A DNA stretch of 64,000 nucleotides from Pavona decussata (Eukaryota): NCBI GenBank assembly GCA_977016875.1, contig CDRNST010000054.1:930001-994000 (forward strand), in the 5' to 3' direction. A program made the translations under genes and the position numbers. The notes beneath the pieces are model-generated. The model did not search any database, was not told the DNA's origin, and saw nothing but the letters and a program-made list of their open reading frames with translations. This document shows, in pieces, positions 1 to 64,000 of the stretch. The first letter of the stretch is position 1. Each line of letters opens with the position of its first letter.

Positions 1-369
1 TAATTTAAAATAATAATTATATATCTCTTCATATCTTAATGTTGCCCCCAATTTTCAAACAGTTCACTGCATACAATAGCTTCATAAATATGTCATTTTG
101 CAAGTCTAAAGCTGAACACCAACAGTCATTGAAACCAGTTGATGCAAAATGCATCCTTGCAGTTTATCTGCTAGCTGATGGCTGGATCATTACAATGTCT
201 TGTTTTCAAATGATTCCTATGAGATCACTACGAAATAACTTCTTTCAGCACTCAAGCAATTATAGAGATGATATGAAAACTAGCCTACAGAGTTCATTCA
301 TGCTTTTATCTCCAAATCAACAGTTTTTTATTAGTGTTATTGATAAGTTCCAAAGTGCAACCATATTGC

Positions 370-790
370 AAAATTATGAAAGCTTAACTAAGCATAATTT
401 ACTTTCCTGTGGTACTGTACAGTATACCATACATGGTTCTAACTTTTTAGTCTGTGGATAAAGTCCTGAAGTGTTTATGACCAGTACTATTATATTGAGC
501 AGTTATGTTGCTCTGGTGCTGTTTTTTATACTACCTAAGGTGGTTCTGACTTTTGAGTCTGTGGATAAAGTCCTGAAGTGTGCATGGGTGCTGTTTATTA
601 TGCTCGGTATGCAGTGGCTCAGACTTTTGAGTCTCTGGACAAAATCCTTAAAGGTGTCCATTCTAACCAATTACAAAAATCACTGAGCAGTACTCTTTTG
701 TACAAGGTGATTTCTAACTTTTTAGTGCTGTCATAATTTTTAAAAATTTGATCATTCAAATGAAAGTCAGAGAAGCACCGCCCTACTTAA
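370..790. repeat. Degenerate tandem repeat (~100-bp units)
   Basis: The motif GGTTCTAACTTTTTAGTCTGTGGATAAAGTCCTGAAGTG and variants recur near 435, 542, 617 and 708, separated by TGAGCAGT/GTGCTGTTT-type linkers. Confidence 0.7.
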
Positions 791-2468
791 ATCTTTTCAT
801 GGAAAGGAAATTGACATCAAATTTTCTATTTTGTCTTTGGCATTTATTAGCTTAGATTGATAAATATGCTGGTGGAAATGTTATTTTTCCCAGACAACTG
901 TCTCTTTTGGTAATCCCTGTGGCAGTCGACAAATTAAAACGTAATTAAATCCTCAAGATCTTTTGTGTTCTCCCAAGCTATTGTTGATCGCAACAATGAT
1001 AAAATCATTCAGGTTTTTAAGTTAAGGGGTTTGTCTAAAAATTTTAATATCTTTTTTTTGAGAGGGGATTTTTAATTTCACTCACAACTCACAAGTATTC
1101 TTTATTATCTTAATTGTTTGTGATTTATAAATTGCTAGAAATGTACTTGTGTTGTTTAGTTCGTGAATCTTCTGTTGGTGTGTTGGTAATGTTATGTTTT
1201 TTTTTTTGCAAATGGCCAAGATATTTGTAGTTTGAGTTCAAGGTGCTACTAGATTCATTTGGTAAAAAATGGAGGATAGCAAAATATTGTTCTAGTAAAC
1301 TGATGTACATGAAGGTACTAAGAAGTCTATTAATGTGCATTCATTAATTAAACTTCTATTTACAGGTGTGCAATCTTAGTTACATATCTCATTGAGTTGG
1401 CTTGTGTTGATTGTTTAAGAGCAATTAGGGCAACCATTCTTTAATTTGTTGAAAAGCACTCACTAGCAACTAATACTAATTAATACATTATTTTTGCTGT
1501 GATTGGTCTTTGTTGTTGTTGTTGTACTCTTCATTCTTATAATGAAATTAATTTTTGTAACGCGAAAACAACATTGTCTGTGAACTTTTCAGACATTAAA
1601 TTTAAAACATGTATAAATTACTTAACAGATGTATGATCATTATTCCATTTCATTTTACAAGTGAGAGTGATGTTTATTATGCACTTGCAGATGCAGGCTT
1701 TTTTTTACTAAAATTGTTGTGAAATCATTAGTATTACAGGGGACATTTGAAGTTTAATAAATTCTTGTTATTGCCATGTTCTTGTATCAAGTCTAAGGCT
1801 AAAGTGACTATGTGTACCTTGATTCCTTAGCAGAAATTTGTTACCATAATTAGAATGATTTTTATATTGTGCTAAAGTTACTTATTTTGAGAACTTGGCA
1901 AGCTGAAAGGTATTAATATTATTTTGGCATTGTCTAAATCTCTTCCTTTAGGGATTAACAGTGAGAATTAATAATCAAAAATAGTATTTATTTAATCCTT
2001 CCTTAGTCCTGTTTTGGTAGTAGTTTTTTCTGTTTTGTCTGTGGATAAATTTCATGAATTTTGTATACTATGGTTCTTAGTTCAATTTGCAATTTTCTGA
2101 AGGTAAAATGTTTAGCTGTTTCTGGAATTTTTCCTTGAGTACTCTTAAGTTAATTAGATTAGTGTTAAGTTCCAGTAATAATCAGGTGTAAATGAAAATA
2201 ATCTGAGAAGAAATGAGTGAAAACCACGACAGGATACCCTTTTTGACCCTGGGATTTTACATGTATTAATTTCTTATCTCTTGGTTTTATGTTTAGATGC
2301 TGTCTGAATGAAGTTAAGAAGTTAAGGGGGGCGTGGTAAAGGCTGTTTTCCTGCAATTGTTTGATTGTATGTTAAGGATGTAATTTGAAAGTAAGATTGA
2401 GATGAAGACTATCGTGTACAGTAAGATGATATGGTACTGCCTGAAAGTCAACAGGACAGCTTTTGATA

Positions 2469-3065
2469 ATTCTTGGTTTTCACATGACGTCACCAAATTC
2501 TAGAATTCAAAACTGGGAGGCCTACAAAATTTTTACCTTCATTCAAGGAAAGATTACCTTAAAATATGTCTGTTCACAATTTCTTAGCGCGATGTCGTGC
2601 TTCCTTTTGAAAATAGAACAGTTTCAATTTCCGAGTTTCCATCGTGCGTGACATCAGGAGGATGGACGGCCAGAGCTGTTCTGTATCTTAAAAATGACTC
2701 TTCGGGCGATTTTCAGCATTCTAAACAATTTAAATTTGAGGAGAAATATTAATCTAAACATTCGAAAATTCGCAAGGGCAAACAAACCTCTTTTCTGGCA
2801 AAAGTGAACTCCAGATGTTTTTTCCTCTTTCCGGCCGCCATGTTTGTGCCCCTTAGAGGGATGCAAACATGGCGTCTCAATACTAAGCTCTATAAATTTA
2901 TGTGGAACATTTTGTCAAATAACTCGAGTACGGAATACCGCACAGACCTGACACTTAGACATATGCCTTATTTATTTATCCTCTATACCATGTCAATTTC
3001 TTGACTTCATTCATGGAATGGTTTCAATTTTTTTTTTCAATGGTGTGACAGTGAAAACCGGCAAT
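2469..3065. mobile_element. Non-autonomous DNA transposon (MITE-like) with imperfect terminal inverted repeats
   Basis: Left end ATTCTTGGTTTTCAC is the approximate reverse complement of right end GTGAAAACCGGCAAT. The interior is CpG-richer than the flanks. Confidence 0.55.
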
Positions 3066-4251
3066 TGATTTTGTTATCAGTAGTAGACAGTAGTATATTT
3101 AGCTATAGCTACAATAGATGTGCATTATACATAGATCGTTGTACTTTATTTGGCCTTTTGTTGGCTCTTTTTGCCAAAAAATTAGTAGAAAATAATCCTT
3201 AGCCAAGGGGGTATCTTTCAACTAACAATATATAATTCAATTGTAACATGAGATTGAATCTTACGTGTAATGGAAGATTTTTTTTGAAGGATTCCGAGGG
3301 CTGTATATGCTTATCAGGGATCTGTGAGTTAAAAAAAGATTTTCTTTGTGTGCACATCCTATATATTAGGGTGTTTATATTACAAAGGGCGGTTTCAAAT
3401 TAAGTATTTGTGGTGGCTATAAAAGGACACTAGAGAGTCTGTAATTACGGACTGATTTACTTGTACAACTAAATGAACTGTGTTATATGTGGTAGAAACG
3501 ACAACATCTGGACCATGTGAATGACATTAAAAACATTTTTGGGTATGTGGCGTGGGTGATCATGCAGGGTGCTGCCTCAATCCATAAGCACCCTTATGAT
3601 TATCAGTATCTAATTTTTCCTTGGAATATTACTACAGGATCAGGCACTAGCTACTTTAAAAGGATTAATTATATGATTAAAGGAAATGATTTAGCTTGAT
3701 GTTAAACAGATTCTTGTACTAGTATCGTAAGATAAAGATATTGATCAGTGGGGAGAATTGCTGTTTTGATATTGGGGTTTAAAGGGTGAAAGTACCATAT
3801 TTTGTTAGTAAAGCAGCCATCTTGTGGGAGTTTACATGCAAATGAAGTGTTTGTGTGTGACTGGGATCACAACCATAACGAGTGCTGCCTTGGGTATATA
3901 CATGTACGTGTATTGGGGTTGTATATGTTGTGGTTCAATTTTATACTTGGTTTAAATTCTATTTTCCATTGTTTCAAACTCATTATCATACATTACCTTA
4001 ACAAAGAACAATGGGAAGATATAATTGAAACCAAGGATAAATTTGAACCAGAACACATACTGCTGGCCAGTTGTTCCAAAACTGATTAACGCTAATCCCT
4101 GATTAAAATTTAACCAAGGTTGTCATCTCACTTAGTACAAAATGCTTTTAAAAGCTAATTTTAAGCCAGTGGTAAAGAAATGTCGTAGTGTCCAACTGAA
4201 GAACAAAAATAAACAACAGCAATTTATTATAAGATAAGACTTATTACAATA

Positions 4252-4840
4252 CAGTGAACTCTCTCATAGCGACCACTTCTCGTAAGCGACCACCTCGTAA
4301 ACATCCGTTTTGTTTCTCAGTTAAATACTGTTTCAAGAGCTCTCTCATAAGCGACCGCCACTCAAATTTCTTAAGGGACCGCGACCACTTTTTAGGCCAG
4401 AAATTACACATATTCTTTTGTTTTCTGTTTCCGGTAAGCGACCACCCAACATAATCATGTATGATCGCTTGTAAATCATTACTCAGAAGTAAAAAAAAAA
4501 GTTCAATTTTGATGACGCTTCCCGGAATGCTGACAGATAACGACAGTTTAGAGACAGAGAAGATGGCTATAATTAGATCTGTAGGTAAACGGGAATTGTT
4601 ACAGTGATTTACTCCAAAATGAACCATGAACCATGTTATACAGAGTTTCATCAGAAGAATGAATAGATGTGAAAAAATCAATTAAATTAGTTTCTATTTG
4701 CCTAATTTTAGCTGCTAAGGTAATATTTTTATTTAATTAATTAATCAATCAATCCAGTATTAGGCTTAGTTTGTTGATCTTTCCCGTAAGCGACCACTTT
4801 GTCGTGCACCAAGGGTGGTCGCTTATGAGAGAGTTGACTG
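4252..4840. mobile_element. Tc1/mariner (pogo/Tigger-type) MITE
   Basis: TA|CAGTGAACTCTCTCATAGCGACCAC ... GTGGTCGCTTATGAGAGAGTTGACTG|TA: TA target duplication, CAGT termini, and several internal TAAGCGACCAC subterminal motifs. Confidence 0.85.
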
Positions 4841-5990
4841 TATTAGATACCCACAATTAGCAAGGGCTATTCGAGGTGGGTAGCATTGATAGTTGTTTAC
4901 ACACTCAAAAAGAAGAGAAAATTAACAGCACAAAATAGAATTGATTCATTAAACAAAGAGAAAAAGAATTAAATAGGAAAATAAAAGAATGAATAAAACA
5001 CCTATGTGACTAATTCTTATTTAGAAAGTTAAATGCAAGCTAACTAAGCTAAACTCAAACTCAAATCAAAGTTCATGGGATTTGCTTAACTTTGAACAAC
5101 TGTGCCCCAGGGATTAGACCTAGGCCAAACTTCAGTTGTTATGGAGGTGTTTGAAATGGTAACAGATGCTTTTAGTCCAAATGAACTTTCATTAGAAACG
5201 TCAAAAAAAAAAAGATATGCGGCATTTATATATATGTGCAATAACATGTCTGAGTACATGTTCATGGAAGTAAACAATACTGAGAACGACGTAGGTTTCA
5301 CAATAATAATTATTGTCACAATTATTGTGACACCTAGTCCTCAGTATAAATTTGTCTACTTCTTGTTAATATTGGGTGCCACTCCAAACAGTGCAAAGTG
5401 CCCTGAAACTTGCATTATGCATGTTTGAGCATTTTGAAAGTAGACAAATTCACAGGAAATACTGGATCAAAAGTCAACACAGGTTTATTGGATGGCTCCC
5501 TGCTCCTCTGCCTCTTTTTTGGCCTCTCTTGCCTGTGCATTTTTTACTGTTGCTAAATGTTATTAATAATAATATATTTGTAAAGTTATCGCAGAAAATA
5601 ATTTCCTAACTTTCCTTACTTCTCTCAGTTCTTGTCATCCTGCCAGGGTTTCAATTTGCCCAGGAGGTTTTAATGGCTTAATAATATGTTGTAACAGAAA
5701 ACAATTCAATTTTTAGCCATTTTGTTGAAGGTTTTTGGTCTGGACCCGCTACACTATGGAAATTCCACATTAGCTTCTCACTCTGCTTTAACAAAGCTTT
5801 TTGAGTTTTGATGCCCCAACTTCCAACTTAGATTTTCCAATGTCTTTCCAAGTGGGTATGCAGGATTATTTTCTGGAACTGCAGATAATGTATATTTATA
5901 AGGTGTACATTGTTGTCAGTACTGTTGTTGTTGTTGTTTTTCAATTTATTGAGAGATTTACATTTGCTTCTTTATTTTCACTTGTTGCAG

Positions 5991-7244
5991 ATTTAAAGAG
6001 GGGACATTCCGTTTAAATGTTTTGCCAAACTCAAAACTCTCTATAATCTGTCCGCATGTTGCAACTTCCCTGGCTGTAACAGATGACAGTCTCTCTGATA
6101 ATGAGCGTTATGAAAATTTTTGGATTGTAGATGAGGCCAGTTACCACTCCTGTAATGTCAGCAAAAGCATCGCAAAGGACAAAAATCTCTTGAAATGCGA
6201 CAATCCAGCAAAACTGAAGTTTGAGAGGCTGAGTTTTCAGTCATTTAGGGCGGACTCGGACCTTAAATTCATTCCTGAAAAAACATATTACTTTGTCTGT
6301 GAGTATCAAATCCATTATGCAATTCTTATAAATAAATTATTAAATACATGTAAGCTAAGTGTTTTAAACTGGACAGTAATAATACTCTGTACTGTGCCAG
6401 TAACTTAATAGCTTGAATTTATAGTTATCCAATCCTAACCCTAATTTAATGTTTAAAATTGTGCAGCCTTCTTGTAGTGTTTTGTTGCTATAGTAGTACA
6501 TTTAGGCAGCAAGAGAAACATCCCATACATGTACATACATCAGTGCTGAAGGAAGCCATAAATCTTTGACTGTTAATGAAAAGATGGTCCTGCTGTTTAA
6601 ACTGCAGTCTGGCTTTTTTTCTACAGAGGAAAGAGAGAGAAACAATAAAGCTTGATATATGTACACTTACATGTACACATTTTAATATTTAAAGTGCCAA
6701 ATGACTGGCAGCCCCATCAATCAATGTAATATAGTTGGTATGTTATCTCATAGTATGACCTAATCAGAATTTACCGCCAGTGGTTACAAATGTATTTCTA
6801 TTTGACTTATCAAAAGTCTGCCAATTGCCAACAAGTTAATTTTAATCAAAGAACTCAGTACAAGAGGAGCTTATCTGTAATGATTTTTTAAACTCAATTT
6901 GCTGCGGTAAAAGCATTTCTATCGATGGTTAAATCAGCCCACTTACAATGGGATTACAGCTGTACATACAAAATTGATTACTTGGTTATATTCCAAAATT
7001 TAACCTAAAACTGCATATAGGCCCTTTTTCCACTCAGCCCTTCATTTTTTTTTTTTTTTAACCAAACAGAAAAATTACAAGAAATGTAGCTTAAGGAAGG
7101 TGCTTACTTTTGTTACTGTGCATATGTTCTGCACATCTTGAGATACTCGGGTTTCCTGTGAGTGGTGCCTACTAATACAGGGATATTTGGCGTGGTTTAA
7201 AACTATGCAAAGAAAGCAGAACTTGGCAAGTGCTCTTGGCATTT

Positions 7245-7275
<31 letters not shown>

Positions 7276-10200
7276 CAGAGATAATAAAGCTTCAATTTGA
7301 TAAAAAAAAAAATGCCATTCATTGCTTTGTATTAATTTTAGCATATCTTAGAATTATAAAAAATATGTGGTTACCCCCAATTTTCTTTTTGGATTCCAAA
7401 TGTCCCTTGCTAAGATTGACTTTTCCCGCATAGTAATAAACTGTGCAAAATACCTCCGTGTTAGTAGGCACCATCCTTAAACTAAAAAAAAAAAAAAAGA
7501 GCTCTGGGGCTGAATGGAGCAGCTATTAATTTATTTTTTGGTTTCATGTTTTAGCAACCTCAACTGGGTCTAAGACCTCTCTGGACAGTAGAAGCAAAGG
7601 ACACTGTGAGACAAATAACATGAAGTTGCAAATATACATTTGCAAAGATTCCCAGGGTATGTTGCCATCTAATAACATTAGATATTGATTTGCTTTTATA
7701 GGGCTGGCCTTCCCCACAGAGATGCACAGAAACATTTCTTTGTATTTTTATGTCAAACCCTCATGATTATTCATCAAAGATAGAAAATTTTCAAATTTTT
7801 GAAAACGATTGGCCACAGGGTACTACAGATGTAGATAGTTTGATGGCTTGTATCATTTTCACATTTGTGTTCCTGTTTCATGTGGAAAGGGAAAACAATG
7901 AAAATGATTGTCCGGTAAGAATGCAAAGTGAAAAATTAATGTGAATTTTGAAAACACAAACTTGCATCCTTGTAGACTGCGTGGCACTTAATCATATAAT
8001 AGTAATGTCTCCACAAATGTATAGATATTACAGTTGGCAGTAAAGTTTGTCACATTGGTTGGTGCTTTCATGTATTTTATCTCTTTAAGCCCCTGGGTGG
8101 CCAATGATTAGCCAGCCGGCATATCTAATAATTATTTATATCTACATGATCAAAGATTTAGGTCACGAGAAACAAAGTTAAGATTAATCTTGTTGCAATG
8201 TAAAAAAATTAATACAACTTCCCCTTACCAGTAGCATATTATGTAGCATATATTAGTGACCAGTGAGGAAAAATATCATATTGAAGCTTAGTCAGACTAC
8301 TATCGATTTAGTGCTTTCAAAGACATGTCAGTGAGAGATGAAATTAATGCGAATTTTAAAAATTTGCGTTAATTTAAGTCGCATTAATTTTTGTTAATGT
8401 TAATTTCCACATAATTAATTAAGTGGTGCATTAATTTCTGCGACCTTAATTTCCATTCTTTTCACCCGAAATTCTTGACACACTCCTGAAAGGATAAAGC
8501 CTTGTTTAATCAGGGTGGAGATCCATTGGTATCATGGACACTGTGAATAATGCTCAAAGTGACCAGATACCTTCATTTAACCTCTACGTTAAGGGACAAT
8601 TCTACGAACATTGTTTCCATTTTGCATTGTTACACTTAGGGTCAAAATAAATTTGTTCCTGTTGTCTCAACAAAGTCTGTTTCTGTAAGTCGTATTAATC
8701 TCCCTTATTTTGAAATCTTAGCGCCTCTTTCATGTTAATTACCTTTATTGGGAAGTAATTTTCCTTCATTCCCATTAATTTAAGTCGCGTTAATTTCCAG
8801 TTGATACTTTAATTAACGCAAACATTAATTTCCTATAATAAGGTATCACCGGCGGAGATTTTAACACAATACAGAAATTATTTGAGGCCAATTTTAAATG
8901 TGCAAAAAAGCTGTCTAATTAATGAGTCAGCTGAGGTTTTCTTAGCTTCATCCCTGCTTACAATGGATGTTGTTTACTTTTAACTGCTAGATGTACACTG
9001 TTCTGAAGCCAAACCGACAGTGCCTGTGATGTCTGCAGTTGATCATGAGAGCATTGTAAAAACGACTACAGCATCTATTACAACAACCAAACAAACCAGT
9101 ACTGTGCGGCGTGTTTCTACAACTTTGCCGCCTTTCACCAAGGCACATATCACTCAGCCACCTAAGGGACCTGATGTGAGCGAGGTGAAAAAAGGAGAGG
9201 AGGAAACCAACAATACAGTGGCTCGTAGTAATCTAGGTATAAATCATAGCTTTTTTGTCTGTTGAGGGGCACCAAATTCAATGCACAGAAGATTAGGGAT
9301 ACCCTTGTGAAGGTCACACCTTGGAAACCTGTTGCCTTGACGTAAAGCCAGAAACACACTAAATTTTTATAGTATGTGGTAAAATTGTTCTTTGTCTCAA
9401 TAATTACTGAAGCGGGCACACCCTGGGCAAAATGAAACATTGTCTTGTTAGATTTTGGATGTACCAGTTTATGAAAGCAACAATAGGATCCCTGCAGTAG
9501 TGGAGATACTCGCTGATTTTCAGCATTGGCCATTACAAATAGTAATTTAATTGCTTAGTGTGTTGTTGGCTTCCTGACAGGAACCCATTAGCATCAGAAA
9601 ACCAAGGAACTGACACAGGGTACTCACACTCAGATGCCTAACTTTTTGTTTTGTGCACTAATCTTGTCTACCCTGGGTTCCAAACAATTCACTCAACCAG
9701 TTAGTAGCTAGTTATGAGATGGTTTGGTATAATAATAATAATGAGCCAAAGGTGCTCCTCTTTGCCAAGTGAAATGAAGACACACAACGTCAAGTTTGGA
9801 TCACTAAACCCAAACACCTGTTCATAGACTTTCTACGGTAGATTGTCCATGCTGATACTGGAACTTAAAGACTTTGGTAAATAAGACTGTCTTTTGGCAT
9901 GAAAAAAGCAAGCCCCACAATGAGAGAAGAGAGTGCCAGTTAGTCTATGAGAGATGTCAAAATAAGATGCAAGTACATGTAGGACAAAAGGGGACAATCT
10001 TGCAATATTTTTGAACTCCCTATAATAAAAAATGCCAGGAGGTGGGGTGGGGATTTTCCAAATTAAAAAAGATGAGGGGTTGGCGTGGGGGAGGAGTGAT
10101 CATTGGAAAAGTCATATTAGGGGACCAGAAACTCATTCCAATGACCTTGCTTGAATTTATTTTCACCCCTAACACAACTGAGTGTACTGTAATGGACTAA

Positions 10201-11305
10201 CATCCTATTGGGGGTGTGGGTAAGGATACTCCTGGCAAGTTGTGCTGGTTTTCCTGTGATGGACTAGCATCCCATCTGGAGTAATAACCCAGTTAATTAC
10301 TCCATGTTACACAAAGCACGCAAACCAGAGCTATTCTGAGTGCTTACACTAATAAAAGTAACCAGACATGTTGAGTGCAGTCTAACACTGTAACTGCAGT
10401 CAGCACAGACGCATTAATGCTAACAAACAAACTAAACAACAAGTTTATTTCCTTTCACAATATTAAGTACATTTAATGGATGGTTGCGCCAACAGCTAGC
10501 AATTTCTTGTTTAAGTTGGCCAGTCATATACAGTTGGACAGAACAATTTTAATTCCATATTTATTTTCTATATTGTATGCTGTGATATATTTATTTTTGT
10601 TATTGGTTTTCTTGCAGCTTCCTTGTGGATAGTAGGCATTGTAATAGTAGTTGCCCTGCTTGCAATTTCAGTAGGACTCAACTTTTGTTTATTCAGGTGT
10701 GTATTTGTTAATTACAGACATTTATCTGATTGACTTATTATTTTAACATATCATTGTCTTCCCAATGTAGACATCAAGGCTGGTGCTAGGAAAGTAAAAT
10801 TTGTTTTGATATAGATCTTGGAAATGATCTAAATTATTGAGAAAAATACAGTAGTGAGTGTTATTTTCACCATCACTGCCACAAAGAAAAAATTGTGATT
10901 CTCTGGGCCAGCTGAGTGGATGACCTTGCACATGCTAGTTGGTGCTCCAACTACAGGAGATAATGTGCTGAGTATTGTCGTAATGACATACATCCTGTAT
11001 GCTGTTAGGATCAGCAATGTTTGAAGTGCCCAGTTTGGTGTTCAAAAATTACCATCTTTCTTTATACATTTAGGACGGTGCCTGCTAATACCAAAGTATT
11101 TTTGCGCGGTTTATAACCATGCAGGAAAAGCAGATCTTAGCAAGGGCTATGGAAATCCAAAAAGAAAATTGGGGGGGGGGGGGGGGGAACCACTCATTTT
11201 TTAGAGAAAATTAAGCAACAATAAATTTATTATTCTAAAAAGCAGTAAAATACAAAGCAATGTATGCAGTTTTTTTCCAAATAATTTGAAGCTTTATTAT
11301 CTCTG

Positions 11306-11337
<32 letters not shown>

Positions 11338-12528
11338 TAATGAATAGAAAGAATAAAATGGAAGGTTTTCCACAGAAGTTGAATACTATATCCATCTGGC
11401 AGTTTCTCGAGGCAAATGCTATGTGCTGATAGTGTCTCTTCAAATGAAATCTTTAATGTCACATGATCAATTTAAACCAATCAGACTCTTTGAAAATTTG
11501 ATGGTTAATTATAAACCAGGGGCGGCTGATTAACGCTAATTTACAGTTAAAAGTTAATCGAGGTTTTCATCTCGCTCTTTAAAAGTAATTTCAAAGAATA
11601 ATTTCAAGCTGAAGGTAAAGAAAAGTCTAAATCAAAACTGAGGGCAAAAACTCTTTTGGAAGAATCTTTATTGATTAGTTATTAAACTCTAATCAAAGTT
11701 CACATTAGTCCAGGATTAGCTTATTCGGGCTTTGAACAACTGGGCCCAGTATTATTTAATAAAGTCTAATTGCTGGGGAATGCAAGATAGAGTGATTTTA
11801 TAGAAGACCTGTCCACCAACTAGTGTCTATTGCTCCCGGGGCAAGGGGGGGGGGGGTACTCCAAAAAAAATTGGATAGGGGTGTGCGGCCCACTTCCCAA
11901 AACCCTTACCCTATTTATGACCAAAGTCTGCGATTTTCCCTACCCTATTTATGACCTGACCCTTAAATCAATACCCTATTTCAGACCTGCCTTATAATTA
12001 TTTCCCTAACCCAGACCAATGTTAAAGGTATGACAAGCCGTTGCGGCACGTACACAGTTGCCGTAAATATCATGATGAAGAAGTAGTTTCTAAAAAAACC
12101 GAATTCAAGACTAGAGTGCAAAAATCGATACCCTATTTATTACCAAAATGGTGGCAAAATGGCTAAAATCGATACCCTATTTATGACCAAACCGGCTGAA
12201 AAACCGTACCCTTTGGTGCCGCACATACCTTTATAGCCCATATAAGCCCCCCGGGCTATTGCTCAGATGACAATGATAGTGTTCTGTTTTGCTTGTTTCT
12301 TTTTGCAGAGGGAGCATATTTAAGATGCTGCTGCCTCGTCAAATTAAAAAATAATAAATCTGAAAATTGCGTAGTGCCATAAACTTGATGATTTTAAGTT
12401 TTGTTACTTCTGTAGATAAATTTGGTTTCAATTTTTTTTGCAGTAACAATAGAAGGAGGAGCAAGAGATCTGATTATGGCAGAGAAGACAGTTGCAAACC
12501 ACTGACAATGCAAACGGCAAATGTGTGA
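5991..12528 (+). CDS. Transmembrane ephrin (ephrin-B-like topology), paralogue 1; 5' signal-peptide exon not found in window
   Basis: Exons 5991-6298, 7555-7656, 8991-9236, 10618-10696 and 12444-12528, all AG/GT-bounded and in phase (2,1,1,1,2). Translation: FKEGTFRLNVLPNSKLSIICP...YENFWIV...YHSCN...LLKCDNP...FQSF...YYFVSTSTG...GHCETNNMKLQIYIC (ephrin receptor-binding domain with 4 canonical Cys), a Thr-rich stalk, a TM helix LWIVGIVIVVALLAISVGLNFCLF, and tail SNNRRRSKRSDYGREDSCKPLTMQTANV*. Confidence 0.85.
7095..7476. mobile_element. Kolobok-type non-autonomous element (family also at ~11073 and 25673)
   Basis: TTAA|GGAAGGTGCTTACT ... TTAGTAGGCACCATCC|TTAA: TTAA duplication and purine-purine start. 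Colinear with 25673-26065. Confidence 0.75.
11073..11337. mobile_element. Truncated, inverted copy of the same Kolobok-type family
   Basis: Starts GGACGGTGCCTGCTAATACC and matches the reverse complement of the right half of 25673-26065. Confidence 0.65.
11520..11746. mobile_element. PIF/Harbinger-type MITE (family also at 14035, 43347 and partial at ~4065)
   Basis: CAG|GG... CTTTGAACAACTGGGCC|CAG. The interior is colinear with 14035-14276 and 43347-43585; the left TIR is partly deleted. Confidence 0.7.
11835..12255. mobile_element. Non-autonomous DNA transposon with CCCGGG termini and a perfect 8-bp target-site duplication
   Basis: CTATTGCT|CCCGGGG ... CCCCGGG|CTATTGCT (11827-11834 = 12256-12263), with repeated internal ACCCTATTTATGACC motifs. 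Confidence 0.85.
12309..12354 (+). CDS. Candidate alternative terminal exon of ephrin paralogue 1 (tail RGSIFKMLLPRQIKK*)
   Basis: Long polypyrimidine tract and TTTTGCAG acceptor at 12308. With the phase-2 donor at 10696 it reads R-G-S-I-F-K-M-L-L-P-R-Q-I-K-K-stop. Confidence 0.4.
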
Positions 12529-14034
12529 TAAAATACTCAAAAGAATTTTATAAAATAATAATAAAATTTTAATATTATTGAAGGGCTCAGGGTAAAAGTG
12601 TCCTAGTTGACTTTTCAGGAAACAAATGATATTTTGTAACAATTTTTCCTTTAGGAGAGGGGGGGGGGGGGGGGTAAGCAACTGTTTTAGCCCTTTGAAC
12701 ATATATTGTATATTTCTCATTAGTGATTCCCATATATCTCTTGTGATACTAGTTGAAAGAGTTTGTTTGAATATCAAGACATTTGTCTTATTTGATCGTT
12801 TATTTTGTTCTCATAACTAGTGCGTCTGTATGACCAGGTAGACATATTGTAAAGGGACATTAGATGCTGGATAGTATTGGTTACTACTAGTAATAATTAT
12901 TATTAGAGATGAAAGCTGAAAAGTTGATATGACAATCTTAACCCTGAGCCCTCCAATTACAGATAAAAATGTATGCAAATGTGTATTTTGTGTTGCAAGC
13001 AAATTTCCAGCTAGTTTTATTAGCTACAACTGCACTTGAGGCTTTGTTTGCAATTACAATTTTAAGCTTTCTATAAAATGATTATTTTATTAAAATAATA
13101 TAACAGTTTCGTTTTTTTAGGCAAATGAAAATGCAAAAAAAATTAAATAAATAAATAAACCTAGGTCCATTTGTTTGAGTTTTTTATTAAATTAACCTAC
13201 ATGTACAGTTGCACATGTCTGACAATTCTGGTAAGGTAAAGATGTAAATTTTGAGAAATGTTCATATTTCGTAGCACAAAAATTAGACGTACATAGCCTT
13301 GGATTTTGTCAATGCATCTGTACACTCTACTTCTCAATCCATACTTGTTTTTGCTCTGTTTTGCTTTGACTGGCGGGATGAAAGAGTGATGTTGCAATTG
13401 AGTTTGTATAGTCATCTGTAAAGTTCAAATTCCTACGTTACTAAGCACTTATTATAGGATAGTTTAAGAAGTAGCATCTGAGTGTTTTTCCATAAGTTAG
13501 TGTTTGGGAGTTAGAAATAAGCTTAAATACGGTACACAATAGCAATATTAGTTTTGTATTAGTCAGTGATATAAAGAGGATTTCGGGTTGGGGGGAAGGG
13601 GTCCGTAAAGGCCAAAAAAATGTACAGGAAAGTATTAGACTAAACTGGAATTTTCAGAGGGGTAGGGTGATCTTGGAGATATTCCTTCCTTGGGGGAGGA
13701 TGGATGTTATCTGGAACTATACATTATAGAACAAAGTTCAATATGCACACTCTATGAGCAGAGCCCCTCTTGACTCCCCAGTGAATGGACAGGAGAGTGT
13801 AGAAAGGCTTTGCTAACAGTGTGTAGGATCTGGTGTTTTGCCAAACCAGTTTCAGAGTTTATATATAATTTACATATAAACTGATCAATAAATTTGTTTT
13901 TGCTTCAAAAATATGTAGAATTGTAAACGCTATTTATGTATCATTTGGGACGCTATTGACAGTCTTGCAGTCCTTATTACAGTTATTATTTAAATTGATG
14001 GTCGATTGGAAGTCTTAGGTCCTTTAAAGGCCTG

Positions 14035-14276
14035 GGCCCGGTTGTTCGAAAGGCAATTAACCCTAATTCACGATTAAAAGTTAATGGATGGTTTTATCTC
14101 GCTCGTTAAAAATAGTTTTAAAGGCTAATTTCAAGCTAACAGTAAAGAAAAGTCTACGTCAAAACTGAGCTACTATAATCTTTTGGAAAAATCTTTATTA
14201 ATAATTAGTAATTAAACTCGAATTAAAGTTTACGTTAACCCATAATTAGCTTAATCGGTATTTGAACAACTGCGCC
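14035..14276. mobile_element. PIF/Harbinger-type MITE
   Basis: CTG|GGCCCGGTTGTTCGAA ... TTGAACAACTGCGCC|CTG: 3-bp CWG duplication. Confidence 0.8.
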
Positions 14277-14901
14277 CTGGACGATGTTGCATGCAGTTTC
14301 TGAATACGCTACCTCAGACTATGTAGCTATTGTTGGGGTAAATACACCACAACTGTATTTACCTGTAGTGTTGCACCACGAACTGTGCCTTATCTTTTGT
14401 AAGAATTTGGAACAAATTGTAAAATAAGCAGCAATTAATATATAGTGTTTCAGCGTACGTAGTTTAATAGGAAAGCTTGGTGCGGTAAACTTTTGAGTAA
14501 CGCATTGTGCGGCGGGCTAACGTTGGCTTCAGATTTCTTGAGAATTGGATTCTCTGTTGAAAGTATGCCCATATCAGGGTGTCTTTTGTCAATACAATAA
14601 CCTGAATAAAGACTAAAACAGTGCTTGCGTGAACAATAGTAACAAAAATCTGATTTGGAATGAACAAACATTTGAAACACTCCTAGCATGGATACTTCAA
14701 ATTGGCCCCAAGCTTATTGACGCTGATTCTCGTTTTAAAAATATTCTTGCTTAATGTTGTAGTAAGATTTTAAGGCCGAATTAATAAAAAAAGATAAGCA
14801 GTTAAATAAGTCTTGTGATTTTACGCAAAAAATATAGTTGATACAAGGGCAGCGGCAACGCTTTATAAAGGGTTGGCGACGTTGAAATGCCATGGGGTGA
14901 C

Positions 14902-15085
14902 GGTCGTTTTTGTACTAGAGGACGCATTATCCATCTGGACGAATTTGGGCAAACATTCGTTCGTCATGTTAAGTTCGCCCAGACGGATGATGCGTCTTGT
15001 GCCCGTCTTTATACTACAGACGAACAACCAATGTTTGCCCAAGTTCATCCAGACGGATAATGCATCCTCTAGTATAAAAACGACC
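14902..15085. repeat. Fold-back (palindromic) MITE-like element
   Basis: The arm at 14902-14965 is the imperfect reverse complement of the arm at 15019-15085. Confidence 0.8.
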
Positions 15086-16580
15086 AACAAACCATCGCCA
15101 GATGAACCAGAGTACTGGGCACACACAATTTCCAATTTATTTTGCGCATTAACTGATCAATGGATCTTTAAATAAATTTGCGGTTGTAAAACCCGGGAAA
15201 TGGGCAATTATATTTGATAGACTGTTAGGACAAAGTTTTGAAATCCTTGATGTGGTCGCGAATTCAGCAGTGATTTCGGAAAGGAGAGGAACTTTCAACT
15301 GTTTATAGTGACTCTTCTTTACTCTCTATAAGACTTACACGAGGTCAGTTCACTCTGCTTTACACTCAATTCTGCGCTAAACTAGACATATCACCCATTT
15401 TTACACTGAGTAGTCAACCACCTGCTCAACATAAATTAAAGCTTATGTAATCCTTCTGTGATTGGCTATACAGGGAGCTTATTTGCATCCATGCCTTCGA
15501 TCTGTTAGCTGAGCCTAAGACATTTTCTTAGTGAGAATTCACCGTAAAGCTTGGGTTGTCCAGTTAATACAACACAGGGTAACCGATACAAAAAAATACC
15601 AAAGTAAGGTTTCACAAAAATATTCTGAAAAACACTAAGAGTTGTTGTTTAAAAATTGTACAAGTAGTCGATTCGTTGAAGGTGTTAGCCTTCCTCATGG
15701 AAGAAGATTGGCTTAACTTTTCCATAAATTAAGTGAGTACGTGGTCATCAAAATCTAGAGCTCAAATTATATATTCAGCATGTGGTTGATAGCAGAATTA
15801 CAACAATGAATATTTATCTTCTTAATCACCTGAAAATCGTAGTATTTACTTTCAAAAACACCTTTAAAGTACAGATATTGTTATTTGGATATCTTCATTT
15901 TTAAAATGAACATCAACTACCATGAATTCGGTAAAAGAACCCAAGAAAAGCAACTAAAATTGATTAAAAATAAGAGCAATAGTTACTTCCTGGAAAGGAC
16001 CGACGAAAGGTCAAGTTGAGTAAAAACTCATCAAAGTAAGGTAAACAAGGTGTTATCATTTGTAGGAAAACTAATTGTCCTAATTTAAACATGTCTTTGT
16101 GGTTGAAAGGTTTCTGCGGAAACAAACGGCCGCTCATACTGAATTCATGACAAGAGAATTTATATGTTAATCACACATTAAGAACAACTAAGTTGAACTA
16201 CAAGGTGACACTAGAAATTGATTAGTATTATCTCTAGAGAGCTGCGTAACGAGGGAAATGAGTCAACTGGTCTTTTTCTCTGATATTTTCCAAACCGAAA
16301 TATAATTTGTAATAAGTCCCAACACCAAATATAGAGATGTAAAATTCCTTTAACTATTTTAACCCAAAATAATTGCGCTGTAAATACTTTTCGTCACTAA
16401 CAATTGTTATCATGTAACATTTAATACTCTACAGAAAGTAATATTGATTATCTTGGCTGCAGATGGCAAGGATTAAAATGGTTTCGAACTTAATTTTTTC
16501 AGGTTCTTGCCATGTGCATTGCATTGGAAAAATCGCATAAAATGTATTATGGTGTGTTAGTGTAATATATAATCTCTGTA

Positions 16581-17444
16581 CAGTTAAACCTGTATATAAC
16601 GGCCCTGTATATAGCGGTCACCCTGTGTATAACGGTCACTGAACAACTTCCCAAAAATCGTCCCTTATATGTCCTGTTAAGTTAACCTGCATATAGCGGT
16701 CACCTGTATATAACGGACGCGGTCACCCTTTAGGCTTCCTGAATGCACAATTTCATTATCTTCTACCTGTATATAACGGTCACGTAATTGGGTTATGATT
16801 AACGAATAATGACATGCTTTATTCATCAAGCCACCAAGGCAAGGGCCTCACAAAAATACAAATATTAGTACTGAACACAACTACTAATACATGTCATCGC
16901 CTACGTTCGACACATGCTTGCCGCAGATAACATTAAAGTGCTATAGTTACTGTAACTGTAACAACACAACCGTACCACACTGTTTTCACTTTCGTCATAG
17001 TTCCCTGATTATAACCGTGTACTGTACTTATCAAGTTGACAGCCGCGGTTTTTCACTGAAAGTATACTGCACCTTCCTTAAAGTACACCACGGACATTTT
17101 ATGGCCATTTTTGTCGTATTTTTTTTTTCTGTTGAAAATTGTTGTCAATAAATGTAAATTGAGTGATCCACTTAAAAACGTTGTTCATTAGCTTCCAGTA
17201 GACGTTTACTGCACCTCCCTAAAAGTACACCACGGACATTTTATCGGCCTTTTTTATCGTGATTATTGCGTTGCTGTTACTCGTTATTGTCAATTAAACG
17301 TAAATTAAGTGATTATTTGCATATAAAAATGCTATTTATTGACTTCTGGGGGAGTTTAAAGGAAACCTGTGTACAGCGGTCACCCTGCATATAACGGTCA
17401 TCTGGCCATTTCCCAAGGGTGACCGTTATATACAGGTTTGACTG
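16581..17444. mobile_element. Tc1/mariner (pogo/Tigger-type) MITE
   Basis: TA|CAGTTAAACCTGTATATAACGG ... CCGTTATATACAGGTTTGACTG|TA, with repeated TATAACGGTCAC motifs and an internal direct duplication (AAAGTACACCACGGACATTTT twice). Confidence 0.85.
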
Positions 17445-18063
17445 TACTTTTCATTTCTTTTAACCTTTAAACTCTAAACTGAAAAGCAGGGGCCAGATTC
17501 AGCCCCCTAAATTAAGATGCATCCTTTAAGGTGGCCGGGTAAACGTGAATTTGAATGGAATTTTAAGAGGTTTAAAGAAGGGATAAAAGAAAGAAAATGA
17601 TTTTTGGAACACTAACAGACAGTTGATACCCACGCAAGAGCATCCCAGATTGCTAGTGGACTAACTTGGTTTCCGTCTATTAATTATTAACTACAAATTC
17701 TAATTTTAAAACTTCACTAAATCTTCAATATTTCTTATTTCTCTTAATTTTACCAATCCTTCTAGAAAAAACTATCTCCCCCCAAATATACCCAAAAATC
17801 ACCCAAAAATTCACAAAACACCCCACAACATAGATTCACGGGATGAGCAGAGAGTTTTTGGATTGCTTGAAACGTGAACGAGCTGATATTTCCAATTTTA
17901 AGCGGCGTGATAAAGGCTTTCAGATTTACCCCCGCCTCAAGTGCTGTTTCTTAACAATAACCTATTGTTAAGAAGGCTCCATGAATTCGACACCAAGGAT
18001 TCTTGATACCAATTACTAGCATGTTCGCTGTTACAAAAAAAATGTTCGCTGTTACGCTGTAGT

Positions 18064-18107
18064 TAATAAATAAATTAATAAATAAATAAATAAATAAATA
18101 AATAAAT
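18064..18107. repeat. (AAAT)n microsatellite
   Basis: Direct reading of the sequence. Confidence 0.9.
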
Positions 18108-19334
18108 ATCTTCTTTCTAATAGTTGTTTGATTTTTTAACCACTTGATGACAATAACATGAGCTGCTACTTTTTAAGTTAAACTTTCGATAATCTTATTC
18201 CATCCTTACAAAAATATGTCAACTATCACGCTTAAAGGCTGTCTTTTGCACCCTCTACATCTAGTACTGTTACCTTTTCGTACAATAAACAGATTGTTTA
18301 GACTGGATAAAGCATCTAAATTAGTAAATGACTGTATATCTATACTTTGTATAAACCAGTAAACTAAATCTTTTAAATATACACCAAATAAATGATCTAG
18401 TTATCTCCTCATTCAGTTTCAGCCTTAATAACAACGTACTTCACCTTATTTTGATGACTTCTGTATAAAGAACTGTCAAATGCTCTGCGTCTTTAAAAAT
18501 CGTTAAAACGAAAATCAAGCAATTTATATTGCAAAAGTGATACTGACATAGATCTTATTTTTGAAATTGATTAGTTAGCTTAAAATTAGCATAACACTAT
18601 CTGCACTGGTTAATAATTTTTGTATATAATTCCAGTCTCCCAAGTGTAGATTGTAACAACATAATATACTTGCTGTATTATTTCAATATGGGAAATAAAG
18701 TCATTCATTTGTTTTCTAAAAATTTGCAGTCAATCAAGGCAGTTATCTTAGCGTTAGTCTGAAAACTATGCATAGAAATGACGCTTCGATAATTTATGAA
18801 AAGAATTTGTTGCGGGGATTAGTTTTCAGAAACATAAAATATTGACCGTGTATTCTAAAGTAAATATTAGTTTTCCAAGTGATTGTCAACTTTTTTTTAA
18901 TTAATCCAGAGGCTCTCATGAAAAAGGATTTCATCTGGAGGAATAAGTTTGATCCGAAAGGAAACCCTGTAAAATTAAATACAGCAAAATACGTGTAAAA
19001 TACAAGTAGATTGTACCGGAGATATTGCGGAAGGCACTCAATGATATTAATGTGTCAACCGGAGACCTATTGGTTGTCTAAACAAAGATTTCTTAAGTTT
19101 TAATGGTGGGCAAATCTTAATAACTGAAAGAATGTTTGTAAACAGATATCTTTCCTATACTGAAAAGTAACAATTTCTAGAACAAAGTGTTTTTCGTTTG
19201 TTTGCGTACTGAGCTTTATGGCTGGTTCAAATAAGCACCTGCAAAGTTTGAACTTTTCGGACGTTTTCTTGGGACTTACTGGCTTGATATGCTTAACAAT
19301 ATTTTTTCAAACGTCAATCAGTGATGTACTCAGT

Positions 19335-19853
19335 ATAGGCCATATCACGGTTTTCGACGCCATTTTGACGAGTAGGCAAACAGGCTCAAAATAACAGTGT
19401 TTGTATGGAAATCCCATGTCAAATAATTTTCATAAAACATCGCTTCTGAAAAATTCATGAATTGGAAACTTTTGGCACTAGGAAAAGGATTATAAGAAAA
19501 AATTTGGAGGGATGTAGCTGTGCCGGACAGCGTCCAGTTGTGTTTTGAACTTTCCATACATTTCCCTGTATTTTTTTCCCGCGAGCTATTTGTAGAGCAG
19601 TTCACGGCTGGTTAGCTAACAGACAAATGTATGGAAAGTTCAAAACACGACCGGACGCTTTCTGGCACAGCTACATCCCTCCAATTATTTTCTTAAAATC
19701 CTTTTCCTATTTCCAAAAGTTTCCAATTCATGAATTTTTCAGAAGCGGTGTTTTATGAAAATTATTTGACATCGGATTTCCATACAAACACTGTTATTTC
19801 GAGGCTGTTTGCCTACTCGTTAAAATGGCGTCGAAAACCGTGATAAGGCCTAT
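19335..19853. mobile_element. Long fold-back MITE (~230-bp arms, ~60-bp spacer)
   Basis: 19335-19563 (ATAGGCCATATCACGGTTTTCGACGCC...) is the near-perfect reverse complement of 19625-19853 (...GGCGTCGAAAACCGTGATAAGGCCTAT). Confidence 0.9.
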
Positions 19854-20134
19854 TCTATCCGAGAAAAGTAGCGACCGCCTGGTGGAGATATTTCATGTAC
19901 TTTAAATGAAGTAATTCCCGTTTCAAGTGAACGTGCTGCGTGTATCCGATATTTGCCAGCGTGTTTTCGTGGTTTTACAGTCACTTTAAAAGACATACTG
20001 ATATTAGCTTCGATTAATTGTCACAGATGAATTGTTCAATATGTTTTAAAGGTAACGTGAAATATCTTTTGCATTGTCGCTGTCGGAGAAGAACGTAGAT
20101 TTTCCTGTGGTTCAGTCTTCTAATCGAGCTCAAC

Positions 20135-23100
20135 ATGAAAGCGTACTTTGCATGGACAGTGGGTGGACATTTGCTTTCTATGTTTTGGTTTCTTGTCGTT
20201 TTTCAGCCTGGATGGAGTAAATATTACCAGTCAATTCAATGGACACCGCAAAACCCTAAGTAAGTTACTGTCTTCAATTTATAATTAAGCTAATACTATA
20301 AACCGTTCACTTCGAATCAGCAGCTCATTTCGGCATAGATTTCATCCGCAGACTCCAAACTTTAAGTACTAGGAAGAAGCTAGGGGCCATTGGAAAGTTT
20401 TACTTTCATGTGATAGGATTTCATCCATCTGAAGAGTCGAGGCAAGAGAAGAAAAGAACTGGAATGCATGATTCTAGAATGAAATCAATGGCCATAACCC
20501 ACTATAGCTATAATTAAGTCTTAAATATGCTACTCCCAGGTGGAGTACTCTTGGGAAGGTACAAAGTATTGTTTTAAAGACGCCCTGTTTATATTTTCAT
20601 GGGTACTTATCTTCGGTGTGTAAGATAACTCGAGGATAGGTATTTTCCATACCTTGGCATGTAAGATAACTCTGGCATGCACTTTGTCATGCCAGCCTAG
20701 GCCGTGGCAGGGGGGGGGGGGGGGGGTTGGGTTACTCCCATAATTTTTAGCTGGCAGTGTGCCGCTGGGACTCTGAGAAACTTAACCTATACTAGACCAT
20801 GTTAACCTTTATTTTGCAGCCCTATTCTAGAGCATACACTGAAAATCCCTACCTCATCCTAGGCATCGTACTACCCACAGTGCAGATTTTTAATTAAAAT
20901 GTGATTTATCAGGACACTTTCTCAGACTAAACATTCACATTCAACTCCATGGACACTTGAACAAAATCAATGTTCTTACTAATATACAGTTGATGTTCGG
21001 TTTCCAAACAAGATGCTTGACTGTATAGGTATACCTCAATGCTTTCAAGTTTTGCTGTTGAAATACTAAATATATGCAATATGGATCAAGGTATTACTCT
21101 GTGGAGCTGTTTTCTTGAACTTGACAAAAGCATTTGATTTCATGTTAACCATGCCACACAATGCTACTCAATAAGCTTTCGGCCAGGGTGTTGTTTGGTT
21201 CAAGTCACATCTGTCAAATCAGTATCTGTGGACATGTTGTGGACCAGTTATGTCCAACACTCTCCTATGTAATTTGGGAGTTCCACAGGGCAGCATTCTA
21301 CTAGGCCTGCTCCTCTTCATTACTAAACATAAATGATCTGCCCAATATTCTTTACCATGTTTATGTCTCTCTCTATGCTGATGGCACTGTTTTATATTAG
21401 TTCTCCACTGCTGTTAAGTGAGTTGGAATAACAACTTAATTCAGATGTTGCACGTAATTTGTGATTGTCCCTACTTACCGCTCTTTTACTTAACAAAACT
21501 TGAAACTTTGTTGTAAAGGAAACCGCAATTCTGCCTTGTCTTGATGTGCCAAATGATGTGATCACCCTGTGAGACATACATTGTGATTGGTTTCTAATAA
21601 TTTATTATTGGATGTAGCAAAAATGTTAAAAGTTCATTAAAGAATGGTATTAATCATAGTGCTCTGCACCAGAGGGTTTTTCTTGTGGCTTCCCCTCCGG
21701 CCAATCCCAAATCGTTGCGGCACATGAGAAAAAACTTTAAGGTACCCAAGGCAACAATGTCATCTGAGGACTAGTTGTGGAATATATTGTGGAACATACA
21801 TGTAACATCACCTTTATATTTGTTAATATTCAGTGCTCAACATATATACAGTAATAATTTGTGCATCATTCATTCATTCATTCATTCATCTTTTATTTGC
21901 CCCAATCTTTATACAATCAATAGGTTTTCTACATTGTACATATATATTGTTGGCAGGAGATCCCAGCAAGTTTTTGCAAACTTTTCTTTAGGGGATCCCC
22001 TATTTCTTAATATTTTCTATTGTTATATAATTTGATAGCTGTCAAATATATATACGTACCTAATTAACATTAAGATTAATATTAGGATTATAGTAGTAAA
22101 AGATTCTGATGGCGATGTCGGTAATTTAAACTTTATGTACTGATGTCTGAGCAATAGATCTGCTTCACTTTCCGCTTAAATGAAAAGTAGGATTTAGCAT
22201 CTTTCACCTCATCAGGGAGATTATTCCACAATTTAGCACCTCTAGCTTTCAGAGAGAATTTTCCATAATTTGTTCTAGTATACCGCATATGTAACTTTGC
22301 TGAAGATCTTGTATTATACTGATGAAATTGTTTGTTTTGTACAAAATAGCTTTTAAAAGTATTTGGTAACATGTCTGCTCTTTGTGAGTACATAAAAAGA
22401 CTAGTTAGAAAAGTATTAAGCTGGAATATGTCTAGTATTTTTAGTTGTTTGAACAATGCAGTAGTTGAGTCTTGGTATCTTGAGAAAGTCATGAGACGAA
22501 TAATTTTTTTCTGTACCTTGTGAAGACATTTTAATGTGGATGCATAATTACTACCCCATACAATATTACAATAGGTAAAATAAGGATATATCATTGTGAA
22601 GTAAACATTTTTTAAAGTAATTTTGTTTACATAGTGTCTTAATTTGGCTATAATACCAGACAATTTTGATGTCTTATTACTTAAGTAGTTAATGTGATTT
22701 TTCCAAGTCATTTTATTTATTATTACTTTTAAGCTATTAAATTTATTTCTGTACTTTTTATATTTCTGTTCATTAAAAATTGATGGACTTTTAAGATATC
22801 TTTTATAAAGAATATTTTTCTTTTTCCTAGATATAAGGAATCCTTTCGTAATCCATGGCTTCTTTTTATGGTTTATTTTGTTTAGTGTTACTTTCTTGGT
22901 GGGTAGATGAGTGTCATATATCTCTTTAAATTGTTCCATAAAATTATCGTATGCTTCTTGAGGATTTTCTAGGTTTGTTATTTTCTCCCAGTTAGTTTTA
23001 GCTAATTCATCTTTTAATTTTTTCAAAGTTTTTTTATTAATGATTCGTATATTTTGTTCTATCGGGTCATGTTTTGTATCTAGTTTATCCATTGTTATAT

Positions 23101-25667
23101 AGAATATAAGAAGATGGTCTGATAGATCGGATATCAAGATGCCTCTTTTACTGTTTTATTTGGACTATTTATAAATATGTTATCTATTAAGGTAGCTGAT
23201 TTGTCAGTAATTCTTGTGGGTTTTGTTATTGAAGGAAAAAATGACTATGCATACATTAGGTTTATAAAGTCGTTTATAAAAACATCATCATTAAATTTTA
23301 ATATATCAAGGTTATAGTCACCCATTAAGTAAGTTTCCTTTCCTTCGTTATTAAGGCATTCCAGAGTTTTGGTTAGGTTTTCTTCAAATTTGTTAAATGT
23401 GTTATTGGGAGGTCGATAGATAACTCCAACAATTTTGCTTTTCTTCCCTTTGAACCTTAACTCGATAAACAATGACTCGAATATTTCTTCGTCAAATGTA
23501 CTTAAGTCATCTCTGGCAAGGAGAACAGCGTTATTTTAGAACTGTATTGAACGTGATTCGGTTCATATGATATCTCATGCCCCTTTCAAATATTGTTTAA
23601 TAAAATAATTTATTGTTGATTTTCATTGACAAGTGGACAATAACATGCCTGGACTGAGCTTGTTGGTTTTTTTCCTTTTTTGTTAACTTGCTCCAAACAT
23701 GTTTCTCAGGGTGAGAACCAACATTTTAGAGTAAAGTTCTACAGTTGAGAGAAGCACAGGATTTAACAGTGTTTATGCATTTGATGGTTTTCAGCAATGG
23801 ATGAACTGAGAACAAGTGATAATGTCTTGAATGTTAAATCATGGTCCTTATTTAATCTGTTATTCTTTCAAGGTTCCAATTTACAAAGAAGCAAATCCAA
23901 GATAGTAAAGCTTATTATCGATTGCCTGTGCTTCCAAACGATAGGGTAGCATTTGTCTGCCCCAACCCATCAACTTACCTGAATGATGTCCAACACCCAG
24001 TCCCTAAAAATGTCAAACTTTATGAGAACATATGGTACGTGGACAAGGAAAGTTTTCAAGCTTGTGAAGTTGGAAGCCTCAAAGGGAAAGGAATCAACCA
24101 GAAATGGCTGGATTGTGACACTCCTTCAGTACTTAAATATGACTGGCTTGCATTTGTTTCTTTCAATCCCACAAATGCTTTGTCACTTCAGCCTGGCACT
24201 GAGCATTATTTCATTGGTAAGTTGAATGATTCTTGCTCAAAGCAGTTTGCTGTTTTCATGGATGCGCTTCAAGCTGCACCCACTTTGGTTTTAAAATACT
24301 GTGGTGAACAAAATAGAAAAAAGAAACCTGCAACTAATTGTATTTTTTCAGTCAGTGTCACAAATATACTTGGATAAAGGAAATTCAATTTGTCATGTTC
24401 AGGTGACTTATTTGGCAAGTGTTCCATCGGTGAAGTCGTGTAGTGCTAAACAATTTCTAAAAGAAATTTTAGATAGAAAATGAATAAGATTTGACAGTAC
24501 ACATGTATGCGCCCACAAAAATGTTTATTAAGTTCTTTTCCTCTGGGGGTATGAAGACTTGAAGAATAGCAAAATTAATATGTTTGTGAATGAGCACAGT
24601 AATGGTACATGTTGAGCAGCCTTAACATCATGCTTATGATAGAAGAGGGAGAAGCTAGACTGGGCCAGCAGTTGTTTCCATCATCAAAATGTAACATGCA
24701 CAATGCATAGCTGTACACAATAAAGTTAACATACATGTAGTTATAGCAAAGCTGCACAATCCAGTTCAGTGCACATAAGCAAACATTATAGTATTGTTAA
24801 GCATGTCTATTTTTCCCAGTAATCTTCAGGGTTTTCATCATCCATTTGTACTGGCAATGTTATGCAAGAATGGAATGCTTTTAAGCAATACTTTTGTTAG
24901 TGACTTTTTTGTATAGGTAATCACATGATTTCGAGTTCAATTTGGGATAAATCAGCATGAGTAAATCTTTTTGTAGTCTTTGAAAAATTTACAAGTGCTG
25001 ATTTATCCCAAATTGCACTCGAAATCATGTGATTACTTTTTAATAATATATATGCAAAAATTTGACTCTGTTTTCCTCTTATCATGTTTATTTCGTGTCA
25101 CGGCTCACTGCTCCCGCCTACATTAACGTTATTGGTTAAAAAATGACAACCTTGATTGACATGCTAGCACTTGTGGAAACTTACAGACCAAAAATATCCT
25201 CTCAATCGACAAAGATCAAGTTCTCGAAGCATTTATCATTCTAAAGTGTTTACATTTTATGGACCTCAAGGAGAAAAGAGGTGTGAAAAGAAGTCAAAAC
25301 TTGTTTATTTAAAGAAGTCAACTTGTTATTGTTTGTTGTCGAATTTAATTGAGGTGAAATAGATCAACATTTTCTAAACTTGAAGCTTTTCGAACTTATG
25401 AATTAGTGAGAAATACTGTCCTCGCCAGGGGATGTGGCTGACTGTGGCTTTGCGGGAGCTGCTGTGTTTCCCATGTTGAAAGTGACTTGACATTAGTGGA
25501 AATGGTTTATGTTCATGAAACTGATGCTGATCCTGATTCTAGCCAGAGATATAACTTGGCATATGAAACGTTGCAAAAACTGCTTGGTTGAAGTTGTTTC
25601 CACGTTGAGCCGACTGAGGGTCTGGCAAGAACGGGTTGAAAATATTGCTGGAGCTGCTGGTGTTACT

Positions 25668-25717
<50 letters not shown>

Positions 25718-25824
25718 GAGATACTCGGGTTTCCTATGGGTGGTGCCTACTAATACAGGAATATTTTTGCGCGGTTTAAAACTATACGGAGAAAGCAGAA
25801 CTTACCAAATGCTTTTGGTATCTC

Positions 25825-25855
<31 letters not shown>

Positions 25856-28800
25856 CAGAGATAATTAAGCCTTAAGTTAGGAAAAAATCCCATACATTGC
25901 TTTATATTTTGGTGCTTTTTAGAGATATTATTGCCTAGTTATCTCTGAAAAATGCCTGGTTAACCCCAATTTTCTTTTTGGATTCCAATAGCCCTTGCTA
26001 AGACCTTCTTTTCCCGCATAGTCATAAACCGCACAAAAATACTTCGGTATTAGTAGACACCGTCCTTAAAGCTGTTTCCTTGAGCTAACTGGATGTTGAT
26101 GTTTTTAGCGTGGCTGATGGTGTGGGAAAGCTGTTGCTGTTCTCTTTCATCTCCTTCGTCATAGTCATCCAGTGACTTCTCGTTTCTGTGGTCCGTTATC
26201 GCAACCTCGCTCCAGGCCTGCTGTCTTCAACTTCTTTACCTTCTTTACAACTGTTTTCCTGGTGCTGTGGTTTGTAAAGGTCTTCAATGAATCTTCTAAG
26301 GTCATTCCTTTGATGACAGACTTCATCATGTCGTTGATTTTGTTCACTTCCATCGGCTGCCGCTTATACCAAACTTGCGAGGACGGATTTGGCACACAAG
26401 ACAGATTAAGTGGACCGGTTGTCCGTATTTCGTGAGGATGACGCCACAGAAACTCTTTGAAGATTGCAACGGGACGTCTGTCATCTCCAGTTGCAAACAT
26501 TTTTGGAAGGAAGCTTCTGGGCTTTGCGGACAGTCCAGACTGGCGTGTTTTTGTGGGGTTCTCGATGAATTCAACGTACTCCGTGTTGTTTTCATCCAAT
26601 CCAAAGGAGAAATCTTCAACCGTCATGCTGTGGTGTTCCTGTCGACCTCGAAGACCAAAATATTGGGTCAGAAGCCACCAAACTGTTTGGACAAGGACTT
26701 GCGGACTTCCCTTTCCCTTTCTTTTTTTTTTTCCCACAGCTCATTTTCCTCGGTTGTTGTCAGACTTCTCACCTTGTTCGGCCGCTTGCCTTTGCCTTGT
26801 TGCCGCAGTAGGCGGGCTTTTCCCTCCAGAACTTGCTTCAAGCTTTTAAACTCTCTTTCGCCAATAATTGAGTGTTTGTACTCTTTCTCTGTTAGGTATT
26901 GGTCAATAGCAGTCACCATTACACGAAGGTTATCAGGCTCATAATCTTCCCCATCTTTCTTATGAACTGTTGCGTAAAACTCCTCCAGAATTTTGTTCAG
27001 GGCCTCCGGTTCGTACTTTTTAATACTTTCGTCATAGCCCTTTTGAGAAGCTCAAGACTTCCAGACTTTAAGCCAATTATTTGTGCTTTGTTCGGTGTTT
27101 TTGTTCGTAGCATTCTCCTTCAAATTATGAATTAAAAGGTTGTTACTTTCTCGTAACCTGTCCGCCATTTTGTGTTGTTTCGCTTTCGCAACTTTCCTGT
27201 TAATCAATTTAATTTCAACTTGCTACACTCAATTTCAACTTTCTGCACTGTTTGGGATTAATTGACGTGCTCTCAGCCAATGAGCATGCTGAAAATTTTG
27301 CATGTACATTATTAGCCTTGAAATCGAAATTGCTGTGAACAATTTCTTTTTGGCACACAGACTGTTCTCATGTTTACAAGAACCCTAGTTCTTCATCATA
27401 TCATATTACAGTTTTTGAGCCATTAAATACTTTAAGGCCAAGAAATAGCCAATTTTTTTAGCTATAAACTGAATCAACTCAAGCACAGCATTAATGGAGC
27501 AACAAAAGAAATATCAGTCAAGCACCAGTTTCTCTTTTATGCTGGTGGCTTGTGCTTTAAAGAAAAGTAAGAACTCAAGGTAATTCCTTGTTTATTTGTT
27601 ATCCTTTTGCTCAAACACTAACAACAGAACCAAATTTCTTACATGATAATCAGTCTCTGTGCCAAACTAGAGCTTATTTCAAATAATGGAACAAATTATT
27701 TTGATTTCAAGGTAGAAGAGTCACTTTTATTTTAGTCTTGCATGTAGTTCCAAGAAGACTACATTAACCCTTTAACCCCTAAGGTAAAACGACATTTTCT
27801 CCAGATCCAAGACTACAAACTCAATGTCCATGTATGATATACCATTTTAAAGCTACTAATGAGTGTATTTCATAACTGATATAATCATGAATGAGAAAAG
27901 TTATAGCTTTGAGATAAATGGCCTTAAAACGTAAAAATTTTAAAGTTCAAAAACGTCCCAATCCTTGTGTATGTTAGGTATACCCCTGAACTATTATATA
28001 TAGCTTATTTTGCAGTTCTCAGCAAGTTCATTAATGTGAGAGATGTCTTAAGACCCACAACTTCTAGGGGGAAAAAGTTGAAAAGTTATGGGGGTGGTCA
28101 ACCATATCATATATGGGAGGGGGTTATGGTTTTATCCTTTTAATGAGTAGATCTTCACAACACTATCTTGGTGTCAAAAATTCATAGAAATCTGTCAAGT
28201 ATTGAAAGAGTTATGGCATTATGTGCCATTTGGCACTCTTAGGGATTAAAGGGTTAACATTTGATAATTTCTGAAAGGGTTATTTTGTCAAAAAAGTGTC
28301 TGTATTTTACCTGCATATATAATAATATATAAAATTTTTGAATAAGAGTTAAAAAAATAAGAAAATAAACTTTTTAACCATTAATTTCGGCTTCAGAAAA
28401 ATGTGCACCTGCTGCATTGTGTATATATTAGGTTGTAGGGATACCACACATACTGATAGTGTTTATTTTTTGATTAATTTATTTACTTACCTCCAATTTC
28501 TCATCTGTTTAAAATTATTTTACTTATTTTTTCTTTTAATTTGATTCAAATTTCAGCAACAAGTAATGGTTCTAGCAATTCCCTAGACAATAGATCAGGG
28601 GGACACTGTAATGATTCAGGAAGTGGCATTTCAATGAAGATCATTGTCTACGTTTGTTACAATGCTACAGGTGTGTGTTATAGCTGGTGAATGGTAACTT
28701 TGAGATTTTGTGATGGATGGCAATTAAGAATTTGTGTGATTTTTGTTATTAAGTCTTGTTTATTTTTGTTTGTAGATCCTGCATGTAATGTACTGAAAAC

Positions 28801-31800
28801 AGGTCCCCCGACAGAGAATAATTCAACCACGCTCAAACCAGATCTGGCAACACAGGCCTTGAGGACATCACTCTCAGACAGTAAGTGTTGGGGCCAAACA
28901 GGAATGGGCTCGTAAGTGAAAGGGGTGGTGTAAATGACAATGGTAGTTCAAAATATAATCAGGCCCAAGACCCCTCACTGATTGTCATCATTGAAAGAGT
29001 TGACTGTATAATCCTGTGTTACTCCAAAAGTATCCTGGAATAAGCAGCTAAGTTCTAATTTCAAATTTTGGATAGATAGGGTAGGAGGTGCTTATTTAAG
29101 GTGAGGGGTGGGGGAGGGGGGGGGCTGGAATCTGCAAGATGCAGAAACAAACTGGTTTCTTGTTTTGTAGTGATGTAGTCAAGAGGAGTTGGAATTGGGT
29201 TCTGATCGAATTACTGATGAGTGTACAGAATGACTCCAGAGTGATGAAGATGACCAGATTTTTGAGATATACATGTACTTAGCCATTGTTGTCTCATTCT
29301 TCAGCCATTGTGATCCATCCAGAGAGTTAAAGGATTAAGTCAAGGGTAGAAACGATTGTATTGGTATTTTAGGTAACAAAATACGAAAAAACTTCACCCC
29401 ACACAAATACAGTCGAACCTCCATTATCTGGACCTCGATTATCCAGACTATTCGATTATCCGGACTTTTTTCTCTGGTCCCAATTTTTTCATGAATATTA
29501 ATTAGTTGAGATGTTTTGAACTAAAAGTCGCAAAAAGCCCAATAATCCTTTCAAAAGACTGTTGAAACAGCGTATTATCCTGTGCACTTTTCAAAATTCG
29601 CAAGCGTGACGAGACAAAGAAATATTCTGATCATGCGTTCAGCTGATATCTGATTTGCTCAATTATTTTGTGGCCAAGGAAATTTAATGCTCGATTAGGT
29701 GCTTCCGTGTGGTTTATATAAACACACGAGCGATCGATCGTAAACTCAAATCAGAAACATGTCTACGAAGCGAAAGCGAGCCTTTCTATCGATTAAAGAT
29801 AAGCAGATAATTATTTCATGTTTGGATAAAGGAGAAAAAGGAACAAATTTAGCTCAAGAATTTGGCATCAGAAAGCAGCAGATCTCTGATATACGGAAGA
29901 ACAAAGTCAAGATCCTAAAATTTACTGGGGTGAGCATCGAGACAAGCGAATGATTAAAACAAAAGTTCCTGAAGCTGGCCGATGATGAGCAGTTGGATAA
30001 AGCCCTGTACACCTAGTTTATTCAACAAAGATCTACTGGGAAACCGATTTCATATTTAAAGTCATGTTTTCTTTGCTGTAACCTTTTGTTTACATTTCTA
30101 TCTCATTAATATTCATATTTTCGATTATCCGGACTCTCGATTATCTGGACTATTTACCGCGGTCTGGATGAGTCCGGATAATCGAGGTTCGACTGTAACA
30201 AGAAAAATAAAAATTATGCATAAAAATGCAGCCAGATTTAGTTTTTGGAAAATCGGGGTTAAAATAGAGAAAAGATCAAAAGGTGCTTGTATCCCATACA
30301 GGACAACGGTGGGTTGGCTCTATATGTGGAAGGCTCCCTGATAACCTCTGATAATCCAGCAGAGTTGGCAGATATGCTCTTGTCAAGGGCTCACAAATTT
30401 ATCAATAATTTATCATAGATAGTTTTACAAAGCTCACTCAACAGGTAATATGTGATTGGCTACTGCATGTGTAAGAAAAGACATCCAATCTTAATTTTTT
30501 TGTTAATTAAATAATGAAATTTTATTTTATTGTTTACCTTTTAGATGTTTGGCATCTTCTCACCATCATCTTTGGAGTAGGTTTTTCTTGTTGCCTTGTG
30601 GTTCTTAGCTTGTGTCTTTTTGTTGTGTGGTAAGCTATCAACATGCTTGTTGTGTAGTTGTTGTGTAGTGACAGTGGGCATTTTTTTCCATGGGGGTGGC
30701 GTGGGGGTGTAAATTCATGGCACTTGACTTCTGGGAGGGAGGGGGGCTGGGAGCATGCTATCCCAGAAAGCATTTCAACAGAATGCATTTAGAATGGCTA
30801 AACGTCATCTAAATATGCTATGCATTATCTTATTTTTAACCAGGTTATTGAAGCAAAATTGAACTACTAGAAAACACAATGGAAATGGCATTAACACAGA
30901 TCAGTAAAATTATGTATGATCCACAGTTGTTCATGCAGTTTTCCTTTCATTAGGCAAACTTATTTGCCACATCGACAAGTGGAATCTGATCAGTTCTTGC
31001 CGGTATTACCACATGGTTAATAAAACCTTTTTTGATTCATGATGTTTGATTGCAACCATGTTTTCACCCTTCTTGCCATTGAGGATGACCTTTCTTTGAG
31101 TTACACTTGTAACAGGATTAACCTGCAGCAAGTTACAAAAACTTCACTAATCATGCATCTCTCATGAACTGCTACATGTAGGTTCTTTACCATTTTCAAA
31201 ATATCAGAAAAGCAATTAGCGGCATTTCTAAATCGTCAGGATTTAAGATTTGTGAGGATGTGTCAATGGAGTTCAGAAGCCTGTGTTATTGTATAGCTGA
31301 ACTGGTCTGCACTGAAAAGGAGCATTCTGGTTGGCTTCCTGAGCGGTTCAAATTTTCCTATATGGACCACTAAGATGGACTGCTTGTGTTACAAAGTCGT
31401 TTGAAAGGAGCAAAGTGCTTCAGTTTTGACAACAACAAAGCAAAAATGTTTTAAATTAAGCTTATTATGTAGGAACTGTTTAAGCCATCATGTCAGAATT
31501 GAAAAGTCTTTCTTGCACTATTTGTTGCACTTGCTACATAACGAAGTTTCATGCAGACTAGAAAGCAACAAGCAGAAAAGCTACGAGCTTGTTCTATCCA
31601 TATTGTTTTTTGTAAGTTTATGGACATGTCTTGCCTTCAGCTTGGTCTACAAGCTTACAAAAAAAGAACTCAACCAACATTTTCCCAATATGGACCTCCC
31701 TTTATTGCGGACACTCTCAGGACCACAAGTTAGTATCCTTAATAGCAAGAGTCCATTATAGTGGGAATTTATTTCAGTCAAATGTCTGTACTTTACTTTT

Positions 31801-32307
31801 GCCTGGAATTTAGCTGTTGTCTGTATCATTGGGGTGTCTGCAATAGCAAGATGTCCGCAGGGCAAGAGTTGACTGTATAATCAAACACTCAAGAAACTGT
31901 TTCGTCTGATTTCCAAGCACCTCAAAGTTGATTTTAAAAAAACGCAGCGGCACCTCATTTTTTTAACCCACATCTCAGCATTTTAAAAAATCAGATGAAA
32001 TACTCTTTGTCGTGTTTGATATATATTACTTCAAAATGATAACCAGTCTGAATGCCAAATCAGAGCTGATCTAGAGAAAATTATATTGTAAGGCCAAATC
32101 AGCACTACTTATGTTGCCCTTTTCCACCAATCCCTCTTTAAGGATGATATACACAACTAACATACTTGCGCTGTTAACCTTGTTTTATGTTTTTACAGCC
32201 GCAGGGAAACTCTTAAACAATCAGAGGGTGAGAAAGACAAGCTTCATCCACAGACAGATGAAAATGGCGTGGAAAATGTGAATGACATGACTGATACCTG
32301 CATCTAG
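20135..32307 (+). CDS. Transmembrane ephrin (ephrin-B-like topology), paralogue 2, 293 aa
   Basis: Exons 20135-20259, 23873-24216, 28557-28670, 28776-28880, 30545-30629 and 32199-32307 sum to 882 nt, open throughout, with GT-AG junctions. Signal peptide MKAYFAW...LLSMFWFLVVFQPGWS, then IQWTPQNPKF (ephrin WxxxNPxF motif), VCP...YENIWYV...QACE...LDCDTP...HYFIATSNG...GGHC...MKIIVYVC, a short stalk, TM WHLLTIIFGVGFSCCLVVLSLCLFVVC, and a tail ending DTCI*. Confidence 0.9.
21020..21460 (+). pseudogene. Heavily decayed non-LTR retrotransposon reverse-transcriptase fragment
   Basis: Frameshifted motifs GAVFLNLTKAFD (~21103), GVPQGSIL/GLLLF (~21279), INDLP and LYADG, which are typical CR1/L2-group RT motifs. 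Confidence 0.7.
21864..23520 (-). mobile_element. CR1/L2-group LINE remnant, 5'-truncated, RT core deleted, (TGAA)n 3' tail
   Basis: ORF 23245-23472 has APE endonuclease motifs (IVGVIYRPPN, LMGDYNLD). ORF 22133-23137 begins with the SDH motif, includes KPWIT, then jumps to the C-terminal region (TWKNHI, YCNIVWG, KLWNNLP). An ATTC microsatellite lies at 21864-21890. Confidence 0.85.
24914..27314 (-). mobile_element. Decayed Crypton (tyrosine-recombinase DNA transposon; DUF3504/ZMYM/KIAA1958-like)
   Basis: Frameshifted ORF from ATG ~27168: KARLLRQQGKGKRPNK, GLRGRQEH (catalytic R), PTKTRQ, WYKRQPM, FTNHSTR (HxxR), and in another frame HRNEKSLDDY (H...Y). Terminal palindrome at 24917-25036. Confidence 0.8.
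25673..26065. mobile_element. Kolobok-type non-autonomous element nested in the Crypton
   Basis: TTAA|GGACGGTGCCTACTA ... TAGTAGACACCGTCC|TTAA. Confidence 0.85.
27768..28253. mobile_element. piggyBac-type MITE
   Basis: TTAA|CCCTTTAACCCCTAAG ... CTTAGGGATTAAAGGG|TTAA. Confidence 0.85.
29410..30195 (+). mobile_element. Internally deleted pogo/Tigger transposon with a CENP-B-type HTH remnant
   Basis: TA|CAGTCGAACCTC ... GAGGTTCGACTG|TA. ORF 29759-29953 MSTKRKRAFLSIKDKQIII...LAQEFGIRKQQISDIRKNK continues past stops into QLDKALYT*FIQQR. No DDD catalytic domain is present. Confidence 0.9.
31690..31875. mobile_element. Partial Tc1/mariner-type MITE (right end)
   Basis: Ends GGCAAGAGTTGACTG|TA and contains TTGCGGACAC/TGTCCGCA motifs. 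Confidence 0.5.
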
Positions 32308-33104
32308 ACCATGAGCCATACTGAAATGAATGTTTTATGAGGGATGCTACAGCTTTTTTCAAACCCACATTGTTCATGTTGATCACTTTTGATGGGCTTC
32401 TGTGGGACTAATAAGGATGATCAAATCATATAAAAATGTTAAATAAATATTACCGAATTAAAGTTGCTGCAAGAAAGTTAGTGATGTACAAAAATACTTA
32501 GCCATAGATAGGCAGAAAAAGTCTGTACACCTGTATTCACATAAAATTGAGTCTGTCAAATTTGGGGTGCCACTGAAACATGGAGTTCTTCAAACAGTAT
32601 TATAGCAGTGTGTCTCCAGAAGGAAGTAGATCTGTTAATGTCAGACATTGAATTAGGGATTGAGAGTGAGGAGGGGAACAGGGGTGGCAAGATGTGAAGA
32701 AAGGAGCGGAAACTTAAAATGAAATTTGTGAGGGGTTGGAAAATAACCTCCCCCCAACCTTCCTTAGTTGATTGGACTAATCATCTGACCATAGCTTAGT
32801 TAAGTGTCAGGATAGTTGTCTCTAGGACAAGTCAGTGTCCTGGGATGTGCATTGCATTGTTTAATAGGAAACCATGTTGTTTCCATAACATTTAAATGTA
32901 TTTATGAAATAATTATAAAGAACTTTATGTATTTATAAAATAATTATATAGAACTTTTTTTTGTTGCCAAGAAAAAGTTTAGCATTGGAGAAATAGATAT
33001 ATTCTCAGTTTTCGAGGACATAAAGTTATCTCTAAAAACTAAATATTTTATAAGTTTTAATAAAATTAAGACATTGTAGTACATGTATGCAATTCTTGTT
33101 ATCA

Positions 33105-33520
33105 GTAATATATCAAACACTCAATAGAGTATTTCATCTGATTCACAAACACCATTGAAAAAAGGAGATTAATTTTTTTTTTTTTACCAACTTCAAGGTG
33201 TTTCAAAATCGGATAGAACTCTCTTCAGAGTGTTTGATATAGCTTCTTACACCATTCATAATTCTTGGAGAAAATCAAAGCAACATTTCAGCAAATTTTA
33301 CAATAATTAAGATCGCATTCAAACTCGAGGAAGAGTGTTTCGTCTAACACTAAGATGTGGGTTGTTGAATAAAGGAGGTGCAGCTAAGTTTTCGTTTTAA
33401 CCAATCTTGAGATGCTTGGAGATCGGATGAAACACTCTTTCGAGTATTTGATATAACCTCTCAAACCATTCATAATTTCTGGAAAAATACAAAGCAAAAA
33501 TTCACCAAATTTTTTGATAA
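33105..33520. repeat. Tandem partial copies of a palindromic interspersed repeat (related copy at ~31880-32030)
   Basis: ATATCAAACACTC...TCATCTGAT and TCGGATGAAACACTCTTTCGAGTATTTGATAT arms; the block ACCATTCATAATT...AAAGCAA...AAATTTT occurs twice. Confidence 0.55.
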
Positions 33521-33792
33521 TAAATGAGTGATTAGTGAGTTTGGGAACCTAATTTCATATTTTGTAAGGGATTTGATCCACAAAATTTAAAGAAGGAACA
33601 TTTTATTTGTCAAGGTGTTAACTGATAAGGTTGAATTACCAATTCTGTAAGAAGATTTGGGTTTAATGTACATGCATGTATAAATATGTACCCACTGAAT
33701 ATAAAATACAGAAGCGCTTTATTATTACTTGCTCTGAGGAGCTGTAAAAAATAATGTTACAGGCATGTTTGCATGAAACTATATACCATCAT

Positions 33793-34088
33793 CAGTGGCG
33801 GACCCCACACACCCTCACCCCTCAATTTTTAGATCAACCTGAGGGTTGAGTGGCAGCAGTGTGAGTTGCATGGCCAGCTTGATCAGGGAAGGGGTAGGGG
33901 AGCGAGAGAGGCGGGAAAAAATCCCCCCTCATTTAGTTCTGCCCTCCTCACTCCCCCTCCCCTTCCCCAAATACGCCGGCCACACAGGCTAAAGGTTGAG
34001 GTGCAGACATATTTCGTTTCACAAAGAGAAGCAAGTTTATTGTTCAAGAGCTGCCCCGCACTTACCTGAAGGTCTGGATCCACCACTG
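33793..34088. mobile_element. hAT-like MITE
   Basis: CAGTGGCGGACCC ... GGATCCACCACTG terminal inverted repeats. No clear TSD. Confidence 0.6.
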
Positions 34089-35743
34089 ATTATAAGCTAT
34101 GTATGCATTAAAATATAAATATGTAAATATACATATAAATTGATATATATTAAAGTGCTTGCATAGTACCTTTTTTATGGCATTTTGTTAAAGAAAATTT
34201 TGCTCATACATTATTATGTTTAAAATTTACAGTTGGATAAATGTTTAGGTCATTACTCACTAGGTCAACAGGATATATAAGTATTGCAATATTTATTAAA
34301 ATTTAAGAATTGGGTGTAGTTTAAGTTATAGGCTTGCGTTGTTTTATTTTATCATGCCACCATAAAGTTTTTTAAACTCCTAATTTGCATTCTTGTTGAT
34401 GCTGTTGTACGTCTTTTTAGATTGTCTACAATCTGATTTATCTTTGGTCTATATTTGGGTTGTAATTTTTTTTCTCACTGTATTAAAAAGAAAATAGATG
34501 AGAATGTAAAACTTAGAATGAATTGTAATGTTTGAGATTGTTGGCAATAAAAAAACAAAGCCCTGTTTTTGTTCTTAACAATGAGAATATGACCAAGCCT
34601 GCGTGGAGCGATGGAGGCTGACTGTTGCATGGAAATGCGTTTTAAGGTTAAGCAGGTTATTAGCCAAGGACTTCTGCAATTTTTGTATTTTCTTCTGTTT
34701 ACATTGTTTATAGTGTGGTTTTCTCTGACTGAGTGTGTAGGATCAGGAGACTTCTTCGCTTGGTAATCTTTAAATAGAAGAAAGATCCTCCCAGTTAGTT
34801 TAGCAATTTGTTGAGCTCAAAAATCCATCAGTATTTCATAGTTTAGGATTTGTTTACATAAGCTTACTGTTATTATTTTTTTCTTGTATATATATTGCAT
34901 ATTTTAAAATGAAAGGTTAGTAGGTGATGTGTCTTTGTATGGTGCTCTTGCTCTTTTGAAGATCATCCTTATGGTTCTTTCAAGATTATCAGATGATTAT
35001 TTGAAGTTGTGATAAGAATGATGATTAAATCATGTGCTTTCTTGTTTTCATTTGGAAGGCAAAAAAAAATGATAAATATTTTTGTATACTCTACCCAACT
35101 TCAAACCAAAAGCAAAATAATATCCAATGTTGCACCAAAATGGTTGCTCAGACCAAACTGGTTCAAAACCCATCACATAGCCACTGGGGCATGCAGACAT
35201 TAAAGGAAGTACCTCCTGGAATAATTTCATGGAAATACAGTAGACCAAAAAGCTGGTGACTGGCCAAGCTGTTGTTTGGACCATCAGCCTGGTTGGGAGT
35301 TTTGCACACTGAACCATTTTCTACATAAATCCAAGGAATTTTTTCACGTAAATAACAACATAGGTAGTCATTGTTTTCTTATATTTGTGTTATCCCGTAC
35401 CGGGTGTTATTCATTTCATTTTATTTTTACCTGTACAGCTGTATTTATGTTTTTTTGTAAACATGCACGACATTCCAGAGGATTTTAAAGCTTCTTTTCA
35501 TGGAAGGATAACTTAGCCGAATCCAGAAAACCGAAGAAAAAAATTAAAATAAAAAATAACTCATTTGTAGCAGTAGTATTTTATTTAGTCACGTTTCACA
35601 GAATGAGTTAAATTTGTAAGTGTAAATTACATGTATTCCAACCAGTATGCAACACTTAATAATGCACATTGCGGGCCTATGTGACGAATTTTAAAGATGT
35701 CTTATATAAGCTAGTCGCTTGCCGCTGGTCTGTTTTCTTCACG

Positions 35744-35767
35744 CACGTGGGAATCTAATATGGCGGC
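35744..35767 (+). promoter_or_regulatory. Myc-type E-box (CACGTG, 35744-35749) and YY1-like motif (AATATGGCGGC, 35757-35767) at the bystin start
   Basis: Both motifs read directly, about 40-65 nt upstream of the ATG in a locally CpG-rich patch. E-boxes near the TSS are an established hallmark of animal ribosome-biogenesis genes. Confidence 0.55.
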
Positions 35768-35808
35768 TGGAGTGTTGTAATAATCAGTTTTGTATTAATC
35801 ATACTGTC

Positions 35809-38800
35809 ATGGGCAAAGATAAAAAGGCAAAAAAACGTTCGACTGGCTTGGCAGAAGACATACTTGATTCAAAGACTGTGAAGTCATCGGGGAGGGTAAA
35901 ACAACGAAGAGAGAGGCAAGGAGAATCGGAAGAAACGGTGAGAGAACAAAAAGTGATCATGTCTTGTCGTTTCATGTTTTTCGAAAAGGAAATACGTAAT
36001 TTACGTGGCGAAACGAAAAGACAGTGTTCGCAGTTTCTAATAATTCGAAAATAGTTAACCTTGTTTAGGCTGTTGTTAATTTTGTCAAAGCTTTTCATCA
36101 GGTAGCTAGGAATTATCTTATGTGTTCATATGATCATTTGCAATCTGAGCAATTCAAATTCAGTTTTACCTGTTTGCCAGTGGCCCAGGATGCATTCTGT
36201 GTACGTCCAACGCCAAAGATATCGAGAGTTTCGGAGTGCCAAGTGGCCGCTTAAGTGCCTACACCAGGAAAATGTTATACCGACCGCCTGTAGACTCTAC
36301 AGAGAGAGAAAGAGAAAGAGAAATCCAGGATAATTTTCGAGACAAAATCATTTCATTTGAATGGTTGAAGTTATCAAATGCCCTGGTAATTTTTCATCAC
36401 TACAGCACCTACAAGGTAACCCAAAACCAGGTATTAACTCTGTCTTATGCCACTTTACACCAAAGATGATGATCAAACCCACGGCGAAGATCTTTGGCAT
36501 AACCTACATAAAATACAGCCTGGCCAGTTGTTGATTGTATTGTTTAGGGTCATGTAATAAAATTCAAAGCAAGTAGTTTGAAAGTGATTTATTTTGGTAT
36601 TTAGAGCAATGGGATTCTAAAATTTAGGGTTGTTCAGTTGGAGTATATGCAAAAAAGAAGAGAAGGGAGAGGAGTCAGAAAACTAATGGCAAAATAACCA
36701 AACGGCATTGGAAATGACAATAATCACAAAACCAAGATGGATTGCAAAAAGGTTGATATTGTGGTCCAAGATTGTCACTAAAGCATTCACACCAAAAAAG
36801 AACTTAGTTTTAGATTGTACTTTTCATTGCACAAATGTATTTTCTGTCCTCAGACTCTGGTAAAGTATGGGTAATTGGGGTAAAAGTGATGGAACTGTGT
36901 GAAGGATTTATTTTCAATTTGAAGTTCGCTTTTTCAGATCTTTTTTAATTTATACTCCTTTTGTAAACAAATCATTGAAACTGCACATAAGAAGTCTGGT
37001 TTATGGAAATTTTGTTTCAGCTTGTAAAATCAGGCCTGTTACTAGCCACCGGACTAATGAGCTAAAAAGTTATGCCTGAGTTCCCTGTATGGGTGTTTTC
37101 TTGGTATTTTTGGGGTGTTGAATTATGTCTTCATTGCACTTCCTTGTCACTCAAGTGTAAGTATCTGAAACAGGAAAATGTTGTACATCTAACATCTAGC
37201 GTACAACTTAAAAAACAAGGTACCTCCTCTTCTGATGAAACTGTTGATGTTTTGATTTTGCTGTAGTATGTTGAAGAAAAACTCTCAAGAAGGATTCTAG
37301 AACAAGCAAGAAAACAGCAAGATGAACTGGAGGCTGAATTTGGAGTAGCATCTGGGTCAAGGAAGGCCCTGAAGACATCGCTTGGCCCCCCTGAGTTGGA
37401 TGGTTTGGCTGGGGACGAGTCAGAATCTGATGACGATGCAGAATCTGTGGCCAGTGAACAGTTTTATGAAAACATTGTATGTATTAACATGGTGCCTTAG
37501 TGATTATGAGGTGTGAAATAGCTGATGTGTGCATCGAAAGCTTGGCTGAGAAAAGAGAGAGAGCAGGCGCCTGTTCAGATCACCGGCCCTTTTTTTTGAC
37601 AATAACACTGCATCAACTGTCAAACCATTGAAAGTAATATTATATTGAAACCACATTGCTTTATGTTGTGCATAATATTCACTTGAGATTTACAATACTA
37701 TTTACAAGGTTAAAAAGTTAAAAAGATATTAAAAACCAAATATTTTGGACTAATCAAGTCATCCTCATGTTTTTTTTTTTGCATGACGTTTATTTTGTTT
37801 GTTCCGTTTCCAAAATAGGGAAAGGTATTTTTAAATGCACACATATTGCTGAAGAGTTTAGCAGTGGGCTGCCATCATCGTTTGGCTGACCCACAAGTAC
37901 AGTCAAACCTGTAGTAAGCAGTCACCCTCAGGGAAAGGCTAAGTGACCGCTTAATACAGGTTGACCACTTAATACAGGTTGCACAGAATACATCACTTAC
38001 TTGGTTAAGAAAGTTTGGTGACAAAATGGTACGACAAAGGAGAGCATGGTATTGAAACAGACTAGTAAAACATTAACGCCACGATTGTGCAGCTCATTAA
38101 AAACTCAATTGCCTTTCACGTTATTTGTTACCACTTTTAAGTGGTTTCCTTTTACAAAGTGACTGTTTAAAACAGGTCAAGACAATAGAAACTGCTCGCT
38201 GAGACTCAGCATAGGGTGACCGCAACCACTTAATAGAGGTGACCGTTTAATACAGGTCAGGATTACAGTGATTAAGGGAGGTAATTTTTGGGACTTTGAC
38301 AACTGACTGCTTAATAGAGGGTGACCGCTTAATACGGTGCCGCTTAATACAGGTTCGATTGTATCACTTTCTTTAATTTTTTCTTGATTAAGAAACGGCT
38401 TTTACTGACTGATTCATTTGCTTCCTCCTCTTGTTTTTATTTTTATTGTTTTTCTGTAGGAGGTTGACGAAGAAGATGAACAAGCATTTGAAGCTTTTAT
38501 GTCAAAAGACACCCCAGCGAGGAGAACTTTGGCTGATGTTATTATAGAGAAGATTCGGGACAAGAAAACAGAGATTGAAAGCCAAATGTCTGGTATGTCC
38601 AGTCCAAATACACATGTATACACTGTAGGTATATGAAGGATAATAAACAATACCTTCGTTTGGCTTTAAAATTCTGCATAGATTTTTGTCGTTTCTCCTT
38701 GTCCATTGTTCATGGAAAACTGTTCACATATATCTTGGAACAGATGTTGCAGACAGCCAAATATCTGTACATTTTTGTGCCAAATAAAGACTACAGTGAT

Positions 38801-41800
38801 GTTTATATAATCACTGTAACTGAAAAAAAGTACATTTTACAACTTACAGTTGTAAGAGTTATAATGTACAATGTAATTGTCATTCCAAAATAATTGCAAA
38901 TTTCTGAACAAAAAGGTAAAAGATACTGTAAATATTCACTTGACTTCTTTGGTTCCACATAACTAAAATTAATCCATTGTCTGTAATGTATTAATGATAA
39001 TTTAATGTTTGTCACTTGTATTATTTTATTCATCAAGTGGCACTGCCCAAAGGGTCAAGTTTTGTTCGTCTACCAATGTTTTTTCATCCTGGGAGTACCC
39101 CAAGGGCCAAATTTGCTTCACCAAGGCGAGTACCCCAAGGTCTAAGTTTTGTAATTTGCAGGAGTATCTTAAGGGTCAAGTTTAGTTCATCTAGGGGAGT
39201 ACCCCAAGGCCCAAGTTTAGTTCATCCTGGGGAGTAACCCAAGATCCAACTATTGTTTATGAAGGGAAGTACCCCAAAGGCCAATTTTTTTTTTCAGGGA
39301 AGTACCCTAAGGTCCAAGTTTGTTTCATCGAGTGGCACAACATCCTATCTTGGTCATTTGTGAGAGTACACCAAAGACCAACTTTTATTTATTTAAATTA
39401 TATTTTGTTGTGAAATAGAGAGAACAGCAGCTCCACAAATGGACGAAAGACTGGTTGAAGTTTTTAAAGGGTAGGTGTGTGATTATGGCTGTTTGGCCAG
39501 TTAGAAATTAGATGTAATGTTTGTTTGTTTTTAATACTTTTTTTTTTCAGGCAGAAAAACTACTTGTTCTTCAATGGTTTTAATGTAATTCACATCTAAC
39601 ACAAGTGCATGAAGTTGATAATTTTATTCCCCATTGGCTTTGAGAATGCAAATTTGTAGCTTCATAATTTGCTGCTTTTGTTGTCTTGTAGAGTGGGGCA
39701 GATCTTGGCCAAATACAGATCAGGCAAGCTGCCTAAGGCTTTTAAAGTAATTCCATCTCTCACTAACTGGGAGGATGTAAGTTACAAATTATACTATCAT
39801 TGACTGCAATATTAATAGAATATCTTGGAAAATAATATTCTATTCTAGTTAAATGTGTGTCATGATTGTGATATGATTATGCGTCATACAGCATCACCCA
39901 AACGTAAGTTGACAGTCCCTTATACATATATTTAACAATAAGACGGCAAGCTCGAGGTTTCTATCGGCCGATAGCCAACTATCAAAGGCGATAGAAACCG
40001 AGAGCGAGCCATCTAATTGTTTTAGCATACCTCAGTGATCGATCTATCAAGCAAAAAAATCTTTTTATTTCATTAATGAAATTATCAGTATTTAGCATAC
40101 CTCAGTGACCGACTATTGCGTAACGCGCAATCTGATTGGCTACACAGGTGCCGTCTATCAATCGATAGACGGCAGTTTGTCAGAGCGTGCGCGATTTAGC
40201 ATGCATCATTGCACAAATATATCAAAATTAACCCATTGACCCCTCAAACGCCCGTAACCGCCCGTGCGCAACAACCCCCGAATTTCCTAGATAGCTTGGA
40301 CAGCCTATTAATAATTGCTTAAAAAAGCTGTCAAAAAAAGGTCAATTCTTAGTTCCCTTCCAATGTTTCAATCAATAAACTGAAATGTTCCTTTTCTTCC
40401 AGGTACTATATTTAACAGAACCTGATCAATGGACTGCAGCAGCAATGTTCCAGGCTACAAGGACATTTGTATCAAATTTAAATGCTAAAATGGCTCAGAG
40501 GTTGGTAAATAACAGAACGCTTTATATTTACAAAATTATTTTGAATTCATAATAATGAGGTACATATGTACAAGATCACCTGACCACTGAGTGGGAGGTC
40601 TTAAATCACAAACAACTGTTAAGATCATACTGGCTGCTTTCTTAAAATCCGCGTCACTTCAGATGATCGTTTTGAGTGGCGGCATTAGGGAGTTGGCCTT
40701 GTTTCCTTCATCTTTGAAGGGACAGTATCACGATATCTTTAGTAACACATTGAAAATCAAAAAGACGCTACTCGGTTGATAGCAGCCAAGATATAATGAC
40801 CAAAATTCCATTAAAAGACTATCAGAATGCAATGAAACTATCCACGGATATTTTCACGGGCAGATGACCAAAATAAAAGTGGGTTCAAATTTGAAAATGT
40901 CGGGCTGACGTTTTCAATTTTCGCTGTCATAACGCACTAAAAATCAGTTATACTATATTTTGGTTCAACCTTTCGTCTAAGTAGAATCACTATTAATATT
41001 TCTTTAAATTAGCGATTTAGAAATTAATTACCGGTAACACAGTGTTCAAAGTTTAAATTTAGTGAATTTTTGCCCAAAATCATGATATCTCCCATAATAC
41101 TGTCCCTTTAAGGGGGTGTTAAAGAACTCACACACTCTTTGCGAAGAGTAGGGCAGTGGTAAGCAAATGGCAATGTTGTGATACCTTAGGGTTGGTTGGA
41201 GGCTGGGTGAGTCCAGGGGTTGTACAAAAGAAGATGAATGTATAAATGAATTATTCTTATTGTACTCACTACAGGATATATTGCAGTGTTTAGCACTCTG
41301 GTGGTCCCTAAATTATGGTCCCTATATGTTCATTTGACATGCATGGAGAAAAAATTGTGTATTTTCTTGTCATGCTTACCAGCTATGACTTTAGTCATTT
41401 CATGGTCAAATTTGAGAGTGATCTATTCACAAGAATGGTTAAAGTGGAGCTTTATACTAATGTCTGGTGATAAGCATGAACTGAATTGGCTTACTGAACT
41501 GTAGGTGGCAAAACATAAAATTTTCTATTTGTTTTTTCATCATCTTACCTTACACAACACTCAGTAGTTGACGCTTTGGATGTTACTGATCCTAGCAGTA
41601 TTAACCTTTCTCGTACATCACAAGTTGAACTCGGTGGCTAGAGAAGCTGACTGGTGTGACCAGGGCTGTTGTGGAATCACAGTTCATTCTTTGTATTCCC
41701 ATAGACCCTATGCAAAAATGGCTGACATTTTAATATTTTTCTGTCTGCATTCAGATTAGGCCTACTTACCTCGTTCAAGGAAACATATCCTTTTAAATGA

Positions 41801-44800
41801 GGGTAGTAGGGCTAATTTGAATGCAAACAAAAGAATGTTGAAATGCCAGCCATTTATGGCTAGGGTCTGTGCTTGTCCAGAACATTTACAATTTAATTTG
41901 TGTTACTATTGTTCTCTTTTTGTCAGGTTCTTCAATCTGGTGTTGCTTCCACGAGTGAGAGATGACATCACAGAATACAAGCGACTTAATTATCATCTCT
42001 ACATGGTGAGACACTCATTGATTGAATTATCAAAAAAAGTTGTGTTCATTTTAATTTGCGGTAGTGTTTTGTTGAAATCTTTTTCAGTCTTTAAAGAAGG
42101 CTCTTTTCAAACCTGCTGCCTTCTTCAAGGGAATTTTATTACCTTTGTGTGAGGTAAGTTGTGTTATGCTGTATCCTAGCTGCAACATGTAAAAGAATCT
42201 GACTATGTTTGTATGGGACAAAAGTTTTTCTATAATTTTATGGATTTGTCATTGAGAACATTCAAGTTGCTAACATTACAAGCTGTACTGTTTACGCTGC
42301 ACACAGAAAGAGTTTTGATTATAAACAGTAAACTGTTGGGTACCTTGAATGAGCAATTTGTTAAATGCTTCTGGATTTAGAAGTGCAGTTTTGGATATGC
42401 AGTTGATGAATAGTGAACCCAAAATACGCCTACATGTAGTTTACATTGGATTCACTAAACTAAACCATACCCTGTTTTATTCTCAGATTACCGCTCTATC
42501 TAACAGTGAAATGACTCTTTACCAAAATGTCCAAAATTTTGAAAATTTCACAAATCTGTAAACTTTTCACCTTCATTTGTAAAACTTTGTTGTCTTCTCT
42601 TCAAAGAGTAAGTTTAAAATTATGGCATTCATCATTATTTCACCAAATTGTTGAACTCAGTATTGTAGATGCTTTACAATTGTTCAGAAATTGCTCTTCC
42701 AAGCAAAAATGTTAATACTGTGGATAGATAATGTGAGAAATGTTCAATGTCTAGTCTTAGTCAGAATCCGAAAAAAGTTTCTTTTGATTAACAGACTAGG
42801 ACATGTACCCTTCGTGAGGCCATCATCATAGGGAGCCTTATCTCAAAGACAAGTATTCCAGTTCTTCATGCAAGTGCTGCCATGTTAAAAATTGCTGAGA
42901 TGGATTATTCAGGTAAGAATATATACTACAGCTGTTAGGTACTGTGAAAAAGTCTTTTTGTTTTGTTTTGTTGTTGTTGTTTTTCTTTTTTTGGTGGTTT
43001 GTTTTGAGTAAAAAAACTATGATTGATAGATGTATCTTTTCAGTCAATGACACAGGCATACTCAGAAAAAGAAAATCAGAGTTCTCCAAACAGGAGTTGA
43101 ACCTATGACGTCACTAGTTCGGATGCTCTACCACTGAGCTACAGGAGACTCGGTTCATCTTACAAACATCCTGTATACCGCTAGGTTTTGAATGTCGATG
43201 GGTAGTATATGTGAGCATCCAAACTAGTAATTATTAATTGGAAAGTCCTAAGGTTAGACTCCTGCTGGGAGAACTCGGATTTCCTTTTTCTGAGTATGCC
43301 TGTGTCACTGACTGAATAATAGATCTTACTATTGTTTATTCACCAGGGCCAGGTTGTTTGAAAGCCGATTAACACTAATCCACAATTAAAAGTTAACCAA
43401 GGTTTTCATCTAGCTCATTAAAAATGATTTTAAAGGCTCATTTTTAGCTAATGGAAAAGAAAAGTCTAAGGCAAAACTAAGGGACAAAAATCTTTTGGAC
43501 GAGTCCTTACGGATTAGTAAATATACTCGAATCAAAGTTCACGTTAACCCAGGATTAGCTTAATCGGGCTTTGAACAACTGGGCCCAGGCTTAAAATGTA
43601 ACCCATGATCACTGGTAAAATTTCAATTTTATCACAAAACAAAGCAAAAGCAGCAAATAAAACATTGAGCCTGACTGAGGTAACATTTCCTGAAGGAGTT
43701 GAAGGCCACACGTAAAAAAATCCAACAAGTCGGAGTTAAAAAGCGATCTATGGAGTTATACCCTGACCCCATCTGTTAAAAGTTTTGACGTTCATTGTAG
43801 GCAACCTTGTTACCCTGTAGTTTCTAGTTTATATTCTTTTACAATGTCCCTGTTAATCAGTTATCTTGTCACTGGAGTGAGTTAAGTCTCAAAAAGTGAT
43901 GAGATTATCACACTTTTCGAACATGTATTAATGCTACTGTTTCATTTTATACCGCAGTCATTTTCACACTCTTTATTCCTGCTGCTTCTAAATTGCCATA
44001 GCTGCAACATTGTACATTAGTTATTCGTTCACTCTCTCTTGTTGCTGTCTCATCAAGTTTGTTGCTGTACTTGCAGTGGGGGTATCATGAGGATTTAGAT
44101 TTTAGACTGTCACTGGATGGCAGGACGAGAAATAAGATTGTTTCTAGATGATTTCTTGAATGTCCTTCTGATGCAATCATCGCTGTTAAACAGATGCTTC
44201 TATTCTTATCATTTTATGGATGGTTCAGTTAACTGGGTATTCATGTTTTTAATCCAGGTGCAAACAGTATTTTCCTGCGCCAGTTTTTCGACAAAAAGTA
44301 TGCCTTACCCTACAGAGTTATAGATGCAGTGGTCTACCACTTTCTGCGGTGAGTTTTCTCGGATATGTTTATGTTTTAGTTCTGATATTCCTTTACTCCG
44401 AGTTCCAAACTACAGTTAAATGTCAGCTGTTTCTAACAGAAACCTTTGTAGACCGATACCTGGCATCTAACAGCACGTTCAGTTGTGGTCCCAGGCATAC
44501 AAAGTTTAGTTTTGAAATATCCTGGTACATGAAGACAACTCTCCCATTTGTATGGCCGAATTTTTCTGCTTGGCAAGTTAATGTTTTAGTAGGAGAAACT
44601 TTTAATGGTCTGGGTTTTTTTTCCTGTAACCATTTAACGATTGTGTATCGGCTAGAACAGCCTACAGAATCAGTTGATCTTATCTATTTCTGTTCAACAT
44701 GTTCTTTCCAGATTTTTGTCTGATCAGCGTTCTCTCCCGGTTTTATGGCATCAAAGCTTGCTTACATTTGTGCAAAGGTAAATTCCTCTTCCCTTGTTTT

Positions 44801-46751
44801 GTTACTAAATATTTCCAAGTGGATTATGCTATTCACCAAGAGACAGTTAATGTTTATAAGGACAGCGTGAATGGCGTAGTGGTTAGATGTGACCTAGTCA
44901 GTTTTGATTCCTGTCCTTGTGGTCCTTTGGGAACAGACAAACCTTTCCAAATCCATTTAGACCTGGCAAGTGTCCCCAGTGCAGTCCCTATAGGATCTCC
45001 AACACTTTACACTTCTTCTTTGGTTATGTATCAGTTTCACTTTTTAGATATTTCATATTTCATCTTGTATAGACTGTAGAGTCTTACTGGTCATAGCTAA
45101 CTGTAAACTATAAAACAGACCTGAATCGCCAAAATCGTGGACTCACGCGCCCTCACAATCCCACTCTCCTTCAAACGTTTCGTTCGAAGACTGCGTGTGT
45201 TCGAGCAGCGCTCCAGCGCCAAAAATGCAGACTTTTTTGCGGTGTAACCCTACTGTAATTATCTTCATCTCAGTCCTAATTAAGGGCTTCAGTGTGACTG
45301 CAACCAGTAAAAACGTTGTCAATTAAACAAGCGGACCTTGTTATTCAGCACTGATCAGTAATGTCCATCTTGTTTGTTTTCAGATATAAGGAGGATATTT
45401 CCAGTGAGCAGAAAGATGCCCTGATGGAACTATGTAGAGTACATGTCCACACTCAGGTAAATTAATAGGGGCATCGCACAGGGTCCTTTTATGCAGGGAA
45501 ACACCATCCTTCTCTCAGCGTTGTCTTGTTAAATTGTCCACATTAATTTACAACCGCTGTTATAATACGCACGTATCCCGGCACACCCCAGTCAAGGTAG
45601 CTACTTAATACTTTAGTGCATGTGATGTCTGTCAATTTGTGCTACGATCTAGAAGTAAGATATTCCTGTCAGAGTGTGAGCTGGCTGTTAGCTTTTGTAT
45701 CTTTTTACGGTGGCCTATTCACCTTATCAACACAGCTGCTAAACAGAACATTCGTCTCCATGCCCCCACCGACGCTGCTCGGTTTCTTTACAAACTATTC
45801 CCCTTTAGCCCCCTGCCTACTTGACACTCCAACTGTCAGTCTGTCAATCTATCTGCCATAGCATGAGACTGTATGTGGTAGATGATCGAAACAGAATAGA
45901 ATAGAATAGAATAGAATAGTTCTTAATTTAAACACGGTAAAATCCATCAGGAGGATAAAAATTAGAAATAACCAAACTATCCTAAACAAAATGCAAAAGC
46001 TAACTACAACTAATCTAACTACAAAACCTGTTTTTCATGAATGCCGTGTATACTCTAACATTAAAAATGAAGATTAACTAATCTTTTAAATTGACTAAGA
46101 GATTTAGCTTCTCTCACATCACAGGGCAGGCTGTTCCAGAGAACTGCCCCGCTAGAACTATAAAGCTGTTTTTCATGAAATTAGTTCGCGGAAACGGGAC
46201 AAATAGTTTGTTAACAGAGTCCCTCAGGGAGTAACGCGTTTCATTTCGTTTAACAAATTTAGAGGATAAATATTCAGGAACAAGACCATTTAAAGACAGT
46301 AATTTATCAAAGCGCTGTGGTTGTAGTGTTATTCGACGTCTTCAATATTGGATGTAGTTTCATTTAACATTACATTACTTTCACTTATTCCACTCACCGA
46401 CGTTCAAATCCTAGCAGTGTGTAGGATGTGTCCCATGAACCTAGTTTAATGGCCTTAGCTCCCACGAGTCTCCTGTAGCTCAGTGGTAGAGCATCTGAAC
46501 TAGTAATCGGAAGACACAGGTTGGACTCCTGTTGGGAGAATTTTATGCCTGTGTGACTGAATGATAAAACTATAGCTATCATTTATTCACCAAGCTTGAA
46601 ACGTAACATCACATTTCTTTCACATAGTTTCACTTAATTCAGGAAATCACCGAATCTTTGTATTTTTCGATCGTAGATTACTGCTGAGGTTCGCCGTGAG
46701 CTGACGCACTCCAAGTCAAGGGAGGAAGAACAAGAATCCATGGATTTGTAA
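35809..46751 (+). CDS. BYSL: Bystin (Enp1 homologue, 40S ribosome biogenesis factor), 424 aa, 13 exons
   Basis: Exons 35809-35937, 37267-37476, 38460-38592, 39419-39470, 39692-39776, 40403-40500, 41927-42005, 42088-42153, 42795-42912, 44258-44348, 44712-44777, 45384-45456 and 46677-46751 sum to 1275 nt, open. Diagnostic motifs: [104 protein letters not shown]. Confidence 0.97.
37900..38361. mobile_element. Tc1/mariner (pogo/Tigger-type) MITE in bystin intron 2
   Basis: TA|CAGTCAAACCTGTA ... TACAGGTTCGATTG|TA, with multiple GACCGCTTAATACAGGT motifs. Confidence 0.8.
39031..39385. repeat. Degenerate ~35-bp minisatellite in bystin intron 3
   Basis: About 9-10 head-to-tail units with consensus CATCCTGGGGAGTACCCCAAGGCCCAAGTTTAGTT. 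Confidence 0.8.
39930..40230. repeat. Interspersed repeat with a terminal hairpin (possible non-autonomous Crypton-type)
   Basis: AACAATAAGACGGCAAGCTCGAGGTTTCTATCG ... CGATAGAAACCGAGAGCGAGCCATCTAATTGTT hairpin; TTTAGCATACCTCAGTGA is duplicated. Confidence 0.45.
40718..41107. mobile_element. Kolobok-type MITE in bystin intron 6
   Basis: TTGA|AGGGACAGTA ... TACTGTCCCT|TTAA (left TSD has one mismatch). Confidence 0.65.
41701..41870. repeat. Small palindromic MITE
   Basis: ATAGACCCTA...AAATGGCTGACATTT...TGCATTCAGATTAG pairs with CTAATTTGAATGCA...AAATGCCAGCCATTT...TAGGGTCTGT. Confidence 0.6.
43028..43346. mobile_element. Inverted-repeat element carrying tRNA-like (SINE-head) segments
   Basis: Arms TTCAGTCAATGACACAGGCATACTCAGAAAAAG and CTTTTTCTGAGTATGCCTGTGTCACTGACTGAA. 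Minus-strand A box TAGCTCAGTGG and B box GGTTCAACTCC at ~43082-43152. Confidence 0.7.
43347..43585. mobile_element. PIF/Harbinger-type MITE inserted into the end of the tRNA-like element
   Basis: CAG|GGCCAGGTTGTTTGAAAG ... CTTTGAACAACTGGGCC|CAG. Confidence 0.85.
45893..46296 (-). mobile_element. 3' end of a CR1/L2-group LINE with (CTATT)n tail
   Basis: Minus strand encodes [14 protein letters not shown]...RYSLRDS...[10 protein letters not shown]...GAVLWNSLP; (AATAG)n microsatellite at 45893-45919. Confidence 0.8.
46395..46610 (+). mobile_element. tRNA(Thr-AGT-like)-derived SINE-like repeat, related to 43028-43346
   Basis: GTCTCCTGTAGCTCAGTGGTAGAGCATCTGAACTAGTAATCGGAAGACACAGGTTGGACTCCTGTTGGGAG (46468-46538): A box, CTAGTAA loop and degenerate B box. 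Confidence 0.7.
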
Positions 46752-49135
46752 TTGACACTGGCTGTCACTATGGATGTTTTATAAAGACATACCCATCTCA
46801 TTTTCATCAACACAGTGATCGTCCAAGATGTGGAAAAAGTGTTTTAAAGAATCTTGAACTCCTGTCTCTGAGTTGTCTTCAACGCAGATTCAGCGATTGA
46901 TTTATAACAGAGGCCTGTAATGAGAACCGTCTTTTGCCTTAAGCTGAGAAACAATCGCGGGACTGACCCGAAGATGTGTTACATTCGGTCGTGTTCCTCG
47001 GGCCCTCTCGCGTCTCCCCGTGGCCTCAATCCTTGTTGATCACTCAATTCATGAGTATACGCCTAACTCAACTACAGTCCTTCACTGCATCACAGATATT
47101 GCGAATGTTCTCTGCTCGCATGGTGCAACTTGCTGTGCTCGCAAATTTTATTTTGCCAATTTCTCAAAATCGCAAAGAAGCTTTTAACTAGACACAGCTG
47201 TCTTCTTTGATGTAAGATACCTTTTGAATAAATCTGTAGTATGGAAAATTGACAAGGAAAATAAAAGAAACAGTCATGATTTAAATGGGTGTTTTTGGAG
47301 AACTTCATACATCATTTGTCAGATTTGTAAATGAGTACTTTAAGGGTTCCACACAGAGTAACGTCAAGAAGCAAAGTAACCCAGCACCGTGAAAAAAACC
47401 TTTCACCTGGGAAATTACTTTCGGTGTATGAAAAAGTATTTAGTGTTCTCGACGACTTCTTTGCGCGCTGGCGTATTCCGACCCGCACAATTGTTATTTG
47501 TTTTTTTTTTATTTTTTTTTATGATGATGATTCAAAACATTTATTACAATTACAGAGGCACTACAAAGTTTTAAATAACAATAAAATTTTTTATAATGGA
47601 GTAAATTACTGCTGCGTGGCCAAAAACAGCCGCGCAGTTGCTGAAAGTGGCATTTATTGTTCTTGGTGGAAATGTATTTTTCTACTTGGTATTTGAACCT
47701 AGCTTTGAATTTGAAACACCCAATGTTAGGAAGTGCCTGTTTTTTTCTGCAATGTATCAATTAATATAAGATAATTTAATAGGGGGTATGATGATATTGC
47801 AATTCCAATTATGATGTCTTGTAAACGAAAAGCTTGAAATTCCTCGCTAGTGCAAATTAAAAGGTTTCTCCAGTTAAGGCTGATTTGAGAGCAAACGAAA
47901 AAAGAAAAAAGTGATCTAATGTTTCTGGATCAAGCTTGGATCAGTTTTGCAAAAAGTACATTTTCCATGCTGGAGATACCCAATTTTAAAAAAGTTTTGT
48001 GTTGGTGTAAAGTATTGAATTTAGAACTTTATATTGAAAAGATTTGACGTAGGGCTCTTGTGGAAGGATGAAAGCAAGTCAGATGAATTAAAATCATGTT
48101 TTAGTTTCTTTGCATTACTAGGTAGTTGGGCTTTCTCAGAAATTATTAAGGAGTAGCAGAATGTTGAAATCTTAGCTTTTATGACAAATTTCATCTCCCT
48201 GTATAAAATGAATATTGTCTTTATGCACTTTACTGTTTCCACACTACAGTAGAAGGTATTGAGACCTGTCCATGTAAAGAAGTCTTTTTAAAAACTATGT
48301 TACTAATTGCGTTAAAGGATTCTACATTGTTGATACATATTCCAGAGTCATGGCAAACCCATGGCACACACAAGAAAATATCTTAGTTTTACGAGGGCAT
48401 TGTATCGAGTGTAAGTAAGTAGGTAAGCGTTATTTAAGCACGTAACATTGATGAGCAACCAAAAGGCTCGTTACTTTTCTTTGCCTACATAAATTAAATT
48501 TGCGAAGCTGAGTTGATAAACAATTTCAGATAAGTGGCATCAGGTAGAACCCACTCTCAGATGACACATTTATGTCATTGTTGACGTCGACCTTGACAAA
48601 ATTTGCAAAGTGTTTTATCCCCAGACACAAGAGAAGGATGGATGTCTCCAAGATCTCTTCGAAATAAATTTCAATCTTACGCGCAAAAAGAATGTGATGT
48701 TGTAGAGAAATTAATTTGGTTTAGAACACTTGTCCAATAACCGCCGAGGAGCACTTTCCTTAGTGTCTTCTGTGAGAGGTAACATTTGGATCCCTCCAAT
48801 CGAAAATTTCAGTATCAGCTCGCTGGGCGGGGCCCGCGAGCAATCTTGGACAATTGAAATAAAAAAAAAATTAAGACCACTCCTCCTCCATTTCAATAAT
48901 GGAACATTGGCGGCGCCAACAAATTAACTTGCGAGAATTTCTGCTATCTTCATCACCACGGTGAAACCTTACCTGGATACCAAAGCCGAAAAAGTTGTCT
49001 ACGTTAAAGAAATCGCGATCAATTGCTACAATGCATCTTGTAACTGCTAGGGATGGATGAGACGGTAGGAAGGTTGGCTTCGCTTTGTGGAACAACAAGT
49101 GATGGCGCAATGACGATGATGAAACTTGGTAACTG

Positions 49136-49922
49136 CAGGCCCGTAGCAGGGGGAGGGGCAGGGGGGGCTCGAGCCCCCCCAGAATTTTTGGAAGTTACAA
49201 AACAGTTTGCCAAAAAAATAAATAATTAAACCAAATTGATGTGCAGCAATCAGTTTTAAACTCTGACGCTGCAAATGCCTTTTCACAGCCCTTTAAAAAT
49301 GTGTTTACTACCTTTCAGTTTCCTTCGTTAACAGTTTGTTTTTATAAACAACAACAAAGGTACTCCTACCTTGTGAATCGGAAATAAAAACCAAAATGGA
49401 TCGACATCAACCAATCTTAATCCCTAAAAGCTGTTGAAATAAACTACTTGTTTTCTAAGGCATCCGCTCATTTATAGCTTAACAAATGTCCTTAGACCTC
49501 CTTAGCGTATAACAATTTAGTGTTCGCGCGTTGTCGAAAGACACACAAATATGTCCACTCAAGAGCCAGAGAAAAATTCTCCCATAGTCGGATTCCTACT
49601 GCCTGGTTAAAGCCAAATTATAAAAGAGAAAGAAAAATTTGTCGTCGTTTGTTTACGTCCTCCTTCAAACGTGAAATTAGGAAACCTCACATGGTAGTCA
49701 CCGTGAAAGAAACGGCAAAAAAGGTGTACCAAAAAGTGTGCAAGTGTGCAGGTGCAAAGTTATTGTTTTACTTACTAAATCTACTTTTTTTCTGTTTTTT
49801 TTTTATGTTCTCGTTGTATCTTAAACTCCCTAATCAGTCTGGTTTTTTGGGGGTGACGGGGGTAGTTTTGTTTAACTATTTTGCTGAGCCCCCTCAGTTG
49901 TTTTAGCCTTGCTACGGGCCTG
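49136..49922. mobile_element. hAT-like MITE, probably containing a nested repeat (~49560-49830)
   Basis: CAGGCCCGTAGCAGGG ... CCTTGCTACGGGCCTG terminal inverted repeats. TSD not evident. Confidence 0.7.
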
Positions 49923-51112
49923 AACCCCGGAACGGTTTTTTCATTGGGGTATCGCCGTCAGCGAGGATTTGAATTTAGAATCAGGATCGCCAATAGAGAA
50001 TTCTTTACTGCTCTGAGAAACTTCCTTCCACAAATCACAATCATACTTTCCCTTATGTCAGAAGTGTAATCAGCTGTAAATAGATGTTAATTTAGATTTT
50101 AGTGCTAATCCAACCTGTTAAATTAATCATGATCAGGTAGTTGCTCATTTACATATCGTCCAGTGTCACCCTTGTATCATTGTTGTAATCTAGCCTCGTT
50201 GATAAAACAGTTCAAATAAAGGCCTGATGACTTCGCCCTGTACCCCACTTGGGAGCCTGTTCGCAGGCTAGCTGATGGCTTGCCAACTCAGGGACGAAAT
50301 ATGATTCTAAGATTAAAAAAAAAATCTGCGTAGATCGAGATAGTTTTTCATCCCGGATGATTTTCTTTCGATTCGAACCCAGAGAAAGCATTAGATTCTT
50401 ATTTGTACGGATGCGGGCTGCCTTTATCTGGAGTTGGCTTGCCTTTGCCGGGGAAGTGGCCGTCCCATGCCGATACCATCTCTCATGAAATTTTGCCTGA
50501 AAAGCCGAGACAGATGAAATTATATGAATTTTTTTTTACTCCAGGTTGTGCTGAAGGGAAGTGGATTTTTCTCACCCAGTTATCATGAAAACAGTGAGAG
50601 GAAAATAAGACATTGGTGAGAAGAAGCGTCCATGGAAGAAATACATCCCGCGAGATGAGATTCCTTGCGCGTGAGAGAGCCGGGTCATTCCGTGGCAGGA
50701 CGTCTCGAAACAAAAACATTTTAGTTGTCTAGGAAGAAAAATGGCAGCGGCGTAATATGAATTTCACGCCTCTAATCTTGAAGATGGGTTGGAGGGTCAC
50801 TTTAAGTTTAATTAAAACTGCCTGCAACTGAAATTTGACTTCATTCCTGGCGAATTGCAGGGAAAATTTCGAAGGGTGCTTGCTTGCTCAAATTCGCATA
50901 AATTTCGCGAGCGCTTGCATGCTCGAATTCTCGTGTTAAAGGTTCAACGAATGCTCGAATTTTCGTAAGTTCTACTACTGTATCGGCATTTTTTGAGACT
51001 GATTGTTTAGCGGGCCGCAGGTTCCTTGTGACATCGTGACGGAAAAGACGTCACGAAACTGCGCAAAAGGTCAGCTCCAGGAAAACAACCACATAAAAGT
51101 TGAACGCGCTAA

Positions 51113-51668
51113 AGGGCGATTTAGAAGGTACGATTTTCTCTTACGACTGTCGCATGCGATTTCTAGAGCGCGCGCTGCTTGCGTCATGCAAAAATCGTAC
51201 ACAACTCTCGCCACTCAACATTGCCTTTACCTACGATTTTCGTAGGATTTTAAAACATGTTTTAAAATCCTACGACATTTTTCGTGTTGTGTGTGTCTGT
51301 CGTAAGGATGTTGTAGGTTGATTTACACGACGCGATTCGTGTTGTAGGCATGGCGTAAGCGTGTCGCATGCGACAAATCGTAGGCAAAATCGTACCGTCT
51401 AAATCGCCCTTAAAACATGTTTTAAAATCCTACGACATTTTTCGTGTTGTGTGCGTCTGTCGTAAGGATGTTGTAGGTTGATTTACACGACGCGATTCGT
51501 ATTGTAGGCATGGCATAAGCGTGTCGCATGCGACAAATCGTAGGCAAAATCGTACCGTCTAAATCGCCCTTAAGAGAGTTGTAGGTTTGATTTACACGAA
51601 ACAATTCGTGTCGTAAGCCTGTCGTAAGCTTGCCGCATGCGACAAAGTCGTACCGTGTAAATCGCCCT
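51113..51668. mobile_element. PIF/Harbinger-type MITE with tandemly repeated right ends
   Basis: TAA|AGGGCGATTTAGAAGGTACGATTTT left TIR. Right TIRs ending AAATCGCCCT at 51410, 51570 and 51668, each followed by TAA or TTA. Confidence 0.85.
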
Positions 51669-52019
51669 TTAGAATTGTTGTGCAATGTGCCGGTGAGAAG
51701 CCCGTGAGAAGGTCTAGTGGATATAGGTAAAATGGCCACAATCAATATTAAGACTATCGAGTCAGTGTGTTACCTTTTTCTATCAAAAATGAACCAAAGG
51801 CAACGACTTTATTCAAAGGAATAAGTTTAGATGTTGCTTGGATATTTTTAAAATGTATATCGACAGATTTTTTTTTTATTTGCTTGATCGAATCTTTACG
51901 TAGTTCTCGTATGAAAATCGAAAAAATAAATCCCCTATCAATTTTTCTTCCCCTCGTTTGAGGCGGACAAATACGTGTAAATTTCACTTCCTCGTTGAAC
52001 CTACTTGACCGGGTATGAA

Positions 52020-52923
52020 TAGAGGTATTCAAATCCCCCGATCCGTGCTATTTTTTGACATCCGTCGATCCGACACCATTTTCGTTCAAATCCGGATCCG
52101 CATTACTTTTAAACTTTCCGTAGTATAAATTTTTTTTTGCTTTTCTTCTACAGAATTTTGATTTTACAGGGAGTTTTCTACCATTGTTATCATTTGGTTT
52201 GCGGCTATCACACCCGTCCTCTCTGGACCCTCGGAAAGCGAATGCCTGGTTTGTAATGATCGATCCCTTATTGAGATGAAATGTAATTACGAAAGATAAG
52301 TTGACGATCATGGAACTGGCAAGAGGATACGCGAATAAATGCCGGTAATCAAGTTATCTATAAGCTACACTCTTTTTTTTTCTTTTAGCCTGAAACAGTT
52401 AAGTAACCAGGTTATAGTATTTCATGAAGTTTTTAGTAGTTTACACTTTTAATAATCCTGAGTGTAGTTAATTTTAAATAGACGTTGAGTGTCACCTTCT
52501 TTACACAAAATAAGAGAATTCGCCACCTTCAGCAAGTTATTTTTTCAAAAAGCGCTCGAAATTAAAATGAAACAGAGTTTCCCACGTCCGTTTTGCGTCG
52601 CGTTTGGCACGTCAGTTTTTTTTTCCCAACGATCTTCAGAAAAATGTCCATGTCCAACACTGTCCTGGATTTTCCTAACCTATCACGAAAACTTCTGAAA
52701 AAGTCCCGAAGAATTTGCGATTATTGCAGAGAAACTTGTGCCTAGACTGAACATCGGCAATGGTAGAAAACTTCGTGTAAATTCAAAATTCTGTAGAAGA
52801 AAAGCAAAAGAAGATTTATACTACGGAAAGTTTTAAAGTAATGCGGATCCGGTTTTGAACGAAAATGGTGTCGGATCGACGGATTTGGCCAAAAAATAGC
52901 ACGGATTGTTTTGAATACTTCTA
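52020..52923. mobile_element. Non-autonomous DNA transposon with ~165-bp inverted arms
   Basis: 52020-52186 (TAGAGGTATTCAAA...CTACCATTG) is the reverse complement of ~52758-52923 (CAATGGTAG...TTTGAATACTTCTA). Confidence 0.85.
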
Positions 52924-53011
52924 GGATTCTTTTGAGGTATTTTATATATCTTGTCCGCCGAATTCCAGTGCAGAAATTAGCTCTCTGGAAATTTCTTAGG
53001 TTGCTTTTATT

Positions 53012-53576
53012 CCCGGGGTGAAGGGGGGTGGAGTACTCCACTATATCGGGAGCCAAAGGGTTTGCCAGTGCGTTTTGGTCTGAAATCGGCTTAATAGGGT
53101 ATATATAGATTTGAACGATTTTGGTCTGAAAGTCTCAAAGTGGGTATTGATTTTACAGAAACTGGCATGGATTCTAGAACGTCTGAAAATGGATATGAAC
53201 TTTAGAAGCCAGCAGTAAAGTAAAGTAAAGTAAAGTAAGTAGTTCACTTAATGTCAGTGCTTGCGAAATCTCCTGAACCAGAGGCTCACGCCGAAGTGCT
53301 TGACATAATCTAGATCGAATTGGAATTTGGAAATGTCGGTTTTTGAGGAGAGAGGAAAACCGAAGTACCCGGAGAAAAACTTCTGGGAGCAAGGACGAGA
53401 ACCAACAACAAAATCAACCCACAAATGACACCGAGTCCGAGAATCGAACCCTGCCACATTCGACACATTCGTGGGAGAGTGCTCTCACAACTGCGCCACT
53501 GCGCCGGGTACTAAAAATTACATGGTTTGGGCTGAAATAGGGCCAGGATTGGAGAACCAGCTCCCCCACTCCCCGG
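53012..53576. mobile_element. CCCGGG-terminated non-autonomous transposon interrupted by a SINE
   Basis: CCCGGGGTG...GGAGTACTCC start and CTCCCCCACTCCCCGG end. TTTTGGTCTGAAA motifs recur on both sides of the SINE. Confidence 0.55.
53215..53505 (-). mobile_element. tRNA-derived SINE with (TTTAC)n tail
   Basis: Minus strand: A box TGGCGCAGTTG, B box GGTTCGATTC, body TTTCTCCGGGTACTTCGGTTTTCCTC (V-SINE-like core), and (GTAAA)n on the plus strand at 53215-53240. Confidence 0.8.
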
Positions 53577-53849
53577 AATTTTAAAGACGCCAAAGGGCGT
53601 AAATGTTGCTCTTTATCCTCCGGAAACCAAAGGAAGTGACGAAAGTTGGGTGGTTTAAAACTCGTAACTTTTGAATGCAGGGTTACACACGACGCTTCTG
53701 AATACGTTTGGTCGCCGGATCTCTTGTAATGGAAATTATGACGTGCCAGACGGCTGACACTAGAGCTGGCATTACGGCAAAGGGCAAATTATTTGGGCGA
53801 ATATTTCAACTGGTACCGCTAGTCTTCTTCAAGGACTTCTTTGCAACGC

Positions 53850-53892
53850 TGGCCCTGAAGAAGACTAATTGTACTAGTTGAAATATTGGCCA
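53850..53892 (+). ncRNA. Candidate minimal type-I hammerhead ribozyme motif (Penelope-like), within a fold-back 53776-53926
   Basis: TGGCC-CTGAAGA-A-GACTA(ATTGTAC)TAGTT-GAAA-TA-TT-GGCCA: 5-bp helix I, core CUGANGA and GAAA, 5-bp helix II, and a 1-bp helix III inside the palindrome AATATT. Confidence 0.5.
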
Positions 53893-54402
53893 AACCAGGA
53901 GCCATAATCCCTGATTGCCCTTTGCCCCTGTTCGTAGTTTTTACACGTACCAAACGGGATTTATGGACAAACCTCTTTGAAGTCATTTAATAGACACAGC
54001 GGGAAAGGTTTAATATTTGTTGATCGAGAGCATGCCTTTTGTTTTGATGGCTCATTTCCGGATTAACAATTGATCGCACTAATTATTTGCCGTTTTTGAA
54101 AAGATACAAACGAACCACTTCAACGTAATTAGCTTCATTGATGGAACCTTTCACAAACAAAAGCAAGAAACCATTTACAATTTCAGAACTATTTGCGTCT
54201 TTTGCGAAAAACACCAAGTTGTGTTTGTATTTCGCAATTATTTTACCACACCTTGCCGGAAAAAGCAGTGTCAGGCAATAAGCCAATTAAATGCCAGAAA
54301 ATACCATCAAAATGATTGACAAGCGGAAATGGTTCTGTCTTATCATAAAAACCACTGAGTTTCGTTGGTGATCACTTTTCGAGGACAGCCCTCGATGCTA
54401 AG

Positions 54403-57400
54403 ATGAAGGAGTTTTTCTATATTTTGCTTTTATTGGGAGTGGGGATCTTTGCTGCGTTTTGTAAAGGTATGTTTTATGTCTGAACCTACTGTCGCTAGGC
54501 CCAATTTGTTGAAACGAAGCTTCAATATTTACGCATTCTTTTCTGGGCATCGAAAGAATCACGTTGAAACGCATCCTGCAGATTTTTTCACCTCGAGTAC
54601 TACCACGTTCGCACTTTCATAGGAATGGCTTTATGTCATCACCACAACTCTTCAATTTATTTATTTGCAGTCTAAAGAACATCGAATCAATGCTTTTCTG
54701 TGGTATTAAACAGCAAACGCGCTGGGAACTTTTTACTCTGCATGCCATGATTGCGATTGTGCAGGATTTGACAATGAATTCAAAGCAACTTGCATTTTGT
54801 TTGCCGTTGTTAGCTTGAGATTTCTTTTCGCGGCAAAAGAACAACTAATTTATTACAGTGCTGTAAAGCTAGAGATGGAAAACGCAGATGTAAGCCTTGA
54901 AGTCGCTACGGTGTTTATGGATAAGGTCACGATCGATCGGCGAACTTTTCTGCTTAGTAATCCTGTCATCGCAGCAGTTTGCAGCTTTTTCTGTAGTCAG
55001 AGCTGTTATGTAAGACTTGGTTATACACTTCAACATTTAGAATTCGTGACAGTTTTTGTGTTCATAGTTTGGACATAAATTTTTTTTAAAGGTGTTTTTG
55101 ATGGTTAGGTTATCCGTAACCCAGACGTGACCTTTTAACGTGCCACTGTTTGTTTCGTACTTTGAGCTAAGCGTTTTGTTTACAGAGGTGAGTAACTGCA
55201 CAATACTCTACCACTCCTGATCACTATTGTCTTCATCTTTCGGTATCCTTTGAAGAACGAAGCCGATAACAGTGCCTGTTCTCATTATAATGAGATGGAA
55301 ATATCAAAGTGGCAGGGACTATTCTGCAGTTAAGCTGTCTCCTTAATCTTTTCGGTTATTTTGAGCCAATGGAAAGGAATTAAGAGATTTTCATTTAATT
55401 GATATTAAAAATTATCCTCTGTCTATATATATGCCTGGTCGCAGGTCAAAATGCCCCCACAAAATATTTCCTAATTCAGACAGGACGACAAACAAAGAAA
55501 CAATTCTCGCCTGTAATATTTTAACAACCCTATGTATCAAAATTATACAATGATGCATTTTTACCAGTTGTTGTAAATGGTTTGAGGCCCAATTTATCTC
55601 TCAACAATAAAGTCATCAGGGCTTAATTAAGGTGCTGTTACACTAGGCAATAATTGCCTTTGTAAAAGGCAATTAATGCCTAGGCAATAATTGCCTAGTG
55701 TAACAGTGTTTCTTGCAACTTGTCTCACAAAAATTATTTTGTTGTGCCGTTGCAACATAAGTTGTACGGATTGTTGGATTGTTGCCTGGTGTAACTGAAA
55801 TGAACATGCCTTGTAATGTTTTTGTTGTAGTCACCATGAATGAAGTAGAAAGGATCTCTACTTCTTGCAATGATTTCGGCAACAAAAAAATATTGCAAGA
55901 CATGTTCATTTCAGGGCATGTTACATTGTCTTATAATAGGCAACAATTCATGCAATGAGTTCGTGTTGCAACAAAATTGGAGACAAGTTTCAAGTAAAAT
56001 TGCCTAGTGTAACAGTGCCTTTATTTAGCAGCCTTATTTTTGCTGCAATCTACACTACTTAGATGTTTTAGCCATTTCTCTCAGCGCAATTGAGCTAATT
56101 GAATAGTTTGAAACATTATTGAATTTTTAACATTTTTGAATTTTTGTAGCTATTTCTTTAAATTTTTTAGTTGTTTGGAGCCTTTGGAGTGGTTGGCTTT
56201 CAAAGGCAAAAAATATCCGTAAATGGTATTTGAACCGCTTTGGTTGCAATCAGTAATCTTAATTTATTTATTAATTCTTGATTTTTCATGAATAATAATC
56301 ATTTGTGAAAATGAGAAATTATTGATTGATCAACCAGGCCATCTGGGATGAGCCCAATTCTCGATTTAACCCTGTTTTGTTTACCACAGACATGTATTTG
56401 AGTTTCTCTCCACCAATTAACACAGCATTGTCCCAAACAAACAAACAAACAAACAAGTAAATAAGAAAGAAGCAAAACAAAATCATGACTTCCTTCTTTT
56501 ATCTTAATTTTGGTGTCATGCTATATTTGTTTAAGACAAGTTCTGGCAACCTTTATGTTAACATTCTAGTTTTATGTAGAACCAACTTGTCCCATGCTTT
56601 CAGCATGTTTGAATGACTGCAGTTTTCCATGTTGTGCAGAAAAGCCAAAGTTAATATACCAGCTGTCATTTTCCTGTATATCGCATCCAGTGATAAGCAT
56701 TTTGGACAAGCATTAATTTATTACTCCATATCAATTGATCATAGGCCCTTTGTTTATCACTTAGTGCAGTGAGGTTGATTGCAAGAGGTTTATAATTATT
56801 TGCATTGTGGATAATTTGAAATTTACTGAGCATATACTTTAAGGTTTTTCTTGATCCAATAGTGAAGCTGTACTACTGTGCTAGCAATACGCTGATAGCA
56901 TATTTTAATTAATACAGCATTACAGAAGTATGAATGTATTTATAATATTTAACATTTATTTTAAATATATATTGTATGGTATTTGAAGATCAGTTTTTTC
57001 GTTCAGATTGTGTTTTGTAGGTGAGTAGTGTAGGGTGCATTCTCTCCCCCCCCCCCCCCTCGCCTCCAAAAATGGGGGCATTTTGGGCTGGGGACAAAAG
57101 TAAAAACTTTGATGAACTCTGATTGGTTTGGTGAAAATGTTAATTCAAGTCATTGCCAACAGATGGGGGGAGGGTGGGGGGTGCCTGAGGTCATGTGCAG
57201 CCCCATGCATTTCTACTAGCTTAGTGCGAATGGTATCCATAGCAACCCTGTGGGTGGCAACCACCCACCAGGTACTGTCACACTCAGCAAAAAAATTCAG
57301 TGGAAACCAAAAGAAAATAGCTAGCGCAATTCCTTTATTAACATACACACCTGAAAAGGCAGATAGGGGAGTGTTTGGGAGCAAACGTTCTTGTGCACCA

Positions 57401-60400
57401 AATGCACAATGGCAATTGTAAAATGATCTGCCACCAAAAGGAGAGGTGTAAAGCAACAAATTAAAACCACTGCAAAAATCGTATGGCCCCGCATGGCACT
57501 ATCCATGGGAAGACCGCTGACCAGCAGCCTTACATTTAACTTCATCACTAATAGACAAGCATGGGAGGAGGTGTCTGAGTCTGAGAGTGTTGCAACTTAG
57601 CATGGCATCCCTAAAATTGAGGGCCTGTTGAAGCCACCCTAGAAGCCTCTAGTTGTCAAGAGTGGCACAACAGACTTAGGGAGTGACCTGGCCAGGGCAG
57701 GCCACCTGTCATTGATCTGCAACCAGATGGCCAGACTGCTATGCTGCAGACATCTTTAAGCCAGCTCCTGGGAGAGCCCTATCGGGGACTCTATGTGCAT
57801 CCAAATATAAAACCGGTGTGCATTGCTGGTCCAATTGCCCATGCCCATGGATGAGATGTCTGCCAGTGGGGACTCCATTGCACCCTGTGACTGTCGCATC
57901 ACCAATGCGGAAGCTGTGACTTGAATACTTTGGTTCAGTTCCTGCTGAACCAAATTGCATATGAGATACGAGAGCTTGGAATCAGGGATGCTCATCTCGT
58001 AGTAAGAACAGAGGGCCAGGAGAATCACCTCTTACAATTCATATGACATCAGCACATGGTTCATACCACATAGTGGATAAGCACTCCTGTTTTTGAAGCC
58101 TTGATCCTTAGGTGAAGGCATGTGATAGAGGTTAATGAATCTCTGGGAAGAAGCGGCCAGATTAGGAACCATAGATCTGATGGACTAAAGAAACCTGAAA
58201 AAGGCCAAAATACAGAGCAGAACATGTTGGCTGTTGAGGTTGAATGCCCTGAAAATTATAGTCATAATACTGTTTGTGACAGGCAAACACCAGGCTGAAC
58301 GGTCCCCCTGCAACCACTTGATGTCTCGCAGTCAGTATCCTAGAAGTAATTGAAGACAATCACAAAGGGGATCACCAAAGCCTTGCTCAATAATGTAGGA
58401 CACATACTGTTGATAGGTAGACCTTTATAGTGTCATGTCCTGCACTGTGTTGGTTAGGAAGGTAGCAAATAAGTCCACTTGTTGGCTGGGCAAGGGTTCA
58501 AGCCAGATGAATGCACCTTTCCCATCTCTACGCAAAATTCAATAAATCAATAACAATTATTGAGTTATTAATAATTATTATTCTGATCTGATGTGCAAGC
58601 ATTCTGAGTGGAAACAGCCAGACCTTGAAGCAGGAATTCAGCACACATGCAACTCTAGAGTGGAGGAATCCACTTGTCCAATGGAGGCTGTGGAATTAAT
58701 TGGGAGTGGGTGTGACTGAGCTTCTGGAGCTAGCTGTCTGAACCCTTGTCAATGAAAGTGAGAAAGAACATCAGCAATAGTGTCGAGGATACCAGGGGTG
58801 TGCTGAGCAGTAAAGGTGAAGCTATGGTGAGCATCAGCAGAGATTCCAACCCTTGGCAATGAAAAAAGGAAGGTTTCTGGTGTGGTGAAGCCACGCCTAT
58901 GAGCGCCAAGGGCACAAGCTTCTAGGGGGGTGGGGGGGGGTCTAGGGGCATGCCCCCCAGAAAAAGTTGAAAACTAAAGGCCTCTAAGATGCCTTTGCCT
59001 GCATTTTGAGATCATAGTCAATGGAAAATTGTCTTTGATAAATAAGAAATTTACATACCTTCATGAGCAGTCAAATCATTGATACCACCATAGCCACAAG
59101 AGTTGTCGACGTTGCACAAATTACAGTGGTACTTGTACTTTGCATCCTGCACATGTGTCGAGCACGCTCTCGCCCATTGAATATCAATTAACGCCTATGT
59201 CGCAAATGGAGGTTGGGTGCCCAGGAGCCAGGGGCTGGTACCGCCAACCCAAACCCAGGTAGGTAGAACACCCCATAAGCCTGCCCTACCCACAACCCAG
59301 CCACGAGCCCCGCCCGCAACCCAGCCCCAACCCTAGCACCCGTCACACTGAGACAAAAAGCTCAGTGGAAGAATAATAAGTACATAAGACAACGAACTAA
59401 CCCTAACCCTAACCAACCCCCAACACCAATCCCCAACAATAACAAGGTAACACTACTGGGAGGGAAGGGAGGGAAAGAAAAGCCCAACAAAACGCGATAA
59501 ACTAGCCACGCCACGAAAAACGCTGAGTAGAGTAAATTTCCGAGCACGTGCAAAGGAGCACGCCTAAACTGCAAGAGAATACCGCTGGCCACGCAACTGC
59601 CTGCAGACCTGAACCAGGCCCCAAACAATAGTGTAACAACAAATGCCCAAACGCTAATGTGCTACCCGTGCTCAAACTATACGCCAATAAACGCTAACGC
59701 CTTGCTACGCCACGCCACCACGGAGCAAACTTGCTCCAAGTCGTTAACTAAGTTAAATTACATTTAACCCTATTAAAACTGTGCATATTCATGAATGATG
59801 AGAATGACAGAGAGAATGACTTTGAAAACCACACCACGAAGAAAGGCAAACTTGCACAAAGTTAAGGCAATTCAGTGCATTACTGCGCCCAAAAAACTGC
59901 GGGCTTATGCTAGGATGCCCCAATGGTAAAAAATGCGTGAGATAACACAGAAAAAACAACAAAGGATCATGCTAGTGAAGACTAGTGAAGCATGGAGCAC
60001 ATTATCTTTCTTTTGCCAGAGGAAAGTTACAAAAACGGGAGAATATTGAATGAAAACAGGAGGCCAGAAATGATTGCTGAAAACAGAAGGTTTCTGGCCA
60101 AAACAGGAGAGTTGGAATCTCTGCATCAGAGAAAAGCAATTTGCACAGACACTGCATACTGCTGGAACCTTGGATTTCCAGAGGATGTGCACCATGGCTT
60201 CATTGCCAGAGCAGAAAAGGATGTGTCTTCTAAACTTGGAACAGTTCGTTTACCCCCTTTGGACAAGCACGTGTTCAAAGGGATTAATTGCGCAACACAC
60301 ACCCTTTAGTATCAGGTGAAAGGAGTGTCGTGTTTCATTTCAAGTCAGTTTTTACTTCGAGCGTATACCAGTGTATCGTACTGTTTCGTTTCTTCTTCCC

Positions 60401-63203
60401 ACCCACCCACCCTGGGTGATTTTTATTTAACGTCATAGGGTGGCAGAGAGGTTTATTAGGCATATCCTTGGCAGTTGTTTACTTTTGTTCGTATCCTTAA
60501 TAAACTTCTCTCCCTGCCAAAAAGCGAATTGTGTCTCATTTGTGTCAGGGGGCATAGTTGGGGAATTATAGGAAATTGACTGAGCTGATTGGGATGAGTC
60601 CCAGGGAGCCAGCCAGGTCTAAAGTGGCCTCAAGATCTGTAGCAGCTGATATGCCAGGAAACAGCCAAAAGCTCAATCACGTGTCATGTTGAGAGAAAGT
60701 TATGCCACCCAACTGAAATTCGCAATTCAAGTGGACAAGATGATGGTGATTACAAAAGGCACAGAAAAAAAAAAGAGGACCTGGACCTGGCCGTGCCACC
60801 TTTGCCTTTGCCAATCATTGATTCCAAGTGGCACCTTGTGTGGCAACGGCGGAAATGCCTTGCGACAATCAATTCCTGCAATGCTGCCAGGTTATCAGTG
60901 GGGAGACAAGCAAAGGCAAACCTGTGCCAACTGTTTATCACCGACAGGCTGCCCAAATGACAAGTTTCACAGGGCTGGGGAATGAAGCAATGAGCTCTAA
61001 ATGCAGGAAAATTAGCTAATATTAATAGAAGCCAATTAGCCAGCTTGGTCACTGCAGAGTGCTCACAAAAGTCCTGATAATAATTAAACCACACATGGCC
61101 ACTTAAGTGGTGATGGGTATGTAGGATCGGTAGCTTATACTGCGTGAGTTCCTTCCACCAGTGTGGAAAGTGTGAGACCAGCACCAATGAATATATAGAG
61201 AATTTCATTGATTTGCCGATGCTGATTTTTTAGCTTTGAAGTTTTAAAAACCAGCTAGCTGTGTAACAGTAATTGTGGCTCAGGATCTGCTAGCAGTTTG
61301 CTATAATCCACCTATTTTCCCACAGCTATTTGGGCACAGAGCTTCACAGGGTTTCAGCTGAGCATGAAGCCTGGACCAACAACAAAAGGTTAATCTGGGG
61401 TGTATGGAAAGCACCGATGGGATGGGAATGCTGTAAGCCGAACTGTTTGTCACACAAGAAAGAGAGCTGGTGGCTAACATAAATGATGTTGGTGAGGTCA
61501 CAAAGGTTGCAACAAAAGAGGGAAGGACAGAGGATGAAACTAGGCTATGATACCTTATGGCAATAATATAATCATGATGAAGAAAAGATTCTGGATGCCG
61601 GAAAGTTACTGCGGAAGAAGCAAGCAAAGCAGGAATGTCCATCATGGGAGCTGGGCTGGTGCTGGAACCGCTTGAAACCACATGTTGTGGCTACTTTCTT
61701 CAGTCAGGACCAATTTTATGGTTTGAGATATTAGAGATGATGAATCCAGTAAAATCATTGTCGGGAGGTTCCCAACAACATCACAACAGAAATGGCAGGC
61801 TAACTAGCTGAACTGCTTAAGAACACTGCAACAGACAAGGACAAAACAGCTAGAAAACAAAGTTGATTGCCAGGCTGTTATTTGTCCTTCAAGCCACAGC
61901 AGCAAAAAACACTTGGTGGCAATGAGAGAAAGGAAGCTTAAATGTATGAACAAACATTCTCTTGCACCAAACAAGTAACGGGCAATTGTAAAATGATCTG
62001 ATGCCAAAGGGAGAGCTGTAAAGCAACAAAGCCTCTGCAAAAACCAAATGGCCGGCATGATCAATGGGGAAGACTGCTGATCAGTATTGCCTTGCATTTA
62101 ACTTGGCCTTAATTTCATCTAGCGACATTAATGCAGTATGCGTAATTTATTCTAATCTTATATTTTTTTGGAGCTGCTTAGACTAAACATTGGAACTTTA
62201 AGTTTGTCCCATTATTTTTACACCATTTTGTTCATACATTGTTAGGTGCAGATTTGTGCAGCGAGACAAAATGCACAGCCCAGGGACAAATCTGTGTTGT
62301 GAACAACCACAATCAAACGGAATGCAGATGCCGTGAATCTTGCCCAAGATCCACCAATGATGGTCAAGTGTGTGGGTCAGATGGCATAACTTACCGAAGT
62401 CGCTGTGTACTAGATATGACATCATGTAGGCTGGCTCCAACTGTCCCTATCTCAATGGTCTCAGCTGGTAGATGCCAAGGTGACTGTTAGTTTAATGTTA
62501 ATAAGCTTATTCACAAACTAAAGCATGGAACAAATTTATAATAAATTTCCTGAAATGCAAAATCCAAAAATATGACCAGCACCATATGAAAGTGGTGCTG
62601 AATAGCTTCCATTTGGATGGTCATTTTACAGGATTTTATGCACGGACTCAAAAGTGTGTCCTCTGCCTTTGTATGCAAGTACCACTGGTTTGTATGACAT
62701 TATTGCTCAGTATGTAACTGGCAGTTTATAGTCACCTTCAAGGATGTTATGTGTGGACTCAATCGGTATAACCACATAATAAACATACCACCCAAAAGTC
62801 CTAGGAAGGTTCTTTTAGTGTTATTTTTTTACATGAAACAGTTGGAGGGTGGTTACAGTTAAAAGTCTAGCTTGGGGTATTAGTCAAATCATTCCTTATT
62901 ATTTTTTTTAACCTTTTTCATTTTTAGCAAGTTCACTGAAAGTCAGCGCATCGCATCGGTCGTCACAAACTTTACTTTCTGGTTTGCGAGGTGAAATTTA
63001 TTGTGGAATTGAAGGAAAGGCAGTTCAAGTCCTGTGGAAGAAAGTTGGCATGAAACGTCGTCTGCCCTTCTCAAGAGTACGAGCTTATAACTCAAAGACA
63101 CTTCGCTTCCATCGTGTCCAACAAGAGGATGCTGGGACGTACGAGTGCCGTGCCTATTCTGGGTCAGCTAGTGCTGTGGCCACTGTCAATGTTATTGTTT
63201 TGG
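54403..63203 (+). CDS. Secreted or membrane protein with signal peptide, follistatin-N/Kazal domain and Ig (I-set) domain; 3'-incomplete
   Basis: Exon 54403-54466 MKEFFYILLLLGVGIFAAFCK; exon 62246-62479 LCSETKC...CVV...ECRCRESCP...VCGSDGITYRSRC...SC...GRCQ (10 Cys); exon 62928-63203 EIYC...VLWKK...TLRFHRVQQEDAGTYEC. All junctions are phase 1 and GT-AG. Joining of the signal exon is inferred. Confidence 0.8.
55630..56020. mobile_element. PIF/Harbinger-type MITE
   Basis: TTA|AGGTGCTGTTACACTAGGCAAT ... ATTGCCTAGTGTAACAGTGCCT|TTA, with an extra internal TIR copy at ~55691-55707. Confidence 0.8.
57160..62104 (-). mobile_element. Decayed Ngaro/DIRS-type tyrosine-recombinase retrotransposon with split direct repeats
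   Basis: Direct repeat 57382-57542 matches 61951-62104. YR remnant YSSHSFRIGDAT (~57900-57930); RNase H remnants (HTPG...IADVLS ~58760-58805 and NEAMVHIL ~60180-60205); gag-like WKELTQYK...WFNYYQDF (61030-61160). RT not found. Confidence 0.75.
58838..60123. mobile_element. hAT-like non-autonomous transposon with perfect 13-bp TIR and 6-bp TSD
   Basis: CATCAG|CAGAGATTCCAAC ... GTTGGAATCTCTG|CATCAG. Confidence 0.85.
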
Positions 63204-63734
63204 GTGAGTAAGGCCTTTGTGCCTATTTAAGGTTCAAGCTTCTGGCTTAAGTGATTGCAGTCATTTGGGATACATGCACATACATTGTATACTCTGTAGA
63301 TGTTCTCTTGCATGGTTTTGAGCAGCTACAGGGGTAGTTAATTTAAATCAAGCGAGCACATACTAAAAAATCATCCTATCAGCACAAAAGTGATTGTTTT
63401 AACGGTAATCCAAGGTTTGCAGGGATTCTTGTATGAAAAAATACTTTTTTCAGTTAATTTGAAGGTATTTTTTTTTAATTTGACACTATTTTGACTAACA
63501 GAAGAATGAAATGTTGAAATCTGTGCAAGTTTTTGAGGAAAAAAGCTTTTTCCAATAAATGTTAATTAACCACCAAAGTGTCATAAAATCACGTGTATCT
63601 CCAAAAGGCATGGGATGAATTTCAGTGACCTTTTCCTGGCAACCAGGTTCATCTAGAAGCGTCTTTTATATCTCATTACCAATTTTTGTTTACATTTGAG
63701 TGTCATGCTTGGCAAAAATTCTTGTTGAGATAGG

Positions 63735-63970
63735 AATAATTTTGTTGTCCAATCACAGCCGACTTGTAAAACCAGTGCAATGAACCAATCAGAATTCAAA
63801 GCAAATGCATGCAATCGGTGCCAAGTGCGGGAAACGCATGCAATTGAGTAATGATTGGTTTTGGTTGAAAAAGTGGCGCAGTGTTGTCAACCAATCACAG
63901 AGCCTTATGGTAATGCAAAACCAAAAAGCCAACGTGCAATTACTTTCAACACTCAATTGAAAACCACTTT
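63735..63970. repeat. Interspersed repeat rich in CCAATCA motifs
   Basis: Three CCAATCA and one TGATTGG motifs, ending ATTACTTTCAACACTCAATTGAAAAC. Resembles MITE-like repeats common in coral genomes (from recall, unverified). Confidence 0.4.
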
Positions 63971-64000
63971 AATGAGGCTTAAGTTAATCTTGCCTTCTAT

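What the first reader, a model, noticed from the sequence alone, without database searches (positions are those of the whole stretch)
5991..32307. Tandem pair of transmembrane ephrins with identical exon phases but unrelated, non-canonical cytoplasmic tails
Seen: two same-strand ephrin genes share exon architecture (receptor-binding exon, STS/ATS-GHC exon, stalk exon, TM exon, tail exon; phases 2,1,1,1,2). Established: bilaterian ephrin-B tails end in a conserved Tyr-rich segment with the PDZ motif YYKV, used for reverse signalling. Here paralogue 2 has a tyrosine-free acidic tail ending D-T-C-I (class I PDZ consensus S/T-x-hydrophobic). Paralogue 1 has a basic tail with one Tyr ending T-A-N-V. 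Inference: an old lineage-specific duplication giving ligands that engage different PDZ partners and largely lack phosphotyrosine reverse signalling.
Basis: partly seen in the sequence, partly recalled or inferred. Interest (0 to 1): 0.7.

Follow-up and report, generated by a model that had tools for sequence, protein, structure and literature searches.

The report
Tandem coral ephrin gene pair
Two neighbouring genes in a stony-coral genome encode membrane-anchored ephrin cell-contact ligands with short, dissimilar inner tails; they are real and old, but ordinary members of the already known large coral ephrin family.

Summary
Two same-strand ephrin genes lie at 5991-12528 and 20135-32307, with canonical splice sites and phases 2,1,1,1,2. 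Gene 2's receptor-binding exon starts at 23873.

Spliced orthologues from other corals run collinearly through the same exon chain, and none adds a YYKV-type tail. The pair is also tandem in Desmophyllum and in a close relative, and the two clades are sisters, so the duplication is old.

"Non-canonical tails" is not special: this genome has at least 11 ephrin receptor-binding exons in tandem pairs, and no coral ephrin retrieved ends in YYKV. Published work already reports a cnidarian expansion of transmembrane ephrins.

Paralogue 1 keeps one Tyr and an [A/E]-N-V end in 4 of 5 species. Paralogue 2's D-T-C-I end is shared only with the close relative; three more distant orthologues end differently, so a conserved class I PDZ ligand is not supported.

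A new member of a known kind. The scan's other notes on this genome do not cover this locus.

The parts
5991..6298 (+). Gene 1 exon 2: main receptor-binding exon. It enters in phase 2 and leaves in phase 1.
   Evidence: Pfam Ephrin at 36.9 bits. Splice sites read. It is 58-83% identical to orthologues.
7555..7656 (+). Gene 1 exon 3: end of the receptor-binding domain (S-T-S-T-G ... G-H-C ... Y-I-C). Phase 1 in, phase 1 out.
   Evidence: Pfam Ephrin positions 113-140 match at 17.5 bits. It is 94% identical in the close relative.
8991..9236 (+). Gene 1 exon 4: Ser/Thr/Pro-rich stalk. Phase 1 in, phase 1 out.
   Evidence: Collinear with the Oculina, Desmophyllum and transcript-derived orthologues.
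10618..10696 (+). Gene 1 exon 5: transmembrane helix (25 hydrophobic residues). Phase 1 in, phase 2 out.
   Evidence: mean hydropathy 2.86. Orthologous TM exons were found.
12444..12528 (+). Gene 1 exon 6: 28-residue basic cytoplasmic tail with one Tyr, ending T-A-N-V, plus the TGA stop.
   Evidence: The Tyr is kept in all five species and the [A/E]-N-V end in four (Oculina, Desmophyllum, close relative and this one).
20135..20259 (+). Gene 2 exon 1: ATG, signal peptide and the Q-W-T-P-Q-N-P segment. The donor leaves 2 bases (phase 2).
   Evidence: tblastn of orthologues P0024, P0026 and P0028. Sequence and GTAAGT donor read. It is 81% identical in the close relative.
23873..24216 (+). Gene 2 exon 2: main receptor-binding exon.
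   Evidence: Pfam Ephrin at 22.1 bits for this exon alone. Orthologues are 61-85% identical. The acceptor position is shared by all paralogues.
28557..28670 (+). Gene 2 exon 3: A-T-S-N-G ... G-H-C ... Y-V-C, the end of the receptor-binding domain.
28776..28880 (+). Gene 2 exon 4: short stalk (35 residues).
   Evidence: Collinear with P0026, P0028 and the close relative.
30545..30629 (+). Gene 2 exon 5: transmembrane helix, the most conserved exon of this gene.
   Evidence: It is 93% identical in the close relative with dN/dS 0.14, and 75-82% identical to P0028 and P0026.
32199..32307 (+). Gene 2 exon 6: 36-residue acidic, Tyr-free tail ending D-T-C-I, plus the TAG stop.
   Evidence: The internal motif (E-K-D-K-L-H ... 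E-N-V) is conserved. The stop position is shared only with the close relative.

Best explanation
These are two intact, anciently duplicated, tandem genes for type I transmembrane ephrins, of 315 and 293 residues. Each has six coding exons: signal peptide, two exons for the Eph-binding domain, stalk, transmembrane helix and a short cytoplasmic tail.

Shown: they belong to a coral ephrin family of at least 11 genes, mostly arranged as tandem pairs, in a genome that also has at least 12 Eph receptor ligand-binding exons.

Inferred from the family: they sit on the cell surface and activate Eph receptor kinases on touching cells (forward signalling).

Shown: their tails do not carry the vertebrate ephrin-B module of several Tyr plus YYKV, which is the normal state for coral ephrins.

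Inferred: any reverse signalling would run through short paralogue-specific motifs. For paralogue 1 these are a conserved Tyr followed by x-R and a C-terminal [A/E]-N-V. For paralogue 2 they are a strongly conserved transmembrane helix and an acidic E-K-D-K-L-H ... E-N-V stretch. Its D-T-C-I end is a recent, narrowly distributed C-terminus.
For: Family membership:
- Pfam Ephrin hits on the exons and on full-length orthologues.
- The best solved relatives are ephrin-B2 ectodomains, E = 3e-6.

Gene models:
- Canonical splice sites, and the CDS sums to a multiple of three in both genes.
- Orthologous full-length proteins run collinearly through all exons. One sits on a 1325-nt intronless contig and must be a spliced transcript.

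Family size:
- 10 further or confirming PF00812 exon hits in the genome, all with the same two-exon split of the domain.
- 12 Ephrin_lbd (PF01404) exon hits.

Age of the pair:
- The same tandem pair in Desmophyllum and in a close relative.
- Sister clades in the exon-2 tree.

Selection against the close relative:
- Receptor-binding exons: dN/dS 0.30 for gene 1 and 0.44 for gene 2.
- Gene 2 TM exon 0.14 and tail exon 0.44.

Tails:
- Compared.
- PMC6993872 reports that cnidarian ephrins are all transmembrane and greatly expanded.
Against:
- Gene 2's receptor-binding exon alone scores below Pfam's cut-off, and the joined protein was not searched.
- Gene 1's stalk, TM and tail exons have dN/dS of about 1 or more against the close relative (small samples). 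That part is weakly constrained apart from a few residues.
- Receptor binding and any signalling are inferred from family membership only.
- In Oculina no gene 2 orthologue lies within 10 kb downstream, so the tandem arrangement is not universal.
Confidence: 0.88

Rival explanations
1. The two tails are specialised PDZ ligands for different partners: class I T-x-I for paralogue 2 and x-N-V for paralogue 1. On this view the pair has essentially given up phosphotyrosine reverse signalling.
For: - D-T-C-I fits the S/T-x-hydrophobic rule, and it and its stop codon are conserved in a close relative.
- Paralogue 1 ends in [A/E]-N-V in 4 of 5 species.
- PMC6993872 notes PDZ-like V-x-V ends in some cnidarian ephrins.
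- Gene 2's tail has no Tyr.
Against: - Three more distant gene 2 orthologues end I-D-T-L, T-A-T-A, or nine residues further on. The window has TAG where that transcript has GAG.
- A/E at position -2 is not a class I or class II ligand.
- The single Tyr of paralogue 1 is conserved in all five species.
- No binding data exist.
Confidence: 0.2
2. The tails are little more than stop-transfer anchors. Both proteins act only as forward-signalling ligands, and the tail differences are neutral drift after duplication.
For: - Gene 1's tail exon has dN/dS 1.03, and its stalk, TM and tail together 1.44.
- The tails are short (28 and 36 residues) and start with a basic cluster.
- C-termini vary among gene 2 orthologues.
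- The other coral ephrins retrieved have unrelated tails.
Against: - Gene 2's tail has dN/dS 0.44 and an internal motif kept across distant orthologues. Its TM helix is the best conserved exon.
- Gene 1 keeps Tyr-x-Arg and the terminal N-V across families.
Confidence: 0.3
3. One or both copies are decaying or unexpressed duplicates. Gene 2 is the likelier candidate, because it has transposon-filled introns and a sub-threshold Pfam score.
For: - Gene 2 exon 2 scores 22.1 bits, below the 25-bit cut-off, and is absent from the genome-wide PF00812 list.
- Transposon fragments lie in introns 1 and 2.
- There are no RNA data for this species.
Against: - The frame is open across all six exons and every splice site is canonical.
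- dN/dS is 0.40 over the whole gene.
- Orthologues are expressed as spliced transcripts in other corals.
- All conserved Cys residues and domain motifs are present.
Confidence: 0.04

Closest known systems
Scleractinian ephrins annotated as 'ephrin-B2-like' or 'Ephrin-B2a' (Oculina patagonica P0016, Desmophyllum pertusum P0021)
   Same: They are orthologues of paralogue 1. Exon 2 is 58-66% identical, the exon chain is the same, and the tail is of the same type, with one Tyr and a terminal N-V. In Desmophyllum a paralogue 2 orthologue follows 3.2 kb downstream on the same strand.
   Different: They come from other species. The Oculina model is N-terminally truncated, and no gene 2 orthologue lies within 10 kb downstream there.
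Vertebrate ephrin-B (ephrin-B1, -B2 and -B3)
   Same: They share an Ephrin receptor-binding domain, and ephrin-B2 is the best PDB match. They are also type I transmembrane proteins. From my own memory of the human genes, not tested here, the first intron falls at the same place, just before the Phe after the W-N-S-x-N segment.
   Different: The cytoplasmic tails here are 28-36 residues, not about 80. They have 0-1 Tyr and no YYKV, and they show no sequence match to any solved ephrin-B chain.
The expanded cnidarian transmembrane ephrin family described by Arcas et al. 2020 (PMC6993872)
   Same: All paralogues are reported as TM-anchored, the expansion is large and lineage-specific, and some members have PDZ-like C-terminal ends. 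This genome has at least 11 ephrin and at least 12 Eph ligand-binding exons.
   Different: In the passages my term searches returned, that paper does not mention tandem gene order ('tandem' occurs 0 times), exon phases or paralogue-specific tail motifs. The V-x-V end it mentions is not what these two genes have.

Membership tests
Ephrin (Pfam PF00812) | Eph-binding (ephrin) domain scoring above the curated cut-off | tested here: met
   Gene 1 exon 2 alone scores 36.9 bits against a 25-bit cut-off. Gene 2 exon 2 alone scores 22.1 bits, and its full-length orthologues score 36.8 and 45.6.
Ephrin (Pfam PF00812) | Conserved cysteines and core motifs of the domain (I-C-P, Y-E-N, x-C-x, K-C-D, G-H-C) | tested here: met
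   Alignment A1 has invariant C, P, Y, N, C, C, P and F columns across the own-genome paralogue exons and orthologues aligned. The G-G-H/R-C motif is present in exon 3 of all 11.
Ephrin (Pfam PF00812) | Secretory signal peptide | tested here: met
   Both first exons start with ATG and carry a hydrophobic core: gene 2 at 20135-20259, gene 1 at C54:928598-928725, outside the window. This rests on inspection and on homology to orthologue N-termini. No signal-peptide predictor was available.
Ephrin (Pfam PF00812) | Membrane anchorage (TM helix or GPI) | tested here: met
   Each gene has a hydrophobic stretch of 25-27 residues (hydropathy 2.6-2.9) in its own exon, followed by a basic cluster.
Ephrin (Pfam PF00812) | Binds an Eph receptor | not testable with these tools
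   The genome has at least 12 Ephrin_lbd exons, so receptors exist. Binding needs an experiment.
Ephrin-B class in the vertebrate sense (reverse-signalling tail) | Conserved C-terminal block with several Tyr, ending YYKV | tested here: not met
   The tails end T-A-N-V and D-T-C-I with 1 and 0 Tyr. They have no PDB match to an ephrin-B tail. No Y-x-V terminal exon fits the gene in the region. The orthologous transcripts end in the same exon.
Class I PDZ ligand (S/T-x-hydrophobic C-terminus), paralogue 2 | The motif sits at the extreme C-terminus and is conserved among orthologues | tested here: inconclusive
   The motif is present here and in one close relative. It is absent from three more distant orthologues.

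The most novel reading that the evidence does not exclude
Paralogue 2 may define a coral-specific way for an ephrin to signal backwards without phosphotyrosine or a fixed PDZ end. Its transmembrane helix is more conserved than its receptor-binding domain, and an acidic E-K-D-K-L-H ... E-N-V tail motif is kept across coral families. Both point to a conserved partner in or under the membrane. In one sub-lineage a new stop codon then exposed a class I PDZ-type end (D-T-C-I), adding a second output.
Probability: 0.15. Interest if true: 0.5.

Novelty: new member of a known kind. Interest (0 to 1): 0.24.

Why it matters
The result gives two clean gene models, with exon coordinates and phases, for an ephrin pair that is older than the split between several stony-coral lineages.

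It also shows that in corals the part of the ephrin that varies between paralogues is the tail, not the gene architecture. That bears on whether ephrin reverse signalling predates bilaterians. Here the vertebrate module is absent, and only short paralogue-specific motifs are conserved.

This refines published surveys. It is not a surprise to specialists.

Tried and rejected

2. Searching the joined spliced proteins. Only exon-wise translations were used in scripts, and the tree uses exon 2 only.

3. Gene 1's first exon inside the window. An ATG plus signal peptide plus phase-2 donor scan and conserved-block comparisons with Oculina found nothing convincing. Orthologue N-termini then placed it upstream of the window.

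4. The alternative gene 2 acceptor at 23904-23905. I rejected it because all paralogues and orthologues use the upstream 'AG + 1 base + Phe' site.

5. The alternative gene 1 exon 4 donor at 9175/9176. It is out of phase with exon 5, and the orthologues continue past it.

6. TM and tail exons for the other nine paralogues. The phase-constrained scan found them only for three (G, H, I), and an open-frame scan found one for C. A, B, D and E stayed unresolved, so I make no family-wide statement on anchorage from this genome.

7. Homology between the two tails. The alignment shows only a shared basic start and an E/A-N-V triplet, which is not significant.

8. The large all-protein search (search of protein representatives). 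I did not use it, because the family is not in doubt and its hits carry no taxon names with which to date the duplication.

I met no human-like contigs.
Full report
WHAT IS THERE

The window is G000:C54:930001-994000 of a 602-Mb, AT-rich, intron-rich genome. The closest proteins come from stony corals. Two open frames, at 5953-6405 and 23856-24374 on the + strand, match Pfam Ephrin PF00812. The first scores 36.9 bits, over the 25-bit cut-off; the second scores 22.1 bits, just under it.

I read the exon borders directly from the DNA.
- Gene 1: 5991-6298, 7555-7656, 8991-9236, 10618-10696, and 12444-12528 (the last three bases are the TGA stop).
- Gene 2: 23873-24216, 28557-28670, 28776-28880, 30545-30629, and 32199-32307 (the last three bases are the TAG stop).

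Every acceptor is AG and every donor GT. The tail sequences are also as described:
- Gene 1 has a basic 28-residue tail with one Tyr, ending T-A-N-V.
- Gene 2 has an acidic, Tyr-free 36-residue tail ending D-T-C-I.

CORRECTIONS TO THE MODELS

Each gene has a further 5' exon with the ATG and signal peptide. I located these with the N-termini of orthologous full-length proteins.
- Gene 2's is at 20135-20259, with a GTAAGT donor that leaves two bases.
- Gene 1's is not in the window. It lies at C54:928598-928725, about 1.3 kb before base 1.

With these exons the coding sequences are 948 nt (315 residues) and 882 nt (293 residues), both multiples of three.

Gene 2's receptor-binding exon begins at 23873. 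All eleven paralogues in this genome and all orthologues start this exon with 'AG, one base, then Phe'.

INDEPENDENT SUPPORT FOR THE EXON CHAINS

I did not try to get around that.

Support comes instead from other corals. Word searches returned full-length proteins that run collinearly through every exon.
- Gene 1: P0016 (Oculina patagonica, 'ephrin-B2-like'), P0021 (Desmophyllum pertusum, 'Ephrin-B2a') and P0020.
- Gene 2: P0024, P0026 and P0028.

P0028 sits as an uninterrupted frame on a 1325-nt contig. P0020, P0024 and P0026 sit on contigs of 1.1-1.6 kb. The genomic loci have kilobase-scale introns, so I infer these are spliced transcripts. The exon 5/6 junction of gene 2 falls at the same nucleotide in that transcript. 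None of them adds an exon with a YYKV-type end, and no such terminal exon exists in the region.

HOW OLD IS THE PAIR?

In Desmophyllum the gene 1 orthologue is followed 3.2 kb downstream, on the same strand, by a second ephrin gene. Its exons match gene 2 better than gene 1: 50% against 41% in exon 2, with the same four-residue insertion in exon 3.

Walking along a 3.4-Mb contig of a close relative (dS about 0.2) recovered all exons of both genes in the same order.

A maximum-likelihood tree of exon 2 alone (110 columns, mollusc outgroup) gives three results:
- a gene 2 clade with 100/99 support;
- a gene 1 clade with 83/76 support;
- the two joined as sisters with 88/91 support.

So this is an old tandem duplication, at least as old as the split between this coral and Desmophyllum. 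Whether it predates stony corals was not tested. In Oculina no gene 2 orthologue lies within 10 kb downstream.

FAMILY CONTEXT

The genome has ten PF00812 exon hits over threshold, besides gene 2's sub-threshold one. They lie mostly in tandem pairs on contigs C27, C28 and C54, and all split the domain at the same two places. It also has twelve Eph receptor ligand-binding exons.

Arcas et al. (PMC6993872) report that cnidarian ephrins underwent a 'huge expansion' with a transmembrane region in all paralogues. They also report that YKV is the vertebrate ephrin-B motif, and that some cnidarian ephrins have a PDZ-like V-x-V end.

No coral ephrin I retrieved (Acropora, Montipora, Porites and unnamed transcripts) ends in YYKV, and their tails differ widely. 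So 'non-canonical tail' describes the whole coral family, not this pair.

THE TAILS

Paralogue 1: across five species the tail keeps a basic start, one Tyr followed by x-Arg, a Ser/Pro stretch and a hydrophobic end. That end is A-N-V here, in the close relative and in Desmophyllum; E-N-V in Oculina; and D-H-L in P0020. Against the close relative, however, the tail exon has dN/dS 1.03, and stalk, TM and tail together 1.44. The receptor-binding exons score 0.30. The samples are small (27 codons for the tail, about 127 for the three exons together). Constraint therefore seems limited to a few residues.

Paralogue 2: every exon is under purifying selection, with the tail at 0.44 and the TM exon at 0.14. 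The TM helix is its best conserved exon. It is 93% identical to the close relative and 75-82% identical to P0028 and P0026, against 61-78% for exon 2.

An internal acidic motif (E-K-D-K-L-H ... E-N-V) is shared with P0024 and P0028. The C-terminus is not stable:
- D-T-C-I plus TAG is shared only with the close relative.
- P0028 has GAG where the window has TAG, plus three extra bases, and runs nine residues further.
- P0024 ends I-D-T-L and P0026 ends T-A-T-A.

A conserved class I PDZ ligand is thus not supported. A recently acquired one is possible. The two tails have no significant similarity to each other or to any solved chain.

MOST LIKELY FUNCTION

These are cell-surface ephrin ligands that engage the coral's Eph receptors on touching cells. 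This is inferred from family membership; the best solved relatives are ephrin-B2 ectodomains. What the tails do is open. My ranking:
- short paralogue-specific motifs with some function;
- pure anchors shaped by drift;

Pseudogene status is unlikely given intact frames, dN/dS below 1 in the binding domain, and expressed orthologues.

VERDICT

The finding is real and accurately read, but ordinary. It is a new member of a known kind. Mild points of interest are the conserved TM helix and acidic motif of paralogue 2, and the stop-codon shift that created D-T-C-I.

Noticed in passing
window 22133-23472 (- strand), inside intron 1 of gene 2: Likely non-LTR retrotransposon fragment. A 334-residue open frame has no Pfam hit, and next to it a 75-residue frame weakly matches the endonuclease-reverse transcriptase family PF14529 (E = 7e-4, below the cut-off).
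   Followed up: partly
window 26165-26737 (- strand), inside intron 2 of gene 2: A 190-residue open frame carries DUF3504 (PF12012, 64.9 bits), probably a mobile-element relic (my inference). Intron 2 is 4.3 kb here but only about 0.5 kb in the close relative (L037:8274-8788), so the intron is far longer in this species, possibly through this insertion.
   Followed up: partly
A Lys-rich N-terminal frame at 35719-36054 may be its first exon. Conservation of the ephrin-ephrin-BYSL order in other corals was not checked.
   Followed up: partly
window 62239-63211 (+ strand): A Kazal-type inhibitor domain exon and an immunoglobulin I-set exon lie close together. They may belong to a follistatin/agrin-like or IgSF gene.
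   Followed up: no
G000:C28:832679-898433, C27:3252578-3535896, C54:1074236-1074532: Nine further ephrin receptor-binding exons lie mostly in near-identical tandem pairs (A/B, D/E, F/G, H/I). For A, B, D and E my scans found no TM exon. Open frames with fibrinogen-domain-like sequence (by eye; no Pfam run) follow B about 2 kb and D about 11 kb after exon 3. These four may be secreted or GPI-anchored, which would conflict with the published statement that all cnidarian ephrins are transmembrane.
   Followed up: partly
P0022 (288 residues, transcript-derived gene 1 orthologue from another coral): It diverges from P0020 just before the TM helix and ends without one. This may be an intron-retaining or alternatively spliced secreted isoform.
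   Followed up: no
L011:9965-10267 (Oculina patagonica): The annotated 'ephrin-B2-like isoform X1' model starts inside exon 2. The exon extends 36 bases further upstream, and a signal-peptide exon is missing from the model.
   Followed up: partly
G000: C85, C7, C144, C47: There are at least 12 Eph receptor ligand-binding domain exons, seven of them clustered on C7:323776-534238. The receptor family is therefore also expanded and clustered.
   Followed up: no
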